In this document: piece by piece, positions 1 to 64,000 of the stretch
How positions within the stretch are numbered: position 1 is the first letter of the stretch
How the letters are laid out: the number at the start of each line of letters is the position of its first letter
NCBI GenBank assembly: GCA_964057225.1
Contig: OZ059900.1
Location: 26,598,001 to 26,662,000 of the forward strand
From: Auanema rhodensis
Lineage: Eukaryota; Animalia; Nematoda
Reading direction: 5' to 3'
DNA: 64,000 nucleotides
Made by a program: the position numbers and the translations under genes
The notes under the pieces: model-generated
The model's input: the letters and a program-made list of their open reading frames with translations, nothing else
Database searches by the model: none
Told to the model about the DNA's origin: nothing

Positions 1-3000
1 CAAAAATGAAAAGTTTAGAATATTCAATTTTTCATAAAAATCGAACGAAATAGCAAGTTGAGCCCGCCGCAAAACATGATAAACGTGTTTCTGTGCTAAC
101 GAATTTTGTTTCATTGTTTTAATTGACTTATTCTGAGTTGAATGAAATGTAGCACATTATTCTAGGACCAAAAATGAAAATTTTAGAATATTTAATTTTT
201 CATAAAAATCGAACGAAATAGCAAGTTGAGCCCGCCGCAAAACATGATAAATGTGTTTCTGTGCCAACGAATTTTGTTTCATTGTTTTAATTGACTTATT
301 CTGAGTTGAATGAAATGTAGCACATTATTCTAGGACCAAAAATGAAAATTTTAGAATATTTAATTTTTCATAAAAATCGAACGAAACAGCAAGTTGAGCC
401 CGCTGCAAAACATGATAAATGTGTTTCTATGCTAACGAATTTTGTTTCATTGTTTTAATTGGCTAATTCTGAGTTGAATGAAATGTAGCACATTTATCTA
501 GGACCAAAAATAAAAATTTTAGAATATTTAATTTTTCATAAAAATCGAAAGAAATAGCAAGTTGAGCCCGCCGCAAAAGATGATAAATGTGTTTCTGTGC
601 TAACGAATTTTGTTTCATTGTTTCAATTGACTTATTCTGAGTTGAATCAAATGTAGCACATTATTCTAGGACCAAAAATGAAAATTTTAGAATATTTAAT
701 TTTTCATAAAAATCGAACGAAACAGCAAGTTGAGCCCGCCGCAAAATATGATAAATGTGTTTCTGTGCCAACGAATTTTGTTTCATTGTTTTAATTGACT
801 TATTCTGAGTTGAATGAAATGTAGCACATTATTCTAGGACCAAAAATGAAAATTTTAGAATATTTAATTTTTCATAAAAATCGAACGAAATAGCAAGTTG
901 AGCCCACCGCAAAACATGATAAATGTGTTTCTGTGCTAACGAATTCTGTTTCATTGTTTTGATTGACTTATTCTGAGTTGAATGAAATGTAGCACATTAT
1001 TCTAGGACCAAAAATGAAAATTTTAGAATATTTAATTTTTCATAAAAATCGAACGAAATAGCAAGTTGAGCCCGCCGCAAAATATGATAAATGTGTTTCT
1101 GTGCCAACGAATTTTGTTTCATTGTTTTAATTGACTTATTCTGAGTTAAATGAAATGTAGCACATTATTCTAGGACCAAAAATGAAAATTTTAGAATATT
1201 TAATTTTTCATAAAAATCGAACGAAATAACAAGTTGAGCCCGCCGCAAAACATGATAAATGTGTTTCTGTGCTAACGAATTTTGTTTCATTGTTTTAATT
1301 GGCTAATTCTGAGTTGAATGAAATGTAGCACATTATTCTAGGACCAAAAATGAAAAGTTTAGAATATTCAATTTTTCATAAAAATCGAACGAAATAGCAA
1401 GTTGAGCCCGCCGCAAAACATGATAAACGTGTTTCTGTGCTAACGAATTTTGTTTCATTGTTTTAATTGACTTATTCTGAGTTGAATGAAATGTAGCACA
1501 TTATTCTAGGACCAAAAATGAAAATTTTAGAATATTTAATTTTTCATAAAAATCGAAAGAAATAGCAAGTTGAGCCCGCCGCAAAAGATGATAAATGTGT
1601 TTCTGTGCTAACGAATTTTGTTTCATTGTTTCAATTGACTTATTCTGAGTTGAATCAAATGTAGCACATTATTCTAGGACCAAAAATGAAAATTTTAGAA
1701 TATTTAATTTTTCATAAAAATCGAACGAAACAGCAAGTTGAGCCCGCCGCAAAATATGATAAATGTGTTTCTGTGCCAACGAATTTTGTTTCATTGTTTT
1801 AATTGACTTATTCTGAGTTGAATGAAATGTAGCACATTATTCTAGGACCAAAAATGAAAATTTTAGAATATTTAATTTTTCATAAAAATCGAACGAAATA
1901 GCAAGTTGAGCTCACCGCAAAACATGATAAATGTGTTTCTGTGCTAACGAATTCTGTTTCATTGTTTTGATTGGCTAATTCTGAGTTAAATGAAATGTAG
2001 CACATTATTCTAGGACCAAAAATGAAAATTTTAGAATATTTAATTTTTCATAAAAATCGAACGAAATAACAAGTTGAGCCCGCCGCAAAACATGATAAAT
2101 GTGTTTCTGTGCTAACGAATTTTGTTTCATTGTTTTAATTGGCTAATTCTGAGTTGAATGAAATGTAGCACATTATTCTAGGACCAAAAATGAAAAGTTT
2201 AGAATATTCAATTTTTCATAAAAATCGAACGAAATAGCAAGTTGAGCCCGCCGCAAAACATGATAAACGTGTTTCTGTGCTAACGAATTTTGTTTCATTG
2301 TTTTAATTGACTTATTCTGAGTTGAATGAAATGTAGCACATTATTCTAGGACCAAAAATGAAAATTTTAGAATATTTAATTTTTCATAAAAATCGAACGA
2401 AATAGCAAGTTGAGCCCGCCGCAAAACATGATAAATGTGTTTCTGTGCTAACGAATTTTGTTTCATTGTTTTAATTGGCTAATTCTGAGTTGAATGAAAT
2501 GTAGCACATTATTCTAGGTTCAAAAATAAAAATTTTAGATTATTCAATTTTTCATAGAAATCAAACGAAATAGCAAGTTTAGCCCGCCGCAAAACATGAT
2601 TATTATGGATATATGAATACGAAAACTATTTCATATTACTAAACTGTTTATTCTGAGTTAAATAAGGTGTAGCACGTTATGCTAGGACCAAAAATAAAAA
2701 TTTTAGAATATTTAATTTTTCATAGAAATCAAACGAAATAGCAAGTTTAGCCGGCCGCAAAACATGATAAATGTGTTTCTATGCTAACGAATTTTGTTTC
2801 ATTGTTTTAATTGGCTAATTCTGAGTTGAATGAAATGTAGCACATTTATCTAGGACCAAAAATAAAAATTTTAGAATATTTAATTTTTCATAAAAATCGA
2901 AAGAAATAGCAAGTTGAGCCCGCCGCAAAAGATGATAAATGTGTTTCTGTGCTAACGAATTTTGTTTCATTGTTTCAATTGACTTATTCTGAGTTGAATC

Positions 3001-6000
3001 AAATGTAGCACATTATTCTAGGACCAAAAATGAAAATTTTAGAATATTTAATTTTTCATAAAAATCGAACGAAACAGCAAGTTGAGCCCGCCGCAAAATA
3101 TGATAAATGTGTTTCTGTGCTAACGAATTTTGTTTCATTGTTTTAATTGGCTAATTCTGAGTTGAATGAAATGTAGCACATTATTCTAGGACCAAAAATG
3201 AAAATTTTAGAATATTCAATTTTTCATAAAAATCGAACGAAATAGCAAGTTGAGCCCGCCGCAAAACATGATAAACGTGTTTCTGTGCTAACGAATTTTG
3301 TTTCATTGTTTTAATTGACTTATTCTGAGTTGAATGAAATGTAGCACATTATTCTAGGACCAAAAATGAAAATTTTAGAATATTTAATTTTTCATAAAAA
3401 TCGAAAGAAATAGCAAGTTGAGCCCGCCGCAAAAGATGATAAATGTGTTTCTGTGCTAACGAATTTTGTTTCATTGTTTCAATTGACTTATTCTGAGTTG
3501 AATCAAATGTAGCACATTATTCTAGGACCAAAAATGAAAATTTTAGAATATTTAATTTTTCATAAAAATCGAACGAAACAGCAAGTTGAGCCCGCCGCAA
3601 AATATGATAAATGTGTTTCTGTGCCAACGAATTTTGTTTCATTGTTTTAATTGACTTATTCTGAGTTGAATGAAATGTAGCACATTATTCTAGGACCAAA
3701 AATGAAAATTTTAGAATATTTAATTTTTCATAAAAATCGAACGAAACAGCAAGTTGAGCCCGCCGCAAAATATGATAAATGTGTTTCTGTGCCAACGAAT
3801 TTTGTTTCATTGTTTTAATTGACTTATTCTGAGTTGAATGAAATGTAGCACATTATTCTAGGACCAAAAATGAAAATTTTAGAATATTTAATTTTTCATA
3901 AAAATCGAACGAAATAGCAAGTTGAGCCCACCGCAAAACATGATAAATGTGTTTCTGTGCTAACGAATTCTGTTTCATTGTTTTGATTGACTTATTCTGA
4001 GTTGAATGAAATGTAGCACATTATTCTAGGACCAAAAATGAAAATTTTAGAATATTTAATTTTTCATAAAAATCGAACGAAATAGCAAGTTGAGCCCGCC
4101 GCAAAACATGATAAATGTGTTTCTGTGCCAACGAATTCTGTTTCATTGTTTTAATTGACTTATTCTGAGTTGAATGAAATGTAGCACATTATTCTAGGAC
4201 CAAAAATGAAAATTTTAGAATATTTAATTTTTCATAAAAATCGAACGAAATAACAAGTTGAGCCTGCCGCAAAACATGATAAATGTGTTTCTGTGCTAAC
4301 GAATTTTGTTTCATTGTTTTAATTGGCTAATTCTGAGTTGAATGAAATGTAGCACATTATTCTAGGACCAAAAATGAAAATTTTAGAATATTTAATTTTT
4401 CATAAAAATCGAACGAAATAGCAAGTTGAGCCCGCCGCAAAACATGATAAATGTGTTTCTGTGCCAACGAATTTTGTTTCATTGTTTTAATTGACTTATT
4501 CTGAGTTGAATGAAATGTAGCACATTATTCTAGGACCAAAAATGAAAATTTTAGAATATTTAATTTTTCATAAAAATCGAAAGAAATAGCAAGTTGAGCC
4601 CGCCGCAAAAGATGATAAATGTGTTTCTGTGCTAACGAATTTTGTTTCATTGTTTCAATTGACTTATTCTGAGTTGAATCAAATGTAGCACATTATTCTA
4701 GGACCAAAAATGAAAATTTTAGAATATTTAATTTTTCATAAAAATCGAACGAAACAGCAAGTTGAGCCCGCCGCAAAATATGATAAATGTGTTTCTGTGC
4801 CAACGAATTTTGTTTCATTGTTTTAATTGACTTATTCTGAGTTGAATGAAATGTAGCACATTATTCTAGGACCAAAAATGAAAATTTTAGAATATTTAAT
4901 TTTTCATAAAAATCGAACGAAATAGCAAGTTGAGCTCACCGCAAAACATGATAAATGTGTTTCTGTGCTAACGAATTCTGTTTCATTGTTTTGATTGGCT
5001 AATTCTGAGTTAAATGAAATGTAGCACATTATTCTAGGACCAAAAATGAAAATTTTAGAATATTTAATTTTTCATAAAAATCGAACGAAATAACAAGTTG
5101 AGCCCGCCGCAAAACATGATAAATGTGTTTCTGTGCTAACGAATTTTGTTTCATTGTTTTAATTGGCTAATTCTGAGTTGAATGAAATGTAGCACATTAT
5201 TCTAGGACCAAAAATGAAAAGTTTAGAATATTCAATTTTTCATAAAAATCGAACGAAATAGCAAGTTGAGCCCGCCGCAAAACATGATAAACGTGTTTCT
5301 GTGCTAACGAATTTTGTTTCATTGTTTTAATTGACTTATTCTGAGTTGAATGAAATGTAGCACATTATTCTAGGACCAAAAATGAAAATTTTAGAATATT
5401 TAATTTTTCATAAAAATCGAACGAAATAGCAAGTTGAGCCCGCCGCAAAACATGATAAATGTGTTTCTGTGCTAACGAATTTTGTTTCATTGTTTTAATT
5501 GGCTAATTCTGAGTTGAATGAAATGTAGCACATTATTCTAGGTTCAAAAATAAAAATTTTAGATTATTCAATTTTTCATAGAAATCAAACGAAATAGCAA
5601 GTTTAGCCCGCCGCAAAACATGATTATTATGGATATATGAATACGAAAACTATTTCATATTACTAAACTGTTTATTCTGAGTTAAATAAGGTGTAGCACG
5701 TTATGCTAGGACCAAAAATAAAAATTTTAGAATATTTAATTTTTCATAGAAATCAAACGAAATAGCAAGTTTAGCCGGCCGCAAAACATGATAAATGTGT
5801 TTCTATGCTAACGAATTTTGTTTCATTGTTTTAATTGGCTAATTCTGAGTTGAATGAAATGTAGCACATTTATCTAGGACCAAAAATAAAAATTTTAGAA
5901 TATTTAATTTTTCATAAAAATCGAAAGAAATAGCAAGTTGAGCCCGCCGCAAAAGATGATAAATGTGTTTCTGTGCTAACGAATTTTGTTTCATTGTTTC

Positions 6001-9000
6001 AATTGACTTATTCTGAGTTGAATCAAATGTAGCACATTATTCTAGGACCAAAAATGAAAATTTTAGAATATTTAATTTTTCATAAAAATCGAACGAAACA
6101 GCAAGTTGAGCCCGCCGCAAAATATGATAAATGTGTTTCTGTGCTAACGAATTTTGTTTCATTGTTTTAATTGGCTAATTCTGAGTTGAATGAAATGTAG
6201 CACATTATTCTAGGACCAAAAATGAAAATTTTAGAATATTCAATTTTTCATAAAAATCGAACGAAATAGCAAGTTGAGCCCGCCGCAAAACATGATAAAC
6301 GTGTTTCTGTGCTAACGAATTTTGTTTCATTGTTTTAATTGACTTATTCTGAGTTGAATGAAATGTAGCACATTATTCTAGGACCAAAAATGAAAATTTT
6401 AGAATATTTAATTTTTCATAAAAATCGAAAGAAATAGCAAGTTGAGCCCGCCGCAAAAGATGATAAATGTGTTTCTGTGCTAACGAATTTTGTTTCATTG
6501 TTTCAATTGACTTATTCTGAGTTGAATCAAATGTAGCACATTATTCTAGGACCAAAAATGAAAATTTTAGAATATTTAATTTTTCATAAAAATCGAACGA
6601 AACAGCAAGTTGAGCCCGCCGCAAAATATGATAAATGTGTTTCTGTGCCAACGAATTTTGTTTCATTGTTTTAATTGACTTATTCTGAGTTGAATGAAAT
6701 GTAGCACATTATTCTAGGACCAAAAATGAAAATTTTAGAATATTTAATTTTTCATAAAAATCGAACGAAATAGCAAGTTGAGCCCACCGCAAAACATGAT
6801 AAATGTGTTTCTGTGCTAACGAATTCTGTTTCATTGTTTTGATTGACTTATTCTGAGTTGAATGAAATGTAGCACATTATTCTAGGACCAAAAATGAAAA
6901 TTTTAGAATATTTAATTTTTCATAAAAATCGAACGAAATAGCAAGTTGAGCCCGCCGCAAAACATGATAAATGTGTTTCTGTGCCAACGAATTCTGTTTC
7001 ATTGTTTTAATTGGCTAATTCTGAGTTGAATGAAATGTAGCACATTATTCTAGGACCAAAAATGAAAATTTTAGAATATTTAATTTTTCATAAAAATCGA
7101 ACGAAATAGCAAGTTGAGCCCGCCGCAAAACATGATAAATGTGTTTCTGTGCCAACGAATTTTGTTTCATTGTTTTAATTGACTTATTCTGAGTTGAATG
7201 AAATGTAGCACATTATTCTAGGACCAAAAATGAAAATTTTAGAATATTTAATTTTTCATAAAAATCGAAAGAAATAGCAAGTTGAGCCCGCCGCAAAAGA
7301 TGATAAATGTGTTTCTGTGCTAACGAATTTTGTTTCATTGTTTCAATTGACTTATTCTGAGTTGAATCAAATGTAGCACATTATTCTAGGACCAAAAATG
7401 AAAATTTTAGAATATTTAATTTTTCATAAAAATCGAACGAAACAGCAAGTTGAGCCCGCCGCAAAATATGATAAATGTGTTTCTGTGCCAACGAATTTTG
7501 TTTCATTGTTTTAATTGACTTATTCTGAGTTGAATGAAATGTAGCACATTATTCTAGGACCAAAAATGAAAATTTTAGAATATTTAATTTTTCATAAAAA
7601 TCGAACGAAATAGCAAGTTGAGCTCACCGCAAAACATGATAAATGTGTTTCTGTGCTAACGAATTCTGTTTCATTGTTTTGATTGGCTAATTCTGAGTTA
7701 AATGAAATGTAGCACATTATTCTAGGACCAAAAATGAAAATTTTAGAATATTTAATTTTTCATAAAAATCGAACGAAATAACAAGTTGAGCCCGCCGCAA
7801 AACATGATAAATGTGTTTCTGTGCTAACGAATTTTGTTTCATTGTTTTAATTGGCTAATTCTGAGTTGAATGAAATGTAGCACATTATTCTAGGACCAAA
7901 AATGAAAAGTTTAGAATATTCAATTTTTCATAAAAATCGAACGAAATAGCAAGTTGAGCCCGCCGCAAAACATGATAAACGTGTTTCTGTGCTAACGAAT
8001 TTTGTTTCATTGTTTTAATTGACTTATTCTGAGTTGAATGAAATGTAGCACATTATTCTAGGACCAAAAATGAAAATTTTAGAATATTTAATTTTTCATA
8101 AAAATCGAACGAAATAGCAAGTTGAGCCCGCCGCAAAACATGATAAATGTGTTTCTGTGCTAACGAATTTTGTTTCATTGTTTTAATTGGCTAATTCTGA
8201 GTTGAATGAAATGTAGCACATTATTCTAGGTTCAAAAATAAAAATTTTAGATTATTCAATTTTTCATAGAAATCAAACGAAATAGCAAGTTTAGCCCGCC
8301 GCAAAACATGATTATTATGGATATATGAATACGAAAACTATTTCATATTACTAAACTGTTTATTCTGAGTTAAATAAGGTGTAGCACGTTATGCTAGGAC
8401 CAAAAATAAAAATTTTAGAATATTTAATTTTTCATAGAAATCAAACGAAATAGCAAGTTTAGCCGGCCGCAAAACATGATAAATGTGTTTCTATGCTAAC
8501 GAATTTTGTTTCATTGTTTTAATTGGCTAATTCTGAGTTGAATGAAATGTAGCACATTTATCTAGGACCAAAAATAAAAATTTTAGAATATTTAATTTTT
8601 CATAAAAATCGAAAGAAATAGCAAGTTGAGCCCGCCGCAAAAGATGATAAATGTGTTTCTGTGCTAACGAATTTTGTTTCATTGTTTCAATTGACTTATT
8701 CTGAGTTGAATCAAATGTAGCACATTATTCTAGGACCAAAAATGAAAATTTTAGAATATTTAATTTTTCATAAAAATCGAACGAAACAGCAAGTTGAGCC
8801 CGCCGCAAAATATGATAAATGTGTTTCTGTGCTAACGAATTTTGTTTCATTGTTTTAATTGGCTAATTCTGAGTTGAATGAAATGTAGCACATTATTCTA
8901 GGACCAAAAATGAAAATTTTAGAATATTCAATTTTTCATAAAAATCGAACGAAATAGCAAGTTGAGCCCGCCGCAAAACATGATAAACGTGTTTCTGTGC

Positions 9001-12000
9001 TAACGAATTTTGTTTCATTGTTTTAATTGACTTATTCTGAGTTGAATGAAATGTAGCACATTATTCTAGGACCAAAAATGAAAATTTTAGAATATTTAAT
9101 TTTTCATAAAAATCGAAAGAAATAGCAAGTTGAGCCCGCCGCAAAAGATGATAAATGTGTTTCTGTGCTAACGAATTTTGTTTCATTGTTTCAATTGACT
9201 TATTCTGAGTTGAATCAAATGTAGCACATTATTCTAGGACCAAAAATGAAAATTTTAGAATATTTAATTTTTCATAAAAATCGAACGAAACAGCAAGTTG
9301 AGCCCGCCGCAAAATATGATAAATGTGTTTCTGTGCCAACGAATTTTGTTTCATTGTTTTAATTGACTTATTCTGAGTTGAATGAAATGTAGCACATTAT
9401 TCTAGGACCAAAAATGAAAATTTTAGAATATTTAATTTTTCATAAAAATCGAACGAAACAGCAAGTTGAGCCCGCCGCAAAATATGATAAATGTGTTTCT
9501 GTGCCAACGAATTTTGTTTCATTGTTTTAATTGACTTATTCTGAGTTGAATGAAATGTAGCACATTATTCTAGGACCAAAAATGAAAATTTTAGAATATT
9601 TAATTTTTCATAAAAATCGAACGAAATAGCAAGTTGAGCCCACCGCAAAACATGATAAATGTGTTTCTGTGCTAACGAATTCTGTTTCATTGTTTTGATT
9701 GACTTATTCTGAGTTGAATGAAATGTAGCACATTATTCTAGGACCAAAAATGAAAATTTTAGAATATTTAATTTTTCATAAAAATCGAACGAAATAGCAA
9801 GTTGAGCCCGCCGCAAAACATGATAAATGTGTTTCTGTGCCAACGAATTCTGTTTCATTGTTTTAATTGACTTATTCTGAGTTGAATGAAATGTAGCACA
9901 TTATTCTAGGACCAAAAATGAAAATTTTAGAATATTTAATTTTTCATAAAAATCGAACGAAATAACAAGTTGAGCCTGCCGCAAAACATGATAAATGTGT
10001 TTCTGTGCTAACGAATTTTGTTTCATTGTTTTAATTGGCTAATTCTGAGTTGAATGAAATGTAGCACATTATTCTAGGACCAAAAATGAAAATTTTAGAA
10101 TATTTAATTTTTCATAAAAATCGAACGAAATAGCAAGTTGAGCCCGCCGCAAAACATGATAAATGTGTTTCTGTGCCAACGAATTTTGTTTCATTGTTTT
10201 AATTGACTTATTCTGAGTTGAATGAAATGTAGCACATTATTCTAGGACCAAAAATGAAAATTTTAGAATATTTAATTTTTCATAAAAATCGAACGAAACA
10301 GCAAGTTGAGCCCGCTGCAAAACATGATAAATGTGTTTCTATGCTAACGAATTTTGTTTCATTGTTTTAATTGGCTAATTCTGAGTTGAATGAAATGTAG
10401 CACATTTATCTAGGACCAAAAATAAAAATTTTAGAATATTTAATTTTTCATAAAAATCGAAAGAAATAGCAAGTTGAGCCCGCCGCAAAAGATGATAAAT
10501 GTGTTTCTGTGCTAACGAATTTTGTTTCATTGTTTCAATTGACTTATTCTGAGTTGAATCAAATGTAGCACATTATTCTAGGACCAAAAATGAAAATTTT
10601 AGAATATTTAATTTTTCATAAAAATCGAACGAAACAGCAAGTTGAGCCCGCCGCAAAATATGATAAATGTGTTTCTGTGCCAACGAATTTTGTTTCATTG
10701 TTTTAATTGACTTATTCTGAGTTGAATGAAATGTAGCACATTATTCTAGGACCAAAAATGAAAATTTTAGAATATTTAATTTTTCATAAAAATCGAACGA
10801 AATAGCAAGTTGAGCCCACCGCAAAACATGATAAATGTGTTTCTGTGCTAACGAATTCTGTTTCATTGTTTTGATTGACTTATTCTGAGTTGAATGAAAT
10901 GTAGCACATTATTCTAGGACCAAAAATGAAAATTTTAGAATATTTAATTTTTCATAAAAATCGAACGAAATAGCAAGTTGAGCCCGCCGCAAAATATGAT
11001 AAATGTGTTTCTGTGCCAACGAATTTTGTTTCATTGTTTTAATTGACTTATTCTGAGTTAAATGAAATGTAGCACATTATTCTAGGACCAAAAATGAAAA
11101 TTTTAGAATATTTAATTTTTCATAAAAATCGAACGAAATAACAAGTTGAGCCCGCCGCAAAACATGATAAATGTGTTTCTGTGCTAACGAATTTTGTTTC
11201 ATTGTTTTAATTGGCTAATTCTGAGTTGAATGAAATGTAGCACATTATTCTAGGACCAAAAATGAAAAGTTTAGAATATTCAATTTTTCATAAAAATCGA
11301 ACGAAATAGCAAGTTGAGCCCGCCGCAAAACATGATAAACGTGTTTCTGTGCTAACGAATTTTGTTTCATTGTTTTAATTGACTTATTCTGAGTTGAATG
11401 AAATGTAGCACATTATTCTAGGACCAAAAATGAAAATTTTAGAATATTTAATTTTTCATAAAAATCGAAAGAAATAGCAAGTTGAGCCCGCCGCAAAAGA
11501 TGATAAATGTGTTTCTGTGCTAACGAATTTTGTTTCATTGTTTCAATTGACTTATTCTGAGTTGAATCAAATGTAGCACATTATTCTAGGACCAAAAATG
11601 AAAATTTTAGAATATTTAATTTTTCATAAAAATCGAACGAAACAGCAAGTTGAGCCCGCCGCAAAATATGATAAATGTGTTTCTGTGCCAACGAATTTTG
11701 TTTCATTGTTTTAATTGACTTATTCTGAGTTGAATGAAATGTAGCACATTATTCTAGGACCAAAAATGAAAATTTTAGAATATTTAATTTTTCATAAAAA
11801 TCGAACGAAATAGCAAGTTGAGCCCACCGCAAAACATGATAAATGTGTTTCTGTGCTAACGAATTCTGTTTCATTGTTTTGATTGGCTAATTCTGAGTTA
11901 AATGAAATGTAGCACATTATTCTAGGACCAAAAATGAAAATTTTAGAATATTTAATTTTTCATAAAAATCGAACGAAATAACAAGTTGAGCCCGCCGCAA

Positions 12001-12047
12001 AACATGATAAATGTGTTTCTGTGCTAACGAATTTTGTTTCATTGTTT

Positions 12048-12293
12048 TGTAGTATATAGCCTTATAATAATATCAGTAGTATAGAATTGTGATCTAGATC
12101 ACAAGAAATCACAATGTCAAGTATAAGAGATACAAGACCAGTCGATACCCTTGTCAAGACACGACACCGGTCTCTTTTTACCTGTTTCTTTGTATTATTT
12201 TTTAACTGATCTTTTGGTTCTATTAATTTATAACTAATAAACTTCATCATATCAAAACAACTACTTTGAATCCGAGCACCGAGCTAGATTACA
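12048..12293 (+). repeat. 5' LTR (246 bp)
   Basis: tgtagtatatagcc...gagctagattaca; identical by eye to 17357-17602; contains AATAAA. Confidence 0.97.
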
Positions 12294-12305
12294 TGGGGGC
12301 CGAAC
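12294..12305 (+). promoter_or_regulatory. Primer binding site, tRNA-Pro type
   Basis: TGGGGGCCGAAC immediately after the 5' LTR is complementary to the 3' end of nematode tRNA-Pro (...GTTCGGCCCCCA), recalled from the C. elegans tRNA-Pro sequence. Confidence 0.8.
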
Positions 12306-12449
12306 TCGTAGTTGTATGAAAGTTTTTTGTTATTGTGGAAATAGAAAGATAACAAGAGTTTTTGTTGTTTGCTCAGTTTGAAATCTTCGTTGTTTTACTT
12401 TTCTTTTCTGTACTGGATACCTAGCTCAACCAACTAAGATTGCAAAAAT

Positions 12450-15400
12450 ATGTCACTTCTGGAAGACATAAAAAGCATAGTTGACGGAGAGTTAGGTGTC
12501 ATCAAAACTTCTTTACAGCAGTTTGTAGTTGAAAAGGAGGCGCAGATCCAAGTTCTAAAAGGAAACGCAGCCACTCTTCGAAAAGCTGGACATGTTACAG
12601 AAGTAGGGGACAAGGCCGTCACGCTGATCAATCAGGCAATCGAGCAAGTAAGTAATAATATTTTTTCGGCTTGTGTGAGCAAGAACGTGGAGGCCAACTC
12701 TGCTAAATTTGTGAAAAACGTCACCAGTATCCTCACGTCATACGACATAGCTGACGAAAATGAGCTGGACGAATATCTATTAGCGGTGAAAGACAGAGAG
12801 AGTGAATTGGAAGAAAGGTTCGAGCAACAAAAGAGGAAATTGGCCAAGCAAGATGAGGACGGGGCGCGAACTATAGAAACTATTAAGATTTCTGAGGCAG
12901 CCATAGAGAAACTAAGAGATGGTATAAATGTTTTGACAAATGAGAACCAGGCGCTAAAAGGAGAAGTTGCAAAGTTGCGTCAGCATTTAGATTCGGAGGA
13001 GATATTGGAAAACCGGGCAACGCACAGGGTGTTGGCTTCGGCATCGCCGTCTAGTGCAGAACAGGAGCTGCGAGATAGTCCCTACTCGCATAGCTTGAGG
13101 TTAGAGGCGTTGGTGAAAGAGGTCCTTCTGGGACAAAATAGGGTGGTAGAACAACAGCGAGTAGCCCTGTCGCGAAAGCAAGTAACCATCCCTGTTTTTT
13201 CAGGAGAGAAGCGTTTTGAAAATTTTGCAGATCATGTGGAGCTCTTTAAGTTTAAGTTTGAACATGAAAGGTTGGATGACAGAAGCGCATCCTTTCATTT
13301 TGCTAGCAGTCTATCGGGTTTTGCATTAGAAACGTTCAAATCGATAGAAAAAGCGCTTCCGTTTGAAGAAAAATTAATAAGGTTGGGAAAATTGCTTCAG
13401 CATCAGTTTGATATGTTTAAACTGGAAGATGAAAGAAGGTTGAGAAACCTTTCCATTGTTAATTGTCACAATAGTGTTGTTGAGTTTATTAGGGAGTTGG
13501 ACAGGTTGTACGATAGATGTTATACTTCACTATCAGTGGAGGAAAAGGCTAAAAAAAAGGTGATTCATCTGTATGAGGAGATTAAAACTTGGGAGGGTGC
13601 TTTCAGTTTTAGTATAGCATTGCATGCAGAGAATCAGCAGCCAGTGTATGCATCTATGAAAAGTTGGGCGCTGAGTATGGAAAATCAAACCAGAGTGGTA
13701 AGAAAATCCTTCAATAGTGTCAAGATTAGTAGGTCAGACCGAAATAGTTCTGACGCAAAAATTTCAAGGGAAGGTGTTAATACACCAAAGTTAACATGTT
13801 TTAAGTGTGGAGGTTTAGGACACACACAGTATGTATGTAAGAACAGAGAGTCACCCAGAGATAGTTCTGGTAGAGTGAGCGCAGTTGGAGAAAAAGCTGT
13901 TCCAGAAAAAAAAGGAAGACCCAGAGAAAACGTGTCGGTTCAAGGTGTAGAGTGCACGGCATTGATTGACAGTGGTTCATCAGTAACGCTTGTACCACTG
14001 CATATAGTGAACAGGATGGGTAAGAATGTTGTTGTTAAAGAGACAGAAGACACACTGTCAGGGGTAAGCGGGGAGCAGTTAAATTTAGTTGGTAAAGCTG
14101 ATCTAGAGATAGAACTCTATAGCACAGAGAACAAAGCGGTAATATCTTGTTTTGTGTGGAACTCCAATAGTTCGGAAATTATCTTGGGATTCAACGCGTT
14201 TGAGGTTTTAGGTTTAGAGTTGATCAAGAGATCCAGAGTTTTGCAGTTGGGGGAGGCGATAGTTAGTACAATAAAAATAAAGGAACCCAATCGAGGGTTT
14301 CAAGATGTAAAATTGGGGCACCTGCCAAAAGATCAAAAATATCAGCTGGATAAGGTGATTAATGAGTACCCGGAGATTTTTAGCAGTGAGGCAGAGAACC
14401 TAGCCGGCATGAAAGTGGAGCCAGCGTCTATTGATACTGGTAAGGCGCGCCCAGTAGCACAAAAAGTGCGGCCAGTTCCAGCCAGCTTGAGAGAAGAATT
14501 GAGTTGTTTGTTGGAGGAGATGGAACGGGAGGGCATTACAAGCAGGTCCAAATCTCCTTGGGCAGCACCAATTGTTCTAGTAAGAAAGAGAGATAAATCT
14601 CTTCGTCTATGTGTAGACTATAGAGAGTTGAATAAGGTGATTATAAGTGACAAATATCCACTTCCAAATATAGAAGTAATTTTACAATGTCTGGCACAGG
14701 CTAAGTTCTTTTCATCGGTAGATTGTTTACAAGGCTTTTGGCAGTTACCCTTGGATAAAGAAGCCAAGCCAAAAACAGCCTTCATAACCCATAAAGGGTT
14801 ATATGAGTTTAACAGGCTGCCTTTTGGAATGGCTAATAGCCCCGCAATATTCCAAAGAGCGATGGATACTGTTTTAGCAGAAACAGGTCTTGTTGGAAGT
14901 GAAATCCATATCTATCTGGACGACATAATAGTGGCAACGGTCACTCAAGCAAGACATTTTCAGGTACTAAGGATTTTATTTTTAGCTTTTAGAAAATTTA
15001 ATGTACGGTTAAAACCGTCGAAATGCGAGTTTTTCAAGACAGAATTGAAAGTTCTGGGACATGTGGTCACGGAAAAAGGGATCAGTACTGATCCAATGAA
15101 AGTTGCAGCCATATCAGAATACCCGGTTCCGAGGAATACTACCCAGTTGAAATCTTTTTTGGGTTCACTGTCATACTACAGGAAGTTTATAAAAGGCTTT
15201 GCTGCAGAAGCTAGGCCGTTGTATGATTTGTGTGCATTAGGAGTGAAATTTGAATGGAAGGAACCACAGGAGAAATCGTTTACAACGTTGAAGAAAAAGA
15301 TAACAGAAACGCCAATTCTGATCCAACCTGATGTTACGGCAGCGCGTGAGGGCGATAAACCCTTTATAATTTATACAGATGTGAGTATAGTCGGTTTGGG

Positions 15401-17105
15401 GGGTGTTCTTACACAAGTAGGGGAAGATGGACATTTACATCCTATAGCTTTTTGCTCTAGATCTTTAAGCAAACATGAGAAAAAATATGCTATAACAGAC
15501 CTAGAAGCGTTAGCAATCGTGTTCGCTTGCGATCGGTTTCACTGTTTTATTTATGGAGTTCGGGTGATTGTGAGAACAGATCACCAACCGTTGTTATGTC
15601 TGTTCAGGGGGGAAGATTGCTCTAATAGAGTAACAAGGTGGGCGGTTAAATTGAGAGCATATGAAATAGAAATGGAGTACATAAAGGGACCTGCTAATAG
15701 AGTAGCCGACGGGCTCAGTAGAGGACCATTAAAATGGGAAAATGAGGTTATTGATAAGCTCTCTTTTGCAGAAGAAATTGTAGTAGCGGAGGTTAGAAGT
15801 GAAAGAGCAGAGCATTGTTGGTTTAAAAATGCAGATGGGTGGAAGGAGCTATTTAAAGCTATCAAGGAAGAAACAAAAGCCAAAATTAAGGTAGAGGGTT
15901 GTTATGTAGAGAGTTCGAATTTTTTATTACAACATGATGTATTACGGTACATTGATCCGGAAGGTAGAATTAGGGAAGTAATATCACCAGGTGAGAGGGA
16001 AAAAGTTCTAAAAGAAGAACACGGTGGACAATGGTCTGGTCATTTTAGCTCAGAAAAACTTTATCTAACTCTTAAAAATAAGTATTTTTGGCCTAGCATG
16101 AGAAGAGACATTGTCAAATTCTGCCTACAATGTACAAGTTGCTTTATGGAGAACTACACCAAATATAATGTGCCGCCTTTGAAACCTATATTAACTTCAA
16201 GTCCGTTTGAAGTGATTGGCATGGATCTGGTAGAGTTAAACGTGAGCCAAAAAGGTAATAGGTATGGGTTAGTAGTGGTAGATTATTTCTCTAAGTGGTG
16301 TGAGATCTATCCTATAAAAGAAAAATCGGCGGAGGCGGTTCTTCGAGCGTTTGCTGATAGGTGGATAGGATATGGGTGCAAGATTCCGAAAAGAATCATT
16401 TCGGATAAAGGATTAGAATTCGATAATAAAATCTTTAACGAATTTCGAAAATTGTTTGGGATTGAGTGGACACCTGCTCATGCTTATAATCCGAGGGAAA
16501 ATGGTTTAGCAGAAAGAACACATAAAACCATTATATCGTCTTTAAGAAAAAGTGAGTGTGTTCGATCTGAGTGGGATGAGGCGTTAGCTTTCGTTTTAAT
16601 GGCTTATAATTCATCAGTACATATTAGTACGAATTATAGTGCTTTTGCGATTTTATATGGGTATGAACCACCTACTCGAGTGTTCACAAAGGATACGGTT
16701 ATTCAACCACAAGTCGTTAATTTGAGTGACTATATGAATGGTTTAAATACGGTATTAACAAATATTCATGAAAAAGTTATCGTTAGAAATGAAAAGAAAG
16801 CTTTGGAAATGAAAGAATCGTATGATAAAAGAAATAAAGTGGAAGGTAGGGAAAAATTGAATATAGGAGATAAAGTATTTTTAAAAATCCTCACAGAAAA
16901 GGGGCCAAACAATAAGTTAAAATTCCCTCTTAAAGGACCTTTCTCGGTGCAAAAGTTAACAGATAACTCAGCAGAAATATGCGGTAAACAAGGTTCATTA
17001 TCCGTTCAGAGGGATTTACTGGTACCATTTCGAACAACCACACCGGTTCCGCAAAACTTGGCTCAAGGAAGAAATGCTAGAGGTCGTCCTACGACAGGAC
17101 ATTGA
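12450..17105 (+). CDS. Gag-Pol polyprotein, 1551 aa, single uninterrupted ORF
   Basis: Coiled-coil Gag, CCHC knuckle CFKCGGLGHTQYVC, protease LIDSGS, RT LPFG/YLDD, RNase H YTD..ELEALA-like/TDH/ADGLSR, integrase H..GH..CxxC plus MD/ISD/AE triad, and a GPF module. No chromodomain or env seen. Confidence 0.97.
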   Translation: MSLLEDIKSIVDGELGVIKTSLQQFVVEKEAQIQVLKGNAATLRKAGHVTEVGDKAVTLINQAIEQVSNNIFSACVSKNVEANSAKFVKNVTSILTSYDIADENELDEYLLAVKDRESELEERFEQQKRKLAKQDEDGARTIETIKISEAAIEKLRDGINVLTNENQALKGEVAKLRQHLDSEEILENRATHRVLASASPSSAEQELRDSPYSHSLRLEALVKEVLLGQNRVVEQQRVALSRKQVTIPVFSGEKRFENFADHVELFKFKFEHERLDDRSASFHFASSLSGFALETFKSIEKALPFEEKLIRLGKLLQHQFDMFKLEDERRLRNLSIVNCHNSVVEFIRELDRLYDRCYTSLSVEEKAKKKVIHLYEEIKTWEGAFSFSIALHAENQQPVYASMKSWALSMENQTRVVRKSFNSVKISRSDRNSSDAKISREGVNTPKLTCFKCGGLGHTQYVCKNRESPRDSSGRVSAVGEKAVPEKKGRPRENVSVQGVECTALIDSGSSVTLVPLHIVNRMGKNVVVKETEDTLSGVSGEQLNLVGKADLEIELYSTENKAVISCFVWNSNSSEIILGFNAFEVLGLELIKRSRVLQLGEAIVSTIKIKEPNRGFQDVKLGHLPKDQKYQLDKVINEYPEIFSSEAENLAGMKVEPASIDTGKARPVAQKVRPVPASLREELSCLLEEMEREGITSRSKSPWAAPIVLVRKRDKSLRLCVDYRELNKVIISDKYPLPNIEVILQCLAQAKFFSSVDCLQGFWQLPLDKEAKPKTAFITHKGLYEFNRLPFGMANSPAIFQRAMDTVLAETGLVGSEIHIYLDDIIVATVTQARHFQVLRILFLAFRKFNVRLKPSKCEFFKTELKVLGHVVTEKGISTDPMKVAAISEYPVPRNTTQLKSFLGSLSYYRKFIKGFAAEARPLYDLCALGVKFEWKEPQEKSFTTLKKKITETPILIQPDVTAAREGDKPFIIYTDVSIVGLGGVLTQVGEDGHLHPIAFCSRSLSKHEKKYAITDLEALAIVFACDRFHCFIYGVRVIVRTDHQPLLCLFRGEDCSNRVTRWAVKLRAYEIEMEYIKGPANRVADGLSRGPLKWENEVIDKLSFAEEIVVAEVRSERAEHCWFKNADGWKELFKAIKEETKAKIKVEGCYVESSNFLLQHDVLRYIDPEGRIREVISPGEREKVLKEEHGGQWSGHFSSEKLYLTLKNKYFWPSMRRDIVKFCLQCTSCFMENYTKYNVPPLKPILTSSPFEVIGMDLVELNVSQKGNRYGLVVVDYFSKWCEIYPIKEKSAEAVLRAFADRWIGYGCKIPKRIISDKGLEFDNKIFNEFRKLFGIEWTPAHAYNPRENGLAERTHKTIISSLRKSECVRSEWDEALAFVLMAYNSSVHISTNYSAFAILYGYEPPTRVFTKDTVIQPQVVNLSDYMNGLNTVLTNIHEKVIVRNEKKALEMKESYDKRNKVEGREKLNIGDKVFLKILTEKGPNNKLKFPLKGPFSVQKLTDNSAEICGKQGSLSVQRDLLVPFRTTTPVPQNLAQGRNARGRPTTGH

Positions 17106-17356
17106 TTTTTTTTTTTTTTTTTTCGCTGAAATATTGTGTTCCTGTTTTTGTTTTTTTTTGGAAATATATCATGACTAGGGAGGCATCTTTTGCTCTAACA
17201 AAGTTGGAGGAGTTTTGCACTTGAAACGGGCTTGACCTACGTTAGGTATCACCGTACTCACTTGCGATAGAAAAACTGCCATGTATAGTCCTTTTTCGGA
17301 ATATGGTCAAGATAAATTTCTTAAACTTCGGGTCGAAGTTTTGCCCACCCCCGGCA

Positions 17357-17602
17357 TGTAGTATATAGCCTTATAATAATATCAGTAGTATAGAATTGTG
17401 ATCTAGATCACAAGAAATCACAATGTCAAGTATAAGAGATACAAGACCAGTCGATACCCTTGTCAAGACACGACACCGGTCTCTTTTTACCTGTTTCTTT
17501 GTATTATTTTTTAACTGATCTTTTGGTTCTATTAATTTATAACTAATAAACTTCATCATATCAAAACAACTACTTTGAATCCGAGCACCGAGCTAGATTA
17601 CA
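17357..17602 (+). repeat. 3' LTR (246 bp)
   Basis: Copy of the 5' LTR at offset 5309. Confidence 0.97.
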
Positions 17603-20600
17603 TTGTTTTAATTGGCTAATTCTGAGTTGAATGAAATGTAGCACATTATTCTAGGACCAAAAATGAAAAGTTTAGAATATTCAATTTTTCATAAAAATCG
17701 AACGAAATAGCAAGTTGAGCCCGCCGCAAAACATGATAAACGTGTTTCTGTGCTAACGAATTTTGTTTCATTGTTTTAATTGACTTATTCTGAGTTGAAT
17801 GAAATGTAGCACATTATTCTAGGACCAAAAATGAAAATTTTAGAATATTTAATTTTTCATAAAAATCGAACGAAATAGCAAGTTGAGCCCGCCGCAAAAC
17901 ATGATAAATGTGTTTCTGTGCCAACGAATTTTGTTTCATTGTTTTAATTGACTTATTCTGAGTTGAATGAAATGTAGCACATTATTCTAGGACCAAAAAT
18001 GAAAATTTTAGAATATTTAATTTTTCATAAAAATCGAACGAAACAGCAAGTTGAGCCCGCTGCAAAACATGATAAATGTGTTTCTATGCTAACGAATTTT
18101 GTTTCATTGTTTTAATTGGCTAATTCTGAGTTGAATGAAATGTAGCACATTTATCTAGGACCAAAAATAAAAATTTTAGAATATTTAATTTTTCATAAAA
18201 ATCGAAAGAAATAGCAAGTTGAGCCCGCCGCAAAAGATGATAAATGTGTTTCTGTGCCAACGAATTTTGTTTCATTGTTTTAATTGACTTATTCTGAGTT
18301 GAATAAGATGTAGCACGTTATGCTAGGACCAAAAATAAAAATTTTAGAATATTTAATTTTTCATAGAAATCAAACGAAATAGCAAGTTTAGCCCGCCGCA
18401 AAACATGACTAATATGGATATATGAATACAAATAGTATTTCATATTACTAAACTGTTTATTCCGAGTTAAACAAAATAAAGCACGTTATTTTAGGTTCAA
18501 AAATAAAAATTTTAGAATATTTAATTTTTCATAAAAATCGAACGAAACAGCAAGTTGAGCCCGCCGCAAAACATGATAAATGTGTTTCTGTGCTAACGAA
18601 TTTTGTTTCATTGTTTTAATTGGCTAATTCTGAGTCAAATAAGATGTAGCACGTTATGCTAGGACCAAAAATAAAAATTTTAGAATATTTAATTTTTCAT
18701 AGAAATCAAACGAAATAGCAAGTTTAGCCCGCCGCAAAACATGACTAATATGGATATATGAATACAAATAGTATTTCATATTACTAAACTGTTTATTCCG
18801 AGTTAAACAAAATAAAGCACGTTATTTTAGGTTCAAAAATAAAAATTTTAGAATATTCAATTTTTCATAGAAATCAAACGAAATAGCAAGTTCAGCCCGC
18901 CGCAAAACATGATAAATGTGTTTCTGTGCTAACGAATTTTGTTTCATTGTTTTAATTGGCTAATTCTGAGTTGAATGAAATGTAGCACATTATTCTAGGA
19001 CCAAAAATGAAAATTTTAGAATATTTAATTTTTCATAAAAATCGAACGAAACAGCAAGTTTAGCCCGCCGCAAAACATGACTAATATGGATATATGAATA
19101 CAAATAGTATTTCATATTACTAAACTGTTTATTCCGAGTTAAACAAAATAAAGCACGTTATTTTAGGTTCAAAAATAAAAATTTTAGAATATTCAATTTT
19201 TCATAGAAATCAAACGAAATAGCAAGTTCAGCCCGCCGCAAAACATGATAAATGTGTTTCTGTGCTAACGAACTTTGTTTCATTGTTTTAATTGGCTAAT
19301 TCTAAGTTAAATGAAATGTAGCACATTATTCTAGGACCAAAAATGAAAATTTTAGAAAATTTAATTTTTCATAAAAATCGAAAGAAATAGCAAGTTGAGC
19401 CCGCCGCAAAACATGATTAATATGGATATATGAATACGAAAACTATTTCATATTACTAAACTGTTTATTCTGAGTTAAATAAGATGTAGCACGTTATGCT
19501 AGGACCAAAAATAAAAATTTTAGAATATTTAATTTTTCATAGAAATCAAACGAAATAGCAAGTTTAGCCCGCCGCAAAACATGATAAATGTGTTTCTGTG
19601 CTAACGAATTTTGTTTCATTGTTTTAATTGGCTAATTCTGAGTCAAATAAGATGTAGCACGTTATGCTAGGACCAAAAATAAAAATTTTAGAATATTTAA
19701 TTTTTCATAAAAATCGAACGAAACAGCAAGTTGAGCCCGCCGCAAAACATGATAAATGTGTTTCTGTGGTAACGAATTTTGTTTCATTGTTTTAATTGGC
19801 TAATTCTGAGTCAAATAAGATGTAGCACGTTATGCTAGGACCAAAAATAAAAATTTTAGAATATTTAATTTTTCATAGAAATCAAACGAAATAGCAAGTT
19901 TAGCCCGCCGCAAAACATGACTAATATGGATATATGAATACAAATAGTATTTCATATTACTAAACTGTTTATTCCGAGTTAAACAAAATAAAGCACGTTA
20001 TTTTAGGTTCAAAAATAAAAATTTTAGAATATTCAATTTTTCATAGAAATCAAACGAAATAGCAAGTTTAGCCCGCCGCAAAACATGATAAATGTGTTTC
20101 TGTGCTAACGAATTTTGTTTCATTGTTTTAATTGGCTAATTCTGAGTTGAATGAAATGTAGCACATTATTCTAGGACCAAAAATGAAAATTTTAGAATAT
20201 TTAATTTTTCATAAAAATCGAACGAAACAGCAAGTTGAGCCCGCCGCAAAACATGATAAATGTGTTTCTGTGCTAACGAATTTTGTTTCATTGTTTTAAT
20301 TGGCTAATTCTGAGTTAAACAAAATAAAGCACGTTATTTTAGGTTCAAAAATAAAAATTTTAGAATATTCAATTTTTCATAAAAATCGAACGAAACAGCA
20401 AGTTGAGTCCGCCGCAAAACATGATAAATGTGTTTCTGTGCTAACGAATTTTGTTTCATTGTTTTAATTGGCTAATTCTAAGTTAAATGAAATGTAGCAC
20501 ATTATTCTAGGACCAAAAATGAAAATTTTAGAATATTTAATTTTTCATAAAAATCGAACGAAACAGCAAGTTGAGCCCGCCGCAAAACATGATAAATGTG

Positions 20601-23600
20601 TTTCTGTGCTAACGAATTTTGTTTCATTGTTTTAATTGGCTAATTCTGAGTTGAATGAAATGTAGCACATTATTCTAGGACCAAAAATGAAAATTTTAGA
20701 ATATTTATTTTTTCATAAAAATCGAACGAAATAGCAAGTTTAGCCCGCCGCAAAACATGACTAATATGGATATATGAATACAAATAGTAATTCATATTAC
20801 TAAACTGTTTATTCCGAGTTAAACAAAATAAAGCACGTTATTTTAGGTTCAAAAATAAAAATTTTAGAATATTCAATTTTTCATAGAAATCAAACGAAAT
20901 AGGAAGTTTAGCCCGCCGCAAAACATGATAAATGTGTTTCTGTGCTAACGAATTTTGTTTCATTGTTTTAATTGGCTAATTCTGAGTTGAATGAAATGTA
21001 GCACATTATTCTAGGACCAAAAATGAAAATTTTAGAATATTTAATTTTTCATAAAAATCGAACGAAATAGCAAGTTTAGCCCGCCGCAAAACATGATTAA
21101 TATGGATAAATGAATACGAAAACTATTTTATATTTTTAAACTGTTTATTCTGAGTCAATTAAGATGTAGCACGTTATGCTAGGACCAAAAATAAAAATTT
21201 TAGAATATTTAATTTTTCATAAAAATCGAAAGAAATAGCAAGTTGAGCCCGCCGCAAAACATGATTAATATGGATATATGAATACGAAAACTATTTCATG
21301 TTACTAAACTGTTTATTCTGAGTTAAATAAGATGTAGCACGTTATGCTAGGACCAAAAATAAAAATTTTAGAATATTTAATTTTTCATAAAAATCGAACG
21401 AAACAGCAAGTTGAGCCCGCCGCAAAACATGATAAATGTGTTTCTGTGCTAACGAATTTTGTTTCATTGTTTTAATTGGCTAATTCTGAGTTAAACAAAA
21501 TAAAGCACGTTATTTTAGGTTCAAAAATAAAAATTTTAGAATATTCAATTTTTCATAAAAATCGAACGAAACAGCAAGTTGAGCCCGCCGCAAAACATGA
21601 TAAATGTGTTTCTGTGCTAACGAATTTTGTTTCATTGTTTTAATTGGCTAATTCCGAGTTAAACAAAATAAAGCACGTTATTTTAGGTTCAAAAATAAAA
21701 ATTTTAGAATATTCAATTTTTCATAGAAATCAAACGAAATAGCAAGTTTAGCCCGCCGCAAAACATGATAAATGTGTTTCTGTGCTAACGAATTTTGTTT
21801 CATTGTTTTAATTGGCTAATTCTGAGTTGAATGAAATGTAGCACATTATTCTAGGACCAAAAATGAAAATTTTAGAATATTTAATTTTTCATAAAAATCG
21901 AACGAAACAGCAAGTTGAGCCCGCCGCAAAACATGATAAATGTGTTTCTGTGCTAACGAATTTTGTTTCATTGTTTTAATTGACTAATTCTGAGTTGAAT
22001 GAAATGTAGCACATTATTCTAGGACCAAAAATAAAAATTTTAGAATATTTAATTTTTCATAAAAATCGAACGAAATAGCAAGTTGAGCCCGCCGCAAAAC
22101 ATGATAAATGTGTTTCTGTGGTAACGAATTTTGTTTCATTGTTTTAATTGGCTAATTCTGAGTCAAATAAGATGTAGCACGTTATGCTAGGACCAAAAAT
22201 AAAAATTTTAGAATATTTAATTTTTCATAGAAATCAAACGAAATAGCAAGTTTAGCCCGCCGCAAAACATGATTAATATGGATATATGAATACAAATAGT
22301 ATTTCATAGTATTAAACTGTTTATTCCGAGTTAAACAAAATAAAGCACGTTATTTTAGGTTCAAAAATAAAAATTTTAGAATATTCAATTTTTCATAGAA
22401 ATCAAACGAAATAGAAGTTTAGCCCGCCGCAAAACATGATTAATATGGATATATGAATACGAAAACTATTTTATATTTTTAAACTGTTTATTCTGAGTCA
22501 AATAAGATGTAGCACGTTATGCTAGGACCAAAAATAAAAATTTTAGAATATTTAATTTTTCATAGAAATCAAACGAAATAGCAAGTTTAGCCCGCCGCAA
22601 AACATGACTAATATGGATATATGAATACAAATAGTATTTCATATTACTAAACTGTTTATTCCGAGTTAAACAAAATAAAGCACGTTATTTTAGGTTCAAA
22701 AATAAAAATTTTAGAATATTCAATTTTTCATAGAAATCAAACGAAATAGCAAGTTTAGCCCGCCGCAAAACATGATAAATGTGTTTCTGTGCTAACGAGT
22801 TTTGTTTCATTGTTTTAATTGGCTAATTCTGAGCTGAATGAAATGTAGCTAATTATTCTAGGACCAAAAATGAAAATTTTAGAATATTTAATTTTTCATA
22901 AAAATCGAACGAAATAGCAAGTTTAGCCCGCCGCAAAACATGATTAATATGGATATATGAATACGAAAACTATTTCATATTACTAAACTGTTTATTCCGA
23001 GTTAAACAAAATAAAGCACGTAATTTTAGGTTCAAAAATAAAAATTTTAGAATATTCAATTTTTCATAGAAATCAAACGAAATAGCAAGTTTAGCCCGCC
23101 GCAAAACATGATTAATATGGATATATGCTTACGAAAACTATTTTATATTTTTAAACTGTTTATTCTGAGTCAAATAAGATGTAGCACGTTATGCTAGGAC
23201 CAAAAATAAAAATTTTAGAATATTTAATTTTTCATAGAAATCAAACGAAATAGCAAGTTTAGCCCGCCGCAAAACATGACTAATATGGATATATGAATAC
23301 AAATAGTATTTCATATTACTAAACTGTTTATTCCGAGTTAAACAAAATAAAGCACGTTATTTTAGGTTCAAAAATAAAAATTTTAGAATATTCAATTTTT
23401 CATAGAAATCAAACGAAATAGCAAGTTTAGCCCGCCGCAAAACATGATAAATGTGTTTCTGTGCTAACGAATTTTGTTTCATTGTTTTAATTGGCTAATT
23501 CTGAATTGAATGAAATGTAGCACATTATTCTAGGACCAAAAATGAAAATTTTAGAATATTTAATTTTTCATAAAAATCGAACGAAACAGCAAGTTGAGCC

Positions 23601-26600
23601 CGCCGCAAAACATGATAAATGTGTTTCTGTGCTAACGAATTTTGTTTCATTGTTTTAATTGGCTAATTCTGAGTTAAACAAAATAAAGCACGTTATTTTA
23701 GGTTCAAAAATAAAAATTTTAGAATATTCAATTTTTCATAAAAATCGAACGAAACAGCAAGTTGAGCCCGCCGCAAAACATGATAAATGTGTTTCTGTGC
23801 TAACGAATTTTGTTTCATTGTTTTAATTGGCTAATTCTAAGTTAAATGAAATGTAGCACATTATTCTAGGACCAAAAATGAAAATTTTAGAATATTTAAT
23901 TTTTCATAAAAATCGAACGAAACAGCAAGTTGAGCCCGCCGCAAAACATGATAAATGTGTTTCTGTGCTAACGAATTTTGTTTCATTGTTTTAATTGGCT
24001 AATTCTGAGTTGAATGAAATGTAGCACATTATTCTAGGACCAAAAATGAAAATTTTAGAATATTTATTTTTTCATAAAAATCGAACGAAATAGCAAGTTT
24101 AGCCCGCCGCAAAACATGACTAATATGGATATATGAATACAAATAGTATTTCATATTACTAAACTGTTTATTCCGAGTTAAACAAAATAAAGCACGTTAT
24201 TTTAGGTTCAAAAATAAAAATTTTAGAATATTCAATTTTTCATAGAAATCAAACGAAATAGGAAGTTTAGCCCGCCGCAAAACATGATAAATGTGTTTCT
24301 GTGCTAACGAATTTTGTTTCATTGTTTTAATTGGCTAATTCTGAGTTGAATGAAATGTAGCACATTATTCTAGGACCAAAAATGAAAATTTTAGAATATT
24401 TAATTTTTCATAAAAATCGAACGAAATAGCAAGTTTAGCCCGCCGCAAAACATGATTAATATGGATAAATGAATACGAAAACTATTTTATATTTTTAAAC
24501 TGTTTATTCTGAGTCAATTAAGATGTAGCACGTTATGCTAGGACCAAAAATAAAAATTTTAGAATATTTAATTTTTCATAAAAATCGAAAGAAATAGCAA
24601 GTTGAGCCCGCCGCAAAACATGATTAATATGGATATATGAATACGAAAACTATTTCATGTTACTAAACTGTTTATTCTTAGTTAAATAAGATGTAGCACG
24701 TTATGCTAGGACCAAAAATAAAAATTTTAGAATATTTAATTTTTCATAAAAATCGAACGAAACAGCAAGTTGAGCCCGCCGCAAAACATGATAAATGTGT
24801 TTCTGTGCTAACGAATTTTGTTTCATTGTTTTAATTGGCTAATTCTGAGTTAAACAAAATAAAGCACGTTATTTTAGGTTCAAAAATAAAAATTTTAGAA
24901 TATTCAATTTTTCATAAAAATCGAACGAAACAGCAAGTTGAGCCCGCCGCAAAACATGACTAATATGGATATATGAATACAAATAGTATTTCATATTACT
25001 AAACTGTTTATTCCGAGTTAAACAAAATAAAGCACGTTATTTTAGGTTCAAAAATAAAAATTTTAGAATATTCAATTTTTCATAAAAATCGAACGAAATA
25101 GCAAGTTTAGCCCGCCGCAAAACATGACTAATATGGATATATGAATACAAATAGTATTTCATATTACTAAACTGTTTATTCCGAGTTAAACAAAATAAAG
25201 CACGTTATTTTAGGTTCAAAAATAAAAATTTTAGAATATTCAATTTTTCATAGAAATCAAACGAAATAGGAAGTTTAGCCCGCCGCAAAACATGATAAAT
25301 GTGTTTCTGTGCTAACGAATTTTGTTTCATTGTTTTAATTGGCTAATTCTGAGTTGAATGAAATGTAGCACATTATTCTAGGACCAAAAATGAAAATTTT
25401 AGAATATTTAATTTTTCATAAAAATCGAACGAAATAGCAAGTTTAGCCCGCCGCAAAACATGATTAATATGGATAAATGAATACGAAAACTATTTTATAT
25501 TTTTAAACTGTTTATTCTGAGTCAATTAAGATGTAGCACGTTATGCTAGGACCAAAAATAAAAATTTTAGAATATTTAATTTTTCATAAAAATCGAACGA
25601 AATAGCAAGTTTAGCCCGCCGCAAAACATGATTAATATGGATAAATGAATACGAAAACTATTTTATATTTTTAAACTGTTTATTCTGAGTCAATTAAGAT
25701 GTAGCACGTTATGCTAGGACCAAAAATAAAAATTTTAGAATATTTAATTTTTCATAAAAATCGAAAGAAATAGCAAGTTGAGCCCGCCGCAAAACATGAT
25801 TAATATGGATATATGAATACGAAAACTATTTCATGTTACTAAACTGTTTATTCTTAGTTAAATAAGATGTAGCACGTTATGCTAGGACCAAAAATAAAAA
25901 TTTTAGAATATTTAATTTTTCATAAAAATCGAACGAAACAGCAAGTTGAGCCCGCCGCAAAACATGATAAATGTGTTTCTGTGCTAACGAATTTTGTTTC
26001 ATTGTTTTAATTGGCTAATTCCGAGTTAAACAAAATAAAGCACGTTATTTTAGGTTCAAAAATAAAAATTTTAGAATATTCAATTTTTCATAGAAATCAA
26101 ACGAAATAGCAAGTTTAGCCCGCCGCAAAACATGATAAATGTGTTTCTGTGCTAACGAATTTTGTTTCATTGTTTTAATTGGCTAATTCTGAGTTGAATG
26201 AAATGTAGCACATTATTCTAGGACCAAAAATGAAAATTTTAGAATATTTAATTTTTCATAAAAATCGAACGAAACAGCAAGTTGAGCCCGCCGCAAAACA
26301 TGATAAATGTGTTTCTGTGCTAACGAATTTTGTTTCATTGTTTTAATTGACTAATTCTGAGTTGAATGAAATGTAGCACATTATTCTAGGACCAAAAATA
26401 AAAATTTTAGAATATTTAATTTTTCATAAAAATCGAACGAAATAGCAAGTTGAGCCCGCCGCAAAACATGATAAATGTGTTTCTGTGGTAACGAATTTTG
26501 TTTCATTGTTTTAATTGGCTAATTCTGAGTCAAATAAGATGTAGCACGTTATGCTAGGACCAAAAATAAAAATTTTAGAATATTTAATTTTTCATAGAAA

Positions 26601-29600
26601 TCAAACGAAATAGCAAGTTTAGCCCGCCGCAAAACATGATTAATATGGATATATGAATACAAATAGTATTTCATAGTATTAAACTGTTTATTCCGAGTTA
26701 AACAAAATAAAGCACGTTATTTTAGGTTCAAAAATAAAAATTTTAGAATATTCAATTTTTCATAGAAATCAAACGAAATAGCAAGTTTAGCCCGCCGCAA
26801 AACATGACTAATATGGATATATGAATACAAATAGTATTTCATATTACTAAACTGTTTATTCCGAGTTAAACAAAATAAAGCACGTTATTTTAGGTTCAAA
26901 AATAAAAATTTTAGAATATTCAATTTTTCATAGAAATCAAACGAAATAGCAAGTTTAGCCCGCCGCAAAACATGATAAATGTGTTTCTGTGCTAACGAAT
27001 TTTGTTTCATTGTTTTAATTGGCTAATTCTGAGTTGAATGAAATGTAGCACATTATTCTAGGACCAAAAATGAAAATTTTAGAATATTTAATTTTTCATA
27101 AAAATCGAACGAAACAGCAAGTTGAGCCCGCCGCAAAACATGATAAATGTGTTTCTGTGCTAACGAATTTTGTTTCATTGTTTTAATTGGCTAATTCTGA
27201 GTCAAATAAGATGTAGCACGTTATGCTAGGACCAAAAATAAAAATTTTAGAATATTTAATTTTTCATAAAAATCGAAAGAAATAGCAAGTTGAGCCCGCC
27301 GCAAAACATGATTAATATGGATATATGAATACGAAAACTATTTCATGTTACTAAACTGTTTATTCTTAGTTAAATAAGATGTAGCACGTTATGCTAGGAC
27401 CAAAAATAAAAATTTTAGAATATTTAATTTTTCATAAAAATCGAACGAAACAGCAAGTTGAGCCCGCCGCAAAACATGATAAATGTGTTTCTGTGCTAAC
27501 GAATTTTGTTTCATTGTTTTAATTGGCTAATTCTGAGTTAAACAAAATAAAGCACGTTATTTTAGGTTCAAAAATAAAAATTTTAGAATATTCAATTTTT
27601 CATAAAAATCGAACGAAACAGCAAGTTGAGCCCGCCGCAAAACATGACTAATATGGATATATGAATACAAATAGTATTTCATATTACTAAACTGTTTATT
27701 CCGAGTTAAACAAAATAAAGCACGTTATTTTAGGTTCAAAAATAAAAATTTTAGAATATTCAATTTTTCATAAAAATCGAACGAAATAGCAAGTTTAGCC
27801 CGCCGCAAAACATGACTAATATGGATATATGAATACAAATAGTATTTCATATTACTAAACTGTTTATTCCGAGTTAAACAAAATAAAGCACGTTATTTTA
27901 GGTTCAAAAATAAAAATTTTAGAATATTCAATTTTTCATAGAAATCAAACGAAATAGGAAGTTTAGCCCGCCGCAAAACATGATAAATGTGTTTCTGTGC
28001 TAACGAATTTTGTTTCATTGTTTTAATTGGCTAATTCTGAGTTGAATGAAATGTAGCACATTATTCTAGGACCAAAAATGAAAATTTTAGAATATTTAAT
28101 TTTTCATAAAAATCGAACGAAATAGCAAGTTTAGCCCGCCGCAAAACATGATTAATATGGATAAATGAATACGAAAACTATTTTATATTTTTAAACTGTT
28201 TATTCTGAGTCAATTAAGATGTAGCACGTTATGCTAGGACCAAAAATAAAAATTTTAGAATATTTAATTTTTCATAAAAATCGAACGAAATAGCAAGTTT
28301 AGCCCGCCGCAAAACATGATTAATATGGATAAATGAATACGAAAACTATTTTATATTTTTAAACTGTTTATTCTGAGTCAATTAAGATGTAGCACGTTAT
28401 GCTAGGACCAAAAATAAAAATTTTAGAATATTTAATTTTTCATAAAAATCGAAAGAAATAGCAAGTTGAGCCCGCCGCAAAACATGATTAATATGGATAT
28501 ATGAATACGAAAACTATTTCATGTTACTAAACTGTTTATTCTTAGTTAAATAAGATGTAGCACGTTATGCTAGGACCAAAAATAAAAATTTTAGAATATT
28601 TAATTTTTCATAAAAATCGAACGAAACAGCAAGTTGAGCCCGCCGCAAAACATGATAAATGTGTTTCTGTGCTAACGAATTTTGTTTCATTGTTTTAATT
28701 GGCTAATTCCGAGTTAAACAAAATAAAGCACGTTATTTTAGGTTCAAAAATAAAAATTTTAGAATATTCAATTTTTCATAGAAATCAAACGAAATAGCAA
28801 GTTTAGCCCGCCGCAAAACATGATAAATGTGTTTCTGTGCTAACGAATTTTGTTTCATTGTTTTAATTGGCTAATTCTGAGTTGAATGAAATGTAGCACA
28901 TTATTCTAGGACCAAAAATGAAAATTTTAGAATATTTAATTTTTCATAAAAATCGAACGAAACAGCAAGTTGAGCCCGCCGCAAAACATGATAAATGTGT
29001 TTCTGTGCTAACGAATTTTGTTTCATTGTTTTAATTGACTAATTCTGAGTTGAATGAAATGTAGCACATTATTCTAGGACCAAAAATAAAAATTTTAGAA
29101 TATTTAATTTTTCATAAAAATCGAACGAAATAGCAAGTTGAGCCCGCCGCAAAACATGATAAATGTGTTTCTGTGGTAACGAATTTTGTTTCATTGTTTT
29201 AATTGGCTAATTCTGAGTCAAATAAGATGTAGCACGTTATGCTAGGACCAAAAATAAAAATTTTAGAATATTTAATTTTTCATAGAAATCAAACGAAATA
29301 GCAAGTTTAGCCCGCCGCAAAACATGATTAATATGGATATATGAATACAAATAGTATTTCATAGTATTAAACTGTTTATTCCGAGTTAAACAAAATAAAG
29401 CACGTTATTTTAGGTTCAAAAATAAAAATTTTAGAATATTCAATTTTTCATAGAAATCAAACGAAATAGCAAGTTTAGCCCGCCGCAAAACATGACTAAT
29501 ATGGATATATGAATACAAATAGTATTTCATATTACTAAACTGTTTATTCCGAGTTAAACAAAATAAAGCACGTTATTTTAGGTTCAAAAATAAAAATTTT

Positions 29601-32372
29601 AGAATATTCAATTTTTCATAGAAATCAAACGAAATAGCAAGTTTAGCCCGCCGCAAAACATGATAAATGTGTTTCTGTGCTAACGAATTTTGTTTCATTG
29701 TTTTAATTGGCTAATTCTGAGTTGAATGAAATGTAGCACATTATTCTAGGACCAAAAATGAAAATTTTAGAATATTTAATTTTTCATAAAAATCGAACGA
29801 AACAGCAAGTTGAGCCCGCCGCAAAACATGATAAATGTGTTTCTGTGCTAACGAATTTTGTTTCATTGTTTTAATTGGCTAATTCTGAGTCAAATAAGAT
29901 GTAGCACGTTATGCTAGGACCAAAAATAAAAATTTTAGAATATTTAATTTTTCATAAAAATCGAACGAAACAGCAAGTTGAGCCCGCCGCAAAACATGAT
30001 AAATGTGTTTCTGTGCTAACGAATTTTGTTTCATTGTTTTAATTGGCTAATTCTGAGTTGAATGAAATGTAGCACATTATTCTAGGACCAAAAATGAAAA
30101 TTTTAGAATATTTATTTTTTCATAAAAATCGAACGAAATAGCAAGTTTAGCCCGCCGCAAAACATGACTAATATGGATATATGAATACAAATAGTATTTC
30201 ATATTACTAAACTGTTTATTCCGAGTTAAACAAAATAAAGCACGTTATTTTAGGTTCAAAAATAAAAATTTTAGAATATTCAATTTTTCATAGAAATCAA
30301 ACGAAATAGCAAGTTTAGCCCGCCGCAAAACATGATAAATGTGTTTCTGTGCTAACGAATTTTGTTTCATTGTTTTAATTGGCTAATTCTGAGTTAAACA
30401 AAATAAAGCACGTTATTTTAGGTTCAAAAATAAAAATTTTAGAATATTCAATTTTTCATAGAAATCAAACGAAATAGCAAGTTTAGCCCGCCGCAAAACA
30501 TGATAAATGTGTTTCTGTGCTAACGAATTTTGTTTCATTGTTTTAATTGGCTAATTCTGAGTTGAATGAAATGTAGCACATTATTCTAGGACCAAAAATG
30601 AAAATTTTAGAATATTTAATTTTTCATAAAAATCGAACGAAACAGCAAGTTGAGCCCGCCGCAAAACATGATAAATGTGTTTCTGTGCTCACGAATTTTG
30701 TTTCATTGTTTTAATTGGCTAATTCTGAGTTGAATGAAGTGTAGCACATTATTCTAGGACCAAAAATGAAAATTTTAGAATATTTAATTTTTCATAAAAA
30801 TCGAACGAAACAGCAAGTTGAGCCCGCCGCAAAACATGATAAAAGTGTTTCTGTGCTAACGAATTTTGTTTCATTGTTTTAATTGGCTAATTCTGAGTTG
30901 AATGAAATGTAGCACATTATTCTAGGACCAAAAATGAAAATTTTAGAATATTTAATTTTTCATAAAAATCGAACGAAATAGCAAGTTGAGCCCGCCGCAA
31001 AACATGATAAATGTGTTTCTGTGCTAACGAATTTTGTTTCATTGTTTTAATTGACTAATTCTGAGTTGAATGAAATGTAGCACATTATTCTAGGACCAAA
31101 AATAAAAATTTTAGAATATTTAATTTTTCATAAAAATCGAACGAAATAGCAAGTTGAGCCCGCCGCAAAACATGATAAATGTGTTTCTGTGGTAACGAAT
31201 TTTGTTTCATTGTTTTAATTGGCTAATTCTGAGTCAAATAAGATGTAGCACGTTATGCTAGGACCAAAAATAAAAATTTTAGAATATTTAATTTTTCATA
31301 GAAATCAAACGAAATAGCAAGTTTAGCCCGCCGTAAAACATGATTAATATGGATATATGAATACAAATAGTATTTCATAGTATTAAACTGTTTATTCCGA
31401 GTTAAAGAAGATAAAGCACGTTATTTTAGGTTCAAAAATAAAAATTTTAGAATATTCTATTTTTCATAGAAATCAAACGAAATAGAAGTTTAGCCCGCCG
31501 CAAAACATGATTAATATGGATATATGAATACGAAAACTATTTTATATTTTTAAACTGTTTATTCTGAGTCAATTAAGATGTAGCACGTTATGCTAGGACC
31601 AAAAATAAAAATTTTAGAATATTTAATTTTTCATAGAAATCAAACGAAATAGCAAGTTTAGCCCGCCACAAAACATGATTAATATGGATATATGCTTACG
31701 AAAACTTTTTTATATTACTAAATGTTTTATTCTGAGTTGAATGAGATGTAGCACGTATGTTGCAATTTATACCTTCTCGGACTTTCAAAACTATTACGCT
31801 TCGTACGATCCATTATCAATACTGAAATAAATAGAATATCAAAATTTTCTAATGTTATATTTTATAAATGAATGAATCACATACTTGAAGCAGTATTTGA
31901 ACACAATAAACTAATTCATATTTGTAACAACATTCAAAAAGTTTATTGATACGCAACAGCCTGCGAATCTAACTTTAACACAACCGTTCAAAATTGTTAA
32001 AATCTTTTTGTGCTCTATTTGTTTTTCAATACTATTTTATTTTGACGTGATTTGTAGTAGTCATTGTTCACAAAAAACATCACGACTGTCTATTGTTGTT
32101 TTTTCTGAGAACAAATATTAATCTTAATAAATCAAAAGTTTAATATAATTTGAAATTTTGTCATTTACGTTAGATTCGCATATAAGCATTGCTGAATTTG
32201 CGTATTTTTGACTAATCATTTGTTTAGTCACGTTTTGGAAAAATAATGTATTTTGTTCAATATAATTCATAAGAATAATGAATTTCTATCATTATTTTAT
32301 ATCTATTAATTTTATCATAATTTCAACGTGACAATTGTTTCCTTCTCTTTTTCAATAAATTATAGTTGAACA

Positions 32373-33340
32373 ATGAACAAGCCCATAATTTACAAAAATT
32401 TGTTGACAGAAGAGAATCAAATCTCTATTTCTTCCATAGTTACAGGAAGGCAATTTGATTCTAAATATGGTGAGAGTTCATCCAGGATTAGATTTCAAAA
32501 ATTAAAAATTGTTATTATGTTTTCAGGAATCTCTCTCATCAATGAACTATTGCAACAAGAGGAAGAGGAGATTTCCGATATAGACGATACGATCGATTCA
32601 GGTGAAAAGATTTGAGGGAATTTGATTCATCGCTATATACATTTCAAGAATTTGAAATGGAAAAAGTATTCGATGAATTAACCGGCAAAAAGCAAAAAAA
32701 AAAAGATGAATTAACGGCGAGAAGAACAAGAGCTAGAAGAAATCAAGTTACTTTAAATTGAAGACGTGAAATAAACGTGAGTATATAATTCATTGATTTT
32801 GGCAAAATATACTTTTCAGCTGAAATCGAAGTTAAAAAGATCACAATTAGATGTTTTTTTTCCTTTTCTAACAGAACTGTTTAAAATGGCCAAAGAAAGA
32901 AATTATCTAACTGGTTTGATTGAGAACAACAGCAAAACAAATACATTAAAGAATAGTTTTGGTCGAGTAGTTCGGATGGCAATTGTAGGCTTCGTCATGT
33001 AACCTTCATTTTCTTTATTTTTCAGTTTCAAACTGTGGATGGAACCTTAAAAGCTCAAAGTAGTGAAGATTACTTAAGTTGAAAAAGTATTATTCATAGC
33101 TGCAACAGACACAAGACATGTTCAGAAACGTTCACTTTCATCACGTAATCACTTTTTAAAATCACATTTCATCATGTTAACTTCCAATATTCTAGAACTT
33201 CGGATACCTACAAACTTGAATTACCGATTAATGAAAAAAACCTTTATCGTACTTCACTCTTATTGTTTTATTCTGATTGTTCTTTCTGCATGAATCTCCT
33301 AAAACACACAGAACGTGGCCAAATCATTATTCAAGCTAGT
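32373..33340 (+). pseudogene. Decayed multi-exon gene fragments of unknown product
   Basis: Short ORFs bounded by gt/tttcag splice sites, with stops. About 100 bp at 32640-32745 is duplicated at 33430-33528. Confidence 0.35.
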
Positions 33341-33699
33341 AAACTATTTGTTTACGAATTTTTATTAAGTAATACAATTAATTCAATTGAATAAATATGC
33401 CAATAAAAATATGCATTCCAAAAATATACATTCCAAAAACTTGAAATGGAAAAAGTATTTGATGAATTAACCGGCAAAAAGCCAAAAAAAAAAGATTTGA
33501 CGGCGAGAAGAACAAGAGCTAGAAGAGAACATCTGGAAAACTGTTTATGGAATTCAAAGGCCATATGTTCTTCTAAATCTGAGTCAATAAAAAACCTCTT
33601 TTGAAAGTCTGTTGAATGACACATTTTAATTCATATATCAATTTACGATTCATTTTCTATGTGTCATTTTTGAGATAAACTATATTAAATTATATTTTT

Positions 33700-34210
33700 G
33701 CAGATTCATTTGAAATTAATGAACAGGAACTTTTGACGAATGATATTAGTTCAAAAGATATTTAAAAAAAGGCGAAGTTCAGGAGACGTTATATGCGAAT
33801 GTAATTGTGATATCCAACGTTTAACAAATAAAGCTCTCCTAAAAATAGCTAGTAAGTGATTGTGTAAGATGTATTTCATTCTATTTGATCAAATATAGGA
33901 AACTTACAACCTATAATTGTTCGGGGCGTCTAGGAGTTGTTCAAGACATATCTGACTCACATGATACCATGACATACTCGTTATTTACCGTAATATCATA
34001 ATTTTTCTCAGATTCTCCCCTCAGATTTCTTAATTTTTCAAGTTTAGACAAATGACGTGAAAGATACGCTTTTAGCAAAAAATACAAGTTCTTATTAACC
34101 AAAATGCGATTGGTTGGCAAACAGAAAGACTGGCCTAAACACACTTATAGACTGATCTGTGATGATAATTCAAAACCGCATTTGTTTCTGATATCTGATA
34201 CTGTATATTA
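33700..34210 (-). pseudogene. Possible highly decayed tyrosine recombinase C-terminal relic
   Basis: Minus-strand pieces ILVNKNLYFLLKAYLSRH, FRRALF and LLN*YHSSKVPVH* parallel VVVNPELLPYYRFY, VRRAYV and TQGHSLQTRMKHY of the 37-kb recombinase in the same order. Stops and frameshifts are present. Confidence 0.35.
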
Positions 34211-34537
34211 ACACAAGAAGTTTCTTGTGTTAATGTCTTGTTCATACTTTCTTTATTAATTTGTATGTTATATCTAATCTTTTTTTACAAATTATTTTTC
34301 GTCCAATATTGTTCATGCTTTTCTCCATTCAACTTAAATTATCAAATTCATACTCATTTTTTTATTCATACTTTTCTTATAAAAATGTACTATGAATCAT
34401 AAGTAATTTTCTACGTTTTTATCTAAACAACATCAGTTTTTATACGGGTTTTTCCCCTAAATGACTTGGTCGAAGTGTTCACATTTTTGACATTTACTTA
34501 CCATTATAAAAATTTCCAAAGTTTTCCGACTTTTTCT

Positions 34538-34583
34538 TGCATGTAGATATAGAAATAACTAGCCTAAGCCTGAGCCTAAGCCT
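34538..34583 (+). repeat. Left arm of long-range inverted repeat: 24-bp cap + (GCCTAA)n
   Basis: tgcatgtagatatagaaataacta-gcctaa-gcctga-gcctaa-gcct is the reverse complement of 63071-63116 with 1 mismatch in 46. Confidence 0.9.
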
Positions 34584-34809
34584 TCAGCAGTGGATTCTGT
34601 AGAGTTCTTTCTTATGGTCAAACTAATAAAACAACATTTATTAAAAGTAAATAAAAAGACTGAGTCCGTAAGGAATATCTTCAACAAGAAGCATCATCAA
34701 ACATCAAACACTACATCAAAATTAAAACACACATGCATAACATTTCACAAACGGTTTTTTTAAAAATACAGTGTTAAAAAGGAGTTAAATGTTAATAATA
34801 TTATAAAAA

Positions 34810-35230
34810 CAATTTTCATTGAGTTGAGGCTTAGATATTGATCTTTGAGCTTATGCTTACGCTCGTCCTCCATTTCTGGTAAAGAATCCATCGCCTTGTT
34901 CAAGTTGTCGTGACTTCAAAGGCTAAACAGATAAGGAAACTCCGGATACAGTTCACGTCTCAAAGATCAGTCGTTATACGCACATGTAATACCTTTCACA
35001 CCTCCACTGAATATAAAATTCAAAAGTTTCTTTAAGTTCGGGGTTCATCACCACATAAAGGTAATAATCATTTTTGGAATCAAATTTGATCAAGGGGGGA
35101 CCAAGAGATTCTCTATCGAGGGCATCGGTTACATCTTTCAACTTAATTTTATAAAAAATTTCACTTCTCAACCCCAAGTTGAATAACAGGAACATGCAAA
35201 ACAAAATATCACATATACGTTTCTATGTAA
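34810..35230 (-). pseudogene. Tyrosine recombinase paralog fragment (Box I, catalytic Lys region), in-frame stop
   Basis: CMFLLFNLGLRSEIFYKI...GPPLIKFDSKN...YVVMNPEL, then after a short intron RELYPEFPYLFSL*SHDNLNKAMD. Clearly homologous to 37318-37721, with the same intron position. Confidence 0.8.
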
Positions 35231-35376
35231 TCGTCCGTTGGGGTGACCGCCAGGTAAAGGGGTTTCCGACAGTTCCCAGAAGGGTACACCAAATCAAGAC
35301 CATAAAGCCTAGCTAAAACCGAATGACTATTAATGAAATGGATATTCATGCTCTTGACAGAATTAACATGCAAAAC

Positions 35377-35691
35377 CTATTCATTACAGAAATTTATTAA
35401 ATGAGATACAGCAATTACGTACCCCTCTTTTTCTGTCTCGGGTTCTCCGTATCCCACATCCTGGGAGCTCATCGATACCGTTGGATCCTGTCCGTATCCC
35501 ACATCCTGAAAATAAGAAGGATAACATTTAGAAGCACATGTCATTGTTACCTGTAATAAAAATAATGTTATTTCTATTTCTAAATCATCATCGTCCATTT
35601 CCTTTCTCCCCTCATGGATATTCTCATCATCATCGTCCGTTTCTTCATTCCCCTCATTGATATTTTGTATATATACAATTATACATGCCAT
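35377..35691 (-). CDS. Acidic low-complexity ORF with internal repeats (QDVGYG x2); possibly 5' exons of the minus-strand YR paralog
   Basis: ATG preceded by tttcag, internal splice-like sites, duplicated ccgtatcccacatcctg. Confidence 0.3.
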   Translation of the reverse strand: MACIIVYIQNINEGNEETDDDDENIHEGRKEMDDDDLEIEITLFLLQVTMTCASKCYPSYFQDVGYGQDPTVSMSSQDVGYGEPETEKEGYVIAVSHLINFCNE

Positions 35692-36330
35692 TCTGAAAAA
35701 ATATTAACGTAACAATCAGAAATTCCACTACCGTTCATTGGACCAAATGATTGAGAAAATCAGCACTCTCGAGAATGGGGTTCTGATACTGTGAGAATAG
35801 AACACTCTTCCGTTCTAACAAGGGTGCTGTATATGAGATATGTGAATAAAGGTTTACTTTATCACCACGCGCATGACATGAATCAATTTACTCATACCTT
35901 CCGAAAGGGGGGTCCGGGGGTCACCCCCGGATCTCAAAGCTTATTCATATCGAGAAAACCTACGATATATAGTATCTATAACATGTTTTCAGTACTTTCG
36001 GTATGTACGAGAGAATAATAAGGTATATATTGTTATGTATAAAATATAATATTGTATATCTCAACCTTTCTGGTAGTAATTGAAATATTCTGATTTGAGT
36101 ATCTCTCTTTCATTATAGCATACGATTCCTGAAATGAATGAATTGTGATAATCATACCACAGGTCATACGAGTTTTGATGTACAACATTCTGATAATCAT
36201 ACCACTCTTGAGATGATTTTTTTTATCCTGTAAACTGTATAACGCATTTATGTACTATTTTATGCATTAAAATAGGTACTGTAAAATCTATGAATTTATG
36301 GATTATATTTTAACAAGAATAAAATTCAAG

Positions 36331-38652
36331 GCACTGGTACATATCTGCAGGAGAGATTTGTAGAGAGAGATCAAGCTAGAATTGTTGCTGAAACTGAAGC
36401 TTCCACTGCTCCAACCATGGTTGTTGAAGCTACGGTTGAAGGTCGTGTTCTGACACATTTAGTTAAGTTCCCCTCATTTTTTTAATGTTAAATCAATATA
36501 AAATTTAGAGTGGTGTCACATACAAACGACGTATGGCTCAATGTAAAATTCTTCCGGAGTTGTCGTATATATATATTGTATATCTTTCTGATCACCAATC
36601 ACATGAATATCTCCGATTGCTCCATGAATTAGACGATGGATTCCCCGAAAATCACATGAAGAAACAAATGTACACCGTTGAAGACTACAGAGTTAGTTTA
36701 TTCTTCCTATTTCACTATATAATCCTCCTTTCATAGAGACAAGGACATGCTCGTGTTAAAACATCGAGTTTTATCAGTTTTTCCTCACTCCTGTACTATT
36801 GCATGAGATACAAGAAAATAAAAGATGTTACTTTCGAAGATTTGTTAGAGGTAGTTTATTCAGATAGAGATTTCTATTCCAATACGGCAATACAACTCTA
36901 CCATTGCAGTCGACTTTGAGGTTTATACACGTCGTTGAAAATCTCACAAATTTTACCGAAAGGCATTCAGTACTCCATTTCACTAAAGATTTATCTAGGG
37001 CTTTAAACATTCTGGATTCCACCTTCCTCTCCAACGCTGCATTTATGAGTTTGACTAAAGTCATTAAAAGAATAAGGAAAATTGTTGAACCGGTAATTCA
37101 CCAAGCACTAGTTATCAAAATTCTTCAACTTTGAAGGCCTGAATAAAGAAAAAACTTTATCGAAAATGGCTACCACGCTCCCTACGTTTTATATGCTTTA
37201 TAGGAAATTCCGATGTTTTGCCCATCCTCGTCTCCAGAATTTTATTTCGACCTATGAAGAAACAAGCTCTGAAAACGTAATGCTATTTTTTTCTTAATCT
37301 TGAAGTTTTATTTTCAGGAAAAAAAAATTATGCTCCGAGAAGCGTCCGTCATGCTTTGTATGTTTCTCCTGTACAATTTAGGGCAGCGCAGTGAGATTTT
37401 TTATAAAATCCGCATGGATACCGCTGAAGAAGCTTTGTTTTTGGAATCTAATGATTCCTCTGGTCCTCCTCTCCTGACTTTCAATTCTAAAAATGGTGAC
37501 CCACTTTATGTTGTTGTTAACCCTGAGCTGCTCCCGTACTATCGATTCTATTGGGAAAAGAGGTTAAAGTTACCATAAAGTTAATCTAAGCTTTTCTTCA
37601 GGCGCCTCATGTATCCATCCAACACATATTTATTTTCCAATTCACCTAGTGACAATCTAAATAAAGCGATAGATGCTTTTCCCGCTCTCGACAACATCTT
37701 TAGGAATACCATGAACGTGAGGTAAACGTTAATCACATTTTTCTGTAATGACTTAAAAAACCTCTAAAAAAATTCAGAAGAGCCTATGTGTTTGCTATCG
37801 ACGCATTCAATCCTCAAGATGAGGCCAACCGAAAGCTCTTATCTCAATGTCACGCACTCACACAAGGTCACTCCCTGCAAGTGAGAAATCTCCTCGTATT
37901 TTTCTATAATTTCCTTTATTTTGCAGACTCGCATGAAGCATTACAGCTACTTCACCAAGAAGAGCGCGTATCTGTCATTCTCTCATTCCCTCGATTTAAT
38001 GGACCGTGATCATGAACAGGAGAACATCAGCAGCTTGATGAAAAGAGTTAATAGGAAGAGAAGCTACACCGTAATGACTGATGAGGAAGGGAGTGGTGGT
38101 GAAGACAAGGTGGAGGAGCCGGAAAAAATGACTCTGACCGAGAACTTGCTCGATACTGTGAGGTGCATCATCTGTTTGGAAGTACGAGATAGCATGGAAA
38201 GATCGATACCTTGTGGGCATAGTACTTGCACCACGTGCAGTTATCAGATAATCCAGACCTTCCGGAAGGAAACTCTTCGATGATAAGATGCGCAACAGTA
38301 ACTATATTTATCTTTGAATAACACTATCGTTACATTTCAGTGTCGCGTCAGGTCCGACGGATTCATGATTGACTTCCATCACAATACCCTAGTTTTTTTG
38401 GAAGCTTTGAAAGAGAAGTTTGATTTCGATGTAATTCCCTCTTCTAAAACCCATAATGAATTGATAAATTTTTTCGCTCACCCAATCATTGAAAGACCTC
38501 CCCCCCCACCCACGAATAACCTCTGGCCTCCTTTTATCCGCACTAACCCCTCCCGCCCCCCGTTACAACGTATAGATTCTTTTGATGAAGAAATAGTTAA
38601 CGACTCCCAAGATATAACACTTCCCCCTGAAGTTTATACCATTGACGACTAG
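36331..38652 (+). CDS. Intron-containing tyrosine recombinase with C-terminal C3HC4 RING finger and Pro-rich tail (probably disrupted)
   Basis: Spliced exons 37318-37562, 37602-37721, 37778-37880 and 37927 onward join in frame to give LYNLGQRSEI (Arg-I), SKN (Lys), YLFS, TMNVRRAY (Arg-II), TQGHS (His) and TRMKHY (Tyr), then CIIC..PCGHSTCTTC and CATC. The 5' start is uncertain. Apparent frameshifts near 37137 and 38275. Confidence 0.8.
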
Positions 38653-39351
38653 ACTAATCCCCATTGACGACTAGACTAATCCAACTAACTTTTCTGAATA
38701 ATGCATTTCTTGTTTTTTTTTATTATAAATGTTTTATTATTGCTTGAAGTTTTAGGTCTTTTCCTTTTATTTTTCTTCCCGGCTATATATTGTTTGATAT
38801 TTTTAGCGAAGCTCTATTGTTATGTATGCATATTGTTTGAAATTCCATTTTTTTTGTTTTTTCGAAACTTTTATCCTGTTATGTATGTTTTAATAAATAA
38901 ATATTTTTAAAGTTGTTATACAGTTTTTTACAGTTGTAGTAGAGTTATGGGTGACATCATCGAGAGTCGAGGGGGGTCTGAGAACTCATTTCTTGTAGAG
39001 TTGTGGGTTTGAGAACTCATTTCTTGTAGAGTTCAGATGGCCCCACATGTGTACAAACTCACTTATTGTAGAGAAATCAAAAAGAGAGCCCAACTTTTTT
39101 TAAACACTACAGAGAGTGAGTTCCACAAAATGTGGGTCCTGACTCAATATTATATTGAGTACCGTGGGTCGTGGGTCAAAAACTTCCTTTTCGTACCCGT
39201 TTTTGTTATAACTCTACAAGGAATGAGTTCCACTGGTTTTGGGAATAAAAATTGTGGGTCATTCATATTGACCCACACCAAAAATATCAATGATAGCCCT
39301 TATCAAAAGAACTCTATTTGTAGAGTTTCAGCTAAGTTGGGTCATGTTTGA

Positions 39352-39509
39352 ATATGAGATCTATGACTAAGCATATGACTAAGTCTAAGCATGAGATCTA
39401 TGACTAAGCATATGACTAAGTCTAAGCATGAGATCTATGACTAAGCATATGACTAAGTCTAAGCATGAGATATATGACTAAGCATATGACTAAGTCTAAG
39501 CATAAGATC
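39352..39509. repeat. 37-bp telomere-like minisatellite, left part (~4 units)
   Basis: Unit tgagatctatgactaagcatatgactaagtctaagca. Confidence 0.97.
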
Positions 39510-40442
39510 AGTAGAGAGCCGTGCAAAATTTACTAACCACGCCCCCAAACAGCTGTCAAAAACATACATTTGGGGGCGTCAGCTGCTAAAAACATACTTT
39601 TGGGGCGCGTCAGCTGTCAAAAACATATTTTTGAGCGTCAGCTGTTAAAATCATATTTTGGGATCATGGTTCATGGATTTTCCTTTTTTAAATTTAAAAA
39701 TCATGATTTAAAGCATGATTAAAATTTTTTTTTTTAAATCAAATTTAAATATGCTTTTTCAAATGTACTTTAAAAATCATGATTTATAGCATGATTTTTT
39801 TAAAAATTAAATTTTAAATTTGTTTTTTCAAATGTATGTATATGTTTTTAATTATTTTTAAATATATTAAGTGAAAATAAAAATTATAAATTTTAAATAT
39901 ATAAATTTGTTTTTAAATTTTATTTATTTATTTATTTATTATATTTATTAATAATATTTGTTTACTTTTTGTTTATTTTTTATTGTATTGTGTTTGTACT
40001 TTTTTATTTGTATTTTAAAGAACAATAAAATTTTTGCATGTATATCGTTTTGTTCACCGTACTTGTTATGGGTAATTCAATGGAACACATATCAAAAGTT
40101 AATTCGATAAGAACGATATGAAATACAAAATTTAATGGAACACATATCGAAGATTAATTCGATAAGAACGATATGAAATACCAAAATTTAATGGAACACA
40201 TATCGAAGGTTAATTCGATAAGAACGACATTAAATTATTAATTTTTGAAATTACAAATTGTTATTAATTATATTTATTCTAACAAGTAAAAGTTTCAAAT
40301 TAAAAGAAAAGATTAGTTTTAAACTTTATCTTACTAATATAACAATACAATAACTAAATAGAGTACACATTGAAGGTAAATACAATATATATACAATATA
40401 CAAGATTAACAAACAGTTGCGCTGACCTCAACGCCACGCATA
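39510..40442 (+). repeat. Maverick left TIR (~930 bp)
   Basis: Reverse complement of 54074-55081 from agtagagagccgtgcaaaatttactaaccacg to gttgcgctgacctcaa, with substitutions and indels. Confidence 0.93.
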
Positions 40443-41077
40443 TCGATGGTTAATAAACACTAATAACTGCACTGTGGGGGTTTAAATATAGTATAATCAT
40501 TTTAACATTTCAAATGTTTTAGTTTCGTAATATAATCATTAGTAAATATTCAAGAATGAAATATTTTATTTTGAAATATTCACATATAAAACGTTGGCAG
40601 TCATATGTTTTGTGCTACAATATGGGTGTAAAAGTATACTATAAATAATATATGAGCTATTAAGCAAAGTTTAAAAAGCCTAAATGTTTTACAGAGATGG
40701 CTGTTGTTTATGGCACAAACGGTAAACAATAATGTTTAAAGAGATGTAAAAACTAATTAATATGCAGATTGTTTACAGGTTCAGAGTGCGCCAACTGCTG
40801 GCAACTGTCGACGAGATGAGTATATCTGCATAAATATGCTGTAAAATCTAATTAATAAAAGAATTTCATCAGCAAACTTGATTGTAACACAATGGGTTGT
40901 ACTTTACAAAAATCTTTGTATAAAAGGTTGGCAATTTTGCTACATTTACATTTCAGCTCTGCCAACTATCCGAGGATCCGACGTTTCACCATCTCCTGCC
41001 ACTCTTTGCCAATCGCCATAGACTGCTCCTCTCTGCAAGTTTGCCTTATATTTTAGAAAGTTGGATCTTTAGCGGAA

Positions 41078-41662
41078 ATGAAGCGTGCTGTACTTGCTGA
41101 TGTGACAAATGTTGTGCGCAAATCGCCTGAACCTGAAGTACCACGACCACCCACACCAGCTCCAAATTTCACAAGTTTTGGTATGAACCTTAACTTGTAT
41201 TTTTTAAATCTTTAATTTAGATTCACCAATAAAGCAGATGGAGATTCTGAGAGAGAGCACTCCACCAAGGAGTGTATTAATGAGACCAATTTGTCTCTGC
41301 AAAACTTGTAGGGAATCATTGCAGGTTATAGACGAGTATCACTGTTTCAGCCTCTGTATAAAGTGTAGAGGAAGGAATGATGCGTTGGGTCTTTTGAAGG
41401 AGTTTCGTCACTATAAGCCCGAAAACTTTTCTATTAATGTAAGCTTGCATATTTATTTATTTTCAATTTTATCATTTTTTAGATGCGCTCTTATAACACC
41501 ATGACGTGCAAGCAATTGTTGAACAATATGGGCTATATTGTTATATATGCAGATGAGGCTACTATAAAGACTTTTGGTTATAAGCAGAATGTATTCTACT
41601 TTAAACTAAGTCCAGAAGCACTCAACCTGAACATGTTTATCCGCTTTGATCCTTCATTTTGA
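41078..41662 (+). CDS. Maverick accessory protein, 3 exons (41078-41180, 41221-41438, 41483-41662), 166 aa, N-terminal D-box-like motif and Cys pairs
   Basis: GT-AG introns give an uninterrupted frame MKRAVLADVTNVVRKSPEPEVPRPPTP...DSPIK...STPPR...CLCKTC...CIKC...FDPSF*. Confidence 0.7.
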
Positions 41663-41955
41663 CTACAACAAGCACAAATAGTACAATTGGCGTTTTATTC
41701 TTGTTTTGTTATGTGGCATTTTTATATTCTCAGCCGTAACATTTTTTTTCCAGCACTTGCGAATATCCATCAATGGCTCATCAATTGAGGACGAATGATC
41801 AACCAACTGGTAAGAATTTGAAAATTTGAATAGTCTACACTTTTTTTTTGCAGGTTGAATTGTTGTTTGTATTTTGCTGGTTTTTTATTGTTACATTATG
41901 CGATATATCAAATAAATCATTTATTATAATTACAATTGTTCATAACATTGAAAAG

Positions 41956-43074
41956 TTATACATTTAAATTTTCTGCATCTATCCATTCATTAAAGTTGTC
42001 GGGATATCCACTTCATTTTACAAATACTTGACGTTTACCGCTTCGAGTACGCTCTTTTAAAACTTTTTCTATATAGTACTGGTTGCTTTTATTAGTAGCC
42101 AAGACAAGTTCAGGTTCGTAGAATATTCCCTTTATACGTTCACCATTATAATCTACAAGTTTATACACGGTTGGGTTTCCGGTTACAACCTCATCAATTG
42201 TGAATAGCTCCATTGTATATCCAGACTCGTAGCTTTTTTCAAAAGTACGCCTATTTTTGCTTATGCGAACAGTATCACCAATTTTAAAGCGGCTTTTAAC
42301 AGCTGTTGCATATTCTTCAATGAATATATTTGCTTTAACATCAATGGACCGCATTTTTATGGAGCGGTTATAAGATTTGTTTATTCCTTCAACCAAATCA
42401 TCTAGGATATCAATCCAACGATGATTATTCTTGTAATAGAGATATTTCATCATGCGGGTTTTTAAAGTTCTATTTGCTTGCTCCACCATTGCAGCCTTTT
42501 GTGGTGAACTTGTAGATCCGTGCAGTATGGCAAACTTTTTGAATAGTTTTTCACAATGACTATTATAAAACTCTGTGCCATTATCAGTAATCAACTGAAT
42601 TGGTATAAAATTCTTGAATAAACTTTCAAATGCATTAGCAACCTCTATACCACCTTTAGTTTTCAGAGGCCTAACATATAACATGCGTGTATAAACATCA
42701 ATCATGGTCAACATGTAAGCATAGCCGTCGTTTAATTTTTTATATTTTTGCATATCAACCAAATCTGCTTGCACTGTTAGAAATCGACCACATCCTCTAG
42801 TCTTTCTAGTCTGCATACGCATTCTGGTTGGTTTAAGCCGTGTAAAAGTTTCAGAATCTTGCAAAAAATCATCAACTTGTACCTTTGAAATGCCATGTTT
42901 TCGTGCTTGCGATAATAAATTCTTGGCTGATGTATATGAAGCTGGATGTTTTATAACGTAATAAATGCTCGCCAAAATATCATTTCCATAATCTAATGTA
43001 GAACCTTTTACGACCTTGGCCATTCTGTGAGTCTCCTTCTTGTGGTGTGTAATATGATTCGGCGGCAGTATCAA
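41956..43074 (-). pseudogene. Maverick retroviral-like (rve) integrase with C-terminal chromodomain broken by TGA
   Basis: QADLVDM / ITDNGTEF / MVEQANRTLK DDE triad. Reading through the stop at 42013-42015 gives YYIEKVL...VFVK*SGYPDNFNEWIDAENL, a chromodomain with W replaced by a stop. Confidence 0.92.
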
Positions 43075-43696
43075 AAGTCTTTGACCTTTTACTTTTGAGT
43101 GTACGAACCGGTGATGGTGAATATCGAATAACAGCTTTACGATGACGAGGCGTTCTAGGTAATATAGTAGAGTCCAAGTCTGTAACAGCCGGTTCAGCTC
43201 TAGTTACAACGTCAACTGGATCATTGTCAGCCGACTCTCTTCTAGTTTGTTTCTTGTTAGAACTAGGTACGCCTTTACTGGCTAAAAACTTTGACAAGAC
43301 TGAAAATCCATTGGGCTCCGTTTTTGTTTTATCCAATACAAAATCTAAAATTTTTGTAATATCGGTGTTTGGTACAGCCTCATTATTAATCACAAGTTGA
43401 TTACTCTTGTTTGTGCGCACCTCTGGAAATTTATCCCACAAATTGTTATACTTTCTTGGCAACTTGTATTCGGGCAATAGAGGTGGATCAGCATTTTCCA
43501 CTTGTACTGATATGGGCGCATCTATACTTTCTCTATAGTTTTTGAGACGAGCAATCAAGTCTTCGTATAGTTCAGCCTTTTTATAGTCGGGTATAGCTTT
43601 ATTTTCTCGTAAAAGCTTGAGCTCTGCATCAAACTTGTCTATACTAATTGTTTCCTCGTCGACAGGAATTAGTCGATATTTATGGTTGAGCTTCAT
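42980..43696 (-). CDS. Maverick hypothetical (core-like) protein, 238 aa
   Basis: Open ORF overlapping its neighbours in operon-like fashion; basic C-terminus with QNGQG. Confidence 0.75.
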   Translation of the reverse strand: MKLNHKYRLIPVDEETISIDKFDAELKLLRENKAIPDYKKAELYEDLIARLKNYRESIDAPISVQVENADPPLLPEYKLPRKYNNLWDKFPEVRTNKSNQLVINNEAVPNTDITKILDFVLDKTKTEPNGFSVLSKFLASKGVPSSNKKQTRRESADNDPVDVVTRAEPAVTDLDSTILPRTPRHRKAVIRYSPSPVRTLKSKRSKTFDTAAESYYTPQEGDSQNGQGRKRFYIRLWK

Positions 43697-44001
43697 GATT
43701 TAAAACCAAAATAGGCAATACCACATGTAACTATTGTTTTTAATTGTTTGTGTGAAAGCGTTGCCAATAATGATTTAGCCTTTTCCGGTGTGTGTATCAA
43801 AGCTATTTGACGTAATAATGAAGATATGGGCAAGAGGGTTTTATATTCCTTGTTAGTTAAAAGAAAATTATTATTTTTCACAATATTAAATACAATTTCA
43901 ACAATAGTTTCAATTTGTGCAAAAGAAAATGAGGAAACAGAACAAGGAGTTTTGGCGCAAGAAGACAAAAAGTTGAAATTTGACAAAATACGACCACTCA
44001 T
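43693..44001 (-). CDS. Small conserved Polinton protein, 102 aa
   Basis: The QIETIVEIVFNIVKNN..LT..EYKTL..LLRQIA pattern resembles the small Polinton ORF that follows the ATPase. ATGA overlap with the next gene. Confidence 0.65.
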   Translation of the reverse strand: MSGRILSNFNFLSSCAKTPCSVSSFSFAQIETIVEIVFNIVKNNNFLLTNKEYKTLLPISSLLRQIALIHTPEKAKSLLATLSHKQLKTIVTCGIAYFGFKS

Positions 44002-44013
44002 TGAACAAGCACT

Positions 44014-44659
44014 TTAAACACTAAACACATTTCTGGCAACATAAACAATAGGGTTCTCCGCTGTTATATCAGATAGTATATGCCGCTTCTCACTTGTTAA
44101 AGGATGATTGTCAATCAGTAAATGACTATAGGGAGTAGACATTGCATCATCATACGCCTCTAGAGCATTTTTGAAACGTGGCCCAAATAATTGCTGCAGA
44201 CAATTACGTATTTGTAATATATCTGAATGACTTTTCATCAGTATTATATATGTACTATTGATTCGACTGGTCCTGTCCAGTTGAAATGCCGCTTGCACAA
44301 GATTAAACACTGACCAAATTCCAGTGATGAGCCCATACTGTAAAAATGTTGTTGAGTAATTCTTTTGCTGCTTTATTCGATGAAAAAAAGTTCATCAAAT
44401 CATCCAGCACTAGTATAGTATTTACTCCCTTTTGTTCTTTTATCAAATCAGGATCAGGAGGCCCTTGAATATTTATTAAACGCTCATCATTTATTGGTAC
44501 ACCTGATGACCCACATTGACTGAACCAGAATATTCTATCAATGGGGACGTTGAAAAACTTTTCAGTATTTTCACATATGTGCTTTATGGGGGTTGTTTTA
44601 CCGCATTGGGTAGCACCTATTACAGTTGTCTGACTGGGTAGTTTGAACCTAAAATGCAA
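44014..44659 (-). pseudogene. A32/FtsK-HerA-type packaging ATPase, frameshifted
   Basis: Walker A GATQCGKT and Walker B ILVLDD in the first ORF; LVQ and SRINSTY motifs in the second. Frameshift at ~44310; start also appears damaged. Confidence 0.92.
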
Positions 44660-44705
44660 ATGATTTCATTTGCAATAGTGTACACGTATCAAGTGGTGGT
44701 TTGTC

Positions 44706-45563
44706 ATGGATGATTTTTACATTACTCTTCCATCATCAGTTGACTCTGAAAAAAGTAATACATCATCAGTGTTTCTTACCAGATTACCTGAAACACTAAG
44801 GCTACGCAATAATAGATATTGCATTGGGCTGACAGACATCATTTTTCCTTGTTCTATATTAAATGTTCAAAAAGATTTATCTTATACACTACGTTTTTCC
44901 AATAGAAAATTTATTCTACACTTGCCTAAAGGCAACTATGCAAATGGTGATAAAATAATACGCGGAATCAATGCTGGAACAGAATTATTTATCGCCAACA
45001 ATACAAAGCCTCTTGGAGCTGAGGAAGAAGCACGTATAAAAAGTTTAATAGATAAAGATGAAGATGTAAAAAAATGGTATAATAATCGCCAGGCTGAGGC
45101 TAAGCTAGTGGAGGAAATGCTCGCAGACGCCACATTTCAGTTTAACAAAACATTGCAGCGCATAGAGTTTGTAACAAGCAAGCGACTATTAATGAATGCA
45201 ACGCTTGGTGATGATTTTGCATATTTTCTTGGTTTTGAAAATAAAAACATCAACGATACAATAATAGCCAGGCGTCCCATTGATTTTTCAAATAACATTA
45301 ATACAATGTATATATATTGTGATATTGTAGAATATCCCATTCTTGGTAATGTGAAAGCTAATTTACTTGCATGTTTACCTGTACCACCTCCTACTGAATT
45401 TGGTAAAATGATTGCCAAAACATTTAATCCTATTCGTTATGTACCAATCACTAGACAAACACTCGATACCATACGTATTGAAATTTTAGATGAATTTGGT
45501 CGTCCTATGCAATTTAATTATGGTTCTACAGTTGTTACATTGCATGTTAAAAATATGAAATAA
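44706..45563 (+). CDS. Minor capsid protein (penton, single jelly roll), 285 aa
   Basis: Polinton penton pattern FYITLPS..NT.S.F.T.LP, YIYCDIV, YVP..DTIRIEI.DE.G, VVTLH. Confidence 0.85.
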   Translation: MDDFYITLPSSVDSEKSNTSSVFLTRLPETLRLRNNRYCIGLTDIIFPCSILNVQKDLSYTLRFSNRKFILHLPKGNYANGDKIIRGINAGTELFIANNTKPLGAEEEARIKSLIDKDEDVKKWYNNRQAEAKLVEEMLADATFQFNKTLQRIEFVTSKRLLMNATLGDDFAYFLGFENKNINDTIIARRPIDFSNNINTMYIYCDIVEYPILGNVKANLLACLPVPPPTEFGKMIAKTFNPIRYVPITRQTLDTIRIEILDEFGRPMQFNYGSTVVTLHVKNMK

Positions 45564-45568
45564 ACGTT

Positions 45569-46063
45569 TTATTCAACAGTTATACAATACCACATTTTTA
45601 TTTTCGAAGGTTTAAAAGATAGTTTAGGGCAGTTTTTTTTGTCGCTCGGCTCGTGTTGTGAATGTTCTCCGTCATTATTGCTGCGGCATCTTTTTGATTG
45701 GGTTGAATGTACAAACTCCTCAGCTTTTTCAAAGGGTTTGCTGGTATCATTTCCATCACCATCTTCACCATTCGTTCCATTATTATTATGAATACGCCGA
45801 ATATGACGCTCACAATTGAATCTTGTTCCAAAAGTTTCACTACAATGAGGGCACAAACGTCTACGAACACCATCCAAATGTCCATATTTTTGAATAAAAT
45901 CAGCATTGCTGATATAATTGTTACATATGGGTTGAATCCCTGCATGTCTTTTCAAAACGTGATCACTAAAATGCTTGGTTGAATAAAATATTTCCTTGCA
46001 TGTACCACAATATTTGTTACATAAAAGTTCCATTAGAGGAAAATGAAAAACGACCACACGCAA
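45569..46063 (-). CDS. Two-finger C2H2 zinc-finger protein
   Basis: CGTCKEIFYSTKHFSDHVLKRH and CPHCSETFGTRFNCERHIRRIH. Confidence 0.7.
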   Translation of the reverse strand: MRVVVFHFPLMELLCNKYCGTCKEIFYSTKHFSDHVLKRHAGIQPICNNYISNADFIQKYGHLDGVRRRLCPHCSETFGTRFNCERHIRRIHNNNGTNGEDGDGNDTSKPFEKAEEFVHSTQSKRCRSNNDGEHSQHEPSDKKNCPKLSFKPSKIKMWYCITVE

Positions 46064-46286
46064 TCAACCCACTTTTATATAATGAGCAATAATATGACTA
46101 GTGTTGTACAAAAGCCCAATCCCAATGCTATACCTTTAATAAATGGCACTGAAATACATTTCAACATTCTCCTGTATAAAGGCGCTGGTTTAGATTGCTC
46201 CAACGTGTATTTGACACATAATTCACAGTGACAAGGAATATTCATAACTGATCACGTAATGTAGCAGGTTATTAATGACAAATTTC

Positions 46287-46829
46287 TTATATAGTAGCCA
46301 ATTTATAGTCGAATACTTTATGCATAAAAGCTTTAATAAAGAAATCATCATTTTTCAATAGTTTAAAAAATGAACAAATGCTTTCAAATGAATTACCAGC
46401 CGACAACATTAGTATTACAAATACCACATAGCCACCACAAGTGTATTCAATTAAACGTTGTGGTTTGCAAGTATTAATTTTTACCTTTTTATATTTGGCC
46501 AGATAATTTTGAATGTACTTGTTCATTTTATATCCCAAGCTACAGAAAAAATAGGCTTGCTTGTTACGGACAAAGATGACCTGCCAATGTGTGCCTGGCT
46601 TATCATGTGTGTCAGTATTTACGACAAGTGCAAAGTTTTTACGACGCGTTTTGGGTAGAGGATCAGCGCTATATACACCGAGGAATAGTTTCCAAGTGCT
46701 GGAGACAGATTGCAACAGTGATACTATTTCAGACAAATACATTTTAGTTGAATGATCTAGTGTAACTTTTGTATTGCGCGCGTGCGGTTCGATATGCCGC
46801 ACCTCTTTTTGGATGTCAACTCTATTCAA
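46287..46829 (-). CDS. Adenain-like cysteine maturation protease
   Basis: FLGVYSAD, VVNTD..PGTHW (His), PQ....TCG (oxyanion Gln, catalytic Cys). True start probably at MYLSEI. Confidence 0.9.
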   Translation of the reverse strand: MNRVDIQKEVRHIEPHARNTKVTLDHSTKMYLSEIVSLLQSVSSTWKLFLGVYSADPLPKTRRKNFALVVNTDTHDKPGTHWQVIFVRNKQAYFFCSLGYKMNKYIQNYLAKYKKVKINTCKPQRLIEYTCGGYVVFVILMLSAGNSFESICSFFKLLKNDDFFIKAFMHKVFDYKLATI

Positions 46830-47189
46830 TGGACAACACTTTTAAATCAACAAATGGGTGGCGCCCCATTTAGCGGAATGATGTTTCAACGTGGAATGCA
46901 GAGGGGTCATGGTTTGGGTGGTATTTTGGCAACTTTGGCATCATTTCTGCCACGCATCATTCAATCACCTATAGCCCAAAATCTCATCAATGCCGGAAGA
47001 AACGCTGTATCCAGTGCTGTAAGCAATAGTCCAGTTGTAAATTCACCTCTTGGCGGACAGTTGCTGAAAACTGGTAATGAAATTGTCAATGGGGTGCTGA
47101 AAGGCGATAATATCAAGGAAACTCTTAAAACAGCCGGCCGCCAAGCTATACGAGATCTTACCGGCTTGGGCAAACGGCGACGACGTTAA
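46794..47189 (+). CDS. Gly-rich conserved Polinton core protein
   Basis: QMGG..FSG..FQRG..QRGHGLGGIL motif, amphipathic helices, basic tail GKRRRR, located directly upstream of MCP. Confidence 0.75.
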   Translation: MPHLFLDVNSIQWTTLLNQQMGGAPFSGMMFQRGMQRGHGLGGILATLASFLPRIIQSPIAQNLINAGRNAVSSAVSNSPVVNSPLGGQLLKTGNEIVNGVLKGDNIKETLKTAGRQAIRDLTGLGKRRRR

Positions 47190-47246
47190 ACCACAAAACC
47201 TCATAAGCGGTTGTGCATCACTCGGGAGCGGTCGTTTCAGATTTAA

Positions 47247-48581
47247 ATGGCTAAATTGATAGATTCAAAATCAGCACAAGCCCTTTTACCTAATATCAAC
47301 TATGGTGATATACCAGCGTCGGCATTAGGTGTAGAGTCTACTCGTACTGTACAAGTCCCTTTGAAAAATACTTTTCTTCCTCAAGGACCATGGGAATTTG
47401 TTATAGCTCAAAATTCCAAATCATTCCTCAATCTGAAAAGATGTTGGTTGAATGTAAAATTTAAAATTGTAACCACAAACGGTGATCCAGTACCAGACAA
47501 CCTTGTTTTTGCACCATGTCAACAATTTGCTGCCAGTTTAATACATTCGTATCATTTGAAAATTGGCGATGTTAGCGTGTATGACTCTACCGTGAATCAT
47601 GCCTATAAAACATATATCGAGAATATTTTAATGTATAGCAACGATGTTAAAGAGAGCAAACTTGCCATATCAGGCTATTATGCTGATAGATATATAGATA
47701 ATGCATCCAATGCTGGATTTAGAACGCGTCAAACGCTTGTAAAAAATGGCATATTATGTGAGATGGCTGCTCCCGTCAGTATCGACCTATTTAATCAAGA
47801 GCGACTGTTTGTAAACTATTCAAAAATGGAGCTAACTGCATATCCAAACCGTGATAACTTTTTAATTGACACTCTAGGCTGGAATAATGAAAACAAGGAT
47901 ACTACATTAAAGGAGGAGTTTCCAAATTTGAAAGTAGATATCAGCGGTGTACATTTGCTCATTCAAGAGTTTGATCTAAACGCTGGATTAGCTATGGCTA
48001 TAGAAGATAAACTCGCAAAGGATCGAATACACTACCCCATGACATCAGTGAAAATGCGCTCTTATTTCATAGAAGGAGGCCGCTTGGATTCACCTAATAA
48101 TATATTATTCACGTCTCATACACCAAAACGTGTTGTAGTAGGTCTTGTTGGCGCACACGCCTATAATGGTACTTTTAAACATTCGCCATTCAACTTTAAA
48201 CCGTTTGATTTGAAAAATATATACTTGACGCTCAACAATAGGGTAACACCTACCCGTCCTTATAATTTCGAATGGCGATCTTCCTATGCCACAGCATATA
48301 TTGACATGCTCGAAGGTTTGGGACTTGGTCGTACAGATTCATCCAATGGTATTACACCAGCAATGTATAAAGCTGGTTTCACATTTTTTGTATTTGATAT
48401 TTCTCCTACTGTGCATTCGTCAGAGTTATTTGATGTTATACGACAAGGTAATGTAGCCTTGAAATTGGAATTTGGTCAACAAACGCCGCAAGAGGGCTTA
48501 TATGCAATTGTTTATGCAGAGTATGACTCTATTCTTTCAATTGACAACAATCGTGCTCCATATATTGATACCAGTTTGTAA
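47247..48581 (+). CDS. Major capsid protein (double jelly roll), 444 aa, intact
   Basis: Size, position and Polinton MCP motifs: AYKTYIE.IL.Y, DLFNQER, PKRVVVGLV..AYNG...SPFNF, GFTFFVFDISP, G.VALKLEF. Confidence 0.9.
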   Translation: MAKLIDSKSAQALLPNINYGDIPASALGVESTRTVQVPLKNTFLPQGPWEFVIAQNSKSFLNLKRCWLNVKFKIVTTNGDPVPDNLVFAPCQQFAASLIHSYHLKIGDVSVYDSTVNHAYKTYIENILMYSNDVKESKLAISGYYADRYIDNASNAGFRTRQTLVKNGILCEMAAPVSIDLFNQERLFVNYSKMELTAYPNRDNFLIDTLGWNNENKDTTLKEEFPNLKVDISGVHLLIQEFDLNAGLAMAIEDKLAKDRIHYPMTSVKMRSYFIEGGRLDSPNNILFTSHTPKRVVVGLVGAHAYNGTFKHSPFNFKPFDLKNIYLTLNNRVTPTRPYNFEWRSSYATAYIDMLEGLGLGRTDSSNGITPAMYKAGFTFFVFDISPTVHSSELFDVIRQGNVALKLEFGQQTPQEGLYAIVYAEYDSILSIDNNRAPYIDTSL

Positions 48582-48718
48582 TGTATGTAATAAATTCTTT
48601 AAAAGATTTAAGAATAAAGTTTATTAATACAACTATTTTTAAAAATAAATACATGTACAATAATAAAATTTTATAAATACAAATATATACAAGATAAAAA
48701 TTTATAAATTCAAATATG

Positions 48719-51700
48719 TTATTCACAATAACCGTAGGGTAAAGTACTATAATCTTGTAGATAACAAAGTTTATCCATTACGACTTTAGTACTTTTTGTC
48801 ATATCCATTGTGGATATGGCACCGAGTTGCCTCTTTAACAAGGTTGTATTGGTTTTTAAAACCAATTTCTCTCCATCCATAACGAGTTCGCGAACCAGTC
48901 GCTCCATACTTTCAAAGTTTACCACTGATGCTGCCGTGTGGTCCAACGTCTGAAAATTATAAAATTATTTGAAAAGTCAAAGCTCGTACTTACCACTCCC
49001 TTTGCCTTTGTTACATACTTTACATCACCAGCTGCATTTACAAGTTTATAACTATAAACTTTTGCTGCTGGTGATACAAACTTGGTCATTGACCAACCAT
49101 CGGGTATTTCAGAGGTTAGTTTACCTAACCATTCACCCTTCATATCCTCAATTGGATCTGGCTCATCCAGGCACCTTTGATAAATTAGTGAATCCGTGTC
49201 TAAATAATGTAAGTTTAAATTGAATACAAAGTATAAAATTACCTGTATACACCAAATTCTTTCCAATTTTCTCCATTGCCTTATACAATAGTAGCCTTGC
49301 ATGAGCGGTTGTATAGGCCGCAATAGCTACATTTGTAAAAGGCGGTGGTGCCAAATGTGAATCCTCTGGTACTGTTGTGCAGTACGCAACATTATCCACA
49401 ATTTTGAACCCAGTGAGTTCCCTTGCAGGATCAGTAATGATCCTACCAATTTCTGGGTCCTCAACACCAATAATCTTGGTTTGGGCTTTATCTGGTCTTT
49501 GACCCATTTTACCCCAGACACTATTAGCAAATTTGTAATGTATTGTTTTAAAAAGTTTACAAACCTATTTAGCTGCAGTTTGGCAATGCTACGCATGGCA
49601 GCATTCTTCTCAATTTTATTGCTCTCCAGAGCAACACCAGTGTTCTCCTCGTGCTCTTGGAAATATATCACCTGTAAAATTCTATTTAATGTGATACTTT
49701 TATTAAAACATACCTTTTCTCCCTCTGTCATGTTTGGCTTTGGCCAGCCCGACGCCTCTTGTTTAATTTTTATGTACTTTTGTACAAACTCTTTTAACAG
49801 GCCGCCTTGTTGCCATTCTTCCCAGTGCCACACCTCATGCACATGAAGCACTTTATAGCCACGTTGTATGGCACACTCGAGCTCAACATGTGTTACGGTT
49901 AGATGCAGCTTTCGAGCATTTACATCATTTTGGTGCTCACAAGTAACATTTTTACTTTTGACTGCACAAGTGCGGCAGTTTGTAAAAATTAGTTTACCGC
50001 CAATACGTGTGCATAATACAGGGTACAGCAAATTTGTGGGTGCAAGCACGTCACATTTTACTAGACCCTTGTATGGGCAGCATGCCTCAAAGCTTTTGAA
50101 ACCCTCAGTAATCACTTTGGGATTACCTACAGGGTAGTAGGCATCAAAAGCGGTGACATATGGATATAGTGAACAAAAGTCCACATACTCGAGCGAGTAT
50201 CTATCCGAAGCTTGTGCCAAAAGCTTATATGTCTGGGTGCGGCCACCGGTAAAGGCATCTCTAGGTGCCAAGCGTGTAACAACATTTGTTTCACGCATAA
50301 ATTTCGCCATTTGTTCATTGGCCGAAATTTGTGCATTAATTTCGTGCTCCCACACTGTGGTAACACTAATGCCTTGGCTTTGAATTGCTTCAAGCCTTTT
50401 CATGATTTTATCATAAACCTAAATTTTTCAAATTAAAATGATTAAAAATTATCAATTACCTCTTCCATTGTTTCACCATTTCTGCCTGGTGCTATAGCGC
50501 TCTTGTTGGTGCACTTGGGGCAACCATGGTAAATGCAACCATTAATCTACAAAAATTTGTATTTTTTACATTTATTACAAATTACTCACCTCATAGCCAT
50601 GATTGGCAACGGGGTCATAAGCATCGAGCAGAAAGCGATGGCCATCTACTCTCACTGCAAATTCACCACCATTAAGCTTATGCATTAATGGGCGGCCCAA
50701 TCCTTGTTCTAGCCATTTTATATACTTTATGACTATTATACTCTGCTTTTGACCGGCATAATAACCAGTCTCGGGCAGAATACCCACTTGGTTCTCTTTA
50801 ATGTGGTTCATTTTCAACTGTAATATACTAGTTTTGAAAATGCTTGTATTTTAAAAAACTTGCCTAGAATAAAGAGAAACTGGCAAATGTCATACATTGT
50901 ATGACAGGGTTCCAGCCAGTGGTGGCGATTGCCAACTTCATGTAAACTTTCATACAGTTGGTTAAAATACGGACATCTGTCCTACAATATTCCAAAAGCT
51001 CTTCATCAAAATCAAACGCTCTTTGATTACGCTCTTCATACCAAATATCGAATGAAGCTAGGTCTTCTGCTTTCATTCTAGCAGTACAATAGTACTGTTT
51101 TGGTGGTAAAGATGGCAACACTTTGCCATAATTTATTGGATGATTAAAGAGGTAAGGAAACTGTCCTTTACTCATATCAGGTACACCAAATGCCTTGGGT
51201 AACGCTGATAAGGGTAAAGGCACTAATAAATAACTATCTTTAAAATATAAATAATTAAATTTTTGACCTCTTAAAGGCTTGACAACCATGCTTATAATCT
51301 TGGTCCTATTGAAAATTGGATCAGGATATATACCACGGTTTATCAGCCTAGACACCAAGAAATGTATGTCAAAGCGTGAACCATTATGCGCAATCAAAAT
51401 TGCATTATCATTCTCAACAGAGTTGAGTAACCAATCAAGGAAACGATCTGTTACAGACCATTCACTATCACCTTGTTGGTACCCAAAATGGCCCTCCTTG
51501 GTTGTGCATTTTTCACATGAGCCATATTGGGCCATTGTTCATCTGCATATTCATGAACATTTGTACCGTTTTTTAACACAACCGTTTCAAAGTCATAGAA
51601 TATAATCTTAAACAAGTAAGCATTATACTTGTAAAGATGTTAAATACAAACCTTGTATTTTTCTTGCCTCTTTTTTAACTGATCCTTCATCTTGTCGTCA

Positions 51701-53877
51701 GGTGGTACCCAACAACAAGAATGATCTTCAGGCGTTGTTTGCCCACACTTTTTGCAAAATTTCTCATTGCAATTGTGCGGTCTATCAGCACGTACTCTGT
51801 GATAATGATCACAGTTTTCACATGTCTGAATTTAGTCTTGTTAAATTTTATATATATTTTTTAAATTACCTTAAACATTCGACATGTTTTTCTAATATGC
51901 CTGTCAAAGCATTGACGAGTTTCAAACAAAACTCTACAACTATCACATCTTATGCTACTTTCAACCACATTTTCCATCGAATTACATTTCAAGGTGTGGC
52001 ATTTCTTACACTTGGCTTTACATCTATGCAACACTGTTTTGTAAGATAATTTACAGTATTGGCATATAATACCATCAAAAAGCTGTGATCTACTACAAGT
52101 TGTAATACAGTCATAATGATTATTTCGGTAGCCTAGTGTTACCACTTTGCTAGCCGTTTCATTAAAGATACGCTGAATAGCGTACATATGCTGTCCAGGT
52201 GGCCTAGCGTATACTACAAACTTATAGTCTGTATTACAACTTGCAATAATATTTAAATGGTTTAAATTATAATTTGGTAAATGTACAGAAATACCACACC
52301 TATTTAATAAATTGATATGATGTGGTTGATTTGGCAACAAGATGTAGTTGCGACGAAGATTTTGTATCCTCCGCTTTTCAACAACATCTTCTGCTGCCTC
52401 TTCATCGGCTTTCCACATTCCCACAACTGCTGCTCTAGCCAGGCAATGTGTATCAGTGTTCTCAATTGTGCCAGGTATTTTGAGTTCGGCATCAAAATAG
52501 AAACCAACTCTACCTTCACCAGGCATCAGGCTTGGCTGCACTGGTCTCTCATCAAACACATACATTTCAATATTCATTGCCTGGCTAATTACAGCTTCTC
52601 GCTTTGATTGATGTACCTTGCTGATGGCATTCATGATGGCAACGCCATCCAAATGCTCCCTTCTACGGAAATCCATAAATATGGATCCCTTTTCAAAGGA
52701 TGGGTGCTCTATTGATAAACAAAATAGCGCTTTTTGTTTATCTGGCACACCACTTTCAGCAAGGCACCGATCAAGAAACTCATTAAATAGCCGCGGCATG
52801 ACAACATGCATTGGCTCATTAATGGTTTCCAAATGTGGGAACGTGAGCGATCTAACGACCACGTTGGTAAACCGACCAGTGCGATTTATGCGTCGGTGTG
52901 ACCACTATAATACACACTTTTTATAATGGTTATACGCTTTTAATTTAAATATAAATAATTTTTGTTTATAAGTTTTAATAAATTTACTTTTCTTTAAATT
53001 ATTTTTATTGATGTTTAAAAATAAATGGCATTTGATTTTTAAATATAAAGTTTTTTTTTTATCAACTTTGAAAAAACTTTTATAAACATTTGTTAATGTT
53101 TAAAAATAAATGAAAAGGTCAAGATTGTGTTTTATTATTTTACTAGTTCAAAATGTTTGAAATTTTTATAATTTGTAAGAATCCAAAATTAGTTGAAAGA
53201 AAGATATATAGTGAGATGAAATGTAAAGATTTTAAAATGAATGCTGTTCAAAAGAATGAATATATAAATTTCAAAATACTTGCAATTTGTCTGATAAAAG
53301 ATATAGATTGTGATGAAATGTAAAAATGAGAGAGAGAGAGAATTTTATGAATGCAATTGAAAAAGAGAAATAAGTTTCAAAATGTTTTCAAAATATGCAA
53401 CTGGAGCAAGAGATAATTTCATGTTTCAAAAGATATATTATCAAATGATATGTAAATAAAAGATCGCACCTCTATTTTACAGACATCGTTGAAAGCCGCT
53501 CCATGTCCGACTTGCCCTCCACTGGTTGATGGGGTAGCGGGATCCCATTCTCTTAAAAAGAAAAAACTAAATGTTATAATTTTTAATATCGCTTACTCAT
53601 CACTGTCATCCAAGGTTATTACTTCAATAACCCTTGATGATGAGGGCCCACTGTTAAAAGTGGGTGATGTGGGCTCACAGAGCTCGATCCCACCAGCCTC
53701 GGTAAACTTTATACGTTTACTAAAAAAAAAATATATAGATTCAAAATTGTGTTAAATTACCTGAGCTGATTAATCTCTTCATAATCGAAACCCAACTCTT
53801 TACATAAACGTTTATAACTAAAAAAAGAAAAAGTTTACAAACAAATAATCAAAAAGACACAACCTATTAGCAGCCAT
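48719..53877 (-). pseudogene. Protein-primed family B DNA polymerase (pPolB), 14 exons, with frameshift and nonsense lesion
   Basis: Hand splicing gives ExoI FYDFET, ExoII AHNGSRFD, ExoIII YCRTDV, an inserted nuclease-like segment (YE/INGCIYHGC), motif A DFCSLYP, motif B KLQLNSVWGK and motif C YTDTDS. Frameshift ~51540; TAG at 50864-50866. Confidence 0.93.
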
Positions 53878-54073
53878 TGTACCTTGATATAATGAATACA
53901 TCAGTCTACACATTGCTGTTGGCATTGTAATTTGTTATGTAACATGGATTTGGGTACAGCTGTCAAAACTAGCAGTTGCGATAAACTTTAAAATAAATAA
54001 GCATATTGAATACATCTGTTTTTATTGTCCCCGTCGGATTAATTTTTGTTATTAGTTCTTATTAAATTAACTT

Positions 54074-55081
54074 TATGCGTTTCATTGAGGTCAGCGCAAC
54101 TGTTTGTTAATCCCGTCGTATTTACCTTCAATGTGTGTTCTATAGAGTTTTTGTGGTTATATTAGTAAAATAAAGTTTAAAACTAATCTTTTATTATAAT
54201 TTGAAACCTTTACTTGTTACAATAAATATAATTAATAACAATTCACAATTTCAAAAATTAATAATTTAATGTCGTTCTCATCGAATTAACCTTCGATATG
54301 TGTTCCATTAAATTTTGTATTTCATATCGTTCTTATCGAATCAACCTTCGATATGTGTTCCATTATTTTTTGTATTTCATATGGTTCTTATCGAATTAAC
54401 TTTCGATATGTGTTCCATTGAATTACCCATAACAAGTACGGTGAACAAAATTATCTACATGCAAAAAATTTATTGTTCTTTAAAAATACAAATGAAATAG
54501 TACAAACACAATACAATAAAAAATAAACAAAATAAGTAAACAAACATTATTAATAAATATAATAAAGAAATAAAGAAATAAATAAAATTTAAAAACAAAT
54601 TTATATATTTAAAATTTAAATATAATTTATATATATAAAATTTAAATATAATTTAAATATTTAAAGTTTAAATATAATTTATATATATAAAATTTATTAT
54701 AATTTAAATATTTAAAGTTTAAATATATTTTATATATATAAAATTTAAATATAATTTAAATATTTAAAATTAAGATTTTTATTTTTACTTAATATATTTA
54801 AAAATAATTAAAAATATATACATACATTTGAAAAAACAAATTTAAAATTTGATTTAAAAAAAAAAATTTTAATCATGCTTTAAATCATGACTTTTAAATT
54901 TAAAAAAGGAAAATCCATGAACCATGTTCCCGAAATATGATTTTAACAGCTGACGCTCAAAAATATGTTTTTGACAGCTGACGCGCCCCAAAAGTATATT
55001 TTTAGCAGCTGACGCCCCCAAAAGTATGTTTTTGATAGCTGTTTGGGGGCGTGGTTAGTAAATTTTGCACGGCTCTCTACT
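54074..55081 (-). repeat. Maverick right TIR (~1000 bp)
   Basis: Ends ...aaattttgcacggctctctact. AT-rich internal expansion at ~54600-54780. Confidence 0.93.
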
Positions 55082-58013
55082 GAGATCTATGACTAAGCAT
55101 ATGACTAAGTCTAAGCATGAGATCTATGACTAAGCATATGACTAAGTCTAAGCATGAGATCTATGACTAAGCATATGACTAAGTCTAAGCATGAGATCTA
55201 TGACTAAGCATATGACTAAGTCTAAGCATGAGATCTATGACTAAGCATATGACTAAGTCTAAGCATGAGATCTATGACTAAGCATATGACTAAGTCTAAG
55301 CATGAGATCTATGACTAAGCATATGACTAAGTCTAAGCATGAGATCTATGACTAAGCATATGACTAAGTCTAAGCATGAGATCTATGACTAAGCATATGA
55401 CTAAGTCTAAGCATGAGATCTATGACTAAGCATATGACTAAGTCTAAGCATGAGATCTATGACTAAGCATATGACTAAGTCTAAGCATGAGATCTATGAC
55501 TAAGCCTAAGCCTAAGCCTAAGCCTAAGCCTAAGCCTAAGCCAGAATTTTGAGTAAATTCCTGATCTTGGTTTCATCAGCTCCATCATAAGGTAGCAAAT
55601 TATTTTCTTCGATTTTTTTAGAACTTCTTCAAAACTGGCCGGTGATTGAGCGGGGAAATCGAAATCCATTTTTGAAAAATCGAAGACCTCTATTTCGTTA
55701 TCTTGTTTGATCAAATTCATGTAGGAATCGGTATCCAGAACTTCAAAATTTTTTCTTATACCACACCTTACACAGAATGTGGCGTTCCGTGGAACGAAAA
55801 GTATTTCTAAACACCTTCTCCTCCATAATTCTGACAATGTAAGCAGGCATAATGTATACTGAAAACATAGAAATAACACATATTTTGATTTGAAATTATC
55901 CAAAAAGTTAACTCACTTGAAAATTCAAAAAAATCAAATTGGAACAGTAGCAACACAGCGTGTTAGATGAGAATACCTGAAAAATGTCATTTGATTTTGA
56001 TTCTTAAAATAATAATATGTGAATATTGAAGAAGAAAAAGAAAAATATTGAAAACAAACAAAAAAAGCACAATTAATTAACGAGCTTTTTGAAAAGTCAT
56101 GCACCACAAAAGAGAATTGACCTAAGTCTAAGCATGAGATCTATGACTAAGCATATGACTAAGTCTAAGCATGAGATCTATGACTAAGCATATGACTAAG
56201 TCTAAGCATGAGATCTATGACTAAGCATATGACTAAGTCTAAGCATGAGATCTATGACTAGGCATATGACTAAGTCTAAGCATGAGATCTATGACTAAGC
56301 ATATGACTAATTCTAAGCATGAGATCTATGACTAAGCATATGACTAAGTCTAAGCATGAGATCTATGACTAAGCATATGACTAAGTCTAAGCATGAGATC
56401 TATGACTAAGCATATGACTAAGTCTAAGCATGAGATCTATGACTAAGCATATGACTAAGTCTAAGCATGAGATCTATGACTAAGCATATGACTAAGTCTA
56501 AGCATGAGATCTATGACTAAGCATATGACTAAGTCTAAGCATGAGATCTATGACTAAGCATATGACTAAGTCTAAGCATGAGATCTATGACTAAGCATAT
56601 GACTAAGTCTAAGCATGAGATCTATGACTAAGCCTAAGCCTAAGCCTAAGCCTAAGCCTAAGCCTAAGCCAGAATTTTGAGTAAATTCCTGATCTTGGTT
56701 TCATCAGCTCCATCATAAGGTAGCAAATTATTTTCTTCGATTTTTTTAGAACTTCTTCAAAACTGGCCGGTGATTGAGCGGGGAAATCGAAATCCATTTT
56801 TGAAAAATCGAAGACCTCTATTTCGTTATCTTGTTTGATCAAATTCATGTAGGAATCGGTATCCAGAACTTCAAAATTTTTTCTTATACCACACCTTACA
56901 CAGAATGTGGCGTTCCGTGGAACGAAAAGTATTTCTAAACACCTTCTCCTCCATAATTCTGACAATGTAAGCAGGCATAATGTATACTGAAAACATAGAA
57001 ATAACACATATTTTGATTTGAAATTATCCAAAAAGTTAACTCACTTGAAAATTCAAAAAAATCAAATTGGAACAGTAGCAACACAGCGTGTTAGATGAGA
57101 ATACCTGAAAAATGTCATTTGATTTTGATTCTTAAAATAATAATATGTGAATATTGAAGAAGAAAAAGAAAAATATTGAAAACAAACAAAAAAAGCACAA
57201 TTAATTAACGAGCTTTTTGAAAAGTCATGCACCACAAAAGAGAATTGACCTAAGTCTAAGCATGAGATCTATGACTAAGCATATGACTAAGTCTAAGCAT
57301 GAGATCTATGACTAAGCATATGACTAAGTCTAAGCATGAGATCTATGACTAAGCATATGACTAAGTCTAAGCATGAGATCTATGACTAGGCATATGACTA
57401 AGTCTAAGCATGAGATCTATGACTAAGCATATGACTAATTCTAAGCATGAGATCTATGACTAAGCATATGACTAAGTCTAAGCATGAGATCTATGACTAA
57501 GCATATGACTAAGTCTAAGCATGAGATCTATGACTAAGCATATGACTAAGCATATGACTAATATACGTGCTACAGTTCATTCAACTCAGAATGCACAGTT
57601 TAGTTAAGTGTTTCAGTTGTGATTGAAGCATGACATAAACATGAGATCTATTACTAAGCATATGACTAAGTCTAAGCATGAGATCTATGACTAAGCATAT
57701 GACTAAGTCTAAGAATGAGATCTATGACTAAGCATATGACTAAGCATATGACTAATATACGTGCTACAGTTCATTCAACTCAGAATGCACGGTTTAGTTA
57801 AGTGTTTCAGTTGTGATTGAAGCATGACATAAACATGAGATCTATAACTAAGCATATGACTAAGTCTAAGCATGAGATCTATGACTAAGCATATGACTAA
57901 GCATATGACTTAGTCTAAGCATGAGATCTATGACTATGCCTAAGCCTAAGCATAAGACTAAGCCTAAGCCTAAGCATATGACTAAGCATGAGATCTATGA
58001 CTAAGCCTAAGCC
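55082..58013. repeat. 37-bp telomere-like minisatellite, right part, with pure (TAAGCC)7 tracts and interleaved unique blocks
   Basis: Period 37 (tgagatc at 55118, 55155...). (TAAGCC)7 at 55501-55542 and 56629-56670; mixed telomeric hexamers at 57936-58013. Confidence 0.97.
55501..57550. repeat. 1128-bp tandem duplication (telomere tract + 576-bp unique block + 37-mer array)
   Basis: 55543-56118 matches 56671-57246. Private 37-mer variants at 56261 and 56311 recur at 57389 and 57439. Confidence 0.95.
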
Positions 58014-58299
58014 TTATAAATTTAAATCAAACACCTGTGCAAACCTAGGCTTTTCTTGTTCATTAGTAGTTAGTTATAGTTAGTTAAAAAAAAAGTTACC
58101 TAAAGACGTTTACGATTGGGGGGGGGGTCACTAAAGGCGGCCCTAATTAATGGTCCTATAGAGAAATTAGCGTAGGCGTCATAAAAAAAAATTATCATTG
58201 ATGTTAATATCTTAATTATCTTATTAGCATGTGTTTTATTTTTATTTCATGTTTTTTTCAAGTGTAATGAAAAAAATAAGAAGAATATAATAAAAAGAT

Positions 58300-59363
58300 C
58301 TCAACTCACCAGAAAGAGGGTATTCTGAATGACGAGACGACGCTTTTTCTGCAAAAAAGGGAGGAAGATGTTGCTCTATATAAGATGAAGTGCCGACTGG
58401 CATTTATATCTGCGCCTCATGTTAAACAAGTAAGACTTTATTCATTATAATGTCTGTTTTTTCAGGAAGTAGAAGAGGCCTTGTATCTCCTTGTTAAGTT
58501 ATTCCCGCTAGATTTAGGATTGCCTCCCCCCCTTCCTCTAGATCTGGCTACGTACCACTACGCCACTTTTAAACCCACCGCTCCTGTGACAAAGAAAGGG
58601 GACAAGCTCTCCTCATTCTATAACTTCTTGAAATGTCACATAGCCTGGGGAAAAGAATCAGTTCTTAAGGTGAAGTTATAACATCCTTTTTATATTTTAC
58701 TTTGGATTAGTAGTGTGTGACTTACGAGTCGGATGTAACTGTAAGATTCTTGGATGAATCGTTGTTTATCGGTATGGAAGACATACTCTCAGTTTTCAAG
58801 GAGAACCAGTAAGTTCACCTTTAGCATGATGAGATGACAACCGTTTTCTTAGCGTCACCAAGGAGAAACACAGATTGAAGCTCCTACCATGCTCCCCCAT
58901 TAGTAAGGAAGGATGTATGAAAAAAAAAGCAGAACAGATCCCGGCCAAACTTTCAAGACGTATTCATACGCCAATTTAAAGGGTCGATACAGGTAAGCTA
59001 ATGTTTTGTTCCTTTGATCATGGTTCGTCAGGTCTGGAAAAAACAGCCTAGTGTGCGGAACGACTCGAACAAAAGAAATCATCATGTTCATTCCACGCAA
59101 CTCTATCTAGTAGTGCAGAAGCACATAGATCAACAGTGAGTTCATTTTGTTTGTTAATATATGTAGCTGTTTTTAGTGGTAGCACCTTCTGTCCACCAAT
59201 ACTCCTTGATCCGCTCACGAACGATGACCATTGGGTAGAAAACCTTGCCAAGCTGAGTGCAGCTTTTTACTTCTTCCCGTACTGTTGCTCGATACTTCTC
59301 TACTCAATGGGTAAGACCACTACCTTCTGTGGACGTGGTCATAGTGCAGCTGCCAGTCTCTAA
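58300..59363 (+). CDS. Orphan multi-exon gene of unknown function (model approximate)
   Basis: Series of open exons flanked by gtaag/gtgag donors and ttcag/ttag acceptors, e.g. EVEEALYLLVKLFPLDLG...ESVLK and final exon GSTFCPPILLDP...AAASL*. Confidence 0.45.
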
Positions 59364-59430
59364 CAGCTCCTTATCATTATAAATATTATTATTACAGTTC
59401 ATCACATACCTCATCTTGTGATTTTTCATC

Positions 59431-60425
59431 TCATCTTGTGACCAGATGATTTTTCGGAACCATCAGTCGTTGGCTATAATGAATAAAAACCGCTGACCAA
59501 GTACTGTTATATTTGATTACCTCATCATCAATCAATAGGAGTTTTTTGGACACAACCTTGGACAGATTCTTTGCTGTTTCAAATAACTTACAGTTGCATT
59601 CAGGAGACTTTGCAAAATAAAAGAAAACATCTACAATAAAGAAAAACATACATTTTGGGGAAAGAGGGATCAGGCGAGGTTTTCCCTGCATCTTAATTGT
59701 GCGTCTGCCGATGCAGACGTTGAGGTCGAACCCGCTGAAAAAATCATTAAATAAAATTTAACTTTAATGAAATAATTACCGTGACAACTCTGCTCTGCAA
59801 TAATAACTTCAGTGTCTCCAACCATTTTTCATTGGTTACTGCGATAGGTACCTGAAATGCAAGATAATAACAGATGAAATAAATTAAATACCTTATACTC
59901 GTTGGCATTCTGCTTGTTGAGATGCGTAACTTTTAACACAGCAAACGACTAATGCATCTGCAACATACATGAATGATCACGAAAAGCTTCGTTGAGGCTA
60001 CGACACTGATACACATAAAGTCAAATGTTAGCTAACCTTAACAATGCTGCATCGATCTTCAGTATATATGGAGATTAATTTTGGCAATTAATTGGATACT
60101 CAGATATCTGCTGATAAGCATACCTAGCATTCAACACACGCGTCGAGTCTGCAAAAGATCTTAAAGGGAAGCATACAAACAATTTATAGGTGTAAGGCAT
60201 CTGAAAAATGGAAACGTCAAAGTAAACAATAGTTATTAACTCACGCTTACTGCAGCCGACAAAATCCAGCAATCCAACAGCTTTGTCCACATTCTGAAAA
60301 TTTGCAATGAAAAAGTTAAAGTTAAAAAAAATACCTTTAATATAAGTTGCAGGCTGGTCAGAACATCGGTAGAGCATATTGTGAAAATTGGTCGTTCACG
60401 GCGCTTACGCCCCTTTTTTGCCATC
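59431..60425 (-). CDS. Orphan multi-exon gene or pseudogene starting MAKKGRKRRER (NLS-like)
   Basis: ATG directly after ttcttccag; the first two exons splice in frame; the later frame is not resolved. Confidence 0.4.
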
Positions 60426-60714
60426 TGGAAGAAAAAACTATTAACACAAAACAAAAAAGAAACTGCAAAATGAAACTGCAAAATAAAACACGAATTAATA
60501 TTTAACGCAACGCAAAAAAAAAACGACCGCACCGAAATATAGAGTGAAATATAATGAAATTATCATAACAAATCGATAAAAAATCGATAGCTTTTAGACA
60601 ATTTACAAATTCTGGCGCGTATCGCATGTTATTTTGTAAACATCTGAATATTCAGAGGGGTCATAAAGCTTGACCAGGGGTCATGAAACTAGGTGGGCGC
60701 GCGGCAAAGGGCGC

Positions 60715-61069
60715 AGCTGCATGCAGATAACGCAGTTATTAACCGTTACTACCTTCGAACCAAATTACCAATTTCAGTCAGTTATTATCTTATATAGATT
60801 GCATGCAGATTACGCAGTTATTACCAGTTTCTACTTTCGAACCAAATTACCAATTTCAGTAAGTTATTACCTTTTAGTTTCTACCTTCGAACCAAATTAC
60901 CAATTTCAGTCAGTTATTACCTTATATAGATTGCATGCAGAGTACGCAGTTATTACCAGTTTCTACCTTCGAACCAAATTACCAATTTCAGTAAGTTATT
61001 GCCTTTCAGTTTCTACAAAAAGTTATTACCTTCGAACCAAATTGGTAATTTGGTTCGAAGTTAATAACT
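60715..61069. repeat. Iterated accttcgaaccaaattaccaatttcagt motif (132-bp period) ending in a 23-bp-stem palindrome
   Basis: Motif copies at 60751, 60833, 60883, 60965 and 61028 (last one partial). Hairpin at 61021-61069 with 1 mismatch and a 3-nt loop. Confidence 0.9.
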
Positions 61070-61297
61070 GATAGTTTTTGCCTTTCGTGTTTTGTTGCAG
61101 GCAATAACTGTTAACATGAAATTAGAATAATTTTTTTTTCTTTCTTATTTTTATTTAATTAATTTGCATCTTCTTTGTTATTATTTCATTTGCATCTTCT
61201 TATTTTATTCGCATCAATTCGCATCATCACTTCTTCATATAACTTTTTAATTTGCTTTATTCTATTTCTAATGTTGATTTATTTGCAGATCTCTAAT

Positions 61298-62706
61298 ATG
61301 TTTACTGTTTCATACGATAAGTATATTTCGACAATCCCTACCAGGGATTGTCTTCCGTTTGTGTACGACTGCCTGGCGGAGAACGATTACTGCGAGATGT
61401 GCAGAAATAAGGCAGGGGAGTGTGTGTTTTTCTATGTATATAGAGCATACATTGAGAAGGGGATTTGTAAGTTTTTTTTTCCTTTTAATTTTTTTAATTA
61501 TATCATTGTAGGTTGGGCATGTTTGGTGCCACGTTGCAGGGATTTAAACCACACAGATTTTGTGGATGATGCAGCTCTTCTTCATTGGAATAGAGCACGA
61601 TCGCAGATGTGTGGAAAGGGTGGATTGCAGATGATTCATGCAGCAGCCGCAGGAGGACAAGTAGTAGCAGATAGGCAGTAAGTTATTCTAATATTCTTCA
61701 TTTTTAAAATTTTTTTATCTTCAGGCAGGATCGGTTGGAATTTGGTGGGAGACAGCAGTTTAACAACGCAGATGCAGGTAGAAGGTAAGTGTTATTATTG
61801 ATAAAGATTTTAAAATTTACATTTTTTTAAGGAGCATTTCTCCTCCCAGTTGGGCTCATGAGGTTGTCAGCAGCCATCCGAATGAAAAGAAGAGTGAAAA
61901 TATGCAGCTGGAGTTGGAACTGAATAGCAGGCTCGGGAGATTCGTAAGTTATAATTATTCTTCATTAGTTTATTCTTTTTATAGAGTATGGCGGATTTAA
62001 ACTCCTTAGTAGGAACCGTAAAACGGTTGCGGGAGAATTTCCCGTCATGGGCCTCTTTTCTCATATCGCAGATAACACCTGGCTTCGGCCGTTTTAGAAG
62101 CAGAATCCGGGAAATGGACCATAGCATCGCAGGGCTGGGAAAAAGCTTAGATTGCATGTTGCAGCACATGTACTGTGATAGTTGCGGGTGGTTCAACAGT
62201 AGGGAGGTTAGTTCAAATTCCCTTTTTTTAATACAATTTTTTTTAGGAAAATAAGGTTTATTGCCACTTCATCAAAATGGAAATAAAGCCTTTCATATTT
62301 GGTGAATGTGAGTTAGATGACTGTTTATTTTTTTATTTATTTTCTTTTTTCAGGCACGGTCTGCTCTCAATGGAAATGCAGTGACGTAGCATGCATTTCC
62401 TTCATGTTGCAGCGCAGCCACGAGCGGCATAAGGCATTGTGGCATGCCTTCATGTCCGCCCGGCAGGACGAGGACTATGAGGAGGAGGAGCAGAGGAAGA
62501 AGAAGCAGGAGGAGGAGGAGCAGAAGAAGAAGCAGGAGGAGGAGGAACAGCAGGCCAGGAAGAAGAAGCAGGAGGAGCGGGCAATACGGGCCGCTAAGGT
62601 GCAAGCCTTAAAGGAAAGAAGAGAGAAGGCAAAACGAGAGCTGATGAAGGTGGGGGGAAGAGGAGCTCCTGATACTGAGCCTGGAGACAATGGATCGCGT
62701 GGATGA
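61298..62706 (+). CDS. Orphan Cys-rich multi-exon gene(s) ending in an E/K/Q coiled-coil repeat
   Basis: Exons with CEMC, CLVPRC, CDSC and CSQWKC, then (EEEEQ-KKKQ)x3; splice signals between them. May be one or two genes. Confidence 0.5.
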
Positions 62707-63053
62707 AGAGGTCGCAGCAGAAATCGGAGCAGCATTGCAGCAGAATTAATTTTTTTTGTTATACTTTTTGTACATATTTGTTTTTTTATACGCCTTAATA
62801 ACTGTTATACCTATACCAATCATTTATTAACTGTTATGTTATTCTATATCAGAAAAAAGTGACAAGGAAATCAAGGATGAAATCACATTAGTTATTAACT
62901 GACGTACAATTATGGTGGTGCGAGCACAGACGGTTCGGGAACTCAATTGACAATTAAATATGATTTTCTGGGTAATTCGATGCTGTAGATGTCAAAAAGT
63001 TGATCGGTTTCACTAGAGGACGTCAGGAAATACCTGTACAATTATTGTGGTGC

Positions 63054-63116
63054 GGCTAAGGCTTAGGCTTAGGCTTAGGCTTAGGCTTAGGCTAGTTATT
63101 TCTATATCTACATGCA
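63054..63116 (+). repeat. Right arm of long-range inverted repeat: (TTAGGC)n + 24-bp cap
   Basis: ggctaaggc(ttaggc)5 tagttatttctatatctacatgca. Confidence 0.9.
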
Positions 63117-63148
63117 GGGGCTGCCGCCCCCGCGCCCCCGCTTATTTT

Positions 63149-63670
63149 TGGTTCACATTCCACAATGATTATGTGTTTCACATATGAATTTCAGTATTAA
63201 CAATTCATTGATTACTATTATGACCATTCTTCAATTAGTTCGTGAGAAAAAAATAAGTTTAATCAAAAAACAAAAAATGTTTGTGGTTCACATTCCACAA
63301 TGATTATGTGTTTCACATATGAATTTCAGTATTAACAATTCATTGATTACTATTATGACCATTCTTCAATTAGTTCGTGAGAAAAAAATAAGTTTAATCA
63401 AAAAACAAAAAATGTTTGTGGTTCACATTCCACAATGATTATGTGTTTCACATATGAATTTCAGTATTAACAATTCATTGCTTACTATTATGACCATTCT
63501 TCAATTAGTTCGTGAGAAAAAAATAAGTTTAATCAAAAAACAAAAAATGTTTGTGGTTCACATTCCACAATGATCATGTGTTTCACATATGAATTTCAGT
63601 ATTAACAATTCATTGATTACTATGATGACAACTCTTCAAATAGTTCGTGAGAAAAAATAAGTTAATCAAA
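63149..63670. repeat. 135-bp tandem repeat, ~3.9 copies
   Basis: gttcacattccacaatg at 63151, 63286, 63421 and 63556. Confidence 0.96.
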
Positions 63671-64000
63671 CAGCTTCGTTTCTGGAAACTTGTTTTGGCA
63701 GTAGTAAAAAAGCATGATTTTGAAAATCAATACATTTCAACGAATGTGTGTGTTTTGGATATGTTTTACCAGTTGTAACTCGCCTGCCTGGTCTTTGTTT
63801 GCCACAGAATTCAGAGGTTTTGTTGAGCAACGTTTCGACTGTTTTATTGTCAAATTGAGCATTGTTGATTATGCTCCAACTTTTAAGGAAAACAGTAGCT
63901 TCCTCGTACTAGAAAAACAATTTTATGTTCGATTCAAAATTATTGTAGGTCATACCATGAGCACATTGTAATATATGTTGAAACTCTTTTTACAAGTTTT

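What the first reader, a model, noticed from the sequence alone, without database searches (positions are those of the whole stretch)
34538..63116. Candidate new large mobile element: telomere-repeat-capped inverted ends plus a tyrosine recombinase, hosting a nested Maverick
Seen: the same 24-bp cap (TGCATGTAGATATAGAAATAACTA) followed inward by GCCTAA repeats lies at 34538 and, inverted, ends at 63116 (45/46 match). Both tracts finish inward with a GCCTT(C)AGC variant. The hexamers are oriented as on a real linear chromosome (C-strand at the left end, TTAGGC at the right). The outer TGCA is palindromic, so the ends can also be read as TGTAG...CTACA flanked by a 4-bp TGCA direct repeat. Inside are a YR-RING gene, a YR paralog, telomere-derived arrays, an iteron/hairpin block and at least 3 orphan genes, about 13 kb once the Maverick is subtracted. 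Established: ciliate TBE elements carry telomeric repeats in their TIRs and Tec elements encode a YR; Cryptons encode intron-containing YRs but lack such TIRs. Inference: this may be a YR-mobilised, telomere-bearing cargo element or integrated linear episome. I do not know this combination from nematodes.
Basis: partly seen in the sequence, partly recalled or inferred. Interest (0 to 1): 0.88.

Follow-up and report, generated by a model that had tools for sequence, protein, structure and literature searches.

The report
Telomere-repeat-ended DNA block in a nematode
A 28.6-kb stretch of what is probably nematode DNA has sharp ends: identical 24-base inverted caps, each followed inward by host telomere repeats. 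It carries a rare recombinase-like/RING gene and a later Maverick insertion, so it may be a new kind of large mobile element, but only one copy could be examined and mobility is unproven.

Summary
The same 24-bp cap lies at 34538-34561 (+) and 63093-63116 (-). Each cap is followed inward by GCCTAA/TTAGGC hexamers with chromosome-end polarity. Similarity stops sharply on both sides.

The nested Maverick is real: 39510-55081, about 0.9-kb inverted ends, a 6-bp target duplication inside a 37-bp minisatellite, and integrase, protein-primed polymerase and protease-like genes. It is a secondary insertion.

The remaining 13.0 kb holds:
- one conserved gene of about 8 exons, with a RING finger and an upstream domain whose motifs and spacing resemble a tyrosine recombinase (YR);
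- a two-exon broken fragment of the same gene;
- telomere-derived arrays in 1128-bp periods;
- an iteron/hairpin block;
- ORF-rich arms with no homologues.

No profile, solved-structure or fold search confirmed the YR call, so it rests on motifs only. The gene family has relatives in only two public sequencing runs. No second copy of the ends, no empty site and no target duplication could be found. Mobility is therefore untested.

Rivals are a pair of dispersed short repeats, a signal of programmed DNA elimination, or a captured telomere-ended fragment.

Verdict: a real, unusual, bounded unit. The "YR-mobilised telomere-bearing element" reading is plausible but only partly supported.

The parts
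34538..34561 (+). Left 24-bp cap (outer end of the inverted repeat)
   Evidence: Exact match to the reverse complement of 63093-63116; 0 expected by chance; I15
34562..34588 (+). Left telomere-like tract, C-strand polarity, about 4 hexamers ending in a GCCTT-type variant
34763..35222 (-). Fragment of the YR-like gene family (two exons only; broken by one in-frame stop; no RING and no C-terminal catalytic-like part)
   Evidence: tblastx to gene A, 50-55% identity over about 107 aa; aligned in A1
36533..38283 (+). Gene A: YR-like domain plus C3HC4 RING, about 8 exons. The RING of this copy matches only the first three quarters of the Pfam model, and the frame ends before the last Cys pair.
   Evidence: Colinear at 35-56% aa identity with L001 and L003; one shared intron position, and one window intron confirmed by a continuous ORF in L003; RING Pfam E=8.7e-5, full RING in the relative
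38302..38652 (+). Open frame of 116 codons just downstream of gene A; unknown whether it belongs to gene A
   Evidence: no Pfam hit; no match in L003
38930..39353 (.). Cluster of about 22-bp motifs containing TGTAGAG, in both orientations; one more copy at 34598 next to the left telomere tract
   Evidence: 6 exact 9-mers against 0.38 expected
39354..39509 (+). 37-bp telomere-derived minisatellite, the part left of the Maverick
39510..55081 (.). Nested Maverick/Polinton-type element (15,572 bp), flanked by a 6-bp duplication at 39504-39509 / 55082-55087 (5 of 6 identical)
   Evidence: Inverted ends of about 0.9 kb, 93-96% alike (I1-I7, I22); junctions; hallmark genes
42013..43074 (-). Maverick integrase (rve core)
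   Evidence: Pfam PF00665 E=7e-9
46287..46829 (-). Maverick adenovirus-type protease-like ORF (weak, below the Pfam cut-off)
   Evidence: Pfam PF00770 E=1.5e-3
49327..51535 (-). Maverick protein-primed B-family DNA polymerase; not one continuous frame (at least one interruption, nature unresolved)
   Evidence: Pfam PF03175 in two separate ORFs, E=8.9e-23 and 2.9e-15
55082..58016 (+). Continuation of the 37-bp array, then a 1128-bp period repeated about 2.5 times: 37-bp array, perfect (GCCTAA)6.5 at 55503-55542 and 56631-56670, and a 579-bp unique block with a 140-codon ORF on the minus strand. A degenerate third array follows.
58017..63053 (.). Right arm: ORF-rich, no homologues, no Pfam domains
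   Evidence: 9 open segments of at least 100 codons against 0.95 expected
60718..61084 (+). Iteron block: five copies of a 30-bp unit, three copies of a 26-bp unit, closed by an inverted copy that forms a hairpin with a stem of about 22 bp
   Evidence: DNA fold -20.8 kcal/mol, z = -8.9
62904..63054 (+). Two direct copies of a 19-bp subterminal motif (62904-62922 and 63036-63054), found at the right end only
   Evidence: 2 matches against 0.04 expected
63054..63092 (+). Right telomere tract, G-strand polarity, about 6.5 hexamers
63093..63116 (-). Right 24-bp cap

Best explanation
Region 34538-63116 is one inserted DNA unit whose two ends are homologous. Each end is a 24-bp unique cap plus a short tract of host telomere hexamers plus a shared variant hexamer. 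It is most likely an old, partly decayed copy of a large DNA element that carries its own recombinase-like gene (gene A, a YR-like domain fused to a RING finger).

Shown: the sharp inverted ends; the absence of any DDE, Rep or helicase domain; conservation of gene A, with a shared intron position, in another organism; the secondary nature of the Maverick.

Inferred: joining the two ends would give a perfect palindrome centred on TGCA, with two 20-bp arms. That is the layout of a site for a tyrosine-type recombinase. Such a recombinase could insert the unit at a TGCA without a target duplication. The subterminal telomere repeats would be part of the end structure. They could be binding sites, or seeds that let host telomere factors cap a free linear form.
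For: - The ends are exact and cannot be chance. The hexamer tracts differ in number but share the same inner variant, which argues for common descent of the two ends.
- The flanks are unrelated, non-coding and repeat-rich, while both arms are enriched in long open frames.
- RING is the only domain found by Pfam in 90 open segments; no other transposase type appears.
- Gene A is colinear at 35-56% aa identity with contigs from two sequencing runs, with one shared intron position. It has invariant residues in the order R, K, R, H, Y. The spacings are about 32, 73, 31 and 9 residues, counted on the relative P0005/L003. From my own knowledge of tyrosine recombinases, this is close to their catalytic set, except that the first His is replaced and one spacing is about 8 residues longer.
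- The secondary-structure order helix, R, helix, hairpin with K, helix agrees with that fold, although both models have low confidence.
- A survey of nematode genomes found no Crypton, so such an element would not have been catalogued (PMC4157794).
Against: - Only one copy is known. No empty site, no second pair of ends and no relative long enough to show ends were found.
- No target duplication is demonstrable.
- No recombinase hit came from any profile library or from PDB sequences on any piece, and the structure models were unusable.
- The RING of the window copy is incomplete and the second copy is a broken fragment, so this copy may be inactive.
- Beyond the hexamers the two ends share nothing, and the subterminal motifs differ between the ends.
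Confidence: 0.4

Rival explanations
1. Two independent copies of a short dispersed repeat (cap plus interstitial telomere hexamers, for example the tip of a MITE, a Helitron-like element or another family) happen to lie in opposite orientation 28.5 kb apart. The DNA between them is ordinary repeat-rich, gene-poor chromosome, and gene A is an unrelated resident gene.
For: The homology between the ends is only 46 nt and nothing further inward is shared. Interstitial telomere tracts are very common in nematode genomes: 1,229 in C. elegans according to PMC9071541. The window is a repeat-rich region with satellites, an LTR element and a Maverick.
Against: The motif occurs exactly twice in 64 kb, both times complete, facing inward and 24/24 identical. 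Each copy sits exactly where the character of the DNA changes. Neither copy has a partner end of its own nearby. All other telomere tracts in the window lack the cap.
Confidence: 0.2
2. The caps are cis-signals of programmed DNA elimination, like the 'sequences for elimination' of rhabditid nematodes. The block is then defined by developmental breakage and telomere healing rather than by transposition. A break between cap and hexamers would release the interior with telomeric 3' ends already in place.
For: Programmed elimination with short conserved motifs at precise telomere-addition sites is described in Oscheius, Auanema, Mesorhabditis and three early-branching Caenorhabditis species. In one species the motif is 24 bp long and lies 27-34 bp from the addition site. 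Eliminated DNA there is rich in 150-160-bp satellites, and germline telomeres show periodic ALT-like patterns (PMC13370393; PMC13060919; 10.64898/2026.08.27.747507). The window has a 31-kb 168-bp satellite, 24-bp caps, a 27-bp tract on the left, and periodic telomere-derived arrays.
Against: In the published Caenorhabditis geometry the motif lies in retained DNA and the new telomere is added downstream of it. With the flanks retained, the window's germline hexamers have the wrong polarity. With the interior retained, the caps lie on the wrong side. The caps are not palindromic like the Oscheius/Auanema motif. The motif letters are not given in the papers' text and no supplements are held, so identity could not be tested. 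The species of the window is unknown.
Confidence: 0.13
3. A non-autonomous cut-and-paste element moved by a transposase encoded elsewhere in the genome. Gene A and the other ORFs are cargo or captured host genes.
For: Terminal inverted repeats are present and no transposase domain is inside. The RING of gene A in this copy is incomplete.
Against: No target duplication of any length from 2 to 12 bp lies outside the repeat. Thirteen kb of unique cargo is unusual for a non-autonomous element. The second, inverted fragment of gene A next to the left end suggests that the gene belongs to the unit.
Confidence: 0.12
4. A telomere-ended linear DNA fragment was captured at a break in the centre of a pre-existing 48-bp palindrome. 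The fragment could be a piece of an old chromosome end with ALT/TALT-like arrays. The event was a single one, not a mobile family. Alternatively, the structure is an assembly artefact that joined telomere-bearing reads.
For: Without the interior, the two caps would form a perfect palindrome. The hexamers have chromosome-end polarity. The interior holds tandem units of array plus perfect telomere tract plus unique block, like templates for alternative telomere lengthening.
Against: It needs a special target and the joining of telomeric ends. The shared inner variant hexamer at both ends is not expected from two independent telomeres. Tracts of 4-6 hexamers are not what collapsed kilobase telomeres would give in an assembly.
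Confidence: 0.1

Closest known systems
Crypton (eukaryotic DNA transposons that encode only a tyrosine recombinase)
   Same: An intron-containing gene with a YR-like motif set is the only candidate enzyme. Nothing demonstrates a real target duplication. A short identical sequence (TGCA) lies at both junctions, as expected from site-specific recombination.
   Different: Cryptons have no terminal inverted repeats and are a few kb long. Here there is a 46-nt inverted end with telomere repeats, 13 kb of content and a RING fusion. No profile recognises the protein as a recombinase. A survey found no Crypton in nematodes (PMC4157794).
Ciliate telomere-bearing elements (Oxytricha TBE1, Tetrahymena Tel-1) and Euplotes Tec elements; comparison from my own knowledge
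   Same: Host telomere repeats are built into inverted ends with chromosome-end polarity. Tec elements also encode a tyrosine recombinase.
   Different: In the ciliate elements the telomere repeats are at the very tips, whereas here a 24-bp cap lies outside them. The ciliate elements encode DDE transposases and make 2-3-bp target duplications; none was found here. The host here is an animal.
Starships (giant cargo-carrying fungal elements with a 'Captain' tyrosine recombinase)
   Same: A large unit has a recombinase-like gene near one end, short end repeats and orphan cargo, and it hosts other transposons (PMC9156397 and PMC13004909, listed).
   Different: No DUF3435 match. Starships are fungal, are usually much larger, and have no telomere repeats in their ends.
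Sequences for elimination (SFE) of rhabditid nematodes
   Same: A short conserved motif (24 bp in one species) lies beside a telomere-related junction, in pairs of opposite orientation around a block, in satellite-rich DNA (PMC13370393).
   Different: Germline telomere hexamers with this polarity next to the motif are not described. The position of the motif relative to retained DNA does not fit. Motif identity could not be tested.
Maverick/Polinton (for the nested element only)
   Same: Inverted ends of about 0.9 kb, a 6-bp target duplication, protein-primed polymerase, retroviral-type integrase and an adenovirus-type protease-like ORF.
   Different: Nothing unusual was seen. Capsid and ATPase genes were not recognised by Pfam, and the polymerase is not one continuous frame.

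Membership tests
Tyrosine recombinase superfamily (gene A protein) | Significant match to a recombinase/integrase profile or solved structure | tested here: not met
   No hit in Pfam, NCBIfam, PHROGs or PDB sequences, for single exons, for longer pieces of the relative, or for small profiles
Tyrosine recombinase superfamily (gene A protein) | Catalytic residues R, K, H-x-x-R, H/W, Y in order with the usual spacing | tested here: inconclusive
   Invariant R, K, R, H and Y in order, spaced about 32/73/31/9 residues in the relative. The first His is replaced, one spacing is about 8 residues longer than I recall for the family, and only 3-5 sequences are available.
Tyrosine recombinase superfamily (gene A protein) | Catalytic-domain fold | tested here: inconclusive
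   AlphaFold2 on exon-sized pieces gave pLDDT 54 and 43.5, and Foldseek returned nothing meaningful. The whole spliced protein was not modelled because the joined step was left out.
Crypton | No terminal inverted repeats | tested here: not met
   46-nt inverted ends
Crypton | Several dispersed copies with different flanks | not testable with these tools
   The source genome is not in any searchable collection
Ciliate TBE/Tel-1-type telomere-bearing transposons | Telomere repeats at the extreme tips of the inverted repeats | tested here: not met
   A 24-bp non-telomeric cap lies outside the hexamers
Ciliate TBE/Tec elements | DDE transposase gene and short target duplication | tested here: not met
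   No DDE domain in 90 open segments; no duplication outside the repeat
Starship | DUF3435 'Captain' recombinase as first gene | tested here: not met
   No DUF3435 match at E up to 10 on any piece
Cut-and-paste TIR transposon | Terminal inverted repeats plus a target-site duplication of fixed length | tested here: inconclusive
   Inverted repeats are present. The only 'duplication' (TGCA or CATG) is produced by the palindromic end itself.
Programmed-elimination signal (SFE) | Match to the species' motif, and telomere-addition reads and a depth change at the site | not testable with these tools
   The motif letters are not in the papers' text, no supplements are held, there are no read data, and the species is unknown
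Maverick/Polinton (nested element) | Long inverted ends and a 5-6-bp target duplication | tested here: met
Maverick/Polinton (nested element) | Protein-primed B-family polymerase and rve integrase | tested here: met
   PF03175 E=8.9e-23 and 2.9e-15; PF00665 E=7e-9
Maverick/Polinton (nested element) | Capsid proteins, packaging ATPase, maturation protease | tested here: inconclusive
   Only a weak protease match, E=1.5e-3, below the cut-off. The other ORFs have no Pfam hit. Relatives were not fetched (see referred steps).

The most novel reading that the evidence does not exclude
The unit is, or was, an integrating element of nematodes with a free linear form. A recombinase or resolvase-like enzzyme of the tyrosine type, fused to a RING finger, would cut at the cap/hexamer borders or recombine the palindromic cap-cap junction. 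The built-in telomere hexamers would then let the host's own telomere machinery cap and maintain the released molecule. This mechanism might be related to the still unidentified machinery of programmed DNA elimination in rhabditid nematodes.
Probability: 0.08. Interest if true: 0.92.

Novelty: new variant of a known kind. Interest (0 to 1): 0.6.

Why it matters
DNA elements that move with a tyrosine recombinase are rare in animals, and a survey reported none in nematodes (PMC4157794). Telomere repeats built into transposon ends are known essentially from ciliates.

A bounded nematode unit that combines both features, and carries a gene family absent from annotated databases, would add a new type to the list of large cargo-carrying eukaryotic elements. 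It would also give a concrete sequence with which to ask how interstitial telomere tracts arise.

If the caps instead turn out to be elimination signals, the locus would be an unusual case in which the germline already carries telomere seeds at the break points. Either way, the claim can be settled by a simple census of one 24-bp motif in the source genome.

Tried and rejected
Searches for relatives and other copies
- Relatives of gene A: phmmer against 1.84 billion representatives gave two true hits. Two other hits are long repeat proteins whose scores are summed over 6-9 repeated stretches, and I treat them as spurious. Word-indexed searches with the exon and with a profile added nothing.
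- Contigs of the relatives are 0.9-1.7 kb and show no ends and no telomere hexamers.
- The cap pattern and the gene A profile found nothing in JGI metagenomes.
- Exact look-ups of two window ORFs: not on record.
- The 172-codon ORF of the right arm has no homologue.
- The run accessions are not mentioned in any held paper.

Tests of the recombinase call
- Pfam, NCBIfam, PHROGs and PDB sequence searches gave no hit, and two AlphaFold2 runs plus one Foldseek search were negative or unusable.

Other checks
- No Rfam family or tRNA gene in the unit.
- The idea that the internal iterons are cap copies is rejected: 7 mismatches in 24 is at chance level, and only the first 12 nt are alike.
- The idea that the cap is related to the Maverick ends is rejected: the shared 12-mer does not extend.
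- The bacterial promoter/terminator scan is uninformative here.

Full report
1. THE OBSERVATION

The 24-bp cap occurs twice in the 64-kb window at up to three mismatches: at 34538-34561 on the plus strand and at 63093-63116 on the minus strand. No match is expected in shuffled sequence. The repeat finder reports a 46-nt inverted pair at 98% (I15).

Reading the ends directly:
- The left cap is followed by about four GCCTAA-type hexamers (34562-34588).
- The right cap is preceded by about 6.5 TTAGGC hexamers (63054-63092).
- Relative to the interior, the polarity is that of the two ends of a linear chromosome.
- Both tracts end inward with a GCCTT-type variant unit. Together with the different unit numbers, this suggests one ancestral end that later changed by slippage.

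An alignment of the two ends shows no similarity beyond the hexamers and none outside the caps. The flanks match neither each other nor the interior. Telomere hexamers occur nowhere else in the window except inside the unit.

A systematic test of target duplications at every possible boundary offset finds only the 4-bp repeats (TGCA, CATG) that the palindromic end itself generates. A duplication therefore cannot be claimed.

2. THE SURROUNDINGS

- Bases 1-31754 are a 168-bp satellite of about 188 copies.
- The satellite is interrupted at 12048-17603 by an LTR retroelement with identical 247-bp LTRs and one open 1551-codon Gag-Pol-type frame.
- The left flank 31755-34537 is AT-rich and has no long open frames.
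- The right flank begins with a GC-rich 27-mer, followed by 3.9 copies of a 135-bp repeat.
- The telomere unit TTAGGC points to a nematode. This is an inference; the species is unknown.

3. THE NESTED MAVERICK

- Inverted ends of about 0.9 kb, 93-96% alike, lie at 39510-40442 and 54074-55081.
- The element sits inside a 37-bp minisatellite that continues in register on both sides. It is flanked by a 6-bp duplication, identical at five of six positions.
- Pfam finds an rve integrase (E=7e-9), a protein-primed B-family polymerase in two separate ORFs (E=8.9e-23 and 2.9e-15) and a weak adenovirus-type protease match.
- The polymerase is thus not one continuous frame. There is at least one interruption, and I did not resolve its nature.
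- The divergence between the two ends indicates an old insertion, so the host structure is older still.
- I fetched no Maverick relatives (see referred steps).

4. THE 13.0 KB THAT REMAIN

Left arm
- Gene A (36533-38283, plus strand, about eight exons).
- An inverted two-exon fragment of the same family next to the left end (34763-35222), with one in-frame stop.
- A cluster of about 22-bp motifs containing TGTAGAG at 38930-39353, with one more copy right after the left telomere tract.

Middle
- The 37-bp telomere-derived array runs into a 1128-bp period repeated about 2.5 times.
- Each period consists of the array, a perfect (GCCTAA)6.5 tract and a 579-bp unique block.
- This resembles templates for alternative telomere lengthening and the periodic germline telomere arrays described in one Caenorhabditis species (PMC9071541; PMC13370393).

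Right arm (58017-63053)
- An iteron block closed by a strong hairpin (z = -8.9).
- Two direct 19-bp subterminal motifs.
- Several long ORFs.

Both arms have many more open segments of at least 100 codons than shuffled sequence: 6 and 9, against about 0.9 expected. The left flank has none. No ORF other than the RING exon has a Pfam domain. No DDE, Rep or helicase domain is present. The longest right-arm ORF has no homologue.

5. GENE A

Rarity. The best-conserved exon was scored against 1.84 billion representative proteins and found only two real relatives, both exon-sized fragments from one sequencing run. A third fragment comes from a second run.

Conservation. Their contigs (L001, L003; L002 is part of L003) are colinear with gene A from 36581 to 38253 at 35-56% amino-acid identity. 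One intron position is shared. A second window intron (37882-37926) is confirmed by a continuous frame in L003.

RING. The relative has a complete C3HC4 RING (Pfam E=5e-5). The window copy matches only the first three quarters of the model, and its frame ends before the last Cys pair. It may therefore be damaged at its C-terminus.

Upstream domain. Invariant residues lie in this order:
- an R in a hydrophobic LG.R.EI context;
- a K in an SKN turn between two predicted strands;
- an RR[AS]YV motif;
- a GHS motif;
- a Y nine residues later.

From my own knowledge this order and spacing is close to the catalytic set of tyrosine recombinases and type IB topoisomerases. The first His is replaced and one interval is longer.

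Against this, no recombinase family or solved structure is hit by any piece or small profile. The two AlphaFold2 models have pLDDT 54 and 43.5, and Foldseek returns nothing meaningful.

The whole protein has therefore not been tested. I put the chance that the domain is a tyrosine-type recombinase at about one half.

6. MECHANISM

The best reading is a single inserted unit with homologous ends. It is probably an old and partly decayed copy of a large DNA element with its own recombinase-like gene. Joining the two ends would give a perfect palindrome with two 20-bp arms around TGCA. That is the layout of a core site for a tyrosine-type recombinase, and it would explain insertion without a target duplication. 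The subterminal telomere hexamers may serve as binding sites or as seeds for capping a free linear form. All of this is inference. Nothing here shows movement.

7. RIVALS

(a) Two solo copies of a dispersed cap-plus-hexamer repeat. This is not excluded without the genome. It is disfavoured because there are exactly two complete, identical, inward-facing copies, and they lie where the character of the DNA changes.

(b) Signals of programmed DNA elimination. Rhabditid nematodes, including three early-branching Caenorhabditis species, break chromosomes at precise sites next to short conserved motifs. In one species the motif is 24 bp long and lies 27-34 bp from the addition site. The eliminated DNA is rich in 150-160-bp satellites (PMC13370393; PMC13060919; 10.64898/2026.08.27.747507). 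The resemblance in numbers and context is striking. But the polarity of the germline hexamers and the side on which the caps lie do not fit the published geometry, and the motif letters could not be compared.

(c) A non-autonomous cut-and-paste element.

(d) A captured telomere-ended fragment inserted into a palindrome, or an assembly artefact.

8. COMPARISON WITH KNOWN FAMILIES

| Family | What does not fit |
|---|---|
| Crypton | The unit has inverted ends |
| Ciliate TBE/Tel-1/Tec type | The cap lies outside the repeats; no DDE transposase; no duplication |
| Starship | No DUF3435 match |

The unit works most like a tyrosine-recombinase DNA element with the end architecture of ciliate telomere-bearing transposons. 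No nematode element of this kind is described in the papers I could search.

9. VERDICT

The unit is a real and unusual bounded structure. The recombinase assignment and the mobility remain unproven.
- Interest: 0.6.
- Novelty: a new variant of a known kind, if the best reading holds.

Noticed in passing
window 1-31754: 168-bp satellite of about 188 copies (77% matches overall). The parts left and right of the LTR insertion differ slightly in composition (GC 0.295 against 0.28).
   Followed up: partly
window 12048-17603: LTR retroelement inserted in the satellite. It has two identical 247-bp LTRs and one open 1551-codon frame with protease, reverse transcriptase, RNase H and integrase domains. 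The identical LTRs suggest a very young insertion.
   Followed up: partly
window 63117-63670: A GC-rich 27-mer lies directly outside the right cap, followed by 3.9 copies of a 135-bp repeat (97% alike).
   Followed up: no
window 32635-32745 and 33424-33531: An approximately 110-bp direct duplication, 789 bp apart, in the left flank (about 91% identity).
   Followed up: no
window 54452-54463 (and the diverged counterpart near 40035): The first 12 bases of the cap also occur in the inverted ends of the Maverick. The match does not extend, so I take it for chance.
   Followed up: yes
window 38639-38682: A perfect 22-bp tandem duplication spans the stop of the 116-codon ORF downstream of gene A.
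   Followed up: no
window 55484-55903 and 56612-57031 (minus strand): Identical 140-codon ORFs lie in the two copies of the 579-bp unique block. Each reads into the telomere tract at its end. There is no Pfam hit, and it is doubtful that they are genes.
   Followed up: partly
L001, L002, L003 (Logan runs ERR11476990 and ERR11477541): These are the only relatives of gene A found in public data. They are short contigs of an unidentified organism. L002 is identical to part of L003, so both runs probably sample the same species. In this relative the RING is complete.
   Followed up: partly
window 62317-62703: An ORF with a long Glu/Lys-rich low-complexity stretch produces overlapping open frames on both strands. 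It lies in the most GC-rich part of the unit (43%).
   Followed up: no

Follow-up and report, generated by a model that had tools for sequence, protein, structure and literature searches.

A decayed member of a small gene family combining a putative tyrosine recombinase-derived domain with a C-terminal RING finger

The locus at 36351-38652 of the window (the whole stretch of 64,000 nucleotides that was analysed) raised the question of whether the catalytic residues of a tyrosine recombinase (YR) and a RING finger are joined in a single protein, as proposed in a preliminary description made from the sequence letters. To our knowledge, the pairing of a domain carrying YR hallmarks with a RING finger is previously undescribed, and RAG1 is the only well-known pairing of a recombinase with a RING.

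The gene lies on the plus strand and consists of ten exons (Ea to Ej); the nine introns between them are all GT-AG, measure 39-59 nt and have acceptors of the nematode type (tttcag). Phase bookkeeping showed that all but one of the nine junctions are in phase. Ea (36351-36461; acceptor ctgcag/G, donor /gttaagtt, with slashes marking splice sites) is the tentative first coding exon and joins Eb in phase 0; its first ATG is at 36417 and its frame is open from 36294. It has no homologue coverage because the homologue contig L001 begins within Eb. Eb (36509-36691) displays 41% identity over 59 aa with L001 21-185, Ec (36737-36850) matches positions 2-70 of a second contig, L003 (43% over 23 aa), and both are bounded by phase-0 GT-AG junctions. 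Ed (36910-37092) corresponds to L001 414-572 (43% identity over 53 aa), and in the window as in L001 it terminates with VEP/gt. Ee (37137-37276), just upstream of the catalytic-like domain, aligns with L001 647-751 (57% identity over 35 aa), contains an ATG at 37166 and joins Ef in phase 0. The following exons carry the residues of interest. Ef (37318-37562; 43-52% identity with four family members) harbours a Box I-like motif and a candidate beta-hairpin lysine. Eg (37602-37721; 54% identity with L001 1094-1216) contains a YLFS strand-like motif and ends with TMNV and a split arginine codon. Eh (37778-37880) encodes the RR pair, the helix RAYVFAIDAF and GHS. Ei (37927-38297), with a single ORF at 37927-38280, comprises the tyrosine, an acidic linker and most of the RING, and Ej (38341-38652; acceptor catttcag/TGT) provides the eighth RING cysteine, a Pro-rich tail and the stop TAG at 38650. 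The four consecutive exons which had been joined in frame in the preliminary description are Ef to Ei; their junctions are in phase and the residues are located as it had indicated. Five exons upstream of these four also belong to the gene.

A search of 1.84 billion protein representatives revealed only two relatives, both on short Logan contigs of 1.2-1.7 kb (L001 and L002/L003), and a large HMM search with the Ef profile had P0001 and P0002 as its sole matches. At least two paralogues were present in one Logan run. The exon order is common to the window and both independent homologues, with 40-57% identity and E-values of 1e-10 to 1e-19 per exon, and one homologue gives a fully in-frame model. 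L001 and L002/L003 each lack one or two of the window introns, and therefore natural continuous sequence confirms every junction from Ef to Ei: Ef and Eg are bridged by L003 X4, Eg and Eh by L001, which reads MNIRRTYVFAIDAF without an intron, and Eh and Ei by L003 X5, a single intron-free exon with GHS, the tyrosine, the linker and the RING. The L003 counterpart of the RR/GHS region is DIRRSYVRAIEAY...TQGHS. No relative was found when JGI metagenome contigs and IMG/VR were scanned with family patterns, and word searches, which are limited in length, returned nothing or the query's own cluster only for Ef, Ei and L003 X5. The matches in the protein collections searched included no spliced transcript from the family. 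The ten-exon gene is real, beyond chance.

The copy in the window is nevertheless a pseudogene, from which the full protein cannot be made. The preliminary description had considered this possible and had noted a 1-nt frameshift near 38275; two frame breaks, at 37137/37139 and within 38254-38280, now bear it out. The first (37093-37139, plus strand) is at the Ed/Ee junction, where removal of a 44-nt intron (37093-37136) starts the exon at 37137, while the codon frame supported by homology begins at 37139. L001 joins the counterparts of both exons in frame (VVEP/IIQREQLKKKMDTKLPTFY), and its Ee aligns with the window from 37139 (48% over 46 aa). This break is additional to the one in the RING noted before. 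The latter (38254-38283, plus strand) changes the frame of 37927 into that of 38226 at some point within 38254-38280, with a stop TGA at 38281; the intact RING of L003 reads through the equivalent position (CTDC, 13 aa, CPL/C). An inverted paralogue, truncated and diverged, is located on the minus strand at 35222-34844. It is limited to pieces resembling Ef and Eg (tblastn identities of 51% over 74 aa and of 39% over 38 aa) and shows 52% identity in alignment with R and K retained; no counterpart of Eh, Ei or the RING was found. The window contains one and a half copies, diverged from each other.

The RING finger was evaluated with the pattern C-x2-C-x(9-39)-C-x(1-3)-H-x(2-3)-C-x2-C-x(4-48)-C-x2-C together with a Pfam match above the cut-off. 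In the window, ligands 1-6 (C-x2-C-x12-C-x-H-x2-C-x2-C) are located at 38164-38238 in the exon of the tyrosine. Ligand 7 (38289) is in the shifted frame, and ligand 8 is the first codon of Ej (38341), so that ligands 7-8 are out of frame with the other six. Pfam zf-C3HC4 matched with 23.0 bits (E 7e-5, cut-off 21) over profile positions 1-31 of 40. In L003, with 23.5 bits against the same cut-off of 21, all eight ligands are in frame across one intron (C-x2-C-x12-C-x-H-x2-C-x2-C-x13-C-x2-C). PDB matches were the RINGs of IAP, RING2 and BRCA1 (E 0.002-0.02). An acidic linker leading to a C3HC4 RING in the same exon as the tyrosine, as previously read, is borne out by the Pfam match and by L003 X5. 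The split of the last cysteine pair by an intron (CAT/C) is also found at the same place in L003 (CPL/C), where X6 starts with that cysteine. By its ligands and its profile match the RING finger is real, and the domain could be expected to act as an E3 ubiquitin ligase.

The evidence for a YR upstream of the RING is of a different kind. The catalytic-type residues in the window are R (LGQRSEI, 37387), with E at 37393, K (SKN, 37489), the RR pair (first codon split as 37720-21/37778, second from 37779), H (QGHS, 37869) and Y (MKHY, 37942). The spacing is 34 residues from R to K, 64-65 from K to RR, 30-31 from RR to H and exactly 9 from H to Y. All four members have the same R, E and K, in an alignment with no more than 16 invariant positions out of 81; RR is retained in three of three, and GHS and Y in two of two, at an overall identity of 30-38%. 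The distance from histidine to tyrosine is 9 in both, and equals that of XerD, Cre and lambda Int in the alignment. The residues R, K, R, H/W and Y are found in this order, at compatible spacing and conserved among members. The first histidine of the R-H-R-Y tetrad (HxxR) is missing in all members, with M, N or D instead: the counterparts are TMNVRR in the window, TMNIRR in L001 and PMDIRR in L003, and no histidine stands three residues before either arginine. Between the second arginine and the histidine the distance is 30-31 residues, longer than the 22-23 of bacterial YRs.

Scans of Pfam, PHROGs and NCBIfam with each exon and homologue piece separately detected the RING only and no YR, and searches of the PDB (phmmer and profile), exon-wise and with homologue pieces, detected RINGs only and no YR. 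A family profile built from natural fragment rows was compared with YRs by hhalign; MAFFT misplaced the short Eg rows, which were therefore aligned separately to the L003 tail. Against six YR catalytic domains the score was 15.98 (HH P 0.14), reached by 2 of 525 column shuffles, and against 16 YRs it was 16.06 (HH P 0.10), reached by 4 of 537. Over both tests, 6 of 1062 shuffles scored as high (empirical P ~0.007). The Viterbi match placed Box I on Box I in register, the signal coming from the Box I/Lys half only, and the posterior (MAC) alignment brought R/K/R/H/Y onto R148/K172/R247/H270/Y279 of XerD. The Box II half alone scored 8.87, below the shuffle mean of 9.88, and its best match to the 16 YRs was the tripeptide GHS alone. 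AlphaFold modelled the two large natural exons with low confidence (pLDDT 40.5 for L003 X4 and 57.4 for L003 X5). Foldseek with the low-confidence X4 model returned noise (best E 0.95, no YR), and the secondary structure predicted in a low-confidence model had the expected order of helix, GLR helix, beta hairpin and helix.

These results are only suggestive of a YR identity for the domain upstream of the RING; motif order, spacing and invariance among homologues favour a YR origin without proving the fold. From the earlier reading as a divergent YR family with a tethered E3-like domain, the tethering stood, as the fusion to the RING is conserved, while the YR identity was not established, given no YR match exon-wise, poor AlphaFold models and a weak hhalign signal. 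We give somewhat better than even chances to the window holding a pseudogene copy from a small, lineage-restricted family, in a nematode-like genome, in which a YR-derived domain precedes a C-terminal RING. The strongest rival, which we regard as possible yet clearly less probable, is a RING E3 ligase specific to the lineage, with an alpha/beta domain at its N-terminus that has no relation to YRs and shows the R/K/RR/GHS/Y pattern by chance, within a fold that is conserved yet distinct. The negative or uninformative searches of families, PDB and structures for a YR agree with it, as do the missing first histidine, the Box II half devoid of independent profile signal and the HH P of 0.10-0.14. 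Against it, the Box I similarity with each of two YR profiles is greater than in about 99.4% of the column-shuffled controls, the residues named from the window alone were all invariant in homologues found later, and the co-linear order with a histidine-to-tyrosine distance of 9 agrees with a YR domain.

Compared with XerC/XerD, Cre and lambda Int (PF00589), the putative YR-derived domain shares a Box I of the form h-x-x-G-h-R-x-x-E-h, a beta-hairpin lysine ~34 residues further on, an LF-type strand, an arginine at a helix start, and then G-H-S with the tyrosine 9 residues later. It differs from bacterial and phage YRs in that the similarity is too low for Pfam and HMMER to detect, M/N/D-x-x-R takes the place of HxxR, the stretch from the second arginine to the histidine is 7-8 residues longer, and the protein additionally has a RING and a long N-terminal region. 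Among eukaryotic elements, Cryptons (CryptonA/CryptonI) resemble the family as eukaryotic genes with the YR-type motif set, no reverse transcriptase (RT), internal introns, low copy number and no terminal repeats. Animal Cryptons have no terminal repeats and no C-terminal domain (PMC3212892), whereas the window family has a C-terminal RING, no detectable sequence-profile match and no first histidine of R-H-R-Y. A survey of nematodes identified no Crypton in the species covered, while PAT and DIRS do occur in nematodes (PMC4157794).

A rather unlikely reading is that of a domesticated host gene, in which a YR-derived module would serve DNA binding or architecture without strand exchange and the RING would be the working activity. 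Its parallel is found in the DUF3504 genes (ZMYM2-4, QRICH1, KCTD1, WOC), where a Crypton-derived YR domain is combined with an unrelated domain in an intron-bearing host gene; domesticated genes in which a Crypton YR is fused to another domain have been described (PMC3212892). The partners there are MYM zinc fingers or BTB, and a RING in the window family. The nine introns, with positions common to members only 40-50% identical and with gain or loss of introns between them, suggest a long residence, and the loss of the first histidine of the tetrad also fits. Element termini were sought by repeat searches around the gene, with no convincing result; no terminal repeats, target-site duplications or near-identical young copies indicating mobility were found. 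However, the known DUF3504 domains have lost the tyrosine and the second arginine (PMC3212892), while none of R, K, R, H and Y is lost here, and Pfam DUF3504 (PF12012) gave no match at E up to 1-10. Moreover, a multi-copy family with a decayed copy in a region of transposons and satellites would fit a mobile or selfish family equally well.

The gene is situated in a transposon and satellite region, and its neighbours were considered as possible sources. The preliminary description had excluded a DIRS element for want of a nearby RT, and indeed the flanks (31.7-39.5 kb) contain no RT, RNase H or methyltransferase. DIRS, Ngaro and PAT are likewise eukaryotic elements encoding a YR, but the window gene has no adjoining RT, RNase H or methyltransferase and no split or inverted terminal repeats. 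The nearest RT is encoded by an ORF at 12450-17105 in an LTR element with its own DDE (rve) integrase. The gene is not DIRS-like because no RT belongs to it, and this candidate was rejected. On the other side lies a Maverick/Polinton-like element with inverted terminal repeats of ~1 kb (39508-40467 and 55083-54048) and its own rve integrase. That the gene would be an accessory of this element is very improbable: from its end at 38652 there is ~0.7 kb to a 37-bp array (39354) and ~0.85 kb to the left inverted repeat, a proximity in favour of the idea, but the gene is outside the terminal repeats of an element equipped with its own integrase. The homologue contigs (only 1.2-1.7 kb) carry no Maverick genes, nothing similar to the gene is found beyond the right end of the element, and membership of the Maverick was rejected. 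The idea that the locus is no gene but a set of open frames arisen by chance in AT-rich repeat DNA, for which the two frame breaks and the lack of a single long ORF might speak, has a practically negligible probability and is refuted by homologues with E-values of 1e-10 to 1e-19 per exon and conserved order on independent contigs, one of them fully in frame.

Under the favoured reading of a YR-derived domain with a C-terminal RING, an intact member would be a protein of ~600 aa by exon arithmetic, with a helical N-terminal region followed by the YR-derived catalytic-type domain (R, K, RR, GHS and Y in order), an acidic or coiled linker, the C3HC4 RING and a Pro-rich tail. The YR-type domain would bind DNA, then cut and rejoin it via a 3'-phosphotyrosine link, in the manner proposed for Crypton-type DNA elements. 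The RING may recruit an E2~ubiquitin enzyme, so that ubiquitin could be attached on site to chromatin, to a host factor or to the protein that carries the RING, a role that can be likened to that of RAG1 with its recombinase core and RING. RAG1 and the Transib/ProtoRAG transposases also combine a DNA recombinase and a C3HC4 RING E3 domain in one polypeptide (the RING of RAG1 is discussed in PMC1131882). The core of RAG1, however, is a DDE/RNase H-fold transposase and not a YR, there is no sequence relationship, and the RING of RAG1 is N-terminal whereas that of the window family is C-terminal. It appears doubtful that the intact members are active Crypton-like YRs with a built-in RING ubiquitin ligase.

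If this were true, the family would be the first fusion of a YR and an E3 ligase and the first Crypton-type element family in nematodes, convergent with RAG1: a recombinase with its own ubiquitin-writing module, whose targets at the recombination site would be chromatin or the protein itself. Should the N-terminal domain be a genuine YR, site-specific DNA breakage and joining would be united with ubiquitin signalling in one protein, as otherwise known only from RAG1 of the unrelated DDE class, and the eukaryotic YR elements, few in number, would gain a new architecture. If the YR resemblance is spurious, the locus holds one decayed copy of a RING gene specific to its lineage and nothing more. 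With its many tiny exons, a main domain without a Pfam match and two relatives, the family all but escapes gene finders and databases, and shows what surveys based on ORFs overlook.

The gene lies on the forward strand at 36351-38652 and was read from the sequence as ten exons: Ea (36351-36461), Eb (36509-36691), Ec (36737-36850), Ed (36910-37092), Ee (37137-37276), Ef (37318-37562), Eg (37602-37721), Eh (37778-37880), Ei (37927-38297) and Ej (38341-38652). All nine introns (39-59 nt) are delimited by GT-AG, with acceptors of the tttcag type. The preliminary observation, a spliced gene in which four consecutive exons carry the residue pattern of a tyrosine recombinase (YR) catalytic domain, is confirmed and extended. 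Exons Ef to Ei are in frame with one another, two of them being joined via split Arg codons, and the residues are at the claimed places: R of LGQRSEI (37387) and K of SKN (37489) in Ef, RR at the Eg/Eh junction (37720-21|37778 and 37779), H of QGHS (37869) in Eh and Y of MKHY (37942) in Ei. A perfect 22-bp tandem duplication (CCATTGACGACTAGACTAATCC x2) is located at 38639-38682, across the stop codon of the gene.

Word searches for relatives found nothing, and no family relative appeared in scans of metagenome and viral contigs. A profile search with Ef and a paralogue in the window against 1.84 billion representatives gave two short ORF products only, both from Logan assemblies: L001 (ERR11476990) and L002, which belongs to the same gene as contig L003 (ERR11477541). 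On L001, all exons from Eb to Eg and the beginning of Eh follow one another as in the window, at 40-57% identity. L003 extends from Ec to Ej, with the entire model in frame and canonical splice sites. Where the window gene is split as Ef|Eg|Eh|Ei, Eg and Eh are continuous in L001, while Ef+Eg and Eh+Ei each form one exon in L003. Since the relatives read through without intron where the window has one, every inferred Ef-Ei junction is confirmed; these contigs are decisive for the gene model. The differing presence of introns among members indicates intron loss or gain inside this small family.

The RING finger is indeed encoded in the exon of the Tyr. After the Tyr, exon Ei encodes an acidic linker and then C-x2-C-x12-C-x-H-x2-C-x2-C at 38164-38238, which matches Pfam zf-C3HC4 with 23.0 bits (cut-off 21), the match ending at profile position 31 of 40. 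In L003, a single 180-codon exon encodes GHS..Y, the RING and, between them, a linker containing a long predicted helix. All eight ligands are present in L003, whose RING scores 23.5 bits against zf-C3HC4 and matches IAP, RING2 and BRCA1 RINGs in the PDB. As proposed earlier, the last Cys pair is recovered across the next intron, which splits it at the equal codon position in both genes (CAT|C in the window, CPL|C in L003). The fusion is thus conserved in the family and no accident of the window locus. In the AlphaFold model, L003 1260-1390 (residues ~98-148 of its Eh+Ei exon) forms one long Lys/Glu-rich helix directly before the RING (pLDDT up to ~76). This predicted helix may act as a coiled coil for dimerisation, as known from other RING E3s.

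Two frame breaks identify the window copy as a pseudogene, as had been suspected. The first is at the Ed/Ee junction, where the exon starts at 37137 and the frame supported by homology at 37139; unlike the window, L001 joins both exons in frame. The second is inside the RING and corresponds to the frameshift previously placed near 38275: the RING frame reaches a stop at 38281, the seventh Cys (38289) is in a different frame, the eighth (38341) lies beyond the last intron, and a frame switch is required somewhere within 38254-38280. A truncated and diverged paralogue (35222-34844, reverse strand) is positioned head-to-head with the gene; it consists of an Ef-like part (52% identity) and an Eg-like part (39%), with no other parts.

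The interpretation as a divergent YR with a tethered E3-like domain is partly supported: it holds for the gene, the RING, the fusion and the pseudogene state, while the YR fold is unproven. Searches of Pfam, PHROGs and NCBIfam with single window exons and homologue pieces gave no YR family, and neither sequence nor family-profile searches of the PDB, exon by exon, matched a YR chain. AlphaFold models of the two large natural exons of L003 reached pLDDT 40.5 and 57.4, and Foldseek with the first, low-confidence model (40.5) returned noise. For a more sensitive test aimed at this hypothesis, a family alignment was built from natural continuous fragments, with rows from L003 and L001 covering the junctions. 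It was compared by hhalign with alignments of catalytic domains taken from annotated records (XerC, XerD, FimB, FimE, lambda Int and Cre), and with a second set including ten diverse phage integrases in addition. Scores were 15.98 (6 YRs) and 16.06 (16 YRs), with HH-suite P of 0.14 and 0.10; 2/525 and 4/537 column-shuffled family profiles, respectively, reached the observed score. The best local alignment places Box I of the family, the region of the first catalytic Arg, over that of YRs, and in the posterior alignment R, K, R, H and Y fall on R148, K172, R247, H270 and Y279 of XerD. The signal is confined to the first half: the Box II half by itself is below the shuffle mean, its top match against the 16 YRs being GHS on GHS only. 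Independently of the profiles, every residue that had been chosen on the window sequence alone is invariant in the relatives discovered later. R, E and K are within the 16/81 invariant positions, and RR, H and Y are retained at 30-38% identity; a rough calculation that treats the positions as independent puts the chance of such retention at ~2 in 1000. In both members the Tyr lies 9 residues after the His, as it does in XerD, Cre and lambda Int. Two features speak against membership: the first His of the HxxR motif, which holds the second catalytic Arg, is missing from all members, and the spacing from this Arg to the His exceeds that of bacterial enzymes by 7-8 residues. On balance, a YR origin of the N-terminal part is somewhat favoured, and the family was not filed as YR.

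Concerning the class of element, the family may be selfish and Crypton-like or may represent host genes undergoing expansion. Both readings are compatible with three features: intron positions common to members at 40-50% divergence, several paralogues per genome, and a decayed copy in a transposon graveyard. Neither termini, target duplications nor young copies of the gene were found in the window. Animal Cryptons have no terminal repeats, like the window gene, and no C-terminal domain (PMC3212892), whereas the family has a C-terminal RING. In domesticated Crypton YRs (DUF3504), which are likewise fused to additional domains, the Tyr and the second Arg are gone (PMC3212892), whereas catalytic-type residues are kept here. 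With these residues kept and a RING added, the family fits neither pattern. A survey identified no Crypton in the nematodes covered (PMC4157794). DIRS, Ngaro and PAT are ruled out, in agreement with the earlier rejection of DIRS, because the flanks of the gene contain no RT or other enzyme and the sole RT in the window is part of an LTR element having its own integrase. Membership in a Maverick is dismissed, as the gene is outside the Maverick inverted repeats.

The gene is located between a satellite and this Maverick/Polinton-like, virus-like element. The 168-bp satellite (1-31754; ~188 copies, 77% matches) makes up half of the window and is broken at ~12-17 kb by a GC-richer insertion, where an LTR retrotransposon encodes an intact polyprotein of 1551 aa (12450-17105, forward strand) with aspartyl protease, RT, RNase H, H2C2 zinc and rve integrase domains. 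The Maverick-like element (~39354-55523) has ~1-kb inverted terminal repeats (39508-40467 vs 55083-54048, 82% identity), an rve integrase (42013-43074, reverse strand), a protein-primed type B polymerase (PF03175; 49327-50403, reverse strand) and a capsid-sized ORF (47247-48581, forward strand). Several of its ORFs have no Pfam match, including further reverse-strand ORFs up to 52862. Arrays of a 37-bp tandem repeat adjoin both ends (39354-39509 and 55081-55523), with more copies farther right (56122-56651, 57250-57744). Two identical 140-aa ORFs (55481-55903 and 56609-57031, reverse strand), 1128 bp apart, each terminate in a translated TTAGGC tract and have no Pfam match. TTAGGC is the nematode telomere unit, and interstitial tracts at 34562-34579, 55498-55539, 56626-56667, 57938-58016 and 63057-63092 give 25 matches to a 12-mer vs 0.13 expected. 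These tracts, the short introns, the tttcag acceptors and the GC content (~28-38%) point to a nematode.

For intact members, we infer a mechanism in which DNA would be bound by the N-terminal helices together with the YR-type domain and possibly recombined through the Tyr. The predicted helix ahead of the RING may mediate dimerisation, and the RING would recruit an E2 for ubiquitin transfer to the protein or to chromatin in its vicinity. The nearest functional analogue is RAG1, in which a RING accompanies a DDE recombinase. The architecture of this family would be new, provided that the YR assignment is correct.
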